A stretch of DNA of 62,227 nt from a virus (Duplodnaviria; Caudoviricetes): the IMG/VR virus record IMGVR_UViG_3300011115_000168, positions 1 through 62,227 of that record. One strand, given 5' to 3'. A program made the position numbers and the translations under genes. Each line of letters opens with the position of its first letter. Within the stretch, counting starts at the first letter, position 1. The notes beneath the pieces were generated by a model that was not told the origin of the DNA, searched no databases, and saw only the letters and a program-made list of their open reading frames with translations. Positions 1-62,227 of this stretch are shown here, in pieces.

Positions 1-127
1 TTCATCGCACTTGCGGCAATGGGGTTTGTGGTCAGTCATCATTGTTCTCCTTTGGGCGAACACCCGCCCAAGCGTTTGCTGTTTGCTGCGCCATCTCGCG
101 CAAGGTGTCATACTGCTTCCATGCCGC
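1..127. repeat. Terminal direct repeat, copy 1 (circular assembly overlap)
   Basis: Identical to 62101-62227; cuts through ORFs, and 127 is a typical assembler k-mer length. Confidence 0.95.
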
Positions 128-211
128 ACAGATAGGGCATCCCCACTCATAGTCGGGGCAACGCCCGCCCCAATAAAACTCAGTAGCTTCTTCAATTAGA
201 TTACTCACCAT
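32..211 (-). CDS. Small early hypothetical protein (Cys-containing)
   Basis: GAGGAG RBS before ATG at 211; MVSNLIEE...CPDYEWGCPIC. Confidence 0.6.
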   Translation of the reverse strand: MVSNLIEEATEFYWGGRCPDYEWGCPICAAWKQYDTLREMAQQTANAWAGVRPKENNDD

Positions 212-377
212 GCTTGTTCTCCTCGTGGTCTTCCACACATATCAGGGCAACGATGCCGAACAGAAACCCGCCATTGAAAAGAGACGCATAGCCGAGCCAG
301 CCCTCTATGCCAAGGCCAAAGCCGACACACATACTCCCGAGCAGGGTCAGTCCTGCAACTAGTAATGCACTCATCAT
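201..377 (-). CDS. Small membrane protein (not in ORF track)
   Basis: GGAG RBS; MMSALLVAGLTLLGSMCVGFGLGIEGWLGYASLFNGGFLFGIVALICVEDHEENKHGE has two hydrophobic stretches and overlaps its neighbours. Confidence 0.6.
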   Translation of the reverse strand: MMSALLVAGLTLLGSMCVGFGLGIEGWLGYASLFNGGFLFGIVALICVEDHEENKHGE

Positions 378-547
378 TCGTTCTCCTCAGGTTCCAGTGG
401 TTTAACTGCTGTGTAGATGTCGATGTACCTACCCCAATCCACCACAGCAATGTCCGTGATGGCGTAGCGGATGTCTTGGTCAGCGATGCATACCTCTGTG
501 TTGGGGTTGTAGCCCTCAAGCATCTGTAGTAGTTCGCCTAGCTTCAT
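374..547 (-). CDS. Small hypothetical protein (not in ORF track)
   Basis: MKLGELLQMLEGYNPNTEVCIAD...; ATGA-coupled to flanking ORFs. Confidence 0.65.
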   Translation of the reverse strand: MKLGELLQMLEGYNPNTEVCIADQDIRYAITDIAVVDWGRYIDIYTAVKPLEPEENE

Positions 548-735
548 GGCAGGTTCCCCTTGGGGTATGTGTATGTGTAGGTGATCTCATACCCGAGCCC
601 CCTCACGCAGGTCAGAACGCGCTCAGTCAGAGTGGTCGTTCCTGCAATGGCGGCAAAGCGGAGGGCATCTTCGCAGACGGGGTACAGCACAGTGTTGCCG
701 TACTGCTGCCGTATCTCAACAGTTATGGTTCTCAT
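544..735 (-). CDS. Hypothetical early protein
   Basis: ORF with GGAG RBS, coupled to the next gene. Confidence 0.65.
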   Translation of the reverse strand: MRTITVEIRQQYGNTVLYPVCEDALRFAAIAGTTTLTERVLTCVRGLGYEITYTYTYPKGNLP

Positions 736-763
736 AATTAATCTCCAATGGATGGGTGGGGGG

Positions 764-985
764 TTAGGTAAGCAGTTGGACTTCGGTCACGGCAAAGAGG
801 TTGACTTCACCGTCCTCGTTGTGTGCGTCAGCTTGGTTGCACAGCCATGCCTCATAGTCGGCTTCGGCCTTGTCCATGTAGGCGTTGCAGGGTTTGCCGC
901 CCATTGTCATTACATAGATAGTCAAGGTCTCAGGTTGGTCGGCGTTGTCCAGTTGCTCAAGGTAGAGGTTCTTCATCTGTCCCAT
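764..985 (-). CDS. Hypothetical acidic early protein
   Basis: AGGAG RBS; lies within the early operon. Confidence 0.65.
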   Translation of the reverse strand: MGQMKNLYLEQLDNADQPETLTIYVMTMGGKPCNAYMDKAEADYEAWLCNQADAHNEDGEVNLFAVTEVQLLT

Positions 986-1005
986 GTCGTTCTCCTAAAA
1001 AATAA

Positions 1006-1347
1006 TTAGATGTTGTCGTAGCCAGTGCAGAAGGCCCAGAGTGCTTGCTCATTCTCTGGCTCATGGATGGTCAGCCCATCGAACTCATTGTCGATGTCGC
1101 CGAACTCATCAAAGTCGTAAGCCCGATCAAGGAACTCAAGATTCTGTGTGTGATAGGTGTCGATGCGGTACTCCGTCTTCATATAAGAGTCCACTGAGTC
1201 ATGGGAAACTCTATGGCTCGCGGTTGCACGATCATGCTTAGTTGCACGAACTGCACGATACTGCTTGCGGAGGTGGCGTGGCAGGGATGCGAGCCATGCG
1301 GTGGCATCGCGCTGTTGTTCGGCTGTTGCGGTCATAAACGATAGCAT
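1006..1347 (-). CDS. Hypothetical early protein
   Basis: AAGGAG RBS before ATG at 1347; first gene after the strong promoter. Confidence 0.65.
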   Translation of the reverse strand: MLSFMTATAEQQRDATAWLASLPRHLRKQYRAVRATKHDRATASHRVSHDSVDSYMKTEYRIDTYHTQNLEFLDRAYDFDEFGDIDNEFDGLTIHEPENEQALWAFCTGYDNI

Positions 1348-1374
1348 TGTGTTACTCCTTCGAGGTTTTGAAAT

Positions 1375-1396
1375 CCCACGCATCCGTGGGGAACTA
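1375..1396 (-). promoter_or_regulatory. CCACG-N4-CGTGG palindromic element, copy 1
   Basis: Recurs at 2057, 59214 and 61397. Confidence 0.6.
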
Positions 1397-1437
1397 ATTA
1401 ACGACTGACTCATTGTTCTTCTACGCCCTACGCCCCC

Positions 1438-1466
1438 ATTGTAGGCGATTTTGACTCTTATGTCAA
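1438..1466 (-). promoter_or_regulatory. Sigma70 promoter TTGACA-17-TACAAT with TTGAC-N6-GTCAA palindrome over the -35
   Basis: Near-consensus hexamers with a 17-bp spacer. Confidence 0.8.
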
Positions 1467-1511
1467 GGCTTTATTTACATTAGTTAGATAGTGGGGCAGG
1501 GCGTTGGGGCT

Positions 1512-1883
1512 TGTTCTATCTGTTCTACTTGTTCTATTTTCGTGACTTTACTTATAGAACAAGATTTTGTAGGTGGGGTGTTTGTAAGTTGTTGATTTTA
1601 TTCATAAAAAAATATTTTTTAGATAGATAGAGAGAGGTTTGTTCTAATGTTCTACGAATTTTGAGGTAGGACGGTCTTATTTTTGTGTTTTTTACGATTG
1701 GCCTTGCAGTTGCCGCAAAAGGGTCTTGCCGAGCATTTTCTTAAAAAACCAGACCCTATTTCTGAAAAATCGTAGAACATTAGAACAAATCCCGAATTCC
1801 CCTTTAGAATCAAGTACTTAGCTTGTTCTACTCGGTCAAAAAAAGTAGAACATTGCCTGTTTTGTAGAACAGAAAGTAGAACA
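1512..1883. repeat. Mirror-symmetric TGTTCTA box array with two IHF-consensus sites; candidate origin or packaging site
   Basis: Six forward and six reverse boxes; perfect 20-bp inverted repeat at 1638-1657/1770-1789; WATCAANNNNTTR at 1585-1597 (-) and 1808-1820 (+); non-coding and AT-rich. Confidence 0.75.
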
Positions 1884-1979
1884 AACCGCCTCGTTCTGTC
1901 GCGTACCGTTTGCTTAACTGACACTCACCAACTTTTCTCCTCCAATTGTTGCGATTTAGTTGGAATCTGCGAAAAATGC

Positions 1980-2026
1980 TTGACAAGCGGCGAAAAAAAA
2001 GTTAACATCACTGGATGTGATGTTAA
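1980..2026 (+). promoter_or_regulatory. Possible rightward promoter TTGACA-17-TAACAT overlapping a 10-bp inverted repeat (terminator-like on the - strand)
   Basis: TTAACATCAC-TGGAT-GTGATGTTAA at 2002-2026, flanked by A tracts. Confidence 0.5.
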
Positions 2027-2056
2027 AAAACGGAGACGGAGTAATGGCATCAGATT

Positions 2057-2077
2057 CCACGCATCCGTGGGACGCTA
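2057..2077 (-). promoter_or_regulatory. CCACG-N4-CGTGG palindromic element, copy 2
   Basis: CCACGCATCCGTGGG is identical to copy 1. Confidence 0.6.
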
Positions 2078-2144
2078 TTTAGTGGCTTGGTTGCGCTATG
2101 CGCGTTCTAACCCACGCCGACTCACACGCACACACGCGCGCCCT

Positions 2145-2162
2145 AAAATAACTGGTATCAAA
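2145..2162. repeat. 18-bp direct repeat AAAATAACTGGTATCAAA, copy 1
   Basis: Identical to 3002-3019. Confidence 0.85.
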
Positions 2163-2173
2163 TAGCAGGGCGC

Positions 2174-2209
2174 AAAAAAAACCCGCTAGGCCTTGCGACC
2201 TAGCGGGTT
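2174..2209 (-). terminator. Rho-independent terminator
   Basis: AACCCGCTAGG/CCTAGCGGGTT stem followed by a U tract on the - strand. Confidence 0.85.
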
Positions 2210-2216
2210 CGGCTAA

Positions 2217-2858
2217 TTACTTAGCGTTATATGCTTTCCAAAACGCATCTCGCGCCATTCTGAATTGCACGATGTTGGCGGTAGTGTCGCCTTTAGCGGC
2301 CTTCACCTTGACCGACCCTTCGAAGTAGTCCAGCGCCTTTTGCACTGACTGCACGAAGTCCATTGTGGTGCGGGTGCGGGCTGCACCGGACGGGGTAAGT
2401 AATTTCTTCGCGGCGCGTTTTAGGTCGCCCAGTCGGTTCGACGCATAGGTCATAGCCTTATCCCGAATTTCTTTAACCATGCGGTGTTTTTCCGGTTCGG
2501 CGCTATTCAGTTTCCCGAATTCCTGCGAAGTGAAAGCAAAAGCATAATCGATGCCTACTGCGATTTTCTCTACCGCCTTATTATCAATATGCTCAGGCGT
2601 GGCGCGGACATAATGCCCGTTGATAACCGCATATATTACCGGAGGGTTATTCTCCGAATAGCGTTTGTAGTAGCCCGCATACAATTCAGCTTTCGCCTCC
2701 GGTGAAATTTCTTCGGGGAAACCCGAAATTTTCTCTAACGCATACTGCGCGGTTTGCGTCAGAGAATCGCCAATTTTCGCTTGTTTATAGCCTAGGTCAG
2801 TCAGGCCGGAGAATGTCAGGGTTGCGCCTGACGGGGTAGTTGATACAGCTTTAGCCAT
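2217..2858 (-). CDS. Hypothetical early protein (213 aa) in a stand-alone cassette
   Basis: Long ORF with AGGA RBS and its own promoter and terminator. Confidence 0.8.
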   Translation of the reverse strand: MAKAVSTTPSGATLTFSGLTDLGYKQAKIGDSLTQTAQYALEKISGFPEEISPEAKAELYAGYYKRYSENNPPVIYAVINGHYVRATPEHIDNKAVEKIAVGIDYAFAFTSQEFGKLNSAEPEKHRMVKEIRDKAMTYASNRLGDLKRAAKKLLTPSGAARTRTTMDFVQSVQKALDYFEGSVKVKAAKGDTTANIVQFRMARDAFWKAYNAK

Positions 2859-2916
2859 GGTGAAGTTTCCTATAAAGGTTGATAAATCGTCAGCGCATAA
2901 TCACGCTGACAAATAC

Positions 2917-2945
2917 ATAATGACACAACGACCCCGTTAAGTAAA
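2917..2945 (-). promoter_or_regulatory. Promoter TTTACT-17-CATTAT
   Basis: Shares AAACTTTACTTA and TGnCATnnTGTATT with 3536-3564. Confidence 0.55.
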
Positions 2946-3001
2946 GTTTCACGGGGGAATGGAACGCTAAATAGCGCGCACGCACTTGGCACGCCCGACC
3001 A

Positions 3002-3019
3002 AAAATAACTGGTATCAAA
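3002..3019. repeat. 18-bp direct repeat, copy 2
   Basis: Identical to 2145-2162. Confidence 0.85.
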
Positions 3020-3033
3020 GGGGCCGAAGCCCC
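3017..3033 (-). terminator. GGGGC-UUCG-GCCCC hairpin/terminator
   Basis: cUUCGg tetraloop hairpin plus TTT immediately after the ORF stop. Confidence 0.6.
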
Positions 3034-3038
3034 GATGA

Positions 3039-3251
3039 TTATCTGTACATGGCGCTTGGCGACTCCCATCGGCTGAACTGCACATCATCCCACTTAGCGC
3101 AATGGGTTGCTCGCGCTACTTGCAATCGGGCTTCGTAGGCTAGAACGATGCGCGGGTTGCGGTAGTTGCTGACTGGGCGGCGCGCTTGCATAGCTTCGCG
3201 TCCGGCTTCTTTTACGCAGTATCTCCATAGATTGATTTGTCCTAGTGTCAT
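3039..3251 (-). CDS. Small basic early protein
   Basis: AGGAG RBS; Arg-rich. Confidence 0.65.
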   Translation of the reverse strand: MTLGQINLWRYCVKEAGREAMQARRPVSNYRNPRIVLAYEARLQVARATHCAKWDDVQFSRWESPSAMYR

Positions 3252-3271
3252 TTGATTGCTCCTAAAAGAAT

Positions 3272-3287
3272 GGGGGCCGAAGCCCCC
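3272..3287 (-). terminator. GGGGGC-UUCG-GCCCCC hairpin
   Basis: Same hairpin as 3020-3033, followed by ATTCTTTT. Confidence 0.55.
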
Positions 3288-3292
3288 GTTGA

Positions 3293-3487
3293 TTAATACA
3301 CTGCTTGGCGACCACCGAGCAGCTTGCCTCGCTTACCGTACATCACCGCGTAACGCGGCTTGTAGCATCGCAGCCACTCAAGGGCGTCTGCCTCATCACG
3401 TGCCCACCATGAGTGGGCGTATCCGCTGTTGCGGTCCATGGCTATCACCTCATAGTGGGTGAGCCACATCCAGATGGCTTTGAACAT
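3293..3487 (-). CDS. Small early protein
   Basis: AAGGAG RBS before ATG at 3487; first leftward gene. Confidence 0.65.
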   Translation of the reverse strand: MFKAIWMWLTHYEVIAMDRNSGYAHSWWARDEADALEWLRCYKPRYAVMYGKRGKLLGGRQAVY

Positions 3488-3535
3488 TGCTGTTCTCCTT
3501 GTGTCTGCCTTGCGGGATTGCTTGGCATTGAATAC

Positions 3536-3564
3536 ACTATGGCAGATTCCAGCGTATAAGTAAA
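3536..3564 (-). promoter_or_regulatory. Promoter TTTACT-17-CATAGT
   Basis: Paralogous to 2917-2945. Confidence 0.55.
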
Positions 3565-3585
3565 GTTTGGCCGGGGACCGGCACA

Positions 3586-3739
3586 CCCCCCACCCCCCAA
3601 GCGCCCAACGGGTCCCATCCCGTCCCCTATACACTTAGCAATAGACAAACGATTACTTCAATTCTCAAAACACCCCCCGTCACTAAATCCCACCCCCATG
3701 TAAAAAAATTTTTTACAAAAATCCCCCAAACTCGCCCCC
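3586..3739. other. C-run-rich divergence region (G-quadruplex potential on the - strand); candidate genome end or pac region
   Basis: Many C3-C6 runs plus A/T tracts at the strand switch upstream of terS. Confidence 0.45.
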
Positions 3740-3756
3740 GTGCTATATACTGATAC

Positions 3757-3863
3757 TTGTTGGTGTGGCAGTGCGTAATTGCACACGGGTTACCTTTCCT
3801 AACCGCCTAGTGGCGTACCCTTGCCGGATTACTTGTAATTGGGCGTGGCAGTCACACCAACAA
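3757..3863 (+). ncRNA. Candidate multi-stem structured RNA upstream of terS
   Basis: 13-bp closing stem 3757-3769/3851-3863 enclosing several hairpins; TATACT -10 at 3746-3751. Confidence 0.5.
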
Positions 3864-3882
3864 CTTATACGGAACGCCCGAC

Positions 3883-4455
3883 ATGACTGCATTGGTGCCT
3901 AACATTGAGGAGAACATTCCTCTACCAGACAACGCCAAGGACGCCTTTCCTGAGCTCACCCCTGCTCAGGAATTGGAGATGCGTGCCAACGTCGTTAAGC
4001 TCATGTCAGACTTAACAGGCGCAGTACTGTCACCCACAAGTGACAACATGGATCAAGCTAGGCAGTTAGCACGCGACATGATCACGGATTCCCAACACCG
4101 ACCCGACTTTGCCAAGTACCCCAACGAAACACTTGCCCTATTAGCGGGTATGGTGGCCCAGATGAACGTATCTATAGTGGAGGAGCTCTCCGACTTCAAG
4201 ATGTACGTGGTCAATAAGCTGGTGCAAGAGGTAGAAAACGCCCGAGACCCCAAGGTACGGCTCACTGCTATTGCTAAATTAGGTGAAGTTGATGGTGTAG
4301 ACGCCTTTAAGAAGCGCACAGAGATCACCCACAAGATACAGACCATCGAAGAGGTCGAAAAAGAGCTACTTGAGACTCTTGGGGCACTGGAAAACCGCGC
4401 AATCGACGTAGAAGCACGCGAAATTGTCCGCCTAGAGCAGCCAGTCGATGACTGA
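3883..4455 (+). CDS. Putative terminase small subunit
   Basis: 190 aa helical protein at the start of the late arm, just upstream of TerL. Confidence 0.6.
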   Translation: MTALVPNIEENIPLPDNAKDAFPELTPAQELEMRANVVKLMSDLTGAVLSPTSDNMDQARQLARDMITDSQHRPDFAKYPNETLALLAGMVAQMNVSIVEELSDFKMYVVNKLVQEVENARDPKVRLTAIAKLGEVDGVDAFKKRTEITHKIQTIEEVEKELLETLGALENRAIDVEAREIVRLEQPVDD

Positions 4456-4630
4456 AGTCCATAAATTTTCTGTTGTAGTAGGGAGCAACCAGTCTATTCT
4501 GGCAATGTCTGAAGAGATGTGTGCGCGGATTAAGGAAGTTGTGTACTCATATGGGGAAAAAGTGCCCTTGTCCGTTGCAATTGGAGTGCTGCACATAGCA
4601 GCTAAAGAGATTTTGGACGGGCAGGCATGA
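4448..4630 (+). CDS. Hypothetical protein
   Basis: Overlaps both neighbours (coupled). Confidence 0.55.
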   Translation: MTEVHKFSVVVGSNQSILAMSEEMCARIKEVVYSYGEKVPLSVAIGVLHIAAKEILDGQA

Positions 4631-6150
4631 CTGAAGCCATAAAACTGACCCAAGAGCAGCTATTTAAGCTGCGGCATGCACTGCCAACCATGCCTGAGAA
4701 ACAAAAAAGGCGTGTTCTTGAGCTTTTGAAGACCTATGACACCCAAATAACGCAGAATTTGGGCAGGGAGAGCTTTCTTGACTTCGTTAAACACGTCTAT
4801 CCGGGGTACAAAGTCGGCCCCCACCATCTTAAACTCGCTCAAATCTTTGAAGACATTGCCAACGGCAAGAAGAAGCGGGTTATCGTCAATATTGCCCCGC
4901 GCCATGGTAAATCTGAGCTAATTTCCTACCTTGCACCGGCATGGTTCTTGGGTAAATACCCCCAAAAGAAGATCATCATGTCGTCCCATACAGCCGATTT
5001 GGCTGTTAATTTTGGTCGGCGCGTGCGTAACTTGGTGGGTTCAGAGTCATACCGGGACATATTTCCGCAGATAGAACTGCAGGCTGACTCAAAGTCGGCC
5101 TCACGATGGGGGACAAACTTCAATGGCGAGTACTTTGCTATCGGTGTCGGCGGCGCTCTTGCTGGGCGCGGTGCTGATCTTTTCATTATTGACGATCCTC
5201 ATTCTGAGCAAGAAGCTAAAACTGGAAAGCCCGAAGTGTTTCTTCCTGCTTGGGAGTGGTTTCAGTCTGGCCCTCTCCAGCGCCTTATGCCGGGAGGCGC
5301 GATTGTGGTTGTTATGACCCGTTGGTCAAAGCTCGACTTGACTGGGCAGATCGTGTCCCAGATGAATAAGGAAGAGGGCGTTGACCGATGGGAAGTGGTT
5401 GAGTTTCCAGCAATCAAGGACGACGGAGAAGCACTGTGGCCTGAGTTTTGGCCCGTGGAAGAGTTGCTGGCTAAGAAAGCTGGGCTGGATGTGCGCTACT
5501 GGAACGCCCAGTACATGCAGAATCCTGTCTCAGAAGAGGGTGCTCTCATCAAGCGGGAGTGGTGGAAGATATGGGATAAGGAAGCCCCGCCCGTCTGCGA
5601 GTTCACTATTATGAGCTTGGATGCGGCACAGGAAGCCTCCAACCGCTCGGACTTCAACGCCCTGACCACTTGGGGGGTGTTTTTCAACGAAGAGACTAGC
5701 AACTTCGCCATCATCCTACTTAATTCAATTAAGAAACGTCTAGAGTATCCAGAGCTTAAGAAATTAGTTCTAGCTGAGTATAAGGAGTGGCAACCGGACG
5801 CCTTCATGGTAGAGAAGAAGTCCAACGGCTCTGCCCTGTACCAAGAATTTAGACGGATGGGTATCCCGGTTGGGGAGTTCACCCCCGGCAAAGGGCAGGA
5901 CAAGATTGCTCGGGTTAATGCGGTCAGCGACCTGTTTGCATCTGGGATAGTATGGGCCCCGGACCGCCGGTGGGCTAAGGATGTTATTGAGGAATGCAAC
6001 GACTTTCCTAGCGGTACTAACGATGACTTGGTAGACTCTACTACGCTGGCCCTATTGAGGTTTCGGCAAGGTGGGTTTTTACGTCTCCCTTCGGATGAGC
6101 CGGAGGATGACTTCCTGTACAAGTACCGCAAAAAAGCGGCGTACTATTAA
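4627..6150 (+). CDS. terL: Terminase large subunit
   Basis: Walker A APRHGKS, Walker B FIIDDP, MTRW coupling motif, C-terminal nuclease DDLVD. Confidence 0.95.
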   Translation: MTEAIKLTQEQLFKLRHALPTMPEKQKRRVLELLKTYDTQITQNLGRESFLDFVKHVYPGYKVGPHHLKLAQIFEDIANGKKKRVIVNIAPRHGKSELISYLAPAWFLGKYPQKKIIMSSHTADLAVNFGRRVRNLVGSESYRDIFPQIELQADSKSASRWGTNFNGEYFAIGVGGALAGRGADLFIIDDPHSEQEAKTGKPEVFLPAWEWFQSGPLQRLMPGGAIVVVMTRWSKLDLTGQIVSQMNKEEGVDRWEVVEFPAIKDDGEALWPEFWPVEELLAKKAGLDVRYWNAQYMQNPVSEEGALIKREWWKIWDKEAPPVCEFTIMSLDAAQEASNRSDFNALTTWGVFFNEETSNFAIILLNSIKKRLEYPELKKLVLAEYKEWQPDAFMVEKKSNGSALYQEFRRMGIPVGEFTPGKGQDKIARVNAVSDLFASGIVWAPDRRWAKDVIEECNDFPSGTNDDLVDSTTLALLRFRQGGFLRLPSDEPEDDFLYKYRKKAAYY

Positions 6151-6159
6151 GGACAGATA

Positions 6160-8688
6160 ATGGCTACTAATATGGACCGGGCGTTATACGCCGCTCCCCA
6201 AGGACTTGACCAGCTTGGCGAGATGGATGACCAAGAACCACTACAGATTACGGTGGTGGACCCTGAGTCAGTAGATATTGAAGGGCCCGGCTTCTCCATG
6301 CACATGGAGCCCTCTGACGAAGAAGACGACTTCGACGACAACCTAGCCGAGAGTATGAGTGAGGGTGACCTAGCTCAGTTGTCAGGCGACCTCATTGAAG
6401 ACTACGATACTGACATTGCCAGCCGCAAGGACTGGGTGCAGACATACGTGGACGGACTGCAGTTGTTGGGCCTGAAGCTTGAAGATCGGATGGAGCCGTG
6501 GCCCGGTGCTTGTGGTGTGTACCACCCGCTGTTGGCAGAGGCCGTGGTCAAGTTCCAAGCTGAGACCATGATGGAGACCTTCCCTGCATCGGGGCCGGTC
6601 AAGACCCAGATCATCGGCAAAGAAACCCCAGAGAAGAAAGCTGCGGCTGAGCGCGTTCAGAACGACATGAATTATCAGATGACTGATGTGATGGTCGAGT
6701 ACCGGCCTGAGCATGAGCGCATGTTGTGGGGCTTGGGCTTGGCGGGCAATGCGTTCAAGAAGGTGTACTTTGACCCGTCGTTGAACCGTCAAGTGTCTAT
6801 GTACGCGCCAGCGGAGGACGTGGTTGTGCCATACGGTGCGTCCAGTCTAGAGTCTTCGGAGCGGGTTACGCACGTCATGCGTAAAACAAAGAACGAACTA
6901 CGCCGACTTCAGCATGAGGGGTTCTACAGGAGTATAGACCTCGGAGACCCTATTAATGTCATGGACGACATTGAGAAGAAGATTGCAGAGAAACTGGGGT
7001 TCCGTGCTACCCAAGACAATCGGTACAAGTTTTTGGAGATGCAGGTTGACCTCGACCTCAAGGGCTACGAGCATGTAGATGAGGACGGTGAAGAGACGGG
7101 TATTGCCCTGCCATATATCGTCACTATTGAGAAGGGGACGGGGGAAGTAATGTCCATCCGTCGCAACTGGAGACCCGAGGATGACCATCATCAGAAACGT
7201 GCTCACTTTGTGCATTACCCTTACATTCCGGGTTTTGGCTTTTATGCTTTTGGCCTCATCCATCTTATTGGCGCTTACTCTAAATCTAGTACTAGTATTC
7301 TTCGTCAGCTTGTGGACGCTGGGACACTTTCTAATCTACCCGGTGGTTTTAAAACTAGGGGCCTTCGGACAAAAGGCGATGACACGCCAATCTCACCGGG
7401 AGAGTTCCGGGACGTAGATGTACCGAGCGGCACTATCAAGGACAACTTGATGGCGCTCCCTTACAAAGAGCCTAGCCAAGTGCTGATGGCCTTGTTGCAG
7501 CAGATGATTCAAGAGGGCCGCAGCTTCGCTGGTTCCATGGAGTTGCAGGCGTCGGACATGTCTGCACAGGCTCCTGTGGGTACGACGTTGGCGATTCTTG
7601 AGCGTAGTCTAAAGACGATGAGTGCTATTCAGGCACGCATCCACTACGCAATGAAGCAAGAGTTCAAGCTCTTGCGAGACATCATCCGTGACTACACCCC
7701 TGATGACTACAGCTACGAGCCCGAGGAAGGTGGGCGGCAAGCCAAGCAGTCTGACTATGACTTGGTAGATGTCATCCCTGTTAGCGATCCCAACGCCACT
7801 ACCATGGCGCAGAAGGTTGTGCAGTATCAGGCGGCTCTACAGTTAGCACAGACGGCTCCTCAGTTGTATGACCTCCCCATCTTGCATCGTCAGATGTTGG
7901 ACGTGCTTGGCATCAAGAACTACCAGAAGCTTGTGCCCATCGAAGACGACATGAAGCCGCGCGACCCCGTGACGGAGAACATGAACATCCTCAAGGGCAA
8001 GCCGGTCAAGGCCTTCTTGTACCAAGACCACAAGGCACACATCGTCGTGCATATGGCGGCGGTGAAAGACCCGCACATCCAAGAGTTGATCGGGCAAGAC
8101 CCCCAGCTTCAGCAGAAAGTACTTGGAGCTATGTCTGCTCACATTGCAGAGCATCTGGGTATGGAGTACCGCAAGCAGCTTGAAGAGGTTATGGGGCAGA
8201 CACTACCAGCCTACGAGGATGACCAAGATGAGGTGATGATGTCTCCAGAGATGGAGGTCAGGGTTTCTCAGTTGGCGGCACAAGCAGGCCAGCAGTTGCT
8301 CCAGCAGCACCAGCAAGAATCTCAGCAAGCTAAGAATGCACAGGCAGCGGCTGATCCGCTACTGCAGCTTCAACAACAAGAACTGCAGATCAAGCAGGGT
8401 GAATTGCAGCGCAAGACCCAAAAAGACATGCAGGATATGCGAGCCAAGATGGCGCAGATTGATGTTGAGATGAAGCGTATTGAAGCCCAGCAGGAAACTG
8501 AAGGAGCCAAGCTTGCGGTACAGGCTCAGAACAGCAAGGAGCAGCGTGACCACCAGCATACGTCGGAAGGCTTTAAGGCCAAGGTGGATATGGTGAAACA
8601 CAATGCACAGCTTCAACAGCAACGAGAAATGCAAGCAGCACAGGCTGCACAAAATCAAGCGGCTAAGCCCGCGAAGAAAGGTGAATGA
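6160..8688 (+). CDS. Portal protein with long Gln-rich C-terminal coiled coil
   Basis: 842 aa directly after TerL; P22-like portal size and C-terminal helical extension. Confidence 0.85.
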   Translation: MATNMDRALYAAPQGLDQLGEMDDQEPLQITVVDPESVDIEGPGFSMHMEPSDEEDDFDDNLAESMSEGDLAQLSGDLIEDYDTDIASRKDWVQTYVDGLQLLGLKLEDRMEPWPGACGVYHPLLAEAVVKFQAETMMETFPASGPVKTQIIGKETPEKKAAAERVQNDMNYQMTDVMVEYRPEHERMLWGLGLAGNAFKKVYFDPSLNRQVSMYAPAEDVVVPYGASSLESSERVTHVMRKTKNELRRLQHEGFYRSIDLGDPINVMDDIEKKIAEKLGFRATQDNRYKFLEMQVDLDLKGYEHVDEDGEETGIALPYIVTIEKGTGEVMSIRRNWRPEDDHHQKRAHFVHYPYIPGFGFYAFGLIHLIGAYSKSSTSILRQLVDAGTLSNLPGGFKTRGLRTKGDDTPISPGEFRDVDVPSGTIKDNLMALPYKEPSQVLMALLQQMIQEGRSFAGSMELQASDMSAQAPVGTTLAILERSLKTMSAIQARIHYAMKQEFKLLRDIIRDYTPDDYSYEPEEGGRQAKQSDYDLVDVIPVSDPNATTMAQKVVQYQAALQLAQTAPQLYDLPILHRQMLDVLGIKNYQKLVPIEDDMKPRDPVTENMNILKGKPVKAFLYQDHKAHIVVHMAAVKDPHIQELIGQDPQLQQKVLGAMSAHIAEHLGMEYRKQLEEVMGQTLPAYEDDQDEVMMSPEMEVRVSQLAAQAGQQLLQQHQQESQQAKNAQAAADPLLQLQQQELQIKQGELQRKTQKDMQDMRAKMAQIDVEMKRIEAQQETEGAKLAVQAQNSKEQRDHQHTSEGFKAKVDMVKHNAQLQQQREMQAAQAAQNQAAKPAKKGE

Positions 8689-8891
8689 TGGACGATGGTC
8701 GCAAGCTAATCAGCATCATTAACCAACGAATTGACGAAGGCGTCAAACACATCGAAGAATCTCTAGCTGCGAAAGGGGCTAAGAGCTTTGACGATTATTG
8801 CGAGATGTGTGGGGTTATCAAAGGTCTGCTCACCGCTCGCTCTTATCTATCAGACCTTACACACCAACTGGAGAAGTTAGACGATGAATGA
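8685..8891 (+). CDS. Hypothetical protein
   Basis: Coupled ORF between portal and GroES-like gene. Confidence 0.7.
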   Translation: MMDDGRKLISIINQRIDEGVKHIEESLAAKGAKSFDDYCEMCGVIKGLLTARSYLSDLTHQLEKLDDE

Positions 8892-9291
8892 AGCTTATGA
8901 CATCAGGGCGGTGGACTTGTCCGCTGTACTGAACACATCAGCAGAAGAGAAAGCAAAGCAGTTACCCATGCCTTCGGGCTATCGGATTCTGTGCGCTATC
9001 CCTGAAGCTGAGAAAGAGTATGAAGGCGGACTAGGTTTGGTTAAGGCAGATGAAACCATGCGCAATGAAGAGTTGCTCACCACGGTTCTGTTTGTCGTTG
9101 ATCTAGGTCCCGACTGCTACAAAGACCCAACTCGGTTCCCCACCGGGCCATGGTGCAAAAAAGGTGATTTTGTCTTGGTTCGGCCTCACGCTGGCACTCG
9201 ACTGCTCATCCATGACCGTGAATTCCGCATCATCAACGACGATTCTGTCGAAGGCGTTGTAGAAGACCCACGGGGAATCAAACGCAAATAA
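8884..9291 (+). CDS. GroES/Cpn10-like co-chaperonin
   Basis: PxGYRIL...GG(L)...VVDLGP...KKGDFVL...GT...FRIINDDSVEGVV pattern. Confidence 0.8.
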   Translation: MNEAYDIRAVDLSAVLNTSAEEKAKQLPMPSGYRILCAIPEAEKEYEGGLGLVKADETMRNEELLTTVLFVVDLGPDCYKDPTRFPTGPWCKKGDFVLVRPHAGTRLLIHDREFRIINDDSVEGVVEDPRGIKRK

Positions 9292-9300
9292 GGAGCGCAC

Positions 9301-10275
9301 ATGTCTAGATTCGGAGAAGAATACAAGTTTCCTGATGAGATCGATGCCAAGGCAGACGATGAGCAGAAGATGGAAATTACTGTTGAGGGCGATGAAGACG
9401 TAGAAGTCAACATCGTTGATGACACCCCTAAAGAAGACCAGCATATTGACCCGTTGCCGGAGTCAATCAAGGAGGACCTTGAGAAAGCTGATGAATCTGC
9501 TGAATATTCTAAGAATGTAAAACAGAAATTTACACAGTACAAGAAAGCTTGGCACGACGAACGTCGGGCTAAAGAGGCGGCTCTCCGTGAGCAGCAAGAG
9601 GCTTTGGCGGCTGCGCAGCAGATTTTGGATGAGAACCGCCGACTGAGAACCATGGTGCAGAGTGGGGAGAAAGAACTTATCTCCACCTATCAGAGCTCCG
9701 CCGAGATGGAGCTTGAAACAGCTTCTAGGAACTACCGGGAAGCGTATGACTCGGGAGATTCCGAAAAATTGCTATTGGCACAGCGGGCGTTGACACAGGC
9801 GGAGATGAAGCTAGATAAGACTAAAAATTATCGGCCTACTGTACAACCGCCTGAAAATAGTGTACAAACTACACCGCAACCGCAAGCGGCTCCTCAGATG
9901 GACCCTAAGGTCGCAAACTGGGTGTCCAAAAACCCTTGGTTTGTGTCCCGTGACAAAGTGGCAATGCGCAAGTATGCCGAAGGTGTCCACGAAGAGCTAG
10001 AAGTGCGGTACGGTAGAGCATTTGTTGGTACTGATGAATATTTCACCAGTATTGATAAAGAAGTCCAACGTAGGTTCCCAGAAGAATTTACGGCTTCTAA
10101 GAACGATGGCGGTGATAAGCCCCAGCGTACAAGACCAAGCACGGTGGTAGCACCAGCTAAACGCAGTACTGCGCCGAAGCAAGTTCAACTGACTAAAACT
10201 CAGGCTGGCATTGCTAAAAAACTTGGAGTAACTCTTGAGCAATACGCTCGGGAATTTAATAAATTGGAGGCCTAA
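9301..10275 (+). CDS. Putative capsid scaffolding protein
   Basis: Acidic N-terminus, coiled coil, C-terminal LT..Q..IAKKLGVTLEQYA helix; upstream of MCP. Confidence 0.7.
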   Translation: MSRFGEEYKFPDEIDAKADDEQKMEITVEGDEDVEVNIVDDTPKEDQHIDPLPESIKEDLEKADESAEYSKNVKQKFTQYKKAWHDERRAKEAALREQQEALAAAQQILDENRRLRTMVQSGEKELISTYQSSAEMELETASRNYREAYDSGDSEKLLLAQRALTQAEMKLDKTKNYRPTVQPPENSVQTTPQPQAAPQMDPKVANWVSKNPWFVSRDKVAMRKYAEGVHEELEVRYGRAFVGTDEYFTSIDKEVQRRFPEEFTASKNDGGDKPQRTRPSTVVAPAKRSTAPKQVQLTKTQAGIAKKLGVTLEQYAREFNKLEA

Positions 10276-10277
10276 AA

Positions 10278-10727
10278 ATGGCTGAGAACAGACTACAACG
10301 CGAGATGACTGCACGGGTGATGGACGAACGTCCTAAGAAGTGGATGCCAGCAGAAATGCTGCCTGAACCTGACAAACAACCGGGCTATGCGTACAGATGG
10401 ATTCGGGTTTCTACTTTGAATGCTGCTGATCCTCGTAATATCTCGGGCAAATTCCGAGAAGGATGGGAACCAGTCGGTATTGAAGAGCAGCCTAGATTTC
10501 GGTTATTGGCTGATCCAACTAGTCGATTCAAAGACAACATTGAGATTGGCGGGCTATTGCTCTGCAAGACACCAGAAGAGTTTGTTGAACAGCGGGATGA
10601 ATTTTTCGCAAATCAATCACGGGCTCAGATGGAAGCTGTAGACAATACCATGATGCGCCAGAGTGACCCGAGGATGCCGCTGTTTAAAGAGCGAAAATCT
10701 TCTACTAGCTTTGGCAAGGGTATTTAA
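10278..10727 (+). CDS. Head-module hypothetical protein
   Basis: GGAG RBS; YRWIR...REGWEPV...GGLLLCK. Confidence 0.75.
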   Translation: MAENRLQREMTARVMDERPKKWMPAEMLPEPDKQPGYAYRWIRVSTLNAADPRNISGKFREGWEPVGIEEQPRFRLLADPTSRFKDNIEIGGLLLCKTPEEFVEQRDEFFANQSRAQMEAVDNTMMRQSDPRMPLFKERKSSTSFGKGI

Positions 10728-10744
10728 TTTTTTTGGAGTTAACT

Positions 10745-11341
10745 ATGGCTTATCCTACCGTTAGCGCTCCGTACGGCCTAAAGCCTGTCAATCGAATTGA
10801 CGGCATGCCTTACGCTGGTGCTTTCCGTCAGATTCCCGTTGCTGCTTCGTTTGCTACTGCTATCTTCTTTGGAGATACGGTTCAAATTGACAGTGATGGC
10901 TATCTGATTAAATCAACCACTACCAACTCGGGTACTATCGTCGGCGTTTGCATGGGCGGTCAGTATGTCAACTCTAGCGGTCAAACCGTTCAGGGTCAGT
11001 ATCTACCGGCTTCTATCTCGACCTCGACTAACCTTGCATACGCATACGTAATTGATGATCCTATGGCCCTGTTCAAGGTCGCCGTGGTTTCGTCTGGTAC
11101 GACCATGAGTTCCGCAGGGCGCACTGTGGTGGGTACTAACTTGGCTTTGGTATTGAACGCTGGCAGCACCACCACTGGTGATTCTGCTTTCGCCGTTACC
11201 TTGACCGGTGCTGGTACTACCGCAACTATCCCAATCCGTGTTATCGACGTAGTGCCTGAAACTGCTACCGCAGCCGACACTTACACCGAGCTATTGGTGA
11301 AGATTAACACTCACCAATATAACAACACCACTGGTGTTTAA
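10745..11341 (+). CDS. Putative capsid decoration/cement protein
   Basis: Thr/Ser/Ala-rich beta protein immediately upstream of MCP. Confidence 0.6.
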   Translation: MAYPTVSAPYGLKPVNRIDGMPYAGAFRQIPVAASFATAIFFGDTVQIDSDGYLIKSTTTNSGTIVGVCMGGQYVNSSGQTVQGQYLPASISTSTNLAYAYVIDDPMALFKVAVVSSGTTMSSAGRTVVGTNLALVLNAGSTTTGDSAFAVTLTGAGTTATIPIRVIDVVPETATAADTYTELLVKINTHQYNNTTGV

Positions 11342-11351
11342 GGAGTAAATC

Positions 11352-12266
11352 ATGGCTATTTCACGCGCACAACTACTTAAAGAGTTGCTCCCCGGTCTGA
11401 ACGCTCTGTTCGGTCTTGAGTATGCTACCTACCAAGAAGAGCACAAGGAACTCTACGAAACTGAGACCTCCGAGCGTTCTTTTGAAGAGGAAACCAAGCT
11501 GTCTGGCTTTAGTGCTGCACCGGTTAAGAACGAGGGTTCTGCCATCCAGTACGACAATGCACAGGAAGCATGGACTGCACGCTACAACCACGAAACCATC
11601 GCTTTGGGCTTCTCCCTGACGGAAGAGGCAATCGAAGACAATCTGTATGACAGCTTGTCCGCTCGTTACACCAAGGCTCTGGCTCGCGGTATGGCGTACA
11701 CCAAGCAAACCAAGGCTGCTGCGGTTTTGAACAATGGCTTCACTAACTCCGCTGCATACTACGGCGGCGACGGTGTACCTCTGTTTAGCACTGCTCACCC
11801 GCTGATTAGCGGCGGCACTAACAGCAATCGTCCTTCCACTAACGCTGACCTGAACGAGACTTCTTTGGAAGCCGCCGTTATCCAGATCGCCGCTTGGACT
11901 GATGAGCGCGGTTTGCTGATTGCAGCTAAGCCCAAGAAGCTGATTGTTCCTCCTGCTCTGCAGTTCGTTGCTACCCGTCTGTTGGAAACCAGCCTCCGTG
12001 TTGGCACTACCGACAACGATATCAACGCGTTGAAGAACAATGGTTCGATCCCCGAAGGCTATACCGTCAACCACTACCTGACCGATACCAATGGCTGGTA
12101 CTTGACGACTGACGTTCCTAACGGTCTGAAGCACTTCGTTCGTACTCCGCTGGCTAACAGCATGGACGGCGACTTCGACACCGGTAACGTCCGTTACAAG
12201 TCCCGCGAGCGTTATTCGTTCGGCTGGTCTGACCCTCTGGGTATGTTCGGTTCACCCGGCGCTTAA
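11352..12266 (+). CDS. Major capsid protein
   Basis: 304 aa with AAGGAG RBS, optimised codons, P..LIVPPAL motif and a strong terminator downstream. Confidence 0.9.
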   Translation: MAISRAQLLKELLPGLNALFGLEYATYQEEHKELYETETSERSFEEETKLSGFSAAPVKNEGSAIQYDNAQEAWTARYNHETIALGFSLTEEAIEDNLYDSLSARYTKALARGMAYTKQTKAAAVLNNGFTNSAAYYGGDGVPLFSTAHPLISGGTNSNRPSTNADLNETSLEAAVIQIAAWTDERGLLIAAKPKKLIVPPALQFVATRLLETSLRVGTTDNDINALKNNGSIPEGYTVNHYLTDTNGWYLTTDVPNGLKHFVRTPLANSMDGDFDTGNVRYKSRERYSFGWSDPLGMFGSPGA

Positions 12267-12275
12267 GCTGGGGTT

Positions 12276-12307
12276 GAGAAAAGGGGCCTTGTGCCCCTTT
12301 TCTTTTT
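12276..12307 (+). terminator. Rho-independent terminator after MCP
   Basis: AGAAAAGGGGC-CTTGT-GCCCCTTTTCT followed by a T run. Confidence 0.85.
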
Positions 12308-12317
12308 GGTGTATATT
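12289..12317 (+). promoter_or_regulatory. Promoter TTGTGC-17-TATATT embedded in the terminator
   Basis: -35 starts in the terminator loop; exact 17-bp spacer. Confidence 0.5.
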
Positions 12318-12326
12318 GTTCCCATT

Positions 12327-12401
12327 CCGGGGTTACCGGCGCATCAAACTAGTCCCGGCTAGACGACATACCGATTGATGCGCTCTACTTGTATGTGAGG
12401 A
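12327..12401 (+). ncRNA. Candidate double-pseudoknot cis-regulatory RNA
   Basis: GCGCATCAA/TTGATGCGC, CTAG/CTAG, CCGGGG/TCCCGG and ACATAC/GTATGT pairings ending at the RBS. Confidence 0.55.
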
Positions 12402-12407
12402 TTTATC

Positions 12408-12932
12408 ATGGGATTCGCTACTCATCTTGGCCCGTGGCTGCTCGGCACTGTCCGCAACACCACTGGCACTACCGTCGGCACTATTGAAAACTGCGGTGCA
12501 ACCGTTGTTTCTCAGACCTTCAAGAAGAACTACACCGGTCAGGCTGCTTCCGCAACCACTGACACCATCTGCGTACTCCCCGCAGGCGCTCAGATTCACA
12601 ACATCCATATTGATACCATTGTGGCGTTTACAGGCTCTACCGCAGCCAACGTGACTATTGGTGACGGCACTACCGCCGCTTTGTATTGGGCCTCTACAGA
12701 CGTTACAGCCCAAGGTCGTGCGGCAACTAGCAATGCGGCCACTAAGTTGGGCGCATGGTGCGGCGCGGCCTCTACCGCTTCGCCTAACGGTATCGGTATT
12801 GGTGCAACGGATGTCAAAGTAATTGCCACAATGACCCCAACGGTTGCTGCGGTGACTGCTGGTACGGTTCAGTACACGATTCTCTACACCGTAGCCGACT
12901 CTAACGGTACGCAGTTCCCAGCGTCTGCTTAA
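12408..12932 (+). CDS. Putative virion structural/decoration protein
   Basis: Thr/Ala-rich; follows MCP. Confidence 0.65.
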   Translation: MGFATHLGPWLLGTVRNTTGTTVGTIENCGATVVSQTFKKNYTGQAASATTDTICVLPAGAQIHNIHIDTIVAFTGSTAANVTIGDGTTAALYWASTDVTAQGRAATSNAATKLGAWCGAASTASPNGIGIGATDVKVIATMTPTVAAVTAGTVQYTILYTVADSNGTQFPASA

Positions 12933-12939
12933 TTAGTCT

Positions 12940-12957
12940 CGGGGGCTTCGGCCCCCG
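12940..12957 (+). terminator. UUCG hairpin (stabiliser or weak terminator)
   Basis: CGGGGGC-TTCG-GCCCCCG with a weak U tract. Confidence 0.5.
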
Positions 12958-12975
12958 TCTTACAGGAGATTAGTT

Positions 12976-13494
12976 ATGATGCAAACAGATGTATTAGCCG
13001 GACACCTTGATGTTTCGGGTTTTATTGCCCCTGCTGGGCGTTTTCGTGTAAAACAAGTTACTTATCAAGGCAGCGGTGGCGGGGCTGGTGTTGTAGAAAT
13101 ATTTGATACAACCGTTGCGCCAACTACAGCTAGCTACGGTAGATCAGGAACATTGGTTACGGTAACTAAATCCGCGCATGGTTTATCAACAGGTAATAGA
13201 GTGGGTATTGGTTTTAGCGCCGCTTCAGGAGCATCTGGAACAGATGGAAATTACACAATAACTGTAGTTGACTCTAGTACTTTTACATTTGATGACCCAA
13301 ATTCAGGAACTGTAACCCCCGGTACAGCTTGCCGATATGTAAACAGTGGCGCTCGTTGGCTGGTTAGTTTTGGTACTTCTACAAGTGTGACAACTCCTGT
13401 GGCCATTTTAATACCTGGAGAAGGTCTTTTGGCGGCTTTGGGTGTTTATGCAAACATATCAAATACCAGCTATGTAACGGTGTTCTATGGCTGA
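12976..13494 (+). CDS. Putative structural protein
   Basis: Ser/Thr/Gly-rich beta protein with AGGAG RBS. Confidence 0.65.
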   Translation: MMQTDVLAGHLDVSGFIAPAGRFRVKQVTYQGSGGGAGVVEIFDTTVAPTTASYGRSGTLVTVTKSAHGLSTGNRVGIGFSAASGASGTDGNYTITVVDSSTFTFDDPNSGTVTPGTACRYVNSGARWLVSFGTSTSVTTPVAILIPGEGLLAALGVYANISNTSYVTVFYG

Positions 13495-14230
13495 TAAGAG
13501 CTTCAATCTAGTGGGACGCAAGATCATGCTTGCGATTCCGTGTTATGACGGCAAGGTCAATATCAAGACCGCGTTTGCCATTGCACAGCTTGTCCCTATG
13601 CTAGATAAGATGGGTGTTCAGATTCATCTGGCGCACCTGTCTGGCTGCTCGATCATCTCCAAAGCACGGAACAAGTTGGTCGGGAACTTCATGTCCTCTG
13701 ACTGCACCGACCTACTTTTTGTGGATGCGGATGTGGTCATCAACGTCGAGGCAGTTACCCGCTTGCTGGCGCTGTCTACTGACAAGGATGTAGTGGCTGG
13801 AACCTATCCTCGCCGTGCTACCGATGCCAAGTTCTTCCTTGACTTCTACTTGGACGAAGAGAACAAGCTGGAGTTTGATGAGAACGGTCTGATGCGCGTT
13901 GAGAGTGTAGCAACTGGTTTCATGTTGATCCGTCGCCATGTCCTTGAGCACATGATTTCTACCCACCCTGAGTGGCGGTACGCTGGCGATGGTGACGGTG
14001 AAGATGAGTACGCCGTGTTTGACTTCCTACTTGTGGACGGACAGTACATTGGTGAGGACTACACGTTCTGCCGCCGTGCGCGGGCAGAGGGGTTTAAGAT
14101 TTATCTTGACCCGATGATCAGCTTGCCACACATTGGCACACAGGAATTTACCCGTAACTTTGAGCAAGACGCTTTGCAGCCCCTGATAAAGGAACATGCA
14201 CGCTTGCATTTGAAAGTAGTAAATGGCTAA
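13487..14230 (+). CDS. GT-A fold glycosyltransferase-like protein
   Basis: LAIPCY, ARN, LLFVDADV (DxD), ATGFMLI and GEDYTFC motifs. Confidence 0.75.
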   Translation: MADKSFNLVGRKIMLAIPCYDGKVNIKTAFAIAQLVPMLDKMGVQIHLAHLSGCSIISKARNKLVGNFMSSDCTDLLFVDADVVINVEAVTRLLALSTDKDVVAGTYPRRATDAKFFLDFYLDEENKLEFDENGLMRVESVATGFMLIRRHVLEHMISTHPEWRYAGDGDGEDEYAVFDFLLVDGQYIGEDYTFCRRARAEGFKIYLDPMISLPHIGTQEFTRNFEQDALQPLIKEHARLHLKVVNG

Positions 14231-14468
14231 AACAGCAGCATGGACTCGCAAAGAAGGCAAGAATCCCAATGGTGGCCTGAACGCCAAAGGGAGAGCATCC
14301 GCAAAAAAACAGGGGATGAATTTAAAACCTCCCCAGCCGGAAGGCGGCAGCAGGCGCGACTCCTTCTGCGCAAGGATGAGTGGGATGAAGAAAAAACTCA
14401 CCAGCGAGAAGACCGCGAACGACCCAAATTCCCGTATCAATAAATCGCTGAAAGCATGGAATTGCTAA
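14223..14468 (+). CDS. Small highly basic protein
   Basis: Lys/Arg-rich; GGLNAKGRAS...RRDSFCARM. Confidence 0.75.
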   Translation: MAKTAAWTRKEGKNPNGGLNAKGRASAKKQGMNLKPPQPEGGSRRDSFCARMSGMKKKLTSEKTANDPNSRINKSLKAWNC

Positions 14469-14711
14469 ATGGAGTCGCTCAATACAGTATGGTCTGCGGG
14501 CCTAACAATGGCTACGACGGTGATCGGGTTTCTGCTCAAGGAGAAATTTGCAGAACTGAACCGGATAAGCATTTTGCTCAATAAGACACGAGAGGAAATC
14601 GCCCGTGATTACGTTACTCAAACAGAAATTCAGCGCATTACTGACCACATTGACCGGCAGTTTAACAAGCTTGAAGCAAAAATTGACCAGCTTATTCAAG
14701 CGGGGAAGTGA
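14469..14711 (+). CDS. Small protein with N-terminal hydrophobic helix and coiled coil
   Basis: Coupled ORF. Confidence 0.7.
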   Translation: MESLNTVWSAGLTMATTVIGFLLKEKFAELNRISILLNKTREEIARDYVTQTEIQRITDHIDRQFNKLEAKIDQLIQAGK

Positions 14712-15100
14712 TGCCAAGCAGTAGTGCAAAGCAGCATAGATTCATGGAGGCGGTGGCTCACAACCCATCGTTCGCCAAGAAAGCAGGGGTTCCACAGTCC
14801 GTGGGCCAAGATTTTAGCAAAGCCGATAAAGGCAAAACATTTAAACGAGGTGGTGATATGGCTACAAAGATGGACCCCAAGATGATGGCTATGATGATGA
14901 AGAAAAAATCACCTGCAGCCCCCCGCTCCGCAATGGCTCCCGCCGCCCCTGCTGGTGGTATGGGCATGATGAAAAAGGGTGGCATGGCTAAGATGGCTGG
15001 CGGCGGTTTGGCTGCTGGTCACAAGAGCGCTGATGGCATTGCCTCTAAGGGTAAGACCAAGGGTAAAGAAATCGCAATGAAGCGCGGCGGTAAGTGCTAA
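14708..15100 (+). CDS. Basic Met/Lys-rich protein with xxxGG motifs
   Basis: FKRGG, MKKGG, MAGGG, MKRGG; ADGIASKGKTKG. Confidence 0.75.
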   Translation: MMPSSSAKQHRFMEAVAHNPSFAKKAGVPQSVGQDFSKADKGKTFKRGGDMATKMDPKMMAMMMKKKSPAAPRSAMAPAAPAGGMGMMKKGGMAKMAGGGLAAGHKSADGIASKGKTKGKEIAMKRGGKC

Positions 15101-15110
15101 GGAGCTAATC

Positions 15111-15335
15111 ATGGCTACTAAACCCTCCAACTACGACGACGTGATGGATGCCAAGATGCAGGCTAAAAACAATGCTGCATACGACGCTGCTGACAGCACT
15201 CCTGCAAACCCCAAATCCACTGCGGGTGCGGGGCAAGGCATGCGGGGTGTCAAGAAGATGGCTAAGGGTGGTTCCGCTTCTAGCCGTGCGGACGGCATTG
15301 CTCAACGTGGTAAGACTCGCGGCATGATTTGCTAA
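15111..15335 (+). CDS. Small basic protein with MAKGG and SASSRADGIAQRGKTRG module
   Basis: AAGGAG RBS; shares a module with its neighbours. Confidence 0.75.
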   Translation: MATKPSNYDDVMDAKMQAKNNAAYDAADSTPANPKSTAGAGQGMRGVKKMAKGGSASSRADGIAQRGKTRGMIC

Positions 15336-15345
15336 GGAGAACAAA

Positions 15346-15660
15346 ATGGGTAATTTTCTTGAAAATACAGTCAGCGGTATTGGCGATGCTGTAGGCCGTG
15401 TCGGTGAAGGGCTGGGTAATGCCTTTAAGGGCTTGACCGGCGGTTCTGGCATGTCTAATAAATCTGAAGGCGAGATGGGTGAGCTACGCAAAAAAATCAT
15501 AGAGATGGACGAAGCGCAAAAAGGCAAGCAAGGCGTACCTATGAAAAAGGGCGGTTCAGTTTCTAGCGCCTCCAGCCGTGCGGATGGTATTGCTCAGCGT
15601 GGTAAGACTCGCGGCACGATGATCATGTGCGGCGGTGGAATGGCTAGGGGCAAAAAGTGA
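15346..15660 (+). CDS. Small basic protein with MKKGG and SASSRADGIAQRGKTRG module
   Basis: AAGGAG RBS; C-terminus paralogous to the previous ORF. Confidence 0.75.
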   Translation: MGNFLENTVSGIGDAVGRVGEGLGNAFKGLTGGSGMSNKSEGEMGELRKKIIEMDEAQKGKQGVPMKKGGSVSSASSRADGIAQRGKTRGTMIMCGGGMARGKK

Positions 15661-15935
15661 GACCCTCGCGCGGTATGGGTGACATTGCTCCTTCGAAGAT
15701 GCCGAAGGCAAAGACAATTGTCCGTAAAGACAATCCAAACGATGTCACCATGTACGCTGAGGGTGGCGAGGTCAATGCTGCGGGAAACTACACCAAGCCG
15801 AGCTTGCGTAAACGTATCGTGTCCCAAGTGAAGGCTGCGGCTACGCAAGGTACAGGCGCTGGACAGTGGTCAGCCCGTAAAGCGCAGCTTGTAGCTAAGA
15901 AGTACAAGGCTGCTGGTGGAGGATATCGTGATTGA
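15657..15935 (+). CDS. Basic protein, DUF5872-like N-half
   Basis: YTKPSLRKRI...GQWSARKAQL..KKYK..GGGY. Confidence 0.65.
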   Translation: MRPSRGMGDIAPSKMPKAKTIVRKDNPNDVTMYAEGGEVNAAGNYTKPSLRKRIVSQVKAAATQGTGAGQWSARKAQLVAKKYKAAGGGYRD

Positions 15936-16044
15936 ACACACTAAAGACTGTCTGCTTGAAGAAGCCGGTCAATGCACTTGCGATGCAATGACTGACAAAG
16001 AAATTGATGCTGAACTACTTGAAAAAGAGGACGCAAAAGAGTGA
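15928..16044 (+). CDS. Tiny acidic Cys/His peptide (38 aa; not in ORF track)
   Basis: GGAGG RBS plus GTG; MIEHTKDCLLEEAGQCTCDAMTDKEIDAELLEKEDAKE overlaps both neighbours. Confidence 0.55.
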   Translation: MIEHTKDCLLEEAGQCTCDAMTDKEIDAELLEKEDAKE

Positions 16045-16274
16045 AAGCGCCGCAGCAGTCCCTGAAGAATTGGGGCGACCAGAAATGGCGTACCAAGTCG
16101 GGGAAGCCGTCGTCAAAAACAGGTGAGCGTTACCTCCCTGAAGCTGCTATAAAGTCCTTGTCCCCAGCCGAGTACGCTGCAACCACCAAAGCAAAACGCG
16201 CTGGTAAAGCAGCAGGTAAACAATTCGTAGCGCAGCCCAAGAGCATTGCAAAGAAAACAGCAGGTTTTAGATAA
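16041..16274 (+). CDS. Basic protein, DUF5872-like C-half
   Basis: QQSLKNW..QKWRTK...ERYLP.AAIKSLS...GKQFVAQP. Confidence 0.65.
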   Translation: MKAPQQSLKNWGDQKWRTKSGKPSSKTGERYLPEAAIKSLSPAEYAATTKAKRAGKAAGKQFVAQPKSIAKKTAGFR

Positions 16275-17197
16275 TGGCCTATACCACTGGCACTACCAGC
16301 TTCAACTTAGACCTCAACGATCTGATTGAGGAGGCTTATGAGCGGGCCGGTGTAGAGGTGCGTACGGGCTATGAGTTTCGTACGGCACGTAGGTCTTTGA
16401 ACCTGATGACGATTGAGTGGGCTAACCGGGGCATCAACCTGTGGACCATCCAAGAGGGCGCTATTGCCATGGTTACGGGTCAGGCTATCTACCCCTTACC
16501 AGCAGACACAATCGACCTGCTAGACCACGTTATCCGCCAGAACAATGGCACTGCGAGTACGCAGTCGGATATCAACATAACCCGCATCTCTGAGTCCACC
16601 TACTCCACCATCCCGAACAAGCTAACTAATGGACGGCCCATTCAGGTGTGGGTGAACCGCCAAACGGCGCAGACTAACTCTACGTCTGTGACCCTTAGCT
16701 CTACCATCACCAGTACGGATACAACCATAGCCCTCAGTGATACGTCTGGGCTTACTACTACTGGTTTTATCAAGATTGACTCGGAAACCATCGGGTACAC
16801 CAACGTCAGTGGCAATAGCCTGATCAACTGTCTGCGTGGACAGAATGGGACTACGGCAGCGGCACACACGGCTGCAGCGGCTATCTACGTCCAGAACTTG
16901 CCTTGTATCAACGTCTGGCCTACCCCTGATGCGGGTGGTAACTACACCTTTGTCTACTGGCGGTTACGTCGGTTGCAAGATGCTGGGAATGGCGTGAACG
17001 TCGAAGATATCCCTTTCCGGTTGATTCCCTGCATGGTTGCAGGCTTGGCGTTCTACATCGCGGCTAAGCGGCCTGATGCTGACCCGACACGGGTTGGGTT
17101 CCTAAAGGATGAGTATGAGCAGCAGTGGCTGCTGGCTTCCCAAGAAGACCGGGAAAAAGCCTCGGACCGGTTTGTCCCAAGAATGCTTTTCTATTGA
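16274..17197 (+). CDS. Putative head-tail connector/adaptor protein
   Basis: 307 aa in the neck module; ARRSLNLM..EWANRG. Confidence 0.6.
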   Translation: MAYTTGTTSFNLDLNDLIEEAYERAGVEVRTGYEFRTARRSLNLMTIEWANRGINLWTIQEGAIAMVTGQAIYPLPADTIDLLDHVIRQNNGTASTQSDINITRISESTYSTIPNKLTNGRPIQVWVNRQTAQTNSTSVTLSSTITSTDTTIALSDTSGLTTTGFIKIDSETIGYTNVSGNSLINCLRGQNGTTAAAHTAAAAIYVQNLPCINVWPTPDAGGNYTFVYWRLRRLQDAGNGVNVEDIPFRLIPCMVAGLAFYIAAKRPDADPTRVGFLKDEYEQQWLLASQEDREKASDRFVPRMLFY

Positions 17198-17205
17198 GGT
17201 GAAGC

Positions 17206-17595
17206 GTGGCTACTAAATACGCTTCTGGCAAGTTTGCGATTGCAGAATGTGACCGATGCGGGCAACGATACAAACTTAGTGAGCTCAAGAAAGAGGTCAT
17301 TAAGACAAAGCTTTTTCAGATCAAAGTCTGCCCCACCTGTTGGGACCCAGACCAACCTCAGCTATCATTAGGTTTGTACCCAGTAAATGACCCGCAAGCG
17401 GTGCGTGAACCCCGTCCTGATGTGTCTTATGTAACCTCAGGAACAGACGTAAACGGCTACCTTGCAGGGGGGTCTAGGGACATTCAGTGGGGTTGGGCTC
17501 CAGTTGGCGGGGCTAGTTATTTTGATATAGGTTTAACACCCAACTACTTGGTCGGAACCACAAGTGTTGGCACGGTAACAGTAACGGTTTCATAG
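17206..17595 (+). CDS. Zn-finger (CxxC...CxxC) protein
   Basis: CDRC...CPTC. Confidence 0.7.
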   Translation: MATKYASGKFAIAECDRCGQRYKLSELKKEVIKTKLFQIKVCPTCWDPDQPQLSLGLYPVNDPQAVREPRPDVSYVTSGTDVNGYLAGGSRDIQWGWAPVGGASYFDIGLTPNYLVGTTSVGTVTVTVS

Positions 17596-17601
17596 GAGTC
17601 C

Positions 17602-17814
17602 ATGATGGCTAAAAGTGACAGCAAAGAAGACATGAAAAGTGACACGGCGCAGGACAAGGCCATGATCAAGAAGGCGTTCAAGCAGCATGATGCTCAAGAG
17701 CATAAAGGCAGCAAGGGCACTACGCTGAAGCTGAAGAAGGGTGGGCCCACTACGGATGACCGTATGCGCCTTGGTCGTAACATGTCCCGCGCTAAAAACC
17801 AAGGGAGCAAGTAA
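17602..17814 (+). CDS. Small basic protein (LKKGG)
   Basis: AGGAG RBS; Lys-rich. Confidence 0.7.
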   Translation: MMAKSDSKEDMKSDTAQDKAMIKKAFKQHDAQEHKGSKGTTLKLKKGGPTTDDRMRLGRNMSRAKNQGSK

Positions 17815-18065
17815 TGGCATACACCATGAAACAAGGTGGCAAAGAGGTTGGCCCCGCCAGCGTCTATGCACCTCCACACACAATGGATGGTAAGCCCATG
17901 AAGGGTTCTTCAGGCCCCAACCAAAGCAAATTGGATACGCTTGATATTGCTATTGGCCCGTATAGCAAGTCCGCTGGTAGCGAACAACCTAAGACAACTG
18001 GTATCAAAATCCGTGGTACTGGCTGCGCTACCAAAGGCACGATGGCACGAGGACCAATGGGATGA
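17814..18065 (+). CDS. Small basic protein (MKQGG; IRGTGCATKG)
   Basis: Coupled ORF. Confidence 0.7.
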   Translation: MAYTMKQGGKEVGPASVYAPPHTMDGKPMKGSSGPNQSKLDTLDIAIGPYSKSAGSEQPKTTGIKIRGTGCATKGTMARGPMG

Positions 18066-18757
18066 ACTATTCTGAGCTTTCGGCGGCAATACAGACCTAC
18101 ACGGAAAATAATTTTCCGGCGATTACCCTTGCGGATTCGTCTACGGTCTCGTCTACGGCTCAGATTAACCGCTTCATACAGCAGGCAGAGCAACGCATTT
18201 ACAACTCGGTGCAGTTCCCCTCGTTACGTAAGAATGTGACCGGAACCGTTGCAGCAAACGCCAAGTACTTATCTGCCCCTGATGATTTTCTTGCCCCGTA
18301 TTCAATGGCAGTTTATTCAGGCACTGGGCCATACACGTACCTGTTGAACAAGGATGTGAACTTCATTCGTGAAGCCTATCCAACTCCTACTGATACTGGC
18401 ACACCTAAGTACTACGCACTGTTTGGCCCAACGGTTGCAAACTCCGTGATTACTACAGAACTGTCGTTCATCATTGGTCCTACGCCCGATGCAACGTACT
18501 CAACTGAGCTTCACTATTACTACTACCCTGAGTCCATTACCACAGCATCGACAACATGGTTGGGCGACAACTTTGATACAGCATTGTTGTACGGTTCGCT
18601 AGTAGAGGCATACACCTTTATGAAGGGCGAAGCAGACTTGGTTGCTCTATACGACGGCAAGTACAAGGAAGCCCTTGCACTGGCTAAACGTCTGGGTGAT
18701 GGCATGGAGCGGCAGGATGCGTACCGCAGTGGTCAATTTAGGCAGGCGGTGACATGA
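18062..18757 (+). CDS. Tail tubular protein A/adaptor-like protein
   Basis: 231 aa; G.PKYYA...GPTPD...LLYGSLVEAY; synteny. Confidence 0.6.
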   Translation: MNYSELSAAIQTYTENNFPAITLADSSTVSSTAQINRFIQQAEQRIYNSVQFPSLRKNVTGTVAANAKYLSAPDDFLAPYSMAVYSGTGPYTYLLNKDVNFIREAYPTPTDTGTPKYYALFGPTVANSVITTELSFIIGPTPDATYSTELHYYYYPESITTASTTWLGDNFDTALLYGSLVEAYTFMKGEADLVALYDGKYKEALALAKRLGDGMERQDAYRSGQFRQAVT

Positions 18758-19170
18758 GCATCGTCCAAACGCAGACCACCAGCTTCAAGAAGGAGTTGTA
18801 TCAGGCCGTTCATAACCTGTCCACGGACACCCTCAAGATTGCGCTCTACACGGGTAATGCCAACTTGAACGCAGACACTACAGTCTATTCAACTACCGAC
18901 GAGGTTGTAGCGTCTGGCTATACAGCAGGTGGCAATACGTTGACTGGAGTGGCTATCAGTTCTGCTGACTACACAGCGTATGTGAACTGGGCAAACACAT
19001 CTTGGACGGCGGCTTTGACGGCCCGGTGCGCTTTGATTTACAACGTGACCCAAGGCAATAAATCCATTGCAGTGATTGACTTTGGGGCGGACAAAACCTC
19101 GACCACGACCTTTACAATCACCATGCCTGCCAACACGTCCACCACCGCACTTATCAGGAGTTCAAATTGA
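18754..19170 (+). CDS. Virion structural protein (paralog of 19365-19841)
   Basis: TSFK.EL...DTLKIALYT...GYTAGG. Confidence 0.7.
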   Translation: MSIVQTQTTSFKKELYQAVHNLSTDTLKIALYTGNANLNADTTVYSTTDEVVASGYTAGGNTLTGVAISSADYTAYVNWANTSWTAALTARCALIYNVTQGNKSIAVIDFGADKTSTTTFTITMPANTSTTALIRSSN

Positions 19171-19355
19171 TTGTCACTACGACCAAAGGTGAGATGGATG
19201 ATTCCTTGCTGGAACACCGTTCGGGTGAGGTGGACAATGAAAACGAGTTGACTACGTGGACAGAGTATTGGCTGAATGACGAATTGGTTCATCGGTCAGT
19301 GCATGTTACGTTGAAAAAGATGCCTCCACTGGGTGGCGAAACCGGTACTTTTTAA
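19167..19355 (+). CDS. Hypothetical protein
   Basis: Coupled ORF. Confidence 0.65.
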   Translation: MIVTTTKGEMDDSLLEHRSGEVDNENELTTWTEYWLNDELVHRSVHVTLKKMPPLGGETGTF

Positions 19356-19364
19356 GGATTCATC

Positions 19365-19841
19365 ATGGCAAACACCGCTTCAATGTGTACCTCCTTTATG
19401 GGGGAACTCCTGACTGCTACACATAATTTTGGTGTAGCCCCTATCCGTGCAGCTACCACTGCCGATACGTTTAAAGGCGCGTTGTATCTGACGAGCGCAA
19501 CCATCAATGCGGCTACTACGGCCTACACAGTTACCGGTGAAGTTTCCGGTACTGGCTATTCGGCTGGTGGGGTTACAGTGACTAACGCTACGGCTCCTTC
19601 GTCTACCAACAGTTCATCGACTGCTGGTGTGGCTTACTGGACTCCGTCTGCGTCAATCACATACACATCGGTCACTTTGACTACGGCGTTTGATACGGTG
19701 CTGATGTACAACTCGACGCAAAGCAATAAAGCTGTGGCTGTTTATACGTTTGGCAGTCAGACCGTTACGGCTGGTACGTTCACGTTGACCATGCCGTCTA
19801 ACACTACGACTACTGCTTTGTTGCGGTTGGCGACAACCTAA
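19365..19841 (+). CDS. Virion structural protein (paralog of 18754-19170)
   Basis: TSFM.EL...DTFKGALYL...GYSAGG. Confidence 0.7.
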   Translation: MANTASMCTSFMGELLTATHNFGVAPIRAATTADTFKGALYLTSATINAATTAYTVTGEVSGTGYSAGGVTVTNATAPSSTNSSSTAGVAYWTPSASITYTSVTLTTAFDTVLMYNSTQSNKAVAVYTFGSQTVTAGTFTLTMPSNTTTTALLRLATT

Positions 19842-19850
19842 AGGTAGGTT

Positions 19851-20459
19851 ATGGCTGGCTGGGGCGTAGGCGCTTGGGGTCTAGGCACTTGGGGCAATGG
19901 CGAAACCATCCTTGTAGGGGATGCAACAACCGGTTCCGTAGGCACAGCAGGCGTAGAAATCACAGTCGCCCTTACGGGGGTTTCTGCTACGGGGGCCAGT
20001 GGGACTGAGAACCCGAACAGGACGGTTGCGTTAACAGGGGTTGAAGGTTCAGGCGCTGTTGGGGCTTTAGAGGTAAGCGGCTCACCAGCTTTGTCGGGTG
20101 TGGAAGCTAGTGGAGCAGTTGGAACTGTAATACCCGGTAAAGCTTATGCGCTGACTGGGGTTGAGGCGCTGGGTGCTACGGGGTCAGTTATTGTCCCCCT
20201 GTTACCAGATACGGCGATAGGCGAAATTGGCACAGTTGGATACGAGACGGTTGTTGAGTTGTCTGGTGTGTCTGCCAGTGGCGCTGTGGGCTCGTTGAGC
20301 CTTGGGCCAAGAAGTTTTGCGCTTACGGGCAATTATGCCCAAGCGGATATTGGAGTTGTTGTGGCGGTTTACTGGAAGCTGATTGATGACGTGCAAGACG
20401 CAAACTGGCAAAAGATAAACAACTCCCAAACGGCAAATTGGACTACCATAGTAAATTGA
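19851..20459 (+). CDS. Tail-associated protein with L(T/S)GVxAxGxVG repeats
   Basis: Repeated Gly/Val/Ala units and WGxGxWG at the N-terminus. Confidence 0.7.
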   Translation: MAGWGVGAWGLGTWGNGETILVGDATTGSVGTAGVEITVALTGVSATGASGTENPNRTVALTGVEGSGAVGALEVSGSPALSGVEASGAVGTVIPGKAYALTGVEALGATGSVIVPLLPDTAIGEIGTVGYETVVELSGVSASGAVGSLSLGPRSFALTGNYAQADIGVVVAVYWKLIDDVQDANWQKINNSQTANWTTIVN

Positions 20460-20467
20460 GGTAACAA

Positions 20468-21418
20468 ATGACTACTGCATACACCTCCCTCTTGGGTCTC
20501 GCCCTTCCGGTGACGGGCGAACTGTCGGGTACGTGGGGCGACACGGTTAACAACTCCATCACTTCGTTGCTGGACTCTGCCATTGCTGGCACGACCACAC
20601 TGAGTTCTGATACTGACGTAACCCTAACGACCACCACTGGAGCAGCCAACACTGCCCGCGAAGCAATCCTGTTGTGGACAGCAGGGGGCACGGTAACCCG
20701 CAACATCACAGCCCCAGCGCAATCCAAGGTTTACATCGTCATCAATGCAAGCTCTAGCACTCAGAGCATTGTTCTGCGTGGGGTAGGCCCGACTTCTGGA
20801 GTAACCATCCTCAAGGGGGAAGTGGCGGTTTGTGTTTGGAATGGTTCTGACTTTGTCAAGTCTGCCAATATCGGCGCGGCTACCTTTACATCGGTGACGG
20901 ATTCTGGCCTGACATCGGGCCGAGTGACCTACGCATCCACAGGTGGCTTGCTGGTTGATTCAGCAAACTTGACCTACAACGGCGTTACCTTGACGACCGC
21001 AGGAGCATCAACGGCCTCTGCCTTCAAGACACCCAACATCACTGAAGTGGACACCATCTCTGCAACTGCGGCGACCGGAACTATCAACTTTGATATCACC
21101 ACGCAGTCCGTGCTGTACTACACCAGCAATGCATCGGGTAACTGGACGTTGAACTTCCGTGGCTCCAGCGGCACATCGCTGAACACTGTGATGGCTACTG
21201 GAGAATCTCTGTCCGCTACCTTCCTCGTCACCAACGGCACAACGGCCTACTACAACAGCGCTGTGACCATTGACGGCACATCGGTAACTCCAAAGTGGCA
21301 GGGCGGCTCTGCGCCCACCAGCGGCAACGCAAGCTCCACTGACTGCTATACCTACGTCATCCAGAAAACAGGCAGCGCCACCTACGTTGTGCTGGCCTCG
21401 CAGACCAAGTTCGCATAA
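20468..21418 (+). CDS. Tail fibre proximal/adaptor protein
   Basis: Thr-rich, G..SGTWG..N N-terminus; precedes the long fibre. Confidence 0.65.
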   Translation: MTTAYTSLLGLALPVTGELSGTWGDTVNNSITSLLDSAIAGTTTLSSDTDVTLTTTTGAANTAREAILLWTAGGTVTRNITAPAQSKVYIVINASSSTQSIVLRGVGPTSGVTILKGEVAVCVWNGSDFVKSANIGAATFTSVTDSGLTSGRVTYASTGGLLVDSANLTYNGVTLTTAGASTASAFKTPNITEVDTISATAATGTINFDITTQSVLYYTSNASGNWTLNFRGSSGTSLNTVMATGESLSATFLVTNGTTAYYNSAVTIDGTSVTPKWQGGSAPTSGNASSTDCYTYVIQKTGSATYVVLASQTKFA

Positions 21419-21428
21419 GGGATAACCG

Positions 21429-24400
21429 ATGCCACGCCTATCAAAAGTTGGAGCCGCCGCACTTGCTGCCTTTGGGTGGACTGGTGGAGCATCTGTTTCT
21501 GCAAGCTACCTTGTAGTTGCTGGTGGGGGTGGTGGTGGTTCTACAGGCGGCGGTGGCGGTGCAGGTGGGTATAGGACGGGAACAGCATCATTAAACCCAA
21601 CACTTTCATACACCGTAACAGTTGGGGCTGGGGGTACTTCAGCATCTACAGGAAATAATGGTGGGAATGGCGGAGATTCCGTATTTAACGCCATTACATC
21701 AACAGGTGGCGGCGGCGGTGCTGGAAATCCCAATAGCACATCTCCTAATGGCGGTTCTGGCGGTGGCGGCGCGTATGGCGGCGTAAACGGTACTGGAGGC
21801 TCTGGAAATACTCCATCTACCAGCCCATCTCAGGGTAATAGCGGAGGAAATGGATTCCTTGGTTCAACCGGAGGTGGCGGCGGCGGCGGCGCTAGTGCTT
21901 CGGGAACAAATGGTTCTGCATCAGGCAGCGGAACAGGTGGCAATGGCGGGGCAGGAACTGCAAGCACCATAAGTGGCTCTAGCGTAACTTACGCTGGAGG
22001 TGGCGGCGGCGGCGGTAATACAACTGGAGGCACGGGCGGCGCTGGTGGAGGTGGTAATGGCGGCGGCGGCTCATCTTCAGGAACTATTGGAATAACTGCT
22101 GGAACGGCAAATACTGGAGGTGGCGGCGGCGGTAGCGGTTTTAGCCCATCAACTTCTGTTGCAGGCGGCTCCGGTGTCGTAATCATCTCCTATGCTGGCG
22201 CACAGCAATTCGGTGGCGGCGTTGTCACATCTGATGGCACAAACACCATCCACACATTCACCACATCGGGAACCCTGTCGCCTTTGTCTTCGTTGACAGC
22301 GCAGTACCTGATTGTTGCTGGTGGAGCAGGTGGTGGTGGCAACTATCACACCGTGGCTACTGGCGGCGGTGGCGGCGCTGGCGGTCTGTTGACTGGTACT
22401 GGGTTGACCATCGATGCCAACTCTAACTACGTTGTGGTTGTAGGCGCAGGCGGAGCAGGCGGTACTGGCGGTGCTGGCACAAATGGTGTTAACGGCACTA
22501 ACTCCACATTCAGCATGGTCGCTACTGCGGCTGTCGGTGGCGGCTACGGAGCAACAAACCAACAAGCGGGTGGGAATGGTGGCTCAGGTGGTGGCGCATC
22601 AGGCCCAACCACTTCGGGTACTTTTGCTGGCGGCACTGCAACATCAGGACAGGGTAATGCTGGCGGCTCTGCCAATCAATTTCAAGGTGGCGGTGGTGGC
22701 GGTGCTGGTGCTGCTGGCGCTTCTGGCGCAACTGGAAACGGGGGAAACGGACTTGCATCTTCTATAAGTGGCTCATCAGTCACTTATGCTGGCGGCGGCG
22801 GTCAAACTGGTGGAACTGGGGGTGGTGGTAATGCAGGCGTTGCTGGCACAGCGAATACTGGGGGTGGTGGTGGCATGGGGGCTGGTGGCGCAAACAATGC
22901 TGGTGGCGCAGGCGGATCCGGTATTGTCATCATCTCCTATTCTGGCAGTACCCAGCAAATGGCTGGTGGCACTGTGACCATCTCTGGCGGCAATGTCATC
23001 CACACATTCACATCCAGCGGCTACCTCACGCCCATCAAGTACGCAAGCCGTTCACTGCGGTTCCGTAGCAGCGCAAATGCATATTTGAACCGGACTCCCG
23101 CAAAGGCATCCAACCAAAAAACATGGACATGGAGTGGCTGGACAAAACGTGGAAACATGGCGACAGGTTCGGCGCAATTTCTTTTTACGGCAAAAAGTGG
23201 TACGCCTTGGGGTGGCATTGTTTTTGAAAATTCCACAGGCCAACTTCAAGTAACATTTACTGCGGGGTCATCTGGAGGAACTTACACTTCAGCCTATTAT
23301 CGTGACCCATCTGCTTGGTATCACATAGTCGTTGCAGTTGACACCACACAAGCAACCGCAGCAGACCGAATCAAAATATATGTTAATGGGGTGCAAGTAA
23401 CTTCGTTCTCAAGCACGAACTACCCAGCACAAAACTTTGACACGCAGTTCAATAGTGCAATTGCTCATTATTTAGGCTGCTCATCGTCCGGTACTGAGAA
23501 TGTTGACGGCTACATGACCGAAGTCAACTTCATTGACGGCGCAGCCCTGACCCCATCCAGCTTTGGCACGTTCAACAGCTACGGCGTATGGCAACCCATC
23601 ACCTACGGCGGCTCATACGGCACGAACGGGTTCTACCTGACCTTTGGTGACAACACATCGACCACCACGCTGGGCTACGACACCAGCCCGCAGGGTAACA
23701 ACTGGACGACGAACAACATCAGCCTGACCGCTGGGTATACCTACGACTCCATGACGGATGTGCCAACGCTGACAAGCGCGACAGTGGCAAACTACCCCAC
23801 ATTAAACCCGCTTATTGGAACAGCCTCCGCAAGCTACACGCTCAACGACGGCAATTTGAAACTAGCTAGTAGTGCAATGAGTGGGCATATCAACGCCACT
23901 ATGGCGGCAACAAGCGGTAAATATTACTGGGAGTGCATAGTAGTTTCTGTATCTAGCAACAACGATTTTAGTGTTGGGGTTGACATATATGGTACGGCTA
24001 GTTTGAGCGCATCAATGGGCCAAAGTGCTGGAAGCTACACCATATACAGCTACGCTGGAAACACCTATCTACAAAAGCGAACCAATTCATCAGGCACATT
24101 AACAAACACTACTGCGGCAGTCACTAACGACATCATCATGGTTGCTATGGATGTTGGCGCTGGTTATGTGTGGTGGGGCAAGAATGGCACTTGGATTGAC
24201 AGCGGCAACCCTGCTACTGGCGCAAACCCAATGTATACCGGATTGACGGGGACACTGATACCCGGCGTAAATGGCGGTGGCGGTAGCACTAGCACGACCA
24301 CTTTGTCCCACAACTTTGGGCAGCAAGGGTTCACCTACACCCCACCAAGCGGCTTTGTTGCGCTGAACACCTACAACCTGTCCACGCCTACGATACCCAA

Positions 24401-25415
24401 CGGCGCGGTGTACATGGCGGCTACGACCTACACGGGTACGGGCGCTACGCAAGTGGTTGCCAACACGGTCAACGGCACAGCAATGCAGCCTGATTTTGTA
24501 TGGTTAAAAAGCCGAAGTGTTAATCGTGACCATCGGTTAATGGATACCAATCGTGGAATTAACTACATACTTTATTCAGATTTAACAATTGCTGAAGCTA
24601 CTGGTTCTGCTTTATCTAGCGTTAACAGCAACGGGTTTACGCTCAACACCGCCGACCAAGGCAATAACAGCGGCGAAACCTACGTTGCATGGCAATGGAA
24701 AGCCAACGCTGGAACCAACGTATCTAACACCAGCGGCTCTATTACTAGCACGGTGAGCGCAAACACTACAGCTGGATTCAGCGTCGTGACCTACACGGGT
24801 ACAGGCGCTAACGCTACGGTGGGGCATGGGTTGGGTGTTGCACCAAGCATGGTGATTGTGAAGCAGCGCAATTCTGCCGCTGATTGGGTAGTCAAGCACG
24901 TTTCTTTGTCTAGTAACGACTCCACTTTAATTCTTGACAATACTTCAGCGGCAACTGTGTATTCGCCATCTGTTTGGAACAATACCGCTCCAACGTCCAC
25001 GGTGTTTTCAATTGGCACAAACACCGCCATCAACGTAAACACCAACACTTACGTTGCCTACTGCTTTGCCGCAGTAGCAGGCTACAGCGCATTTGGCAGC
25101 TACACGGGCAATGGTTCTGCGGACGGTACGTTTGTTTACCTTGGATTTCGACCACGGTTTATTATTGTAAAAAATACCTCAGGGGCAGATGCTTGGCAAA
25201 TGTGGGATACCACAAGAACCCCATACAACGTAGTTAATGGCGTTTTGTACCCAAACTTTAATACTGTGGAGACATCCAGCGGAACAAGTGATATTGACAT
25301 CCTATCCAACGGGTTTAAGGTTCGCACAAGCAATTCAAATGTAGGAACAAATGGCGCAACTTACATCTACATGGCCTTTGCCGAAAACCCATTCAAGTAC
25401 AGTAACGCCCGTTAA
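21429..25415 (+). CDS. Glycine-rich tail fibre/receptor-binding protein with ConA/LamG- and SPRY-like domains
   Basis: Two tandem Gly-rich domains, then RDPSAWYHIVVAVDT (LamG-like) and SGKYYWE (SPRY-like). Confidence 0.8.
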   Translation: MPRLSKVGAAALAAFGWTGGASVSASYLVVAGGGGGGSTGGGGGAGGYRTGTASLNPTLSYTVTVGAGGTSASTGNNGGNGGDSVFNAITSTGGGGGAGNPNSTSPNGGSGGGGAYGGVNGTGGSGNTPSTSPSQGNSGGNGFLGSTGGGGGGGASASGTNGSASGSGTGGNGGAGTASTISGSSVTYAGGGGGGGNTTGGTGGAGGGGNGGGGSSSGTIGITAGTANTGGGGGGSGFSPSTSVAGGSGVVIISYAGAQQFGGGVVTSDGTNTIHTFTTSGTLSPLSSLTAQYLIVAGGAGGGGNYHTVATGGGGGAGGLLTGTGLTIDANSNYVVVVGAGGAGGTGGAGTNGVNGTNSTFSMVATAAVGGGYGATNQQAGGNGGSGGGASGPTTSGTFAGGTATSGQGNAGGSANQFQGGGGGGAGAAGASGATGNGGNGLASSISGSSVTYAGGGGQTGGTGGGGNAGVAGTANTGGGGGMGAGGANNAGGAGGSGIVIISYSGSTQQMAGGTVTISGGNVIHTFTSSGYLTPIKYASRSLRFRSSANAYLNRTPAKASNQKTWTWSGWTKRGNMATGSAQFLFTAKSGTPWGGIVFENSTGQLQVTFTAGSSGGTYTSAYYRDPSAWYHIVVAVDTTQATAADRIKIYVNGVQVTSFSSTNYPAQNFDTQFNSAIAHYLGCSSSGTENVDGYMTEVNFIDGAALTPSSFGTFNSYGVWQPITYGGSYGTNGFYLTFGDNTSTTTLGYDTSPQGNNWTTNNISLTAGYTYDSMTDVPTLTSATVANYPTLNPLIGTASASYTLNDGNLKLASSAMSGHINATMAATSGKYYWECIVVSVSSNNDFSVGVDIYGTASLSASMGQSAGSYTIYSYAGNTYLQKRTNSSGTLTNTTAAVTNDIIMVAMDVGAGYVWWGKNGTWIDSGNPATGANPMYTGLTGTLIPGVNGGGGSTSTTTLSHNFGQQGFTYTPPSGFVALNTYNLSTPTIPNGAVYMAATTYTGTGATQVVANTVNGTAMQPDFVWLKSRSVNRDHRLMDTNRGINYILYSDLTIAEATGSALSSVNSNGFTLNTADQGNNSGETYVAWQWKANAGTNVSNTSGSITSTVSANTTAGFSVVTYTGTGANATVGHGLGVAPSMVIVKQRNSAADWVVKHVSLSSNDSTLILDNTSAATVYSPSVWNNTAPTSTVFSIGTNTAINVNTNTYVAYCFAAVAGYSAFGSYTGNGSADGTFVYLGFRPRFIIVKNTSGADAWQMWDTTRTPYNVVNGVLYPNFNTVETSSGTSDIDILSNGFKVRTSNSNVGTNGATYIYMAFAENPFKYSNAR

Positions 25416-25424
25416 GGAGAACAC

Positions 25425-25757
25425 ATGAGCCATTTTGCAAAAGTAGAGAACGGCATCGTCACTCAGGTGATTGTTGCTGAACAGGATTTCATCGACACTG
25501 GTGCGCTGGGCCACGGCTGGGTGCAGACCAGCTACAACACGCACGGCGGGCAACACCCCGAAGGCCGTCCGCTGCGCAAGAACTACGCTGGTATCGGCTA
25601 CGCCTACGATGAGGGCCGTGATGCCTTTATCCCGCCCAAGCCGTACCCATCGTGGACGCTGAACGAAGACACCTGCTTGTGGGATGCGCCGACTGCAATG
25701 CCCACCGACGGCATGTACACATGGGATGAAGCTACCACTTCTTGGGTGGCTGCATAA
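25425..25757 (+). CDS. Tail-fibre-associated protein
   Basis: MSHFAKV...WVQTSYN...RKNYAGIGY.YD..RDAFIPPKPYPSW. Confidence 0.7.
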   Translation: MSHFAKVENGIVTQVIVAEQDFIDTGALGHGWVQTSYNTHGGQHPEGRPLRKNYAGIGYAYDEGRDAFIPPKPYPSWTLNEDTCLWDAPTAMPTDGMYTWDEATTSWVAA

Positions 25758-25760
25758 ATC

Positions 25761-25922
25761 GTGATTGACCAAGTTGTCTCTGCTGAAAACCCGTGGCCCA
25801 ATACCGAAACCAAAACGGTATTGGTCTGCCGCATCCCTAAGAAGGATGATAGGCCGAGTACAAACGAGTTTGTAGACAAAGACGGACGTATCTGCCGCTG
25901 GGTAGTGATGGACAAAAAATGA
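25761..25922 (+). CDS. Small hypothetical protein (53 aa; not in ORF track)
   Basis: GTG start; fills the gap and is ATGA-coupled to the next gene. Confidence 0.5.
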   Translation: MIDQVVSAENPWPNTETKTVLVCRIPKKDDRPSTNEFVDKDGRICRWVVMDKK

Positions 25923-26389
25923 TAGACCCTTTCACCGCGTTTGCAGCCGCTCAGGCAGCGGTGAAGGGAATCCAAGCAGCTATCAAGCTGGGCAAGGATG
26001 TGCAGGGTATTGCGGCAGACCTGAGCAAGTTTTTTGAAGCCAAGGACATTGTTCAGCAGGCGGCGAACAACCCTAAAAAGTTCAAGTCGGACACGGCACA
26101 GGCGCTAGAGACGGTGATGCAAGCCAAGCAACTTGCGGAGGCCGAGACAGAACTGAAGAACGCGCTGATATGGTCGGGCAATGCGGATGTATGGGAAGGC
26201 GTGCTGCTAGAGCGGAACAACATCATCCAGCGGCGCAAGAAGGAAGAGATGGAAGCGGCAATGGCAAGGGCCAAGAAGCGCCAGCAGATAATGGAGGCCG
26301 TTAGTATGGTCTTCTGGATTTCGGTGTTCTTGGCGGCAATTGGCCTGAGTTATTTTTTCACAACTCTATTTTTGGAGAGACGCGCATGA
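25919..26389 (+). CDS. Membrane-anchored coiled-coil protein in the lysis region
   Basis: C-terminal transmembrane helix. Confidence 0.7.
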   Translation: MIDPFTAFAAAQAAVKGIQAAIKLGKDVQGIAADLSKFFEAKDIVQQAANNPKKFKSDTAQALETVMQAKQLAEAETELKNALIWSGNADVWEGVLLERNNIIQRRKKEEMEAAMARAKKRQQIMEAVSMVFWISVFLAAIGLSYFFTTLFLERRA

Positions 26390-26898
26390 TTCCAATCCTT
26401 GGTGCATTGCTGGGCACACTGGCTGAAAACGGTCTGGGGCTGCTGTCCTCTGCTATTCAGGCCAAAGGCAAAGAGGTGGTCGAGAACACCTTGGGCGTAA
26501 AGATACCCGACAACCCTACCCCTGAAGATGTTGCCAAGCTGCGGCAGCTTCAGTACGAGCATGAAGAGCGCCTGATTGAACTCGGCATTGAAAAAGCCAA
26601 AATGGAGTTGGCTGAACTGGAACTGCTTGCCAAAGCCGCACAAGCCGATGCCGACAACATCACAGACCGCTGGCAGGCTGACATGTCTTCCGACTCTTGG
26701 CTGTCTAAGAACATCCGACCTATGTCGCTGGTTGCGCTGTTTTTGGGCTACTTCTTGTTTGCCATGATGTCTGCTTACGGTTACAACGCCAATGAGAGCT
26801 ACGTAACTTTGCTGGGAAATTGGGGACAGCTAATCATGGGCGCATATTTTGGCGGGCGCACAATTGAAAAGCTGGCTGAAATGAGAATCAAAAAGTGA
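26386..26898 (+). CDS. Holin (3TM GTA-holin-like)
   Basis: DSWLSKNIRP, hydrophobic helices and YFGGRT.EK. Confidence 0.75.
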   Translation: MIPILGALLGTLAENGLGLLSSAIQAKGKEVVENTLGVKIPDNPTPEDVAKLRQLQYEHEERLIELGIEKAKMELAELELLAKAAQADADNITDRWQADMSSDSWLSKNIRPMSLVALFLGYFLFAMMSAYGYNANESYVTLLGNWGQLIMGAYFGGRTIEKLAEMRIKK

Positions 26899-27092
26899 TA
26901 TCCATTCCCGTCCTCTACATTTGCGTTGCAGCACACTGCGAGTTCTTGCAGCAGCTTACCCATTACGCTGATAGGAAGCTGTGCATGGAAGCCGCAGAAG
27001 CAAAGAAGCAGGAGTACATCAGGCTGGGCGCTAAAGTAGACGCAACGTGTATTGACCTAATTGTTCAAAAAAGGGGTAGTTATGAGTCTTAG
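26895..27092 (+). CDS. Small Cys-rich protein
   Basis: Four Cys; coupled between holin and endolysin. Confidence 0.55.
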   Translation: MISIPVLYICVAAHCEFLQQLTHYADRKLCMEAAEAKKQEYIRLGAKVDATCIDLIVQKRGSYES

Positions 27093-27420
27093 TACCGAAC
27101 AAGCAGCGTTTCTGCTGGATTTCTGTAAGCTGGTGCAGTACGCCACCGACCAAGGTTTTATGGTTACCGGCGGGGAACTTGCCCGTACCCCGGAGCAGCA
27201 GGCCATCTACTTCAAGACAGGCCGGTCTAAGACCATGAACTCCATCCACCTCAAGCGTTGCGCTGCCGACCTGAACTTCTTCCGTGATGGCAAAATCATC
27301 TGGGACAAGGCCACCATTGCTCCGCTGGGTGCGTACTGGGAGACGTTACACCCAAAAAATCGCTGGGGCGGAAACTTTAAGAGCTTGGTAGACTGCCCGC
27401 ACTTTGAACGGAACGTGTAA
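27082..27420 (+). CDS. Endolysin, M15 family Zn peptidase
   Basis: RT.EQQ, S.H...A.D, WGG.F...D.PHFE. Confidence 0.85.
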   Translation: MSLSTEQAAFLLDFCKLVQYATDQGFMVTGGELARTPEQQAIYFKTGRSKTMNSIHLKRCAADLNFFRDGKIIWDKATIAPLGAYWETLHPKNRWGGNFKSLVDCPHFERNV

Positions 27421-27428
27421 CCGCCACC

Positions 27429-29546
27429 ATGCCACTACAAAAAGTCATTCTCAAGCCCGGTGTAAATAGGGAGAACACCCGCTACACCAACGAGGGCGGG
27501 TACTACGAATCTGACAAGGTTCGGTTCCGCCAAGGCACGCCTGAGAAAATTGGTGGGTGGCAGCGCATCTCGGCAAATACGTTCAGCGGCCTGTGCCGCT
27601 CTCTGTGGAATTGGATAACGCTGGGTTCGTTAAACCTGCTGGGTGTTGGTACTAACCTCAAGTTCTACATTGAGCGCGGCGGTGCGTACTACGACATCAC
27701 TCCTATCCGTACTACCAACACGCTGACCAACCCGTTTACCACAGCTACGTCTACCAATACAGGCACAACGACTACGGTCTTAGTTACTGACGCTAACGGC
27801 GGGTTCATCAACAACGACTACGTCACTTTCGATGTGGGCGGCGCGGCCTCGGTCACGTTCAACGGCATCACCATCACCACCAATACTGAGTACCAGATTA
27901 CGTACGTAAGCTCCTCGACCTACAACATTACGGTAACCGGCACAGCATCGGCAAGTTCTGCTGGTGGCGGAACCATCTACGCTGTCTACCAAATCAACAC
28001 AGGCCCATCTTATGCGGCTCCTTTGGTTGGATGGGGTTCAAGTACTTGGGGCTCTGGCGCTTGGGGTATTGGTACTGCGTCTACGGACGCTTTGCGCATT
28101 TGGAACCAAGTTAACTGGGGTGAAGACCTTGTGTACGGCCCTCGTGGTGGGCCTTTGTATTACTGGGACGCAGCTAAGAATGTGAACGGCTCCATAGCTA
28201 CGCTGACCATTGCGTCTCCTTGTGTAGTCACAGCCAATGTAAGCCTTGCAGATGGCACACCAATTAGTTTCTCTACTACTGGGTGGTTACCGACTGGGCT
28301 GTTGCCGGGAGTTACGTACTACACTAAATACATATCTGCGTTTACGTTTAATTTAGCAGCCACGTCGGGCGGTGCTTCTATTAATACAAGCGGTACGCAA
28401 TCTGGTACGCAGACCATCAATGCTAACGGGGTACTACTGTCTTCCTTGACCGGCGCGGATGGGTACACCCCGCTGTACCAGAACTACTTTACGGTGTCTG
28501 ATGTCAGCCGGTTCTTACTTGTTTTTGGCACGAACGATTACGGCAGCACTACGCTTGACCCCATGCTTATCCGGTGGTCTGACCAAGAATCGTTGACTAC
28601 GTGGTATCCGGCAGTGACTAACCAAGCGGGCAGTGTGCGCTTGTCCCATGGCTCTAAAATTGTTGTTTCACTGCAAAGCCGTCAGGAGCTTCTGGTCTTC
28701 ACTGACCAAGCCCTTTATTCGCTTCAGTACCTTGGCCCCCCATATGTGTGGGGCACACAACTGCTTGTAGACAATGTATCGATTGCAGGGCCAAATGCAG
28801 CGGCTATTGCTTCGGGTGTTACCTATTGGATGGGCGTAGACAAGTTCTACAAATACGATGGACGGGTTCAAACTTTGCGTTGCGACCTACGTCAGTACAT
28901 CTATAGTGACATCAATACCCTTCAATACGACCAGATATTTGCTGGGACGAATGAGGGCTTCAATGAGGTATGGTGGTTCTATTGCTCACAAAATAGTGTG
29001 GACAGCAGGATTGACCGGTATGTTGTCTACAACTACGCAGAAGATATTTGGTACTACGGGTCTATGGCCCGTACTGCTTGGCTGGATACTGGCTTACGCA
29101 ACTTCCCCATTGCAGCCACATATAGCTACAACATCGTGAACCATGAGTCCGGTGTGGACAACAACGAGACCGCAACCGCACTGCCTATTGAATCATCTAT
29201 TACTACCGCCCAGTACGACATTGGGGATGGGCACAACTTTGCGTTTGTGTACCGCATGATTCCTGACTTGACGTTTCGTGGGTCTACGTCTGGGACTACA
29301 CCACAAGTGACCATGTATCTGCAGGGTCTGAACAACTCGGGCTCTGGCATCACGCAGACCGGCAACGCTAATGTGGTCAACACAGGTTCGGCCCCTTCGG
29401 TCATCAACGTAGATGAATTTACCGGGCAGGTTTATATCCGCGTCCGTGGTCGCCAGATGCAAATGAAGATTACTTCCAACACGCTTGGTACGCAGTGGCA
29501 GCTTGGCGCTCCCCGCGTTGATATCCGTCCTGACGGCAGAAGGTAG
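27429..29546 (+). CDS. Tail tubular protein B/nozzle (P22 gp10-like stabilisation protein)
   Basis: 705 aa beta-rich protein; IRWSDQE; precedes the ejection proteins. Confidence 0.65.
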   Translation: MPLQKVILKPGVNRENTRYTNEGGYYESDKVRFRQGTPEKIGGWQRISANTFSGLCRSLWNWITLGSLNLLGVGTNLKFYIERGGAYYDITPIRTTNTLTNPFTTATSTNTGTTTTVLVTDANGGFINNDYVTFDVGGAASVTFNGITITTNTEYQITYVSSSTYNITVTGTASASSAGGGTIYAVYQINTGPSYAAPLVGWGSSTWGSGAWGIGTASTDALRIWNQVNWGEDLVYGPRGGPLYYWDAAKNVNGSIATLTIASPCVVTANVSLADGTPISFSTTGWLPTGLLPGVTYYTKYISAFTFNLAATSGGASINTSGTQSGTQTINANGVLLSSLTGADGYTPLYQNYFTVSDVSRFLLVFGTNDYGSTTLDPMLIRWSDQESLTTWYPAVTNQAGSVRLSHGSKIVVSLQSRQELLVFTDQALYSLQYLGPPYVWGTQLLVDNVSIAGPNAAAIASGVTYWMGVDKFYKYDGRVQTLRCDLRQYIYSDINTLQYDQIFAGTNEGFNEVWWFYCSQNSVDSRIDRYVVYNYAEDIWYYGSMARTAWLDTGLRNFPIAATYSYNIVNHESGVDNNETATALPIESSITTAQYDIGDGHNFAFVYRMIPDLTFRGSTSGTTPQVTMYLQGLNNSGSGITQTGNANVVNTGSAPSVINVDEFTGQVYIRVRGRQMQMKITSNTLGTQWQLGAPRVDIRPDGRR

Positions 29547-29548
29547 AC

Positions 29549-29848
29549 ATGGGACAAAAAAACGTAGTCGCGCCCCGGCTTCCTGCTGCCCCGGAAATGT
29601 ATGACCGTCAGGCTATGAATGAGATTTTTCGGGTTCTTTCGATATACTTCAGGCAATTGGACAACAACGGCCCTATAGCTATCAGCACTCAGCGAAATGG
29701 TACAGATGTTGTTGCAGCGTTAAGCGCCCCGCCTACAGGTAATACATCGGTTCCCAGCTTGCCAACGCAGGCAGATTTGGCTAGTTTGCGGGTTGGGGAC
29801 ATCTACTACGACACAAGCGCAAGTAATGTGCTTAAGGTCAAGACGTAA
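29549..29848 (+). CDS. Hypothetical tail protein
   Basis: Synteny after the nozzle gene. Confidence 0.65.
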   Translation: MGQKNVVAPRLPAAPEMYDRQAMNEIFRVLSIYFRQLDNNGPIAISTQRNGTDVVAALSAPPTGNTSVPSLPTQADLASLRVGDIYYDTSASNVLKVKT

Positions 29849-29862
29849 GAAAGAGGTAAATT

Positions 29863-32199
29863 ATGGCCTTCGGTTTTGATGATTTTGCAGGTTTATTTGA
29901 CCCCATATCCGACGTACTAGGTACGTCTGGGCGCAAAGGCGTAGGCCTACTCCAACAAGAACCCGAAGACCTTCAACGCGCAGCTATGTTGGCTGCCCTA
30001 GCTGCATCTGGATATGGCATGTTAACTGCCGCTGCCCCCGGAGCCGCTGGGGTTGCCGCCGCTGGAGCCCCCGCTACTCTTGTTACACCCAGCGCCGGTA
30101 TTTTGGCAGCGGCCCCTGAAGCTGCGGCAGTGGTAGCTCCCGAAGTTGCGTCCTTAGGCGCGGAAGAAGCCACTAGACTTGCAATGGAAGAAGCTGCAAA
30201 GGAAGCTGCACAGGAAAGTATTGTGCAATCAGCCAAACTAGACCCTGGTTTGCTACGCGATGTAAGCGCGGATGGTATTCAAACCGCCGACGCAGGTGGC
30301 AATTATCTTGAAACTATACGGGATAAACTTTTTGGCAAACCAGTTGAGTTAGACCCTTCCAAAATGCCACCGGATTATGTGTCGCTTCACGCAGAACAAC
30401 CATTTGCAAGGACTAGCGCTTATGCAGATTTAAATGCAGTGCCTCCCGGCCTAGAAGCTGAAATTAATGCCCAACAAATTGCTGATTATGGAACGCAACC
30501 TATTAGAGGTGGGGCTTCTACTTATTTAGATGAACCAACTGAAGAGTTAATTAAACAAAACACTCCCGAGTACGCTAATTATTTAGACGCAACAAACACT
30601 AGCCGTTATAGAGGCAGTTTTGACGACTATCAAAGAATTAATCTAGAAAATGAGTTTGCTAAAAGGTCCGCCGCTGCGCCGCCTTCTACTATTCAGCATT
30701 TTGATAACCCCGCATCTACTACCCAAAACGTATTCCGGGGTAACCCTGCTGAAGCGGGTTTTCAACCGCCTCAAGTAACAAGAGGTGGGTACTTCAACAA
30801 CGGTATCAATGGTGAATACACCGATACGCTGACTCCATTTGAGCGGGGGATGGATACTGCTGGAAGATACTTTGATAAAACAACAGACTACATAGAGAAG
30901 AATCCCTATAAATCTGCTGGCCTAGCTTATTTTGGTGCATCTAAACTGGGGCTGCTTGATCCACCTAAGCAAGAACCCATTGCGGACAATTACAAGAACC
31001 CGTACACCATGACTGGGTTCCGTCGGTCTTCGCCTAGTCCGTCTGCTTATCAGTACAAGCCCCGCTATGCCCAAGGTGGTATTGCCAGCGTACAAGGCTA
31101 CGCAAAGGGCGGACGGTCTAAGGCTGAGTCGGCGATGGACTTCTACGATGCCATGAACCCCCAGCAGGAAGCGCCACCTCTCAGGCACGGTGACCCCGGC
31201 ATTTACTATGACATGGACCCAGACACGCGGTATCTAGACCCAATGGAAGCCGCCATGGTGCGCATGTCCAAGCTCAACAGCCGTACCAACGTGCAGGCTC
31301 CTACTATGGCTCCGTCTAGGCGCATGGGTGAGTTGGACTTCAAACCCGTTGCCGCTGCGCAAGGCGGGATCATGGGCTACGCTAGTGGTGGAGATGTCCC
31401 TATTGAGGAAAATCAGTTCAATAAGCTAACTGGGCGTGGTAATGGTAGGCCTGAGGATCACAACCCTGCGTGGACTAATGCTACTCCAGCAGAAAAAGCT
31501 GCTTATTACAAAGAACGCCCAATGCAAGGAGCTTTTAATCGTGTTTTGTACCAAGGATTGAAATTTGCGCCTTTTATTGGCCCAACATTACGCCTTCAAG
31601 AAATGACAAACCCTGAGTTTGTAGCTAACCAACAAGCTATATGGAATGGGTATGACCCCGCTGCATTTGCGGAAGGCCCTCCAGACCCAAATTTCAACGG
31701 TCAAGCAGCCGCAGCAGCACGTCAAGAAGGTCAAATAGCGGCAGTAAATGCGGCAAATGCAGCGGGTGCAGGGTTGGCAGCTAATCCTATGAGTACAGAC
31801 CCCTCACAACGAGGTGGCGGTGGTGGCGGTGGTGGGGCTAGTAATAGCAATCCGGGAGACACCGGTAGAGGTGGTGGCGGCGCGCATTTAGCTCAAGGCG
31901 GTGGCATCATGGGGTACAACCTCGGTGGCTATGCTTCTGGGGGAAACCCTAGGTTACTTCGTGGGCCCGGAGATGGCATGAGTGACCACATCCCTGCTAC
32001 CATCAACAATCGCCAACCAGCACGCTTAGCCGACGGAGAGTACGTAATCACTGCGGATGTGGTGTCACATCTGGGCAATGGCTCAACCGAAGCGGGTGCA
32101 AGACAACTAGATGCAATGATGAAACGAATTCGCAAAGGTCGGACGGGCACTCCTAAACAGGGTAAGCAGATTAACCCTCGTAAGTACTTGCCTGCATGA
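29863..32199 (+). CDS. Internal virion/ejection protein with multiple YAxGG motifs and C-terminal GPGDGxSDxIPA...GEYV domain
   Basis: Low complexity, seven xxxGG motifs, compact C-terminal domain. Confidence 0.7.
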   Translation: MAFGFDDFAGLFDPISDVLGTSGRKGVGLLQQEPEDLQRAAMLAALAASGYGMLTAAAPGAAGVAAAGAPATLVTPSAGILAAAPEAAAVVAPEVASLGAEEATRLAMEEAAKEAAQESIVQSAKLDPGLLRDVSADGIQTADAGGNYLETIRDKLFGKPVELDPSKMPPDYVSLHAEQPFARTSAYADLNAVPPGLEAEINAQQIADYGTQPIRGGASTYLDEPTEELIKQNTPEYANYLDATNTSRYRGSFDDYQRINLENEFAKRSAAAPPSTIQHFDNPASTTQNVFRGNPAEAGFQPPQVTRGGYFNNGINGEYTDTLTPFERGMDTAGRYFDKTTDYIEKNPYKSAGLAYFGASKLGLLDPPKQEPIADNYKNPYTMTGFRRSSPSPSAYQYKPRYAQGGIASVQGYAKGGRSKAESAMDFYDAMNPQQEAPPLRHGDPGIYYDMDPDTRYLDPMEAAMVRMSKLNSRTNVQAPTMAPSRRMGELDFKPVAAAQGGIMGYASGGDVPIEENQFNKLTGRGNGRPEDHNPAWTNATPAEKAAYYKERPMQGAFNRVLYQGLKFAPFIGPTLRLQEMTNPEFVANQQAIWNGYDPAAFAEGPPDPNFNGQAAAAARQEGQIAAVNAANAAGAGLAANPMSTDPSQRGGGGGGGGASNSNPGDTGRGGGGAHLAQGGGIMGYNLGGYASGGNPRLLRGPGDGMSDHIPATINNRQPARLADGEYVITADVVSHLGNGSTEAGARQLDAMMKRIRKGRTGTPKQGKQINPRKYLPA

Positions 32200-32627
32200 T
32201 TGAAGTCTCGATGGTTCCTAGGGAGTACATAGATACTTGTTGGGACAAAGTTGAGGCGTATTTAGAAAAAGCAGCCGAGCACACGCACGGGCGCTTTACA
32301 GTTGACGACATCTATAATTCCATTATTGGTTATGACCATGACCTGTGGGTGGCTTATGACGGTGTTGATATAAAAGGCGCTGTAGTCACTAATTTTGCCG
32401 TGTATCCACGCAGCAAGTACTTGACGATGCAGTTTTGTGGTGGTGTAGAGCTAAAGAGTTGGAAAGACCCTATGCTGAGCTTGCTGAGACGTTACGCTAA
32501 AGACATGGGATGCGACGGCATCGAGTCCACAGCACGCCGGGGCTGGGCTAAAGTCTTTCAAGACGACGGATACAAAGGTACTTGGGTTACTTTCCAACTG
32601 CCTCTTGAAGGAGTAAATCATGGGTAA
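32196..32627 (+). CDS. GNAT-fold-like protein of the internal-virion module
   Basis: 143 aa between ejection genes (position of T7 gp13/P22 gp14); AKDMGC..IE...R.GW. Confidence 0.55.
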   Translation: MIEVSMVPREYIDTCWDKVEAYLEKAAEHTHGRFTVDDIYNSIIGYDHDLWVAYDGVDIKGAVVTNFAVYPRSKYLTMQFCGGVELKSWKDPMLSLLRRYAKDMGCDGIESTARRGWAKVFQDDGYKGTWVTFQLPLEGVNHG

Positions 32628-35475
32628 AGGCAGCAGTGGCGGTGGGCAACCCACGCAGACTAGCAGTAATGTAACGAACACCAACGTACCTGAGTACGCA
32701 CGTCCGTATGTGGAGAACATGCTGTCGGCAACTCAAAGCCAACTGTTCAAGATGGATGGGAGCAATATAAGTGGCTTCCAACCCTACAAAGCATACGGCG
32801 GTACATACGACGAAGCTGGCAACCAAACAGCCTACGATCCTAGCAAAGCAATTGCTGGATTTAGCCCCCTGCAACAAAGGGCTATGGACATGTCTAGTGG
32901 GCCTGAGGGGTTTGCACAGAATGTGGGCGGCTACATGTCGCCCTACATGCAGAACGTAACGGACATTCAGAAACGTGAAGCCGCCCGTCAGTCGGGCATT
33001 CAAGGAATTCAACAACAAGCCCAAGCTACTCAGGCCGGTGCGTTTGGCGGTAGCCGTGATGCTATTCAACGCGCAGAACGCGAACGCAATCTTGCCCAGC
33101 AGATGGGTGATATTCAAGCGCAGGGTTCACAAGCTGCGTTTGCCAATGCACAAAATCAGTTCAATACCAACCTTGGGCAGATGAGCGCTGCTGGCGCACT
33201 CCAGCAGCAGAACCAACAGCAGGCTATTAATCAGTCCATGCAGGACTACGCCAACGCACAGCAGTACCCGTTGATGCAGTTGGGCACAATGTCTAACATG
33301 CTACGTGGCCTGCCCATGCAGGCTCAGACTACCCAGCAGTACCAAGCACAAGCTAACCCCATCACGCAGGGCATTGGTGCTATTGGCTCACTAGGCTCCT
33401 TAGCGCAAGTGAAAGCTGAAGGCGGTGCTGTTCGTAGCATGGCCTCAGGTGGCATTACGTCCATCCCCCGCTATGACGTTGGCGGCGCGGTAGTGAGCCA
33501 ACTTGCAACCATGCCCGATGAGGCGTTGAAGAAAGAGGCTATGGAGTCTCCTAGCCCCCGTGTTCGTGAGATGGCTGCAGCGATCCTCAAGCAACGCCAA
33601 GCTGGCCTAAATGCAGAGCCACAGATGGAAACTGCTCCTCAAGGCGTGGGCCCCATGGGTGTGGACTACAACGCCAACTACGCTGGCGGTGGCATCATTG
33701 CGTTTGCTGATGGCAAGAAAGTCGATGCAGAAGAGGCAGCGCGTTTGGCTAAGCAAACGGAGATGTACATAGCAGGGGCCAAACTAGCCGCTGATCAACG
33801 CGACGCTGATAGGTTAGAAGCCCTAGCCAAACAACCTGCTTCTAAAGGTATTCCCGCACTTCTTGATCGAAATGCCCCTGCATATACAAGCGCTAGCGCT
33901 GCAGCACCGGGTCAAACTCTTATTCAGCGTCAACCTAATGAGTCCTTTGAACAGTTTAGGCAGCGGGAAATTCAAGCACAAACTGCTGCCCAAGCGCAAA
34001 GAGCTTTAGCGTTACAAGATCAAACTGAGAAAGAACGCCTTGCAGAACTAGCTAAACGCAGAGAAGCAGGGCAGATACCCGCTCCAAGTCCTTTTGTAGA
34101 TGCTACTAAACTTCCTGATGTTGGTTCAGCACGTAAGAAGACTCTATCGCAAGACGAAATGCGGGCAGCGGCAGCAAATACAGCGAATAGCAGTGGCATA
34201 AAACCCTATGTTGGCCCAAGCGGTAAAGCTTCAGAAATCTCTACTCTGCTGCAAGGGGGCCGTGAGCCTATTGGCATAGATAGCGTAGGTACTACTGCTG
34301 AGAAACGCGCCCCCGTTGTTACTGAAAAACGCGCCCCTGTTGTAGTTAAAGAAGCCGCCGCCCCAGTTGTTGTAGCTAAAGCTCCTCCCGCGCTTCTTGA
34401 TAGAAATGCTCCGCCCTATACAGGCGTGGCTGTTGAAGCTGCGCCTACGGGGATTGCTGCTGTTGATCCGTTGGCTGATTCAAGGGCGACTCTTAAAACT
34501 CTTCAATCCGAAGCTAACAAGACTCAAGAACAAATCTACAAAGAAAACCAAGCGGCGTTGAAAGCGCAAGGGCTTGACACCTCTGAGGCACGCGACCAAT
34601 ACATGAAGGCTCAGCAAGCCCAACGCGCTGAGACCGAGAAGAGCTTCCAGAACCGTGAGTACCTGCGCCGCGCTGCGTTCTTTGCTAAGTGGGGTTCTAC
34701 GCCCGGTAACACTCTGGTTGCTGGCATGTCGGCATTGAAAGAAACAATTCCTGATGTTATCCAAGACGCCACGGAAAAACGTGCGGCGTTGCAACTGGCA
34801 GATAAAGCTATCTACGAATTGGGCGAAGCCGTCCGGTTGGAGAAGCTTGGCATGTGGGAGAAAGCTGCTGCACAAAAACTTAAAGCAGCCGAAACTGCAG
34901 CTACCTTGCAAGGCCAGATCACGCAAGCTTCGGCAAGCATTGAAGGTCATAGGATTAGCGCTAAGGGCACGACTGACGCTGCTGGCATACGCGCAGCGTC
35001 GGATGAGAAAACCACCGAAATGACTGCCTCTGCTACTAGATATTCTGCTGACCAACGTCTGGCGGCTGAAAAACTTTCTTCAGCAGCTTCTGCAAGGGCT
35101 ACAGCAGAGGCAGCGGCTGGTCGCCTAAATAAAGTTCAATTTGAGGCTATCAATAGAGCAGCGGAAAAACTTAACCGCCTACCTAGTGAAATTGAAGCAG
35201 TACACAGTAAAAACCCTGATTATGTGGCTGCTGTCAAAGCCAAAGCTACGGCAGAGCGGGTGCTTGCTAATAACCCTGACAGCGCGCCAATGAAAGCGCA
35301 ACTAGCTAACGCACAGAAAGTGATTAGCGGATTTACGGCAGGTGATAACAAGATACTTGGCGAAGCTAGACAAAGGCTAGAGGCGATGGAAAAACGCTAC
35401 TATGGCCCTGACTATGTTGCTAGCCCTGCTGCTTCTGCAGATGCTGACCCCCTAGGACTCAGAAAGTCTAAATAA
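32620..35475 (+). CDS. Internal virion/DNA ejection protein
   Basis: MGKGSSGGG start, Gln/Ala-rich, GAFGGSR, xxxGG motifs. Confidence 0.7.
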   Translation: MGKGSSGGGQPTQTSSNVTNTNVPEYARPYVENMLSATQSQLFKMDGSNISGFQPYKAYGGTYDEAGNQTAYDPSKAIAGFSPLQQRAMDMSSGPEGFAQNVGGYMSPYMQNVTDIQKREAARQSGIQGIQQQAQATQAGAFGGSRDAIQRAERERNLAQQMGDIQAQGSQAAFANAQNQFNTNLGQMSAAGALQQQNQQQAINQSMQDYANAQQYPLMQLGTMSNMLRGLPMQAQTTQQYQAQANPITQGIGAIGSLGSLAQVKAEGGAVRSMASGGITSIPRYDVGGAVVSQLATMPDEALKKEAMESPSPRVREMAAAILKQRQAGLNAEPQMETAPQGVGPMGVDYNANYAGGGIIAFADGKKVDAEEAARLAKQTEMYIAGAKLAADQRDADRLEALAKQPASKGIPALLDRNAPAYTSASAAAPGQTLIQRQPNESFEQFRQREIQAQTAAQAQRALALQDQTEKERLAELAKRREAGQIPAPSPFVDATKLPDVGSARKKTLSQDEMRAAAANTANSSGIKPYVGPSGKASEISTLLQGGREPIGIDSVGTTAEKRAPVVTEKRAPVVVKEAAAPVVVAKAPPALLDRNAPPYTGVAVEAAPTGIAAVDPLADSRATLKTLQSEANKTQEQIYKENQAALKAQGLDTSEARDQYMKAQQAQRAETEKSFQNREYLRRAAFFAKWGSTPGNTLVAGMSALKETIPDVIQDATEKRAALQLADKAIYELGEAVRLEKLGMWEKAAAQKLKAAETAATLQGQITQASASIEGHRISAKGTTDAAGIRAASDEKTTEMTASATRYSADQRLAAEKLSSAASARATAEAAAGRLNKVQFEAINRAAEKLNRLPSEIEAVHSKNPDYVAAVKAKATAERVLANNPDSAPMKAQLANAQKVISGFTAGDNKILGEARQRLEAMEKRYYGPDYVASPAASADADPLGLRKSK

Positions 35476-38400
35476 TGAACATCCAAGATATTCGGCAAAA
35501 GTACCCCCAGTACAACGACCTGTCGGATAAAGACCTTGTTGATGGGCTGCATGGTAAGTTCTATTCTGATATACCCGTCAATGATTTCTACCAGAAGGTA
35601 GGGTTCCAAGCTACGCCTGTGCAGCAGGGGGCAAAGGTCCTTCCTGACACAGACACGTCCAGTGATTTCATGCGGGGGATTAAAAACTACCCCGGACAGT
35701 TTGAGTCAATAGTTGGAGCAGGGCAAGCCCTAACAGGTTTAGCCGCCAAGAAACTGGGCTTTGAAGACACCGGTAAGAGCCTTATCCAAAAAGGTCTGGG
35801 CAAAATTGAAGAAGGTGAAGGCAGGACTGTATCTAAGAAGTCGGATGAGTTCACTACTGCTTGGGAAAAAGGCATTGGCACAGTCCTAACAGACTGGTTG
35901 CCGTATCAGGTTGGCACGGGCGCAGCTAACATCGCAGAATCTCTTGCTTTTGCGGGGCTTGGCGCTGGCGTAGGCGCGGTTACAGGGTTTGGTGCTGGCG
36001 CAGTTCCCGGCGCGGCGGCTGGCTTTGTGTCTAAGACCCTCGTGAAGCAGGGCATCAAAGAAGCTGCTGAAAAAGTCCTCAAAGAAGAGGGCAAAGAAGC
36101 TGCGCAAGCATTTGTTGAGAACGAGGCTAAAAAAGTCATTGTTGCAACGGCTGGCAAAGAAGCGTTTGAGAAAGGTGCTACTGAGTACGCCAAGGCTGGG
36201 GCTAAGAAGGTCGGCTCTTATGCTGGTACAGGGGTTCAGGCTGGCATTCATGGCGCTGGTGAAGTTGGTGGGCGCGCTATCCAAGAAGGTCAACAACGTG
36301 GTGAGACCATAGAAGACATTGACCTTGGTCGTGTACTTCCTATGGCAACAGTGCATGCCGTTGCGGACTTTGTAAATGACCGTATTGGGCTTGGTGCGCT
36401 CAAAATTGGTGACACAGCTTCTAAGTCCCTTATTGCTGAGATAGCTAAACGTGTTGGTATGACTGGGCTTAAAGAGACCGGTGGGGAAGAAGTCCAAGCC
36501 ATTGCAGAACGCTATGGCGCTAAGCTGTCCCTGACCGATGCAGAGGCACTCAAAGAGTACGTCAACACCGCCGCCGCTTCGTTTGCTATGGCAGTGGCTC
36601 CCGGCACGATTGGTGGAGTTAGAACCCACCTTGCCCAACAAGCACGACTCCAGCCCCCTACCGGTACAGAAGGCACGCAGACTGAGGCAGAAAAGAAAGC
36701 TGCAGCGGGTGCGCCCGCTATGACTGATGAAGAGTTCAACAAGCGGATGGAGGAGATTAAAGCCGCCAAAGTTGTTGAACCAGCCAAAGAAACTGCTACT
36801 ACAGATGTCCCCGACCTAAAAGGAACTACCGATGGCACTCAAGCCGCTCAAGCCCAGCAAACAGAAACGCAAAAACAAGAGACAACCTCAGCCGCAGATG
36901 TAGCTGCGCAAAAAACAGAGTCAATTCGCACTGCTATTGATGGAGCTATCAAGCAGGGGTACTCCCCTGACCAAGCGTATGAAGAACTGTTTAAAAATGT
37001 TGTTGACAAAGAGACCCTTACTGCGGCTAGAGAATATGCAGACAGCTTAAAACCCGTTGTTGCGCCAGAAGTCCAAGCAGAGATTAACCGGCGGCAGGCC
37101 AAGATAGATGAGCTAAGAGAAAACGGCGCTGCTGATGCGCGCATTAAAAAAGCTGAGGATGGCCTCAATACGTACAAAGCAAGCGTAGGCATTGAGGGGC
37201 CAGTGTTAAGCGCTAAGGCTAAGTTAACCCCTGCACAGGAACAAGAGGCTAAAGACACTGCTTTAAAGGACAGGGCTGAAGAAAAAACACGCCAAGCAGA
37301 TTTGAAAGAATCACTTGCTAGGTCAGAGCCTAGGTATGAACAAAAAAATATTCCTGAAAATGCTGAAGAGCTCTATAACGATACGCGGGAAACCGTAAAT
37401 GAAAAAATAAATGTAGACAATGAAAAGCGTGCGGAGTTAGTCAAACAACATGACGAGCTTGCTCAACAGTTAAAAGCAATTGAAGCTGAACGCGAAGCAT
37501 TGGATGCTAAGAGTGATGAAGCAAACAAGCAATTTACAACTGCAAAAAATGCTGCTGCTAGAGAAACAGCTAAGGCTCAAGAAGATGAATTTTTAAATCA
37601 AGCTGATGCATTAGCTAAGCAAGAAGCTGCTATCAATGAAAAATTAAAAAGCGCTGCGCAATCTTTGCAAGACCATGGTGTTGCGCAAAATTCTATGCCT
37701 GAGTGGTACAAGCTGACCAGCGATGAGAAAGACTTGTACTTTGGCTATATCAGCCGTAATACGCTTGAAGAGCATGGTAAAGCAGCACAAGCATTGCGTG
37801 AATACAGAAAGCAGAAGGGCTCCCGTGAAGGTGGCTATGGCAAGAAAAAAATGTCTGCCACGGAGCATCGGATAGCCCTTGCTTATGAAGATAACCGTGA
37901 GCATTACAGCAAACTGTTTCCAGTTAAATTTCCTCGTTGGAATGACCTGTCTGATACAGCAAAAGGTATTTTTCTACAAAAAGTAGTACAGACTACAGTA
38001 GACCCAATTACGGGTAAGACCACATACAAATACACTGGCGCTGGGCTACAGCAGGATGCGGCCTTTGCTGAACTTGGCGTTCACTTGCTTAGTGAAAAAG
38101 GCGGGATGGACAAAACCACCCGTGTTAAAGCTGAAGAGAATTTCAAGAAAATTCAACGGCGGATAGCTGAAGAAACTAAGCTCTATGAAGAGCGCAAAGC
38201 TAAGCATGAACGTGATCAGCAGCGTTGGCAGCAGATCATGGGTATATCTAATGAAGGCGTACCGGGTACTAGCTATGCCCGTCCATCCATACTACCTAGT
38301 CGTGTAGTGCAGATGATTAAAAGCAATAACCTCAAAGGCGTATTGCAATACCTACGCTTTTTGGGCGAGGTAAAGACTGACAATAAACCAGCTTCATTTA

Positions 38401-41400
38401 GCAACAAGATACTGAAAACCATTGCACAAACTGTGTTTTCAATGGATTTAAAAACACGTATTCAATACAGAGAAACATTGCCCGGCGGTGATTTAGCTAT
38501 ATACGATCCGGTAAAAGACACCATCTACGTTACCGCTGAAGGCATGACAGACCATGTGGTACTGCACGAAATCATCCATGCGGCTACAGTAAAAATCCTT
38601 AACCACTATACAAAAGGTGAACTGAAATACTTAACGTCAGGGCAAATTGAAGCCAGCAAACAACTCATAGACATTATGAATGCCACTAAAAATATAGTGG
38701 CTGGCGACGAAGGCGAAACCATGCGGGAACTACATCCCCGCGCGTATGAAAACATCTTTGAGTTTGTGGCCTATGCGTTGACTGACGAGCAAATGCAAGC
38801 TGACTTGGCTAACCCTGAGTTGATAGCGCAGCAGCAGATAGATCAGACATGGAACCAAGATACGATAGAACTTTCATCCATATTGCCAGAGAAAAGAAGC
38901 GCGTGGTCTGAATTTAAGCTGTCGATGGCAAAGCTGTTGAAGCTGGACAAGTTCCTGTTCGATAAAAAAGGCGAGCTTCGACCCACACAAAGAAAAAACC
39001 TGTTGATGGAAATATCAGCAGCGTTTGAGAGCATCCTTGCGGTTTCAACAGAACCTATCTACTTAGATCAGCTTGCGGCAAGGGGGGCCCAAGAGGCTCC
39101 AAGACAGGCAGCAATGCCGCGCACGGAAGACTCGTACAAGCTACCGAGTGATGTCGCACCCAAGTCTTTCACGCAGCATATTAGAGAGTTGTTCTTGACA
39201 CAGTCGGGGCACTCACGGCTTGAGTACTTCTTCCAGAACAAACGCGCTGTGTTGAGGAAGCTATCCGAGCAGATGGCTAAAGCTGGGGTTATTGTCTATA
39301 CGGGTGACAGGATCAACGACATCTATGGGCAAATCACTACCGCCGTGGCTGATGCCAAAAACTACTTTAATGCGTACGTCGATCAAGACCTAGAGGAACT
39401 TAACACCGCTGTGGGTAAGTATGCTCGTGCTGCAAAGCTGACCACTAAAGAAGCGCTTGAAAAATTGCATCCTCTACTTGAGGCCTTGCATGAGCCTGAG
39501 CGCCGCATGGTTAAGTATTTACTTACCGTACCGCTGACTCCCCAAGCAGATGCGCAACGCGCTGCAATTGTTGACGCGCTTGATACCCAAGTACTGACTG
39601 AGGCACAGGCAAAACAGCTAAGGGCAATGCTTGATGGCATTGTGTTTACAACCGATGCCCAAGGTAACCGTACCATCACTAACAACGTAGATACGCTGGG
39701 GGACAAGTACGACATAAATGCCCCTGAGTACAACGCTACGGGTATGACTAGAGAAGATGTTCAGAAATACACAGACATGCTGCGGGATGATCCGCACAAA
39801 GAAGAGTTTAAGGAAATTGTAGATGCCATGAAAAAACTTGGGGTGTCTACTGCCGAGTTGAACAAGATAGGCCACTATTGGTCACAGCCTGTTAGCAACC
39901 GTGTGGCGTTCTATGGGTGGGAGTATTACGTCCCACTGAAAGGCAACCCCCAACATAGCAAAGTAGATGAGCTACTTGATTTTGATAGCCAAGCAATGGG
40001 GCGTGAACTGCAAGATTCGTCTGGTGCGTTTGGTGGTCGTTTTAGCGTTTCGAAAAACCCCATCCTGCAGATGTCTGTGGATGCAACGCGCGCTGCAATC
40101 CGTGCGGGGCAACGCAACCTCACGCTTGCAATTAAAAACTCACTTGAGAAGAGCAAACTTAACCCTAACGGGCAAGGACTCATAGCAGGCAAAGTAGTAG
40201 ATACCATCCTCTTTAAAGAGCGCACCAACAAAGAAATCCTTGATAAGTACCGTGGCGAAAACCACATCTTCCATTACAACGATGATGGCACTATTGATAT
40301 CTTGCTGGTACAAGACAAAAACTTGCGTAATGCTATTCGGCAGACATTCAAATCAAGCAGCCCGTTGATTGACAAAGCCAACATGATTACCGGCCTGATT
40401 GCCCAAGGGCACACTCGGTACAACTACAACTTTGCCCCAATGAACTTTGTGCGCGATGCGCTGACAAATGCGTTTGTGATTGGCGCAGACATGTCTCCTG
40501 CTAAAGCAGCGCAGTACATCAAGGCAGTTGCTTCTATCGTAGTTAACGGTGGTATGTACAAAGCTATGACGGCGGCTCGATTGCTTCAGAGTGGTCATAA
40601 AGCTGACGTAGCGCGGCTTAAACAGCTAGGTGAAACCGATACGTTCTTTCAGCATATGTATGAGTTGACGGTTGAGCGCGGCGGCATGGTTACCCATCTG
40701 TCTGGCCTGTCTTTGAAGAGCCAATTTCAAGAATTGAAAAAGCAAATTGGCCCCTCTGGAATAATGACTAAGAAGGAGCAGTTTGATAAGTTTGTTGATA
40801 CGTGGACAAACATGTTTGAAATTGCCAGCCGTACCTCTGCATACATGGTCGCTAAGCAAGGCTACCTTGCTGAAAATTTAGCGCGTGGTATGGACGAAGC
40901 AACAGCAACGGAAGAGGCTAAAGCTCGCGCTGTGTCGTTTACTAAGAACCTTGCTAACTTTGAGCAGGTGGGAGAGTGGGGCAAGGCAATGGGTGCGCTC
41001 TACATGTTCTTCCGTCCAGCAGCTACTGGCGCTGCGCGTTCACTTCAATCAATCACTCCTGCGTTCACTAGCTTGCAAAGTGCGGTAGAAGGTCTACCCC
41101 CGTCAATTAAGAACAACCCCACGGCGCTGGCAGAGTTCAAGAAAAACTACGCTACGCATCAGAAGAATGCCAAGATAATGATAATGAGCCTAATAGCTTT
41201 AGGTTTCTTTGCCCACACCATGTCTAAGATGATGGCCCCGGATGATGACTTGGGTCGTAATACCGTAGATGCAGATGACATGGATAGGTGGACTCGTTAT
41301 GCGCGGTTCCACATACCAAACGGAATTTCTAAGCCACTAGGACTTGGAGAAAATGTTGTGTTCCAGATGCCATGGGGTATGGGGCTTGGCGCGTTTGCTG

Positions 41401-42224
41401 CTGCGGGGGCACAGTTGTCTGCCATGTACGATGGCAAAACATCCGTAGGCAAGGGCTTAGCCAACATCTTCGGGTCTATTGCGATGGACTCGTTTGTGCC
41501 TATCCCTGTGTCCAAGATGCCAATCACTGAGATGCCGTTGCAATGGATGCTGGACTCTGTAGCACCCAGCATGGCGCGTCCTGCGCTGGAGTTGGCCCTT
41601 AACAAGAACGGCTTGGGTCAAGCTATCCACAATGAACAGAGCCGTAGGTTTGGCGATGCATACACGGGTGGCGACAACATCCCCGAAATTTACAAAGATG
41701 CAGCAAGAGGCATTGCCAACGCTACGACTGGTGATTTTGACTGGAACCCCAACACACTGTATTTCCTGACCAACACCTACATGGATGGCCCCGCTCGGGT
41801 TATTGAGACTCTGTATGGCATCAATGACTTAGCGCAAGGGCAGAAGGGCTTCAACCCCAAGACTGACATCCCGTTAATGGGTTCGTTCTTTGGCTCCAAA
41901 GTGAACATCGATGCGCAGCAGTTTTCCAAAGTAGAAAATCAAATTAAACGCATCGAAGGCGTTATGAAACAGTTTGCTACCGACCCTGAGCGCGAAGCCC
42001 AGTACATGGAAAAGTATCCGTTCCACGAAGCCGTGGTTGAGTTTTACAACGTAGAACTGAATGGTACTTTGAAGGAACTACGCACAGAAGCTAACGAATA
42101 CCGGCTGGATAAATACCTCTCGGAAAAAGATCGCAAAGAGCTACTGAAGCTAAACACCATGCAAGCCAATATCGTGAAGAACGAGATGATTCAAGTGTTC
42201 AAGTCCTACGGCATCGAACCCTAG
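35475..42224 (+). CDS. Giant internal virion/polyvalent protein with zincin HExxH and LPD38-like C-terminus
   Basis: 2249 aa; VLHEIIHAAT...EFVAYA; last gene of the virion arm. Confidence 0.7.
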   Translation: MNIQDIRQKYPQYNDLSDKDLVDGLHGKFYSDIPVNDFYQKVGFQATPVQQGAKVLPDTDTSSDFMRGIKNYPGQFESIVGAGQALTGLAAKKLGFEDTGKSLIQKGLGKIEEGEGRTVSKKSDEFTTAWEKGIGTVLTDWLPYQVGTGAANIAESLAFAGLGAGVGAVTGFGAGAVPGAAAGFVSKTLVKQGIKEAAEKVLKEEGKEAAQAFVENEAKKVIVATAGKEAFEKGATEYAKAGAKKVGSYAGTGVQAGIHGAGEVGGRAIQEGQQRGETIEDIDLGRVLPMATVHAVADFVNDRIGLGALKIGDTASKSLIAEIAKRVGMTGLKETGGEEVQAIAERYGAKLSLTDAEALKEYVNTAAASFAMAVAPGTIGGVRTHLAQQARLQPPTGTEGTQTEAEKKAAAGAPAMTDEEFNKRMEEIKAAKVVEPAKETATTDVPDLKGTTDGTQAAQAQQTETQKQETTSAADVAAQKTESIRTAIDGAIKQGYSPDQAYEELFKNVVDKETLTAAREYADSLKPVVAPEVQAEINRRQAKIDELRENGAADARIKKAEDGLNTYKASVGIEGPVLSAKAKLTPAQEQEAKDTALKDRAEEKTRQADLKESLARSEPRYEQKNIPENAEELYNDTRETVNEKINVDNEKRAELVKQHDELAQQLKAIEAEREALDAKSDEANKQFTTAKNAAARETAKAQEDEFLNQADALAKQEAAINEKLKSAAQSLQDHGVAQNSMPEWYKLTSDEKDLYFGYISRNTLEEHGKAAQALREYRKQKGSREGGYGKKKMSATEHRIALAYEDNREHYSKLFPVKFPRWNDLSDTAKGIFLQKVVQTTVDPITGKTTYKYTGAGLQQDAAFAELGVHLLSEKGGMDKTTRVKAEENFKKIQRRIAEETKLYEERKAKHERDQQRWQQIMGISNEGVPGTSYARPSILPSRVVQMIKSNNLKGVLQYLRFLGEVKTDNKPASFSNKILKTIAQTVFSMDLKTRIQYRETLPGGDLAIYDPVKDTIYVTAEGMTDHVVLHEIIHAATVKILNHYTKGELKYLTSGQIEASKQLIDIMNATKNIVAGDEGETMRELHPRAYENIFEFVAYALTDEQMQADLANPELIAQQQIDQTWNQDTIELSSILPEKRSAWSEFKLSMAKLLKLDKFLFDKKGELRPTQRKNLLMEISAAFESILAVSTEPIYLDQLAARGAQEAPRQAAMPRTEDSYKLPSDVAPKSFTQHIRELFLTQSGHSRLEYFFQNKRAVLRKLSEQMAKAGVIVYTGDRINDIYGQITTAVADAKNYFNAYVDQDLEELNTAVGKYARAAKLTTKEALEKLHPLLEALHEPERRMVKYLLTVPLTPQADAQRAAIVDALDTQVLTEAQAKQLRAMLDGIVFTTDAQGNRTITNNVDTLGDKYDINAPEYNATGMTREDVQKYTDMLRDDPHKEEFKEIVDAMKKLGVSTAELNKIGHYWSQPVSNRVAFYGWEYYVPLKGNPQHSKVDELLDFDSQAMGRELQDSSGAFGGRFSVSKNPILQMSVDATRAAIRAGQRNLTLAIKNSLEKSKLNPNGQGLIAGKVVDTILFKERTNKEILDKYRGENHIFHYNDDGTIDILLVQDKNLRNAIRQTFKSSSPLIDKANMITGLIAQGHTRYNYNFAPMNFVRDALTNAFVIGADMSPAKAAQYIKAVASIVVNGGMYKAMTAARLLQSGHKADVARLKQLGETDTFFQHMYELTVERGGMVTHLSGLSLKSQFQELKKQIGPSGIMTKKEQFDKFVDTWTNMFEIASRTSAYMVAKQGYLAENLARGMDEATATEEAKARAVSFTKNLANFEQVGEWGKAMGALYMFFRPAATGAARSLQSITPAFTSLQSAVEGLPPSIKNNPTALAEFKKNYATHQKNAKIMIMSLIALGFFAHTMSKMMAPDDDLGRNTVDADDMDRWTRYARFHIPNGISKPLGLGENVVFQMPWGMGLGAFAAAGAQLSAMYDGKTSVGKGLANIFGSIAMDSFVPIPVSKMPITEMPLQWMLDSVAPSMARPALELALNKNGLGQAIHNEQSRRFGDAYTGGDNIPEIYKDAARGIANATTGDFDWNPNTLYFLTNTYMDGPARVIETLYGINDLAQGQKGFNPKTDIPLMGSFFGSKVNIDAQQFSKVENQIKRIEGVMKQFATDPEREAQYMEKYPFHEAVVEFYNVELNGTLKELRTEANEYRLDKYLSEKDRKELLKLNTMQANIVKNEMIQVFKSYGIEP

Positions 42225-42418
42225 CGGACACGCCAAGCGCGAACTCCTAAGTGCCCATCCTTATGGGTCACAAAGGACTTGACCAGTATCCCAGCGCGCT
42301 TGGCCCCGCAGTCTAGGGCATAGATCATCTCCGCAAAGCGAAGGGTGGGGATGAAGAAGCTGTCCCCAACCTCCATGCCGCTAAACGGGAACAGCCACTC
42401 AGGTTCCAGAATCATCAA
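42221..42418 (-). CDS. Small hypothetical protein
   Basis: FPF..MEVGDSFFIP...GVRAWRV; coupled to the primase gene. Confidence 0.7.
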   Translation of the reverse strand: MMILEPEWLFPFSGMEVGDSFFIPTLRFAEMIYALDCGAKRAGILVKSFVTHKDGHLGVRAWRVR

Positions 42419-45245
42419 AGATATCCAGTTCGGTTTTGAACCAGTACAGGTACGCTGGGTCTACTTGGATAGCTGACTTCCAGCCAGTGGTTAACCGGCC
42501 CTTCTTATCGTCTATCAAGACCTTGTTGTTCCGCATCTCAAACTCAAACTCGCGTGTACTGATATTCTTCTCGTTAAGAAACTTCTTGAACTCGGACTTT
42601 GATATTTGCAGCAGGTGATCATCACTGCAAATCCTAGCTACGATCTGCCCACGGGGTTCCATTGTCACCTTGTTATCCTTGATGACCAGTATGTTGCCCA
42701 TGTTCTTATTTACAAAGTCGCCCAGCAGTGAAGGGTAGTCAGTACGGTTGACCTTGACCACTTTGTCCTTGATCTCAATCATGGCGCGGACAGTCCCGTT
42801 ATAGATGCTGTCAAGGGCAAAGTCTGTGACCCCAGCTAAGTTAGCAATCTCGGCTCCTGCTAGGTTTGCCGACACCAAGTTCTCATAGAACCGGTACTCA
42901 ACGTGGTTGCCAAAGTCACTCTTGAACCGGTCTTCCCATTTCGCTACGGTGTCGAGCACAAAGTTATCTCCACGGCGCAGCACCTCTTGGACAAACATCG
43001 GCCCCGCATGCCCGTAGTTGAAGTTGAAAGCATCGAAGATATGTTTGCCCAATCGGGGTTCCTTATCCAATAGCGATGGCCTATGAATGTGAAACTCAAT
43101 CAATCGCGCTGCCTCTCCATCAGGGTTGGCTTTGAGTCCCTCCAACTTGCCGTAGATGGTGTGGTTGGTAGTGAACGTGGCAATCATGGATGCGGACATC
43201 TCGTATTCCCGCTCAGCGTTGACGGACGCTTGCATCTTGACCTTGGCTTTGCCGTGTGACACGTTGTGGATAAGGCCACCCAACTCCTCAGCCTTCTTAT
43301 CACCGATCTCATCAAGACCAAACATCAAGTTGTGCAAGGCAAGGTAGCGGCCTGTTAAACCGTTGTCAGTGGACTTCACAATGCTCAAGTTCTTGGGGTT
43401 GCCAAAGACGCTCAAACCCGCATACATAGCGCCGGTCTTGGCGTTGCCCGACTTCCCAAAAAGGCTCACAGAGACGCCTGAAGTTGACGTATAACACATC
43501 AATGGAGAACCAAACCCGCACATCGCTGTAAAGGCGTGCAATTCAAACTCAGGCTTGTTCAAGTAGTCGATTGACTCACGCCAACGGGCGAACGTACCGT
43601 GGGTTGTTATGTGCTTTGATAGGCCACGGACAAACGGTGATGATGGCGCGTTCACTACCTCACCGGTAAGGGTGATTTCTTTCCTGCCAATCACGAAGCT
43701 ACGCTTGGCCCACTCAGGGGCATCTGTCCGTTCAGCAGTCCAGCCCATCTGCATACGCATCTGATCAGCCTTAGCTACTGTCTGCATGTACTGACCCCAC
43801 TTCACTACATAGTTCATAAGATGCTCCGTGTTATGGCTTGAAGGGAATACCCCGTTAGAGGCCATGAGCGCTTTGAATGTCTCTTTTGCATACACCTGCT
43901 TCATTGGTACGAGAAAGTCCCGTATGTCGTCTTTAGGAAGAACCAACCGCATCAGTAAGCATTCGCCATCGTGTGGGCTGAACATCCGCTGAATAGGGTA
44001 TAGGTCATGGGGGAGGATGAGGATAGGATCGTCTTGGTGCTTAGTGCCTTTTTTGTCTATCTTGGGTGCAGGGACGAAGTAGATACCGCCGTTGATGCCC
44101 TGCACAAAGGGCATTAGGAAGTCTGGAAATTCTGAAACCTCTTTGGTATCCGGTTCTTCCCGAACTGATTCCTCTTTATCAGCTTTTGTTGCTGGCTTGA
44201 ACTCGCGCCCGAGGACGATGGGGCTAACAATCTTTCCCCGGTGTTGACAGCCATCGCATCGTTCGGGGTAGTTCTCAATGAACCATGAGCAGGTGCGCGG
44301 AGCAGGAAAGCGACTTGCCTTGTCTTCTGTTTTATCATAGTTGTAGTCAGGGTGTTCGTTAGATATGTCGTGGATTGCTGTAGCCCCGTCATCGCAGAAC
44401 TTGGCTATGGATAGCCCTGCAAACCACATTGGCTCTTCAAGCGTTGCGGCGTTCTCCAGCATGTGCTTGACTTGGTTGCAGCCACCTTCGTCATCCACGC
44501 TCTTCTGCGCCAGCGCTGCAAACGTCTTGCTAAAGTTGTCCAGCTTGAGCATGGCCTTGGTGTCATCGTCCAGCCCCTTGGGAATCTCGGCAAGGATGTC
44601 TGCTACGGCTACGGGCAGTGCCTCTTCAGCCTGTGCCCCTTCTGCTGCTGGGCCACCTAGGAACTCACGGAACTCCTGCCAGCCATAGACATGAATCGTG
44701 TCGCTGATAACCGACGTAGGGCGCGGCGGGTCTGTCTTGAAGTTGAACGTGTCAGGCGAACGCATGATGCGGGCAGCATCGGCAGTCACCACGGGGTCGA
44801 TAGTGATGTGGGACATGCACAGCGCCTTGAACTTCTCAGCGTATGTCTTCCACTCTTCAGTGGGTATGTCTTCGTCCATCAGCCAGTAAGCATGGATGCC
44901 ACCGCCTGAGTCAACCACCACTGGGTCGGGTAGACCAGCAGCGCCTTGTAGCTTGAATAGCGCAGTGTGCGCGTCAGCCTTGTCCTTGTAATCCTTCTTC
45001 TCACCAACGTCTAGGTCAATAAAGAATGACCGCACATACATGCAATCAATCGCCTTGCGGCTGTAGCCCTCAAAGGAGCCTAATGCTACGAATACGTTCT
45101 GTGTCTTTTTTAGTCTCTCAATCGTGCTCAATACATCATCGAGTGTTTCTGCAAATCTGTTGCTGACCTTGCCGGTTTTGTCTATGCCACTGATACAGTA
45201 AACACCCTGCGTGGGTAATGCTTTCTCGTAGAATTGTTTTAACAT
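42399..45245 (-). CDS. Primase (AEP/RepB-like)-DUF927 helicase fusion
   Basis: FFIDLD and DSGGGIHAYW primase motifs, Cys cluster, Walker-like GKSGNAKT and LDE. Confidence 0.8.
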   Translation of the reverse strand: MLKQFYEKALPTQGVYCISGIDKTGKVSNRFAETLDDVLSTIERLKKTQNVFVALGSFEGYSRKAIDCMYVRSFFIDLDVGEKKDYKDKADAHTALFKLQGAAGLPDPVVVDSGGGIHAYWLMDEDIPTEEWKTYAEKFKALCMSHITIDPVVTADAARIMRSPDTFNFKTDPPRPTSVISDTIHVYGWQEFREFLGGPAAEGAQAEEALPVAVADILAEIPKGLDDDTKAMLKLDNFSKTFAALAQKSVDDEGGCNQVKHMLENAATLEEPMWFAGLSIAKFCDDGATAIHDISNEHPDYNYDKTEDKASRFPAPRTCSWFIENYPERCDGCQHRGKIVSPIVLGREFKPATKADKEESVREEPDTKEVSEFPDFLMPFVQGINGGIYFVPAPKIDKKGTKHQDDPILILPHDLYPIQRMFSPHDGECLLMRLVLPKDDIRDFLVPMKQVYAKETFKALMASNGVFPSSHNTEHLMNYVVKWGQYMQTVAKADQMRMQMGWTAERTDAPEWAKRSFVIGRKEITLTGEVVNAPSSPFVRGLSKHITTHGTFARWRESIDYLNKPEFELHAFTAMCGFGSPLMCYTSTSGVSVSLFGKSGNAKTGAMYAGLSVFGNPKNLSIVKSTDNGLTGRYLALHNLMFGLDEIGDKKAEELGGLIHNVSHGKAKVKMQASVNAEREYEMSASMIATFTTNHTIYGKLEGLKANPDGEAARLIEFHIHRPSLLDKEPRLGKHIFDAFNFNYGHAGPMFVQEVLRRGDNFVLDTVAKWEDRFKSDFGNHVEYRFYENLVSANLAGAEIANLAGVTDFALDSIYNGTVRAMIEIKDKVVKVNRTDYPSLLGDFVNKNMGNILVIKDNKVTMEPRGQIVARICSDDHLLQISKSEFKKFLNEKNISTREFEFEMRNNKVLIDDKKGRLTTGWKSAIQVDPAYLYWFKTELDIFDDSGT

Positions 45246-45295
45246 GTCTCGCAGAGTTAAGAAGAGCGGAACTATGCCCGCTCTGTTAATAAGGT

Positions 45296-45364
45296 GGAGG
45301 TACTCGCTGCACTAGCAACATAGGCTTTCGTACTCGTCGCCATCCAGCATCCGCTTTCCCCCCA
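45296..45364 (-). ncRNA. Candidate structured intergenic RNA (hairpin with GAA/AGUA loop-E-like internal loop)
   Basis: GGGGGGAAAGCGGAUGC...GCAGCGAGUACCUCC with inner UGGCGAC/GUUGCUA stem. Confidence 0.4.
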
Positions 45365-45368
45365 AAAA

Positions 45369-45692
45369 CTATCTCACATTAGGGTATATCCTTCCTACCA
45401 TTGCTTCAAGATATTCCAGTGCCGCCTTGTTGGACTTAGCGGGTAGCAAGCCTTTGGCAGTGTCACTCTCAACAAGGTCTGTAAAGGTCTCGACCTTCAG
45501 TAGATTACGGTGTCGGATAGGTTTGCCACGGAACCAGCTAAACGCAGTCATCCTCGTCACATCAAGTGCCCACGCCACGTACTTAGCGGGTAGGTTAGCT
45601 TTGACGCATGCTAGCGCCAGCGCAGTGCCAGCCCTGTTGGGGTTGGCCTTGTGCAACTCAATTAAAAACGCTTCGCTGTATGACCGTGACAT
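45369..45692 (-). CDS. Putative HTH DNA-binding protein
   Basis: LPAKYVAWALDVTRMTAFSWFRG resembles an XRE-type HTH. Confidence 0.55.
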   Translation of the reverse strand: MSRSYSEAFLIELHKANPNRAGTALALACVKANLPAKYVAWALDVTRMTAFSWFRGKPIRHRNLLKVETFTDLVESDTAKGLLPAKSNKAALEYLEAMVGRIYPNVR

Positions 45693-45701
45693 TCCTATTC
45701 C

Positions 45702-46562
45702 TTACTTCTTAGACCATTTTTTAACCACATCCGAGATGTCCTTCTCAGCAGCGGCGGGCTTTGTGGACTCGCGTTTGACTGGCTCTTCAACTTCGGGCTG
45801 TGGCTCGGGGGCGATGTCGTTACGATGGCTCGGCACTTCATCGGCTACATCTGCTTGGAAGACGTTCATCTTGATAGCAGACTCGGCGGCGGGGCTCTTT
45901 GCTTGCTGGGCGATGATGGGCAAGTCTTCATCAGGCACTTTGCCAGCGGGGGTGAACACAACCTTCGGCGCGGTGGCCTTGGTATCAAACGCCATGCGAG
46001 TGATGACCCGTCCTGCGCTGACGTTGTGCGACGCCAAGTGCTGGATGTAAGACCGGAAGGGAAATCGTCCGTTATCTTCTTTGCCGAAGGCCGACGTAGC
46101 GGGCAGCACCAGCTGCATCACATCACCAGCAGGGTCGTTAGGCAGAACCACCGCAGTACGCCAAGACAGGCGGCATGCAGTACCCGTACCGTTCTGACCG
46201 GAACCTTTAACCGCTTTGGGGCAGTCAAGGCAAGCGGAGGCCAAGGGGTTCTTCACATCCGCATCGGGCTTCTCAGAGTCGGTAGACCAGCAAGCAGGGC
46301 TCACCTTCTGACCTTCTTGGAAAACGCCCTCGTAAAACATACGCGAGGCCTTGTGTGCCATCTTCACAAAGATGACGTTCATGTGGCGGTCTTCGATAGC
46401 GCCAATCTCTTTCCCGCCAGCGTACTTACGGAACACACCACCTTTGATGGAGATGCGTTTGCTCTGCCGCATACCACCCGCTACTGCAAGGGTATCTTCG
46501 TCGAGGCCTTCGATGGGAGCCATCACTGCGCCGCTGAACAGGGTTGCGAGGTCATTACTCAT
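45702..46562 (-). CDS. Putative ssDNA-binding/annealing protein
   Basis: RISIKGGVFR, conserved-looking Cys residues, acidic flexible C-terminal region; replication module. Confidence 0.5.
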   Translation of the reverse strand: MSNDLATLFSGAVMAPIEGLDEDTLAVAGGMRQSKRISIKGGVFRKYAGGKEIGAIEDRHMNVIFVKMAHKASRMFYEGVFQEGQKVSPACWSTDSEKPDADVKNPLASACLDCPKAVKGSGQNGTGTACRLSWRTAVVLPNDPAGDVMQLVLPATSAFGKEDNGRFPFRSYIQHLASHNVSAGRVITRMAFDTKATAPKVVFTPAGKVPDEDLPIIAQQAKSPAAESAIKMNVFQADVADEVPSHRNDIAPEPQPEVEEPVKRESTKPAAAEKDISDVVKKWSKK

Positions 46563-46588
46563 TTCAATTTTCCTTGTTACTAAATTTA

Positions 46589-47011
46589 CTAGTTGGAGGG
46601 TTTGCGCACGACAATCGTGAACTCCCTCATTACATTCACTCCGGGAGGTAGCCCATCGGCTTGGTTCTCCTTGAGGAACTCCTTGAAGTTGCCCTGATGA
46701 ATCCGTGCTTCAAACAGGTCAACTGCGCCATTCGACAGGATGAATTTACGGAAGCTGTCTCCGTCATTTACGGTGTAACGCTCGTTCAACTTCCGAATAA
46801 CTGTGCCGTAACTCGTCCGTATGCTCTTCGCGTTACTCTCGTTGCATGTGGACATAAAGGTCTGTTCAAGGAGGCCCAACTCATCATCAAGCTCCTTCAT
46901 TTGGCTCTTCATCTCCGCTTCCATCCTGTCTCGCTCATTACGTATTGTCAAGTATACCTTGACCAATTCATCCAACTTTGTAGTTGCGATTTCATCTTTT
47001 TCTTCAATCAC
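46589..47011 (-). CDS. Replication-module hypothetical protein
   Basis: Coiled coil plus SIRT.YGT...LPPGVN. Confidence 0.7.
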   Translation of the reverse strand: MIEEKDEIATTKLDELVKVYLTIRNERDRMEAEMKSQMKELDDELGLLEQTFMSTCNESNAKSIRTSYGTVIRKLNERYTVNDGDSFRKFILSNGAVDLFEARIHQGNFKEFLKENQADGLPPGVNVMREFTIVVRKPSN

Positions 47012-48564
47012 AGTCCTATCTCCTGTCTATATAAATCGACTAGTGCCTCATGGGAGTTCACCTTACCTTGCAGCATCTGATAGACCTTGCGTTCAGCTTC
47101 TGAGCCTTGCAGGTGAACCACAGTCATGCTGTTCACTTGCCCCACTCGGTCTATCCGCGCAACGCATTGCAGGTAGGTCTCGACGCTCATAACGGGAGAC
47201 CAAAAGACAACGGTGTCTGCGGCAGTAAGGGTGACGCCATGCGAGGCAGCTTGTGGTTGTATAACCAAGACCCGTGGGTCTGTCGCGGTCTGAAATCGAT
47301 TGATGATGTCAGCGCGTGTTCTTGCGGGAACGTCTCCGTTAATTACTTCATTAGTGACTCCTTCTTTAGTTAGATGGCGTGAAACAAGATCGATCGTGTG
47401 CCGAAACGGGACAAAAATAATCACCTTTTGCTCAGTTTCTTCTAGCACTTCCATCAAAGCATTGAGGCGCGGGGCTATGTCGAACTCCACCACCTCATGC
47501 GTATCGGTGTAGATTGCTCCACCCGAAATCTGTAGCAGCTTGCTCAACTGAGCCGCCGCATTGACTGCGCTGATCTGCTCTCCCGCAGCCTCAATCAGCA
47601 TCTGACTCTTTAGCTGCTGGTAGTACTTCAAGACCATCGGGGACAGCGGCACTTCGCGTGTCTGATACACCAGCGGTGGCAAGTCCAAGCACTGCGCTTT
47701 CTCAAACCGGATGGCGGGCTGCAAGCAGTCGAACACTAGCTGCTTGGCGTAGGACTTGGGTATCCACTTGAAGCGCGTAATCTGCTGCATCACCTTGTCG
47801 CGCCATGCTGTGAAGTACTTGGGTACGCCGTTGGGGTTGACTAGCTTAGCAAGGCCGAACGCATCCAGTGGAGACTGTGAGGCAGGTGTGCCTGTCATCA
47901 TCCATAGTCGTGTCGAGGGGGTGATTAGCTTCGCCAAGGTACGCCAGCGCTTAGTAGTCACCGTTTTATATGCGTTGGCCTCGTCAATCACAATCAGGTC
48001 AAACCCTGCCTTGGCTATCTCAGGGGAGACTGTGTTCACCCCGTCGTAGTTGATGATGACGAACTCGTAGCTGCCCTTGACTATCTTGGCTCGTTTTGCT
48101 GCATCGCCATAAGCCACGCCCACAGTGCGGTGCATCGCTGTTTTAAATATATCTGCTTGCCATGCGGAGTACATGATGGACAGTGGGCAGATGATGAGAA
48201 CGCGCTTCACTTGCCCTATCTGCATGAGGTAGTCAACGGCCCAAATGACTGAGGATGTCTTACCCGTGCCAGCTTCGTTGAAGCAGAAGCAACGGTCACG
48301 TAGCGCTAGGAATGATGCAGTAGTTTCTTGATGCTTGAACGGCGTATACAAGCCAGGCCATGTGTACTCTTTGCTCATCGGGTTGGGTGCATCCCCGTAG
48401 ATTTTGACCAAGCGTTGCATCTCGGTCAGCCCCCAGTAGACTAGGACTTCTGCATCTGTCCCGTCGTCCTTCAGCACTTCACACTTGTCTATGAATCCTA
48501 CGATGTGTTTCAAATCGGAGGACGGCACTTTGAGATGCACTGCCGTGTCTTCAACTACAACCAT
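47008..48564 (-). CDS. SNF2-family (SF2) helicase
   Basis: GTGKT, DEAN, MTGTP, HGVTLT, Q...RIDRVGQ. Confidence 0.9.
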   Translation of the reverse strand: MVVVEDTAVHLKVPSSDLKHIVGFIDKCEVLKDDGTDAEVLVYWGLTEMQRLVKIYGDAPNPMSKEYTWPGLYTPFKHQETTASFLALRDRCFCFNEAGTGKTSSVIWAVDYLMQIGQVKRVLIICPLSIMYSAWQADIFKTAMHRTVGVAYGDAAKRAKIVKGSYEFVIINYDGVNTVSPEIAKAGFDLIVIDEANAYKTVTTKRWRTLAKLITPSTRLWMMTGTPASQSPLDAFGLAKLVNPNGVPKYFTAWRDKVMQQITRFKWIPKSYAKQLVFDCLQPAIRFEKAQCLDLPPLVYQTREVPLSPMVLKYYQQLKSQMLIEAAGEQISAVNAAAQLSKLLQISGGAIYTDTHEVVEFDIAPRLNALMEVLEETEQKVIIFVPFRHTIDLVSRHLTKEGVTNEVINGDVPARTRADIINRFQTATDPRVLVIQPQAASHGVTLTAADTVVFWSPVMSVETYLQCVARIDRVGQVNSMTVVHLQGSEAERKVYQMLQGKVNSHEALVDLYRQEIGL

Positions 48565-48588
48565 ACTGTTCCTTACTAAATTTAATAT

Positions 48589-48708
48589 GGCCCCTTACGG
48601 GGGCTAGTCGGTCAGGTCAGTGCCGAAAGGAGCAAACACCTCTGACTGGTACGGTTATGGGGGGAAAGCCAAAATCCAAAAACCCCCTGAGCGCCCACTC
48701 GTACCTTA
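48589..48708 (-). ncRNA. Candidate structured leader RNA upstream of the helicase
   Basis: GGUACG/CGUACC, GGGGG/CCCCC, GUCAG/CUGAC and GCCCC/GGGGC stems in series. Confidence 0.4.
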
Positions 48709-48717
48709 CGGCGATTC

Positions 48718-48972
48718 TTACTTCATTGACCCATCAGACTTGCGGGCAAACGAACGGTTCTTGTGTGGGCTCTCAAGCCGCACACCATCTTTATTGGAGC
48801 CACCTTTAGACAATGCTTTGACATGGGCTACATCTTTGCCAGTGCGGTCAACGCCCTTGGCATCAAGCTTCCTTCGCGCACGTTGGCGCTCCATGCGGTT
48901 AGGTAGTTCACCTCGGTCTTGCTGCTGCTCGTACTCTTTCTTGTACGGCCTTGCTTTATTAACGTATGGCAT
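48718..48972 (-). CDS. Small HNH-like protein
   Basis: KDVAH.KALSKGGSN...NRSF. Confidence 0.6.
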   Translation of the reverse strand: MPYVNKARPYKKEYEQQQDRGELPNRMERQRARRKLDAKGVDRTGKDVAHVKALSKGGSNKDGVRLESPHKNRSFARKSDGSMK

Positions 48973-49147
48973 CGCTGTTCTCCTGCATATGAATGGTCGC
49001 TACACTCGCGGCGCGGGTTTCGATGATGGCTAGTTTAAGCTGGTCTAGTGCTAATTCATAGTCCCTGTCCAGCAGATAGTCATGCGCCTTCTTCAGCGCC
49101 CGCTCAGCCATCATCATGGGGTGTGCATAGTCAATCAAAGTACTCAT
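48959..49147 (-). CDS. Hypothetical protein
   Basis: Coupled ORF. Confidence 0.65.
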   Translation of the reverse strand: MSTLIDYAHPMMMAERALKKAHDYLLDRDYELALDQLKLAIIETRAASVATIHMQENSDAIR

Positions 49148-49809
49148 CGTTTTTCCTTGTAGTAGTCACAGGTTTTAACAGGACACCATCCACAGAGAGG
49201 CGTCGGGTTGGGGTTCCATACGTCCGATGCGTATGAAGTATCCAGTTTAGCTAGTTGCTGGTGGAAATGAGTCCAGAGCGTATCGATATCTTCTCGCTTG
49301 TAAGACTCATCCATGAAGCTATCGTAAGCAATAAAAAGCAGCCCCGCCTTGATGGTCTGCACCTGAGGGAAGTGAGCAAAAGTCATTAGCGCCATCAGCT
49401 TCAACTGCAAGGGCTCGGCGTACTTGTTGTTGCCCGTCTTGTAGTCAATGATGTGCGCTGTGTCGCCGTTAAGAATCAGTAAGTCCACGATGCCCCGCAC
49501 CCAGTAGCCTTTGCCGTACTCACAGGCGTTACCATCTCTATCCAGTGCCATCCTGTACTCAGGTAGCTTCTCACCCTCGGTCTCTATCAACACATCCAAG
49601 ACAGGCTTGAAGCTAAGATAGTTCTTAGCCAGCGGTGTGCCATCCTTGACGTAGTTCTCCGCTGCCTTGTGCGCCTCATTGCCATACGTCATCGCTGCCG
49701 TTGGAGCCTTGAAGAAGCGCTTGAGCACCTTGATTTCTTGATACTGCTTGGGACAGTTCATGTAGTCCTTCAAGGAGGAGAACGACCATGTGTAGGTAGG
49801 GGTAGTCAT
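49144..49809 (-). CDS. PD-(D/E)xK exonuclease (Cas4/RecB-like)
   Basis: WSFSSL...CP, GIVDL...IIDYKTG, QL, C..CP...C. Confidence 0.85.
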   Translation of the reverse strand: MTTPTYTWSFSSLKDYMNCPKQYQEIKVLKRFFKAPTAAMTYGNEAHKAAENYVKDGTPLAKNYLSFKPVLDVLIETEGEKLPEYRMALDRDGNACEYGKGYWVRGIVDLLILNGDTAHIIDYKTGNNKYAEPLQLKLMALMTFAHFPQVQTIKAGLLFIAYDSFMDESYKREDIDTLWTHFHQQLAKLDTSYASDVWNPNPTPLCGWCPVKTCDYYKEKR

Positions 49810-50072
49810 TTTGTTCGTACTCGCTTTGTTTTGTCTTTTTTCAGTGGGGATGGGCAGTGCGGAGGGACATACGCCACACGCCACTTTGCAGCCACGTACT
49901 TGCCCTCAGTCCAACCTGCAATGTATGCGTCAGGCATTTTGTTTAGCACCCTATAGATATGGCGCTCTTCCGTTTCCAGTCGAGTGCTTATGTCTTGTGC
50001 TGTCAAGCCATCTATGCTTGCTCGTAGCAATTTGCGAATAAGCGGGGCTTTGTGTTCATACGGTTTTCTCAT
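49806..50072 (-). CDS. Small HTH-like protein
   Basis: GLTAQDISTRL...HIYRVL. Confidence 0.55.
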   Translation of the reverse strand: MRKPYEHKAPLIRKLLRASIDGLTAQDISTRLETEERHIYRVLNKMPDAYIAGWTEGKYVAAKWRVAYVPPHCPSPLKKDKTKRVRTK

Positions 50073-50224
50073 TCTTTCTCTTTCAAGATGATGCGCTCCA
50101 GTATCTTCATTGCTGTGCCTACGTCCTCTATCAAGTAATCGGGTATCCGGTTCGTTTGGCTGAACGCCCACGACTCCATCGCACTCAACAGCCTGACAAG
50201 TTTCAATGCTTCTTCTTTGCTCAT
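50069..50224 (-). CDS. Hypothetical protein
   Basis: AAGGAG RBS; coupled. Confidence 0.6.
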   Translation of the reverse strand: MSKEEALKLVRLLSAMESWAFSQTNRIPDYLIEDVGTAMKILERIILKEKE

Positions 50225-50496
50225 GTGTTCTTCTCCTTGATGAGAGCCTGTAGTGTTCTGCCGAATTGAATCTGAGCCCAAGGCATTGCCGCACCCCGAT
50301 GTCGCTTTACAAAGTCAAAGTAAACCTGCTCAATCTGCGAGTCGCTCAGGTCTACCCACGGCTTCTTGTAGTCCTGTATGTCATCGTCGTCTCCAACACG
50401 GGCTTTTGCCATTGCTTGCTTAGCCTTAAATCCACCGCCCCACGCACCTTGCTTGCGGGCTATCTCATCAAAGGCTTCATCCTCTGCATCTTTCAT
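50221..50496 (-). CDS. Hypothetical protein
   Basis: AAGGAGCAAGCATG start. Confidence 0.6.
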   Translation of the reverse strand: MKDAEDEAFDEIARKQGAWGGGFKAKQAMAKARVGDDDDIQDYKKPWVDLSDSQIEQVYFDFVKRHRGAAMPWAQIQFGRTLQALIKEKNT

Positions 50497-50669
50497 GCTT
50501 GCTCCTTCAGTTGTCGGTTTATCTCGTTGTAGGTAATGGCGTACTGCTGCGCCCACTCTCTAGGGTCTACCCCTGCCTTGCGACCAGCTTCGCTCACTTC
50601 AACAAGCGCACGCAAAAACGCTGTTCTTTCTTCTTCGGGCATTGCTTTAAATTGCTCTGCAAGAGTCAT
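50493..50669 (-). CDS. Hypothetical protein (not in ORF track)
   Basis: MTLAEQFKAMPEEERTAFLRAL...KEQA; coupled. Confidence 0.6.
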   Translation of the reverse strand: MTLAEQFKAMPEEERTAFLRALVEVSEAGRKAGVDPREWAQQYAITYNEINRQLKEQA

Positions 50670-50815
50670 GCTTGCTCCTTTATCTTGTCAAACACTGCAT
50701 CCAATGTGGGGTACACGGGATACCAATTGCTATGGTAGACATTCCACCATGCATTGTCTGCGCCTCTAAACAGCCACCATCCATTTTTAGTAGGTTGTAT
50801 CTTCCATGTAGTCAT
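50666..50815 (-). CDS. Small Trp-rich protein (not in ORF track)
   Basis: MTTWKIQPTKNGWWLFRG...KEQA; coupled. Confidence 0.55.
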   Translation of the reverse strand: MTTWKIQPTKNGWWLFRGADNAWWNVYHSNWYPVYPTLDAVFDKIKEQA

Positions 50816-50940
50816 ACTACTAACCCCCATACAACTGCGCCGATAGTGACCACAAACAGCACAAAGAAAAACAAAGCAATGGCGGTCTTCAAAAAGTCAA
50901 CAAAGAAGTCACCGCCCGCATCGGTATCGTCGTCGTTCAT
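50812..50940 (-). CDS. Small single-TM membrane protein (not in ORF track)
   Basis: MNDDDTDAGGDFFVDFLKTAIALFFFVLFVVTIGAVVWGLVV. Confidence 0.6.
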   Translation of the reverse strand: MNDDDTDAGGDFFVDFLKTAIALFFFVLFVVTIGAVVWGLVV

Positions 50941-51131
50941 GCTTTGCTCCTTGCTCTGATTGCGTCTGCAATGTTGTCAACAAAATCCTCATCATGCTCC
51001 CAGTTGTCAACCATCTTGGCGCACTCTTCACGCTCATGTGCCATTGCAAACTCTAGCTTCTCGTCTTCGCCCAAACTGTCCCACTGGTTCTGATGGTCTG
51101 CTTGGCTGTTCCACAGTTCTTTGATGTTCAT
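50937..51131 (-). CDS. Hypothetical protein
   Basis: GGAGG RBS; EREECAK...IADAIRAR. Confidence 0.6.
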   Translation of the reverse strand: MNIKELWNSQADHQNQWDSLGEDEKLEFAMAHEREECAKMVDNWEHDEDFVDNIADAIRARSKA

Positions 51132-51373
51132 TTCGCCTCCCTCGCGGCAAGCATTGCGTCTGCCATCATGTAGGATGTAACAGCAACTTCTTGTTTGACG
51201 TCCTTTCCCAAATGGCAATACATATCAATTAACTCTTTATCTGCTATGTAAGTTTGCATAGCCAACGCTGCGTAGTAATCACGCATGGTCATGTCACGGG
51301 CAAAGCCGCCTGTCTTCGCCATCCATGTGTCATCGCCTTTTGGCTGTGACATCAAGTGTGTTTGGTCTTTCAT
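51128..51373 (-). CDS. Hypothetical protein (MTxRDY.AA.AMQ...ADAML.AR type)
   Basis: Motif common in small phage ORFs. Confidence 0.65.
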   Translation of the reverse strand: MKDQTHLMSQPKGDDTWMAKTGGFARDMTMRDYYAALAMQTYIADKELIDMYCHLGKDVKQEVAVTSYMMADAMLAAREAK

Positions 51374-51588
51374 GCTTGCTCTCCTTGCAGTTCAGTTACT
51401 CGGCGCTTCAGTCGTTCGATTCGTTGGGTGTTGTATTCAACAATGCTGTAGGCGTAGTCCAATGCAGACTCAGCTTCCAGCTTCTCGCGCTGTGCTTTCA
51501 CCAACTCACACGCTGCCATCTCTAGGGGAGTGGGCGCAGCCAACAGTCTCTTCGTAAATTCAATCATAAGCTTCCTTTCGTTTGACAT
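51370..51588 (-). CDS. Hypothetical coiled-coil protein
   Basis: Coupled ORF. Confidence 0.65.
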   Translation of the reverse strand: MSNERKLMIEFTKRLLAAPTPLEMAACELVKAQREKLEAESALDYAYSIVEYNTQRIERLKRRVTELQGEQA

Positions 51589-51591
51589 ATA

Positions 51592-53457
51592 TTAACACTC
51601 TCCGTAGCTGTTTGCATGCTTTGCTTCGCAAGCCACGGGTAAACCCCTAGCCCAATCGGGAGGCACAGACATGCACTCGACGATGTATGCCATGGCGCTA
51701 TCTAATTCCTCCTCAGGAACCACGCACACCGCCGCGTCATGGACTGTCAGCGCCACGCGATAGCGTTGATTTATCTTGAGCATCTGCTCCCCTACGACGA
51801 TGCGCGCCAAGGCTTGCACCACGTTCTCAACCAGTGCGCCGCCCCATATGGAGACCTTACCCTTGCGTGAGGTGTATGCGTAGCCTGACTTCGGCCCTGT
51901 GGTGTCCAGCTTTAAGTCGGGGTAGCGGATGTACAGGCCATTGGGCAGTTGGATGCCCTCCTTAACAACCTTGAGGCACTTGTGTTCGCCGTATGTGTAG
52001 GGTTCTGTGTCGCCCCAGTTGGCTAAATCTTTCAATACCGCATCGCCATCCTTCCATAACTGTATAACTTTGTCGTTAGTCTTGCGGTAAATATCAACAT
52101 AGTTATTTGCTTCGTCTTCCGTAACCGTGATCCCGGGTGGCGTAGTCTTCAGCGTGTGCTGTAGTTTTAATTTCCCAGTGCCATAACCGAGGCCGAGGAT
52201 GCAAGTCTTGCCCACAAAACGCTCGATAGGGTTGGCTTTGGAAATGGGGCGGTCATATATCTTGGATGCAAACACCGAGTACACATCCTCACCATCGGCA
52301 AACTGCTTCACCACATCGTCCTGACCAGCCAGCCACACAAGCACCCTTGCCTCAATCTGAGAAGAGTCACAGTTGATGACCACATGACCATCGGGCGGAA
52401 TGACTGCGTTCTTCAACGCCTTCTTCTTTTTATCCCTTGATGGAAGGTTTTGGAAGTTCACCTTGTCGGAGCCAGCCCACCGACCTGTGTGTGCGCCGTA
52501 GTACTTCAAGGGGATGGGTAGATACCCTTTGTTGCGCTTGCCTACATCTATGAATCTTTCAATCCGTGACTCTTCAATGGTGGACTTCGTACCAAGGCGC
52601 ACAGCACATAGCTGTTGAACGAACGGCTCTTCATGCTCCATCAACTCTAGGAATCCTTCGTCGTTCTTAGCCAACGCATAAGTCTCCTTGCCTGTGGTCT
52701 TGCTAATTTTCATGGGGACTTTGACTTTGCGCTCAGCTAGTGCTTGTGCAAACTGCTTGTTGCTTGCCAGCTTCTTACGAACGCCCTCAGCATCGCTGCA
52801 ATTGAGCCCACCCATCAGGTCTTCCAACAAGTAACGCTTATCTTTTTCCAATTCGATAGCGCGGTCTTGCAGCAACGCATCGTCAACCATGAACACCGGA
52901 TGCGTAAACATCCTCAGCGTCATATCGATAAGGCCCAACTCATCGTCAGGGAACGCGCTCGACAAACCTAGCCATAACTTGTAAGTTAACTCAACGTCGT
53001 TGATACAGTAGTCGCCGTATGTAGCGAGTTCTTCTTTGGTGAAGTCCTCTCTGCGCTTGCCCTCAGCTTTGAGCACCTCATCGCCTTTTTTGCCGATGCC
53101 ATAGCGCGCACTAAGTGATGCCAGTGACCCACCTACATCCACGCCGTGAAGTGCCCGCGCCATGCAAAGTGTGTCGAGCATGAACATAGGGTTGACCCCA
53201 AAGTGCCAGCTAAGGATGCAACCATCGAACAAGGTGTTGTGGCACAGCAGGGCATTAGTGTCCCACGGGAGGGTGGACAGATAGTTATGAATCTCACTCT
53301 TAGTCCCTGAGAACCAAGTAGCCGGTGCATCGTCTATCTTCACGCCCACGCCTATCACTTCAAAGCGTCTGTCCCGTACATACTCCTCGGTGGTCTGAGT
53401 CTTGAACCCCAACCCCTTGGTGTAGTAGGTCTCAAAATCAAGCGTGATGATGCTCAT
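51592..53457 (-). CDS. DNA polymerase family A (3'-5' exonuclease plus polymerase)
   Basis: Exo LDFETY/HN..FD/YC.ND; motif A DSSQIEAR, motif B RFVGKTCILGLGYG, motif C VHD. Confidence 0.92.
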   Translation of the reverse strand: MSIITLDFETYYTKGLGFKTQTTEEYVRDRRFEVIGVGVKIDDAPATWFSGTKSEIHNYLSTLPWDTNALLCHNTLFDGCILSWHFGVNPMFMLDTLCMARALHGVDVGGSLASLSARYGIGKKGDEVLKAEGKRREDFTKEELATYGDYCINDVELTYKLWLGLSSAFPDDELGLIDMTLRMFTHPVFMVDDALLQDRAIELEKDKRYLLEDLMGGLNCSDAEGVRKKLASNKQFAQALAERKVKVPMKISKTTGKETYALAKNDEGFLELMEHEEPFVQQLCAVRLGTKSTIEESRIERFIDVGKRNKGYLPIPLKYYGAHTGRWAGSDKVNFQNLPSRDKKKKALKNAVIPPDGHVVINCDSSQIEARVLVWLAGQDDVVKQFADGEDVYSVFASKIYDRPISKANPIERFVGKTCILGLGYGTGKLKLQHTLKTTPPGITVTEDEANNYVDIYRKTNDKVIQLWKDGDAVLKDLANWGDTEPYTYGEHKCLKVVKEGIQLPNGLYIRYPDLKLDTTGPKSGYAYTSRKGKVSIWGGALVENVVQALARIVVGEQMLKINQRYRVALTVHDAAVCVVPEEELDSAMAYIVECMSVPPDWARGLPVACEAKHANSYGEC

Positions 53458-53888
53458 ACGAACGGTTTAAAGTCGATGCTGTTTTGTAGGCCGCGCTGTT
53501 CGGAATAAATCCGTTGTTGTGTAGCGGTGTTGTAAGCCGCTTGCTGCCTCGCAGCGTTCGCTTGTTTCGCGGCAAGCATTGGGTCGTTTATTACGGCTTG
53601 TCCAAACACGGCTCGGGGGTCTGTCCACCCTTGGCTGTATCTTTCTTGCGCTCTGTATTTCGCAGTGCTAGGCGGTGGTGCGCTTTCCTCACCCGCGAGT
53701 CGCTTGAGTACCGCCTCATTGAACAGGTCACGCATCACCTCGCTACGGGCGGCTTTGAGCGCACCTCGCTCTTCTTCAGTAAAGCACTCTCCAAAATCCT
53801 CTATCAGCGTATCCCACTTGCGGGTGAGGAGGAATTCATCGGGATGGTCTTTCATTCGCGCTATCAGTATCTCTAGTCCAGTAAGCAT
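53454..53888 (-). CDS. Hypothetical protein
   Basis: AAGGAG RBS; coupled to the polymerase gene. Confidence 0.7.
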   Translation of the reverse strand: MLTGLEILIARMKDHPDEFLLTRKWDTLIEDFGECFTEEERGALKAARSEVMRDLFNEAVLKRLAGEESAPPPSTAKYRAQERYSQGWTDPRAVFGQAVINDPMLAAKQANAARQQAAYNTATQQRIYSEQRGLQNSIDFKPFV

Positions 53889-53898
53889 CGTTGTCTCC

Positions 53899-54177
53899 TT
53901 AGGGGTTGAGGAATGGTTTGATGAGGCAATACACCACGGCTTGCTCCCATGTGTAATATCCCAAATTGTTTGCCCACATTTCGCTACCGCTTACTGCTGT
54001 TTGGGCAAAACCCATACTTGTCAGGTACTCGCGTATGTCCGGTGGTGTCCTTTGCGGTGGCATATTGACTGATGCGGTGATGGTGCTAGTACTCCCATTG
54101 TTCATAAGAGAAACTGTAGGGGTGTAAGGCCCGTTCATCATTGGCTTATCCTTAAATAACAAATTCAATAGATACAA
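53899..54177 (-). CDS. Hypothetical protein (start uncertain)
   Basis: ORF fills the gap. Confidence 0.5.
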   Translation of the reverse strand: MYLLNLLFKDKPMMNGPYTPTVSLMNNGSTSTITASVNMPPQRTPPDIREYLTSMGFAQTAVSGSEMWANNLGYYTWEQAVVYCLIKPFLNP

Positions 54178-54201
54178 AAAAAGGCATGGCGAACCATGCC
54201 T
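54177..54201 (-). terminator. Rho-independent terminator
   Basis: AGGCATGG-TTCG-CCATGCCT followed by a T run. Confidence 0.85.
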
Positions 54202-54210
54202 CGTAAGGGT

Positions 54211-54768
54211 TTAGGAAACAGTCTTCAGCCTGTTGGCGTACCACACCAACTTACCAAGGTCTTCGCTTGTGTCGCCTTTGAGTCCTGCTCGGCTAGAGTA
54301 CTTCAGCACATTGCCCTTGAGATACCCACGAAACTCCTCAGGGGTTAGCTTCGCTTGGATGTAGTCAATGGTCTCGATACCCCCTGCGGTGTAGTGCGGA
54401 GGATGGTTAACCATGTCTACATTTGCCTCAGGCTCTTCCATCGTGATGGGCAAGAGTGAATCCTCAAGAACCTTCTTCAATGCGCGGTTACTCAAAGTGG
54501 TTTCAAGGATGGGCGCATTGGATGTTTGTACCTCTATCAAGCGTGGCTTAGATTTCGTCCCACCCTTGGATGGGGTCTTAGTTATGCCAGTCATCTTGCG
54601 CGCCTGTGCGATAAGCATGTAAACATACTTGTCTGTGCATTTGAACTGCGCGGCAAGTGTTTTCACATCAGGCTTTTCCCCGTTGTGTAGCATTTGCCCA
54701 ATCACGCGCACCTTGTCGTGCATCGCGCCCCACTTACCCCTCTTCAACTTCGGTTTAGTTACTGTCAT
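54211..54768 (-). CDS. DUF3310 (SaV-like) protein with N-terminal HTH-like region
   Basis: DMVNHPPHY..GGIETID...GNVLKY..R...K....EDL.K..WY. Confidence 0.8.
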   Translation of the reverse strand: MTVTKPKLKRGKWGAMHDKVRVIGQMLHNGEKPDVKTLAAQFKCTDKYVYMLIAQARKMTGITKTPSKGGTKSKPRLIEVQTSNAPILETTLSNRALKKVLEDSLLPITMEEPEANVDMVNHPPHYTAGGIETIDYIQAKLTPEEFRGYLKGNVLKYSSRAGLKGDTSEDLGKLVWYANRLKTVS

Positions 54769-54961
54769 GTGCCTTCTCCTTCTTTAGATGGCGTTTTACT
54801 GAAACGATGCCAGCGGATTCTGACCTCGCTGTCAACATAGAGTCTGCTAGCTGATACGCGCGGCGTGGTATGTCCTCGTCATAAACTCCTTTCATCAAAA
54901 GACCCACCATTGCAAGCCCCGCATGGACTTCTCGCAGTTGCTCTAAATCTTGTTCATTCAT
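54755..54961 (-). CDS. Hypothetical protein
   Basis: AYQLADSMLTAR resembles 51128-51373. Confidence 0.65.
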   Translation of the reverse strand: MNEQDLEQLREVHAGLAMVGLLMKGVYDEDIPRRAYQLADSMLTARSESAGIVSVKRHLKKEKAHDSN

Positions 54962-55263
54962 TCGGTTCCCTTTGTAAAAAACGCAGACATCAATTCGCGC
55001 AAGTCACCGACATTGTGTTCATCAACCACGAACGCAATGCCATGGTTTTTACGGATGTCCTCTAAGTTTTTCTCTTGTAACGCTGTGGTCTTGCCACCAT
55101 TCGCTTTGCACTCAAGACCAATGAATCGCCCGCGATAGCAAACAAGGAAGTCAGGCACACCGCTACTGCCATATCCACCTGTAGCGGGCATGGCGTAGTA
55201 CGCACCCAACTCCTTGAGTACCTTCTTAACTTTGTCCTTAACCTTGCGCTCGGGCGTTAGCAT
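54958..55263 (-). CDS. VRR-NUC domain nuclease/resolvase
   Basis: E.KVK...GVPDFL...GLECKA...T.LQ. Confidence 0.85.
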   Translation of the reverse strand: MLTPERKVKDKVKKVLKELGAYYAMPATGGYGSSGVPDFLVCYRGRFIGLECKANGGKTTALQEKNLEDIRKNHGIAFVVDEHNVGDLRELMSAFFTKGTE

Positions 55264-56162
55264 GGTGTCACCACATAGGTATGGTCGTAGTGAGTCGGGC
55301 GCGTGTCGTAGAAGAACACAGCATCAAGTGAATCGTTGTACTCATCAGCAATAGGTAGTCCACAATGCATGGAATGCCCGCCGTTCTCATAGACTGCTTT
55401 GGTCATGGTCATAAACGCAATCAGGTTAGGGTAATCCTCTATGGACTTGTAACGCTTGAAGTCCTCAACCATCTCCACTTTGGTTTCATCCCTATCAGTC
55501 GGAAGCATCCGCATCTTGCCAATGAGATAGTCGCCAAACTCGTCCACGCCAATCATGTAGAAAGGGTTTCGGAAAAACGCATCGGCCTTTTCATCTTTCA
55601 TACGCTTGATGCTATCAGCTTTATCACATTTGTCAAGTATATTTTTACATTCACTTCGGTCAAGCGATAGCCCTCGACTATCGATTTCGCCATGCAAGTA
55701 GTGGGCAAGTAAGGCATGAACAGAATTGCTGCTCAGACTAACTTCCTTATTGGAATCTCCTAGCGAACGCCTAAGGTAGCGTACCGGCGCACCAAGCATT
55801 TTTATCTTGCGCTCAATCATTACTGCTGCTGTTGGGATGACTTTTTTAGCCTTCAGCACACCCATCAACGATGACAGCTTTGTGCTATGAATAGTCTCTT
55901 TGTCAGCCCTGTCTGAGCCGCGCTCCTTCATGTAGTAAGGCGAGCGCCATGTGTACTCCAGCACACCTTCGGGGTTCTTGGTGCAGTTAGCCTTACCCAC
56001 GGCGATGCCGTATTGGTTGCACATCAACCACCCCGTGTTGGTACGCCGCGCCACGCGCAAGCCATGCTTGAATACAATCTCACGCACCAGTGGGAACGCA
56101 GGTGATTCGGTCAACTCGCGTCTTATCGTGCTGTCCTCAAAGCCATCAAGAAATAATGTCAT
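55257..56162 (-). CDS. Hypothetical protein (301 aa)
   Basis: Long ORF with strong RBS. Confidence 0.8.
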   Translation of the reverse strand: MTLFLDGFEDSTIRRELTESPAFPLVREIVFKHGLRVARRTNTGWLMCNQYGIAVGKANCTKNPEGVLEYTWRSPYYMKERGSDRADKETIHSTKLSSLMGVLKAKKVIPTAAVMIERKIKMLGAPVRYLRRSLGDSNKEVSLSSNSVHALLAHYLHGEIDSRGLSLDRSECKNILDKCDKADSIKRMKDEKADAFFRNPFYMIGVDEFGDYLIGKMRMLPTDRDETKVEMVEDFKRYKSIEDYPNLIAFMTMTKAVYENGGHSMHCGLPIADEYNDSLDAVFFYDTRPTHYDHTYVVTPC

Positions 56163-56509
56163 GCTTGTTCTCCTTTAGATTTCAATTCCGCTTCTGCTTT
56201 TCGTTTGTTGTACCACCACAGCCATGTGGTTTCATCTTTATCCTCCAGTGCTTCTTCTAATGCGGAAGCTACATTCCTCTGCAAGTCAATTAGTTGGTCG
56301 TAACGCATCACTTGAAAATCTTCTCCATCACTGTAATGTCGTTTCTTAGCCGCTTTCCATACTTGCTTCCAACCTTCATCCCAGTCGGTCATATCAAACC
56401 ATCCTAGGTAGCCATACACCCCCTCCTCTAGACCAATCATGTAGAACCGCACATGACCATTTTTGTGTGGGATTCCTTCTCTATTCATCCAATCTTTTTC
56501 CATGCTCAT
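56159..56509 (-). CDS. Hypothetical protein
   Basis: Coupled ORF. Confidence 0.7.
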   Translation of the reverse strand: MSMEKDWMNREGIPHKNGHVRFYMIGLEEGVYGYLGWFDMTDWDEGWKQVWKAAKKRHYSDGEDFQVMRYDQLIDLQRNVASALEEALEDKDETTWLWWYNKRKAEAELKSKGEQA

Positions 56510-57480
56510 ACTCCATGTCCGTATTGTTTAACTTCAGTGCCATCAACCATCAACGTGTAGCCCCACACGCTAGGCGGGTACACCTTGCCCATCTCATAGG
56601 TAACAGTCTTGAATGTGCTTGCGTTCTCCTTGTAGATTTGATGGCACAACTTAGCCTTCATCGAATCAAACACCGCAACCCCATCCTTGTGGTGATGCCA
56701 TGACGATGGGTTTCTAATCCTCCATCTGAAGTCACGGTCTAGGCCAAACGCATAGAGAGCCATCGCATCAAGTGGCGCGGAAGACTTCATTGCCTCAGCA
56801 AGCATTAAGATTTCATCAGGTAATTTATGTTCTATCTCATTCTCAAGATAGATAGTCTTAGCTGTGTCCAACCATGATTCAAGAGTCATCGCCTTGCACA
56901 TGGTCTCAGTTACTGTAAAGAAGTCTTTGTGGTTAGCCATCAGATTTCTAGACGCTTTCCTGTTGACATGCTTACCGATGATGGTGATGTCCTTCGTAGG
57001 CTTCATGGTCTTGATGTCCACCCGCATCCCGTGGTGTATGGGATAGAACTTACGCCCTCCCTTAAACACCATCCCACCCCGCCGTGAGTCGTTATGGAAG
57101 TACCCGTAACTCACATCGCTAAGAAACTGCCGCGCACCTTGGGGGTAGCTACTTGATGTGAACTCAAAGGTGTTGTCCGAACGCACAACGCCCATCTCAT
57201 GGGGCTTGTGAACCCACAGATAGTTTTGCCCGTTGGACGAGTCATAGTAAATATTCTTACCCTGATTCGTGAACTCAGCGGCTTCCTCAAGCGTGATGGG
57301 TAGTTGGGAGTAAGTCCATCCATACATAACTCTGAAGATGGTCTCGCCGTTCTCCTCCTCAGCTAAGAAGTACTTAGTGTTCTGTCGGCGACCCATGGTC
57401 GGGAACCGATTGGTGCTGCCCCGATATGGCTTCTCGGACAGGCTGATTCGTTTCAGTCGCGCATAACTTAGCTGTATCAT
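56506..57480 (-). CDS. Hypothetical protein (~324 aa)
   Basis: Long ORF; AGGAAG RBS before ATG at 57480. Confidence 0.8.
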   Translation of the reverse strand: MIQLSYARLKRISLSEKPYRGSTNRFPTMGRRQNTKYFLAEEENGETIFRVMYGWTYSQLPITLEEAAEFTNQGKNIYYDSSNGQNYLWVHKPHEMGVVRSDNTFEFTSSSYPQGARQFLSDVSYGYFHNDSRRGGMVFKGGRKFYPIHHGMRVDIKTMKPTKDITIIGKHVNRKASRNLMANHKDFFTVTETMCKAMTLESWLDTAKTIYLENEIEHKLPDEILMLAEAMKSSAPLDAMALYAFGLDRDFRWRIRNPSSWHHHKDGVAVFDSMKAKLCHQIYKENASTFKTVTYEMGKVYPPSVWGYTLMVDGTEVKQYGHGV

Positions 57481-57709
57481 CTTGCTTCCTTTCGTTAATA
57501 ATTTCATCTAGCGTTGTCAACACATCGCGCCACAGGCGTGCTGAATGTGTTTGGTCACGGGACTCCAACGCATCTAGGGCATGCATGTGGGCAAAGGCTC
57601 CGTATCGGTGTAGCAACTCCTCAGCCACCTGACGCGAGAACCTCATCCTTGATTGGGGGTGCGCCTCCCATACAACGTCCCCTCCTGCTATTGAAATCCT
57701 AATCGTCAT
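57374..57709 (-). CDS. Hypothetical protein
   Basis: Fills the gap after the VWA gene and overlaps the next gene. Confidence 0.5.
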   Translation of the reverse strand: MTIRISIAGGDVVWEAHPQSRMRFSRQVAEELLHRYGAFAHMHALDALESRDQTHSARLWRDVLTTLDEIINERKQDDTAKLCATETNQPVREAISGQHQSVPDHGSPTEH

Positions 57710-59003
57710 AGCTGACCATGACTTTCTTGCCCAATGGAGGGTTGAACGATTTGCATTGGGTCACCATCCACAGGGTTGGGCTGAAGATGTTCCACTTCAC
57801 GTTGTCCTCGACATACCCGTCTGTGAACACAATCACGCAGTCCGCGCTGAGGCGTTCCTTGTTTATGTACTCACTGACACATGAGACGTTAGTTCCACCG
57901 CCGCCTTCGGGCTTGAGCATGGATGCAATGCCGGTGTAGTCACCGGAAAACTCCTGCGTCCCCGCCACTTCAGCGTCCCACCAAATGATGGTCACCTTCT
58001 CAGGTGAAGCCACCTCGCAAATTGAGACCAGTTCTGTAGCAAACTCGTTCAACTCCTTCTCGCCTATTGAGCCAGAAGTATCAATAGCCACGATAACCCC
58101 GCCGATAGTCTCGTTGTCCATGCTTGGCAGATAGATGTCATTAGCCATGTGACGCTTGTTCATGCGCCGCCATGTGTACTCGTCCTTACCACGCACCGAT
58201 GCAGACACGAACTCGCGCAACTCATCGCGCCAATCTACCTTGGGCTCCAACATGTCGGAGATGGCTCGGGGCATCTTGCCACCCATGCGCCCTGCAAGGA
58301 TGCCGCCTTCGCGCAATGCTCTATCAATCTCCTCGTTCAAGTCCTTGCGTTCCTCATGGGACAGCTTGCTGATGTCGATGATGTCGTGCTCATCTGCGTT
58401 AGACAAGTCATAGGTCTTGCCGTTAACAGTCACCGATTCCCATTCATCTTGACTATCACCCTCACCATTTTGCGTCCCACCTTGGGATGGGTCGTTACCT
58501 TGCCCACCGCCTGACCCGCCCTGCCCCTTACCCTTGCACTTAGGCTTCGCGTGTTTCTTCAGATAGTTGTACACCTCACGCATCGACCAATCGTGGAACA
58601 TGGGGTCATAAACACCCCCATCCGGCAACTCGACCAAGCGTTCGTGTGAGTTATTAACTGTCCCATCGATACAGGTGATGATGTCGTTCACCACAAAGTC
58701 AGCGGCAAGGTTTGCCATCTGACGGTTCTCCTTGAACATGGGTACACCGAAGATGGTCTGCTTGAGGGCAATGTGTAGGTTCTCGTGAAGTACCAACCCA
58801 CGCAGTTGTGGTTCCTTAGTTATCTGCTCAATGAACTTGCGCCCGTACCGCTTGTTCACCCCATCGGTGTATGCGGTAGGACAGTTGTCAATGACCGCAC
58901 TCGTACCCATCAGCATCACGCCCGAGTAGAGCGCAGTCTGTGGGTGCTTGAACATGGTCATGTGAGCCCGCTTGATGCGGGCGGTCTGTGCGTCTCGTAA
59001 CAT
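57699..59003 (-). CDS. DUF2201-like metallopeptidase plus VWA domain protein
   Basis: TAYTDG, LHENLH (HExxH), Gly-rich linker, MIDAS IDTSGS, GGGGT, FTDG. Confidence 0.85.
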   Translation of the reverse strand: MLRDAQTARIKRAHMTMFKHPQTALYSGVMLMGTSAVIDNCPTAYTDGVNKRYGRKFIEQITKEPQLRGLVLHENLHIALKQTIFGVPMFKENRQMANLAADFVVNDIITCIDGTVNNSHERLVELPDGGVYDPMFHDWSMREVYNYLKKHAKPKCKGKGQGGSGGGQGNDPSQGGTQNGEGDSQDEWESVTVNGKTYDLSNADEHDIIDISKLSHEERKDLNEEIDRALREGGILAGRMGGKMPRAISDMLEPKVDWRDELREFVSASVRGKDEYTWRRMNKRHMANDIYLPSMDNETIGGVIVAIDTSGSIGEKELNEFATELVSICEVASPEKVTIIWWDAEVAGTQEFSGDYTGIASMLKPEGGGGTNVSCVSEYINKERLSADCVIVFTDGYVEDNVKWNIFSPTLWMVTQCKSFNPPLGKKVMVSYDD

Positions 59004-59191
59004 TATTTAATCTCCTCAAAGATAAAAGCCTTGCCATCGTCCACAAGTCGGACTTCCTTCTTGTAGAGCCTACGCAGATGATGGATAGTCATGTAACTAA
59101 ACATCCGCAACTCCTCACACACCTTGACCCATAGCATCGTCATCACGATTGCCCACGCGCCAAGGAACATCTCAGCCATACTGAACTCCAT
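59003..59191 (-). CDS. Small membrane protein
   Basis: AGGAGG RBS; N-terminal hydrophobic helix. Confidence 0.65.
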   Translation of the reverse strand: MEFSMAEMFLGAWAIVMTMLWVKVCEELRMFSYMTIHHLRRLYKKEVRLVDDGKAFIFEEIK

Positions 59192-59213
59192 AGAACCTCC
59201 TGAAAAAATAGAA

Positions 59214-59236
59214 CCCCACCCATCGGTGGGGAGTTA
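59214..59236 (-). promoter_or_regulatory. CCAC(C)-N4-(G)GTGG palindromic element, copy 3
   Basis: Compensatory base change relative to the other copies. Confidence 0.55.
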
Positions 59237-59237
59237 G

Positions 59238-60374
59238 TTAGAACAAGTCGTGATTGTTCTTAGCCCACTCAGCGATCTTGAGATTGTTCCGCGCCAACTT
59301 CACGGACTTGGCTGTCCGCATCATCATGGTGAAGAACACACCTTGAATCTCGTTGGACGGAATGCGCTCAACATACTCCATGAACTTAGACAGTTGGTCT
59401 TGCGTCTCCAACACATCTACTGCTTGAAACATAATCATCAACTGCGCGCTGATGTCCTTAGCCACCTCGATGGTTGACGGCGCTTTGATGATGTCTTTCA
59501 CATCGGTTAAGGATTTCTCCAACGCCATGAACGCCGCCATGTCGCCCGCCGCGCTGTGACCAATCGTGCCTGACAACGCAGCTTGCGTACCATGCTCACC
59601 AATCGCATCACGGTAACGCACGATGACATCGCACTTCGCCAATGAGCGCGGAGACACAAAGGACAACGCGCTCTTGTTGGGTTGAAAGATATATGGATTA
59701 TCTTTCTGTGCATCGCCTTCTTTGTACGATGCCAAGCTCCGTGGGAACATAGCAACGAACGCACGAACCACGCGAGAGATGCCGTTCTCAGTCGCCCACT
59801 CAAGCCACTCGTTCGGGGTCGGCTTTGCCATCTGCAAGATACACACACGATTGCCCGCATGAGAAAGCATCGAGTCACCTACGCCATCGCTTGCATTGTT
59901 AGATGTTGCAATGACAATGGACTTCCGCTTGTTCTTCAAGTCCTCAGGCAGAGGCACATCGCCCACCATACGCTCAAGCATGAGTCGCGTAAAGATGATT
60001 TGCAAAAGCTTGGGTGCTTTCATAAACTCATCAAGCATGATGACCTTAGGCTTACCATTGTGGATGTCGAACAGGCTCGACACGTAATACTCCAACTGCT
60101 GAGTCGCATGGTTGGGGATGGTCATGCCGATGTCCGACATGTCCTTGACGGGGCAATCAACATAGATGTAGTCGTACTTGTCGCCTTCGATGGATGTGCC
60201 ATCGCGCGGTGAACGCCAGCTATCCCCGTTATCCATGGCAATCATAGACAACAGCGAGGTCTTGCCACAACCGGGCTCACTTTGCACGACTACAGTTAGT
60301 TCCTCACCGATGAGTGGGATGATTTTCCGCAATTCCTTGATGGACACGGTTTGGGTGAAACTGATTTTGGACAT
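59238..60374 (-). CDS. MoxR-like AAA+ ATPase
   Basis: Walker A PGCGKTS, Walker B IMLDEF, sensor ATSN, SPRS. Confidence 0.85.
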   Translation of the reverse strand: MSKISFTQTVSIKELRKIIPLIGEELTVVVQSEPGCGKTSLLSMIAMDNGDSWRSPRDGTSIEGDKYDYIYVDCPVKDMSDIGMTIPNHATQQLEYYVSSLFDIHNGKPKVIMLDEFMKAPKLLQIIFTRLMLERMVGDVPLPEDLKNKRKSIVIATSNNASDGVGDSMLSHAGNRVCILQMAKPTPNEWLEWATENGISRVVRAFVAMFPRSLASYKEGDAQKDNPYIFQPNKSALSFVSPRSLAKCDVIVRYRDAIGEHGTQAALSGTIGHSAAGDMAAFMALEKSLTDVKDIIKAPSTIEVAKDISAQLMIMFQAVDVLETQDQLSKFMEYVERIPSNEIQGVFFTMMMRTAKSVKLARNNLKIAEWAKNNHDLF

Positions 60375-60448
60375 GATATAAACTTTCTTTAACTATGGTT
60401 GAACTGATGGCATTAGTACTTAATGCCGTTTTTGACTACTTGCTTTAC

Positions 60449-61384
60449 CTATACGCATTGAAACGCACCGAACTTCGAGAGAATGCTGTCCACATCCCCC
60501 TTCACATTCGCGCGCACAGCGTCACTATCGCGGATTAACTCCGCATCCACGCCCGTGAGGGCAACTTCCAATGAGGCGCGGGCTTCCTCCAATTCCGCAT
60601 TGCCTGTCAGGTTGAACTGCTTAAACGACTCGCACATCTCCTTTGCCTTTTGGATAGTGCTGTCATAAATCTTGCGCTTCTTAACCTTGGTCTCCCCTGT
60701 GTTGTCATCCACACCCATGTCCTCCACGCCACAGCAATGGCTGATGGATTTCATAACCTCAATGAACCTTGATTGCTGCTCCACCATAACGTGGGACACT
60801 ATCTGCTCCGCTTGCTTGCTGTATGTGGTGAACAAATCCTCAGCGATGTCAGACGCAATCCCGCAACGCCAATCACTCATCGGCACTTCGGACACGAACA
60901 GCTTGATGTCGAACCGATGCTCCAACTGCTCCTTGGGCGGGTAGTCTGTGCGATTGAACATGTCGCCCATGCCCGCTGCATTGAACGCCATGTTGGACAC
61001 GATGCCATCGTAGTCAGCGAGAAACTCGGCCTTCAGCAAAGCAAATTGCGTCTCATGCTCGTGGTACTCCTTCATAAAGACGGGCATGTCCACAGAGGGC
61101 AGGAGATGGTTGCCCTTATTCCACGGGTACGTCCTACGCTGAAGCCAGTTATATACTGTCTGCCGATAGTTCGCCAAGGCTTTGTGCTTGGGATGGTCTG
61201 CCAACAGATGCTTAACATACCGGCCAGCGTTCTTACTAGCATGCTTTGCCGTAGTAACTTCATTACTGATAACTCTGTCCTGCTTGGTAGCTGACCACAC
61301 ATTGATGTCTACGCACACAAGCACAGCCGATGATGCAAGGCTGATGAGGTGCTGAGGCTTTTGCAATTCCATTTGATTCTCCAT
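60449..61384 (-). CDS. DUF3150-like protein
   Basis: AVLV.V.I.VWSA.K.D...K.LL...RT.PW...LLP...F...DYP; upstream of AAA/VWA. Confidence 0.55.
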   Translation of the reverse strand: MENQMELQKPQHLISLASSAVLVCVDINVWSATKQDRVISNEVTTAKHASKNAGRYVKHLLADHPKHKALANYRQTVYNWLQRRTYPWNKGNHLLPSVDMPVFMKEYHEHETQFALLKAEFLADYDGIVSNMAFNAAGMGDMFNRTDYPPKEQLEHRFDIKLFVSEVPMSDWRCGIASDIAEDLFTTYSKQAEQIVSHVMVEQQSRFIEVMKSISHCCGVEDMGVDDNTGETKVKKRKIYDSTIQKAKEMCESFKQFNLTGNAELEEARASLEVALTGVDAELIRDSDAVRANVKGDVDSILSKFGAFQCV

Positions 61385-61396
61385 TCGTTTAACAAA

Positions 61397-61417
61397 CCAC
61401 GTTACCGTGGGACACTA
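61397..61417 (-). promoter_or_regulatory. CCACG-N4-CGTGG palindromic element, copy 4
   Basis: CCACG-TTAC-CGTGG-GACACTA. Confidence 0.6.
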
Positions 61418-61455
61418 AGTCGGGCCGCGCTAAGGATGCTTTCCGACTTGCTTTG

Positions 61456-61484
61456 AGTATAACACAACTTGACCTTTGAGTCAA
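61456..61484 (-). promoter_or_regulatory. Sigma70 promoter TTGACT-17-TATACT with TTGAC-N6-GTCAA palindrome
   Basis: Near consensus with extended -10 TG; same palindrome as 1451-1466. Confidence 0.8.
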
Positions 61485-61502
61485 GGCTCTTGGGTAACTT
61501 TC

Positions 61503-61949
61503 TTACTTAGGGTGCGCGACAGCATTGTTTCCAAGAATAGGGTCTCGGCGCGTGAAGTGCGCTTCATCCACAGCCAGCCTGTGGAAATCATCTTGGTGCG
61601 TGTGGTCTGCATCTCCTCCCATGTACTCATCACTACCACGTTGCCTTTCGCCCATTAGTATCTTAGTGAGCACGATTAACAACTCCTCATCTGTGGTGTG
61701 ACCCATGGGTTCCTCGCCGTTCACGCGATACTCGTACGGCGCATCGGGGCTGCAATAGAACAGCGGCCCACTTATCACAGACACCTCTACCCCATTTGGG
61801 AATTTGTATCGCGCGTGATAGTGCTTGCCCAACTTGCCGCTATCCATTAACGCCGCCCCATGTTCGCCATGGGTTACTAGGAATTCCCTGTAGGGTAGCA
61901 ATGGCGTGTTGAATATCTCAGCCATGTGGTTCATGTTATTGAGACGCAT
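61503..61949 (-). CDS. Hypothetical early protein
   Basis: ORF; YKFPNG.EVSVI. Confidence 0.6.
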   Translation of the reverse strand: MRLNNMNHMAEIFNTPLLPYREFLVTHGEHGAALMDSGKLGKHYHARYKFPNGVEVSVISGPLFYCSPDAPYEYRVNGEEPMGHTTDEELLIVLTKILMGERQRGSDEYMGGDADHTHQDDFHRLAVDEAHFTRRDPILGNNAVAHPK

Positions 61950-62142
61950 ACTTGTTCAAGCCTTTCAAAAGGGTTAGGTCAGTCACTAGGATGTAGTTGG
62001 ACTTCGCCATGGGTACGATGGTGCGGGTAGGCGCAATCTCCTGCTCAGCACATGGCATACACATCTTGTATCCAAGAGCCCACCTTGCGGTGGGATACTG
62101 TTCATCGCACTTGCGGCAATGGGGTTTGTGGTCAGTCATCAT
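61936..62142 (-). CDS. Small Zn-finger protein (CxxC...CxxC)
   Basis: CRKC...R..LGY..C..C; AAGGAG RBS. Confidence 0.7.
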   Translation of the reverse strand: MMTDHKPHCRKCDEQYPTARWALGYKMCMPCAEQEIAPTRTIVPMAKSNYILVTDLTLLKGLNKYASQ

Positions 62143-62227
62143 TGTTCTCCTTTGGGCGAACACCCGCCCAAGCGTTTGCTGTTTGCTGCGCCATCTCGCG
62201 CAAGGTGTCATACTGCTTCCATGCCGC
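62101..62227. repeat. Terminal direct repeat, copy 2
   Basis: Identical to 1-127. Confidence 0.95.

Follow-up and report, generated by a model that had tools for sequence, protein, structure and literature searches.

Within the window, a complete 62,227-bp podovirus record with 76 ORFs, one short glycine-containing pentapeptide recurs in several late proteins, which raises the question of whether it is a signal read by another protein or a product of composition, structure, or shared descent. The phage is a member of a freshwater podovirus group. We tentatively favor the view that the motif marks junctions for recognition by some protein in virion maturation or ejection, most likely as a proteolytic site, with a zincin-like domain of ORF 35475 as the candidate enzyme; a docking label and a structural GG turn are close rivals to it.

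Definition and enrichment of the motif

According to a scan of all ORFs, the strict pattern [MYFL][AK]xGG has 18 matches in 9 of the 76 proteins. When each protein's own residues were permuted in 2000 shuffles, the ORFs gave 4.07 ± 1.97 matches (maximum 12, with no shuffle reaching 18), and 3.60 ± 1.67 proteins had at least one match (maximum 11). Observed and shuffle-expected numbers are 4 and 0.16 for ORF 14708, 5 and 0.32 for 29863, and 2 and 0.18 for 32620. Among the 76 ORFs, the terminase, portal, and capsid proteins, the nozzle, the 2249-aa ORF 35475, and the products of the replication genes all have no strict match, in agreement with the sequence-only reading, which had noticed none in terminase, MCP, and the replication enzymes. 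Every pentapeptide listed there is present in its ORF, with its context and DNA coordinates, though 5 of them (MCGGG, AAQGG, YNLGG, KAEGG, and YDVGG) fall outside the pattern proposed. In the alignments, their GG, as well as the whole of YNLGG, occupies columns identical across all aligned relatives.

Since the pattern was defined post hoc from the window, replication on other sequences was needed. Among 144 distant representatives of the 29863-type family, 519 matches are found versus 52.5 ± 6.9 in shuffles, and 139 of these proteins have at least 2 motifs. At 80 viral loci, the motif density equals 5.41 per 1000 aa in domain-bearing ORFs versus 0.20 in 218 upstream ORFs. Single ORFs do look as if Gly-rich, Ala-rich proteins generated the pattern unaided: the Gly-rich ORF 21429 (1328 aa) has 2 matches, which is at chance level (0.84 expected), and the lone matches in 15346 (P 0.12) and 17814 (P 0.06) are individually non-significant in shuffles. 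As a general explanation, however, composition alone is hardly credible, being refuted by the window shuffles, the ten-fold excess in the 144 independent representatives, and the 27-fold higher density than in neighboring ORFs at the 80 loci.

Relatives sharing the motif number in the thousands. The pentapeptide forms the center of an extended, conserved linear motif, hydrophobic-[A/K]-x-G-G-x-[A/V/S], and no description of the GG motif was found in the searched literature. The extended form has 2 settings: it lies in invariant blocks of 2 ejection-type proteins, and it opens a C-terminal basic tail that is paralogous among small late proteins.

Small late proteins and module junctions

The motif is confined to late proteins, one set of which is encoded next to the adaptor gene and the other past the nozzle gene. 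The first set comprises the following features.

14708..15100, + strand: small basic protein (130 aa) with an N-terminal module, 4 motifs, and a variant basic tail
15111..15335, + strand: small protein (74 aa) with a variable N-terminus and the canonical tail (15252-15332), MAKGG (15258-15272) standing at the tail's start
15346..15660, + strand: small protein (104 aa) with a 15111-type tail (15538-15657) that starts with MKKGG (15541-15555) and is extended by MCGGG (15625-15639)
15657..15935, + strand: protein (92 aa) with a conserved 36-residue N-terminal peptide closing in YAEGG (15753-15767) and, past it, a C-terminal domain that is also conserved
17602..17814, + strand: small protein (70 aa) with LKKGG (17731-17745)
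17814..18065, + strand: small protein (83 aa) with MKQGG at residues 5-9 (17826-17840)

ORF 15111 has 722 relatives at E ≤ 0.01. In the alignment of its type (A3, 23 rows), invariant columns are confined to the tail, which is invariant at 13 columns, and the rest of those sequences is unalignable. Among the matches listed, at most 16 residues separate the tail from the protein end in 116 of 120 relatives of near length and in all 77 longer ones. The tails of 15111 and 15346 have 54 nt in common at 89% identity and encode a near-identical peptide; the motif regions of 14708 and 15111 have 27 nt in common at 74%. The common unit of the small proteins is a C-terminal module of ~25 residues, beyond the bare pentapeptide. 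The sequence-only reading had called the motif bearers otherwise dissimilar, which is right only in part: the small proteins have unrelated N-termini and a homologous, paralogous C-terminal basic tail. These tails often finish in GG plus 2-3 residues. The C-terminus of 17814 (18000-18062) resembles a divergent tail by eye only. Many of these small proteins have only a short, low-complexity N-terminal part.

The motif also sits at joints between independently shuffling modules in the 2 late-protein sets, as had been suspected from its place at module boundaries. ORF 14708 has FKRGG (14840-14854), MKKGG (14969-14983), MAGGG (14993-15007), and MKRGG (15077-15091); the variant basic tail lies between the last 2, and MKRGG is followed by 2 residues and the stop. 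Its N-terminal module (about 47-49 residues; residues 2-47 are phrog_16759 in the PHROG scan) meets the rest of the protein directly behind FKRGG, both in the window and in relative G003; relatives G001 and G005, which do not have this module, begin just past the first motif. In P0331 and P0347, 2 listed relatives, a 17602-type N-terminal module continues, from the motif on, into the canonical tail. As for ORF 15657, phrog_17747 corresponds to residues 37-91, and the domain opens directly after YAEGG. Among the 120 longer relatives listed for this family, an N-terminal hydrophobic-x-x-GG is present in 119, GG stands 2 residues ahead of the C-terminal domain in 114, and in 108 the 2 motif copies flank unrelated variable cassettes.

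Residues before GG are common to all contexts, and those after it vary by context (IAS, SAS, KV), with A/K at −2 and A/V at +2. Of 149 domain-adjacent sites, 138 retain GG, as do all 48 sites that fit [YFM]-A-x-?-?-I-[AT]-S. The first Gly hardly ever changes; the second does so rarely, and then only to S, D, or E. Comparison of small- and large-protein family profiles gave an alignment limited to the 9-column motif.

Large ejection-type proteins and the candidate enzyme

The second set lies past the nozzle gene, and 2 ORFs of the genome with peptidase-like domains are listed with it.

27429..29546, + strand: tail nozzle protein, by PDB sequence matches and phrog_3287 (virion structural protein); no motif
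29863..32199, + strand: ejection-type protein (778 aa) with motif groups at residues 402/413, 498/506, and 676/685/690 and a highly conserved C-terminal domain (31888-32196)
32620..35475, + strand: ejection-type protein (951 aa) with KAEGG, MASGG, and YDVGG (33412-33486) and YAGGG (33679-33693)
35475..42224, + strand: giant internal protein (2249 aa) carrying LPD38 and, at about 38235-39077, a zincin-like domain (HExxH, 38565-38579); no motif
57699..59003, − strand: DUF2201_N putative metallopeptidase (HExxH) with a VWA-like domain (434 aa), by Pfam

The nozzle assignment is based on matches to 8zkk_O (1.5e-9) and 8zkm_E (1.3e-9), both chains named nozzle, and to 9nwi_Y (9.2e-15). The 2 ejection-type proteins past it are members of an unannotated family of very large size: at E ≤ 1e-3, 29863 is matched by 8643 cluster representatives, mostly aligned to residues ~675-778. 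Motif positions of 29863 are invariant in alignment A1 (6 sequences, 54-64% identical overall), as are the motif blocks of 32620 in A2 (4 sequences); the motif is conserved in homologues. Downstream ORFs at the 80 related loci mostly have 1-4 motifs each. The motifs of the large proteins hold fixed positions in a conserved multi-block family. Conservation there extends to a motif 11 residues ahead of the C-terminal domain and to positions +1 to +3, and start-to-start spacings in the 144 representatives prefer 8 (49 cases) and 11-13 (52 cases). Both 29863 and 32620 are predicted to be largely disordered, and sequence searches matched neither of them to a solved chain. For the last 120 residues of 29863, AF2 reports pLDDT of 40-46 over the first 70 residues and no confident hairpins, and the ESM Atlas model of the whole protein has pLDDT of 0.44.

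The sequence-only reading had seen no prohead protease between portal and MCP, and this holds for ORFs 8884, 9301, and 10733 according to both Pfam and PHROG and for 8685 and 10278 according to PHROGs only. Peptidase-like domains do occur elsewhere in the genome, namely the zincin-like HExxH of 35475 and DUF2201_N in 57699. The latter adjoins an ATPase-like ORF with a P-loop (59238-60374). As the motif protease, 57699 was rejected: it is found in 7 of 11 complete relatives, and G014 and G019, complete relatives that have no 57699, keep strong tail matches.

ORF 35475, with a Pfam match to LPD38 (1.5e-15) and a match to the internal virion protein 9sfn_G (1.9e-6), is the candidate because HExxH and a downstream Glu are invariant in the alignment of its zincin-like domain (A8, 17 rows), the AF2 model of this domain is confident (pLDDT 82.5, pTM 0.83), and its structural neighbors are mostly zincin peptidases. 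In the structural comparison, the catalytic domain of anthrax lethal factor ranks first (Z 7.1, rmsd 4.1, 146 aligned), followed by the PhiM1 ejectosome chain 8vb2_A (Z 6.3); these fold matches are moderate (Z ≤ 7.1; Foldseek E ≥ 0.16) and may reflect a common arrangement. The nearest of these structural relatives are not known to prefer GG substrates, and a Pfam scan of 43 of the 76 ORFs found no peptidase with known GG specificity. Of 11 complete relatives, only 5 contain the domain according to the A8 profile; in 4 of 4 further complete relatives the giant ORF has one HExxH, set in a different sequence context. The candidate is also favored because cyanophage MinM2 combines the motifs and the tail with this HExxH signature, and Caulobacter phage GB2A has only one motif, and no HExxH, in a block of 5 proteins (the nozzle homologue and 4 downstream).

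Rival readings and known systems

Under the cut-junction reading, modules would have the form of a body plus hydrophobic-x-x-GG, chained in a polyprotein-like manner with a few residues capping the final GG; the zincin-like domain of the co-encoded 35475 would cut, and the invariant basic tail of ~20 residues past the motif would anchor or incorporate the small proteins. This is suggested by the enrichment replicated in the window, the representatives, and the loci, by modules that end or start at the motif, bracketed cassettes, and tails ending in GG plus 2-3 residues, by the asymmetry between constant pre-GG and context-dependent post-GG residues, and by the conservation of GG itself. According to the available text of Iyer et al. 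2017 (PMC5512222), zincin-like peptidases were proposed as processors of polyvalent virion proteins. Counted against cleavage are tandem motifs 8-13 residues apart, which would give tiny peptides if all were cut, the conserved motif 11 residues ahead of the C-terminal domain and positions +1 to +3 in the large proteins, which look like part of a fold or binding surface, and the fact that other phages have the 35475-type domain in their internal proteins (9sfn_G, 8vb2_A). An uncut address label, possible though rather unlikely, would instead let the motif (in small proteins, the whole tail) bind a folded virion component such as scaffold, capsid interior, portal, adaptor, or nozzle, so that small basic and ejection proteins are brought into procapsid or core, with several copies giving multivalent binding to a symmetric partner. 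The same +1 to +3 positions speak for it, as do the restriction to late proteins, the low-confidence models expected of linear motifs, and tails that sit near the end of proteins with unrelated N-termini and are under purifying selection, given the almost identical peptide encoded by the 54 nt. Encapsulin cargo peptides and the C-terminal targeting signal of the HK97 protease are likewise built as a C-terminal tail on varied proteins. However, binding leaves the modules ending in the motif, the 2-copy cassette brackets, and the GG-plus-2-3-residue ends unexplained, and in many small proteins the N-terminal cargo would be a short, low-complexity stretch.

About as doubtful is a structural turn or hinge with no dedicated reader, in which hydrophobic-A-x-G-G-I-A would be a minimal strand-GG turn-strand, tandem copies would form hairpins or meanders, and the motif at module joints would be a convenient flexible connector. 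The preferred spacings, the near symmetry about GG, the near-fixed first Gly, and the motif's being integral and invariant in the block leading to the C-terminal domain are consistent with it; S, D, and E at the second Gly also suit a tight turn. Ejection proteins would stay unfolded in the head and refold or oligomerize past the tail, and family proteins do occupy the podovirus ejection-protein position; podovirus ejection proteins change conformation, according to the available sections of a review (PMC8954989). Against a mere turn stand the AF2 result, the strong conservation of aromatic/Met and A/K across unrelated contexts, which argues for recognition over flexibility, and the small proteins, which are not known as ejection-channel parts. 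Paralogy and recombination alone, with a few modules duplicated and recombined at conserved DNA so that the apparent system is an illusion of shared descent, would fit the nucleotide identities among 14708, 15111, and 15346 and the large-protein motifs lying in blocks inherited across the family. This is improbable, however, since the small- and large-family profiles align nothing but the motif, which also closes unrelated cassettes, and since the retention of GG, together with a tail invariant amid unalignable sequence, requires selection on the motif.

Among the closest known systems is T4, in which internal proteins have a capsid targeting sequence and a prohead-protease site; that element is N-terminal, ends in a Leu/Ile-x-Glu site, and depends on a dedicated prohead serine protease and a scaffolding core. 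Both cases have a short element common to several different small virion-internal proteins that pairs an incorporation signal with a cut junction, virion location, incorporation, and cutting all being proposed here, but the conserved module here is C-terminal, the motif is hydrophobic-[A/K]-x-G-G, and Pfam and PHROG report no prohead protease between the portal and capsid genes. The adenovirus protease matures (M/L/I)-X-G-G|X and (M/L/I)-X-G-X|G sites, likewise a hydrophobic residue followed by GG in several small basic core or internal virion proteins, sometimes in closely spaced pairs. In this tailed phage, however, the hydrophobic residue stands one position further from GG (five-residue versus four-residue spacing), and the 43 of 76 ORFs scanned with Pfam contain no cysteine protease of that family. 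The encapsulin and HK97 tails are similar as short conserved C-terminal peptides on variable N-termini that would address the inside of an HK97-fold shell; they differ in that there is no sequence likeness, binding here is putative, and the large proteins carry the motif internally in several copies.

ORFs 29863 and 32620 sit where T7 encodes core and ejection proteins, though T7 core proteins are folded and helical, unlike the predicted-disordered pair. As in the podovirus core and ejection proteins (T7 gp6.7, gp7.3, and gp14-16) treated in the available parts of PMC11784390 and PMC8954989, the genes lie past the nozzle gene, and genes for small proteins, putatively of the virion, stand close to those of the head-tail connector; 35475, the giant protein at the end of the row, also has a domain in common with the solved internal virion proteins. 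With its LPD38 and zincin-like HExxH domains, 35475 resembles the polyvalent virion proteins of PMC5512222, the available text of which names no cleavage motif. In contrast to those proteins, many modules here are separate small genes, and the motif-rich proteins neighbor the giant protein and are not within it; DUF6321 and phrog_16759 stand alone here and are parts of long virion proteins elsewhere.

Motif frequency and genome layout

All the pentapeptides listed in the sequence-only reading were found in the ORFs to which it assigned them (ORFs are named here by start coordinate), and its claim of a recurring pattern was compared with shuffled controls. The strict motif, [MYFL][AK]xGG, has 18 copies in 9 of the 76 ORFs, while shuffling the residues within each protein 2000 times gives an expectation of 4.07 ± 1.97 and a maximum of 12 matches. 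The excess belongs to ORF 14708 (4 copies vs 0.16 expected), to the large ejection-type proteins 29863 (778 aa; 5 vs 0.32) and 32620 (951 aa; 2 vs 0.18), and to single copies in five small ORFs. In the Gly-rich fibre-like ORF 21429 the 2 copies are at chance level (0.84 expected). Among the 136 GG contexts outside this ORF, the second residue before GG is most often Ala (23 cases), and the third is enriched in Tyr (13) and Met (9), whose background frequencies are 0.037 and 0.033, respectively. Thus, amino-acid composition alone does not account for the pattern. As for ORF 21429 itself (21429-25415, 1328 aa), it is probably a fibre, with 20.6% Gly and 103 x-x-x-GG contexts; within it, 28 nt at 22685-22712 match a portion of the 29863 Gly run at 93% identity.

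Nor had the motif been noticed in the terminase, the major capsid protein (MCP), or the replication enzymes, and indeed no copy is present in the terminase, portal, capsid protein, nozzle, giant protein (2249 aa), or replication genes. The 62,227-bp record has direct terminal repeats and is a complete virus record, in which replication genes lie in the minus-strand half. The other main features are as follows.

4627-6150, plus strand, large terminase
6160-8688, plus strand, portal
9301-10275, plus strand, acidic scaffold-like protein (a weak Atlas lead only)
11352-12266, plus strand, capsid protein of the Phage_capsid_4 / Mu gpT type
16274-17197, plus strand, SU10-adaptor-like protein
between adaptor and nozzle, plus strand, tail and fibre genes and further small ORFs
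27429-29546, plus strand, nozzle protein (PDB sequence matches to chains named nozzle)
29549, 29863, 32196, and 32620, then 35475-42224, plus strand, a run of ORFs ending in the 2249-aa ORF with an LPD38 domain

In T7-like phages, core and ejection proteins are encoded in a run after the nozzle gene. The order found here, 27429 (nozzle), 29549, 29863, 32196, 32620, and 35475, corresponds to this ejection/core position, with a very large protein last, and the same order with homologous pieces is found in Caulobacter phage GB2A and cyanophage MinM2. The post-nozzle run can be compared with the T7-type core and ejection proteins treated in PMC11784390. As for homology with solved core proteins, the zincin-like domain of the giant protein is the only part that matches (9sfn_G, 8vb2_A). 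PDB sequence searches with 29863 and 32620 returned no match, nor did the alignment profile A4, and profile A2 gave four rows only, with E 0.024 or weaker. Megablast of positions 14000-34000 against named phages matched nothing.

Within the run, the 143-aa ORF 32196-32627 (phrog_7642) keeps a constant length between the two motif-rich genes in 5/5 relatives (L001-L005) that reach this point. Pfam, NCBIfam, and PDB searches with it returned no match, and the suggestion of an acetyltransferase-like protein, having no support from these three sources, was dropped.

The family of large motif-rich proteins

Homologues of 29863 occur in five related viral contigs, with 54-64% identity across the whole alignment. 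Motif positions are invariant columns in the aligned relatives (Y402 A403 G405 G406 I407 ... Y413 K415 G416, further on G501 G502 ... G509 G510, and G679-G681 ... Y690 A691 G693 G694). The motifs of 32620 are likewise invariant across four sequences. The N-terminal M-G-K of the latter protein (32620-32640) is invariant in four homologues as well and is followed by a Gly run.

With 29863 as query, a full HMMER search yields 8643 cluster representatives at E ≤ 1e-3, of which 5806 reach E ≤ 1e-10; most match residues ~675-778, the C-terminal domain. At least 593 viral contigs carry this domain. In the 144 representatives listed, from which the six closest were excluded, the widened motif [MYFLIVW][AK]xGG has 519 copies vs 52.5 ± 6.9 in shuffles, and 139 of the 144 carry two or more. 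Their logo reads [Y47% M24% F16% L11%]-A94%-x-G-G-I46%-[A35% T21%]-S26%, and the favoured start-to-start spacings are 8 (49 cases) and 11-13 residues (52 cases). Across 80 viral loci, motif density reaches 5.41 per 1000 aa in the ORFs with the domain vs 0.20 in 218 upstream ORFs, and in 63 of these loci a motif lies ≤20 residues before the domain anchor G-x-G-D-G-x-S-D. The domain-adjacent pentapeptide is YAAGG in 100/149 representatives and retains GG in 138/149, with S, D, and E as rare substitutes of the second Gly. The motif finding is real and broad, extending to thousands of proteins.

The elements of the family alignment follow one fixed order, in which a pair of motifs precedes a conserved helical block, and another pair comes next, followed by a variable linker and by motifs leading into the C-terminal domain. 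This order indicates that, at the level of the alignment, the motifs are fixed parts of a conserved, unannotated large-protein family. The family has no Pfam or PHROG match and no PDB match by sequence or profile, and ESM Atlas returns only 'hypothetical' unannotated viral clusters. The AF2 model of the last 120 residues of 29863 (47 rows) has a pLDDT of 52.5, too poor for a fold search. As for cultured phages, MinM2 carries the C-terminal domain preceded by YAEGG, two records of the same length likewise carry it, and GB2A has it preceded by MARGG, with neighbouring genes alike. Weak matches to the domain also occur in some mycobacteriophage tape-measure genes.

The tail of the small proteins and the module junctions

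Among proteins of 40-130 aa, ORF 15111 has 722 relatives at E ≤ 0.01. In a 23-row alignment of this family the N-termini are unalignable, and all of the 13 invariant columns except the initiator Met belong to the C-terminal module (A51 G53 G54 A56 S57 R59 A60 D61 G62 G67 K68 T69), which begins at the motif and continues with a basic stretch. Judging from this alignment, the unit common to the small late proteins exceeds the pentapeptide and is the whole C-terminal module, or tail. Such a short conserved C-terminal peptide on unalignable N-termini is the arrangement of encapsulin-like cargo-loading peptides. Among the relatives listed, the tail lies ≤16 residues from the C-terminus in 116/120 of near-length and 77/77 longer proteins, has the strict motif at its start in 116 and 76, and has Cys as the last residue in 58 and 66, respectively. 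Many relatives have a second motif nine residues upstream, or hydrophobic-x-K-G-G followed by two or three residues to the stop.

Over 54 nt, the tails of 15111 and 15346 are 89% identical and encode nearly the same peptide, which indicates paralogues under purifying selection. On the minus strand, a length-greedy gene call also picked up a 140-aa antisense ORF (15105-15527) overlapping both genes, which is very likely spurious because the plus-strand ORFs have hundreds of conserved relatives. Tail matches are present in 10/11 complete related genomes, and in MinM2 a clear copy ends a 308-aa protein encoded between the capsid and adaptor genes; tblastn of 15111 against named phages matched nothing. 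A profile comparison of the small- and large-protein families aligned only the 9-residue motif, with a probability of 1.4%, and a derivation of the tail from the C-terminal domain of 29863 by truncation was therefore dropped. Complex prediction for the capsid protein, scaffold, and 15111 scored 0.00 (mark 0.32) and is uninformative in either direction.

Four observations, on 15657, its longer relatives, 14708, and 17602, agree with the earlier claim that the motif often sits at module boundaries. In 15657 the PHROG domain begins at residue 37, directly after YAEGG. Among the 120 longer relatives listed, the N-terminal peptide ending in hydrophobic-x-x-GG is kept in 119, GG stands two residues before the conserved C-domain in 114, and both sites are present in 108, with unrelated cassettes of ~70-140 residues between them. 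This family has a conserved 36-residue N-terminal peptide that ends in the motif; the conserved element of the other small proteins is C-terminal. A homologue of 15657 in the related genome G005 (L011:570-950, minus strand) has a 34-residue insert between YAKGG and MKEGG, a small in-group example of the cassette rule.

As for 14708, FKRGG closes its N-terminal phrog_16759 module, which is present in the window and in the related genome G003; the genes of G001 and G005 lack the module and begin just past that point. In two listed relatives, P0331 and P0347, the N-terminal module of 17602 runs directly into the canonical tail, with the joint precisely at hydrophobic-K-x-GG.

Two small basic late proteins lack the motif, 14223-14468 (DUF6321, E 2.6e-19) and 16041-16274 (phrog_14910, E 6.3e-37). 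In other phages DUF6321 stands at the C-terminus of proteins as long as 928 aa. Both the DUF6321 and phrog_16759 modules occur elsewhere within long virion proteins of other phages, and in this respect, that small modules here are parts of long virion proteins elsewhere, the system is like the polyvalent proteins of Iyer et al. 2017 (PMC5512222).

Candidate peptidases and possible roles of the motif

No prohead protease was found between portal and MCP, as the sequence-only reading had stated: 8884, 9301, and 10733 have no protease match in Pfam and PHROGs, and 8685 and 10278 have none in PHROGs alone. In this respect the head module differs from that of T4-type capsid targeting with a prohead protease. 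The 135-aa ORF 8884-9291, located between the portal and scaffold genes, may encode a head-assembly co-chaperonin; its GroES-like matches are weak, namely phrog_3188 (3e-10) and NCBIfam GroES models that stay far under their cut-offs (0.007-0.05). Elsewhere in the genome there are two peptidase-like domains.

57699-59003, minus strand, DUF2201_N (HExxH) and VWA-like protein, beside a 378-aa ATPase-like P-loop ORF (block 57699-60374, replication-side module)
38235-39077, plus strand, zincin-like domain in giant ORF 35475-42224, with HExxH at 38565-38579 (residue 1031)

The DUF2201_N protein is found in 7/11 complete relatives and in MinM2. It was set aside as a dedicated protease because, among the 4/11 complete relatives that have no copy, G014 and G019 keep strong tail matches, and because motif counts do not differ between genomes without it (3, 1, 2, 3) and with it (2, 5, 2, 2, 3, 2, 2).

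The giant ORF is a very long virion protein with a polyvalent-protein-associated domain (PF18857 LPD38, residues 1934-2118, E 1.5e-15, 58.2 bits with a cut-off of 27). Its zincin-like domain was aligned in 17 rows of 32-60% identity, all of which keep HExxH, the Glu found 64 residues after it, and a D-x-x-x-Y-D before it. The AF2 model (pLDDT 82.5, pTM 0.83) folds into a helix, three strands, the HExxH helix, and a helical lower part. The top Foldseek rows are zinc peptidases, all weak (E ≥ 0.16). In VIA-align, the catalytic domain of anthrax lethal factor ranks highest (Z 7.1, rmsd 4.1, 146 aligned), ahead of 8vb2_A, a chain of the PhiM1 ejectosome (Z 6.3), of Pro-Pro endopeptidases (Z ~6), and of numerous further zincins; the top neighbours range from Z 7.1 to 5, values at which common arrangements are possible. 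The zincin profile also matches the solved internal virion protein 9sfn_G across HExxH (E 1.9e-6); Pfam and NCBIfam returned no match for the domain.

According to the same profile, the domain is present in 5/11 complete relatives. The giant ORFs of G014, G019, G012, and G010 have one HExxH each, in a different sequence context; chance would give ~0.05 per 2000 residues, by a hand estimate from typical residue frequencies. The related-locus search found none with the single zincin segment and 21 loci with the alignment, and tblastn of the segment against named phages matched nothing. The giant protein of MinM2 has the same HExxH signature, and GB2A has no HExxH in five block proteins (the nozzle homologue and four downstream) and one motif only. 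Neither the PhiM1 ejectosome paper nor the phiKMV-like preprint mentions a metallopeptidase. Conservation of HExxH, the model, its structural neighbours, and the MinM2 signature make the virion-borne zincin-like domain a plausible candidate enzyme, tied to the motif by co-occurrence alone.

Cut junctions have precedents in T4 internal proteins, adenovirus core proteins, and polyvalent-protein processing, and cleavage at motif junctions would fit modules that end in the motif, bracketed cassettes, and final GGs capped by few residues. Residues before GG are common to the contexts and those after it are context-dependent, and a candidate peptidase is encoded next door. However, tandem sites lie only 8-13 residues apart, the large proteins also conserve residues that follow GG, and the motif is integral to the block leading into the C-terminal domain. 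In addition, the same zincin-like domain occurs in internal proteins of other phages (9sfn_G, 8vb2_A). The adenovirus-type maturation site has a hydrophobic residue at P4 and Gly at P2; here, the hydrophobic residue stands five positions before the end of GG with A/K between, one residue further than in that consensus. Pfam gave no enzyme of known GG specificity and no adenovirus-family cysteine protease in the 43/76 ORFs scanned. On this balance, a cut junction is the favoured reading of the motif among those weighed, but a tentative one, with the odds somewhat against it.

A docking label would account for the C-terminal tail on variable N-termini and for the poorly modelled motif context, but it leaves the junction grammar unexplained and is rather unlikely. 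We give the same low weight to a structural turn, which would account for spacing and symmetry; S, D, and E in place of the second Gly would also suit a tight turn, a point that counts against cleavage, but strict hydrophobic and A/K positions across unrelated contexts are left unexplained by this reading. Paralogy as the only cause, of the kind indicated for the 15111 and 15346 tails, appears improbable, and chance, in view of the excess over shuffles, hardly deserves credence.

The mechanism of the sequence-only reading, a cleavage site turning these ORFs into polyproteins or an address label for packing proteins into the head, is thus still hypothetical. If cleavage is taken further, the system would be a tailed-phage analogue of adenovirus core maturation, which as a whole we regard as unlikely. 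Small basic and ejection proteins would be built of modules each ending in hydrophobic-[A/K]-x-G-G, cleavage of these junctions, in the head or after ejection, would fall to the candidate zincin-like domain that the giant internal protein carries inside the virion, and the conserved basic tail would be the incorporation signal. Such a motif-directed loading-and-processing system would be common to thousands of uncultured freshwater podoviruses and to cultured cyanophages.

Targeting and processing elements common to several virion-internal proteins are a known kind. The motif, the tail, and the junction grammar appear undescribed in the literature searched, which is that outside subscription journals; there, the pentapeptides as text strings returned nothing on phages or this motif, and no Pfam, PHROG function, or solved relative was found for the motif-bearing families. 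Motif and tail together give a simple testable rule for many phage proteins now called 'hypothetical', with 8643 cluster representatives in the large family and 722 in the small one. If the motif is a processing or loading signal, it would show how podoviruses that have no prohead protease sort and mature internal proteins, could serve as a tag for bringing foreign cargo into phage heads, and would provide the zincin-like domain of giant ejection proteins with concrete substrates. The question is directly testable, as motifs, tail, and HExxH domain are all present in cultured cyanophages, namely MinM2 and the records Pag-Yong1 and Pra-JY27. Three cyanophage records under different host names (OQ594354.1, OL906435.1, and PP438419.1) are all 65,014 bp long and have identical match statistics, and their homologue of the domain protein bears three different product names.
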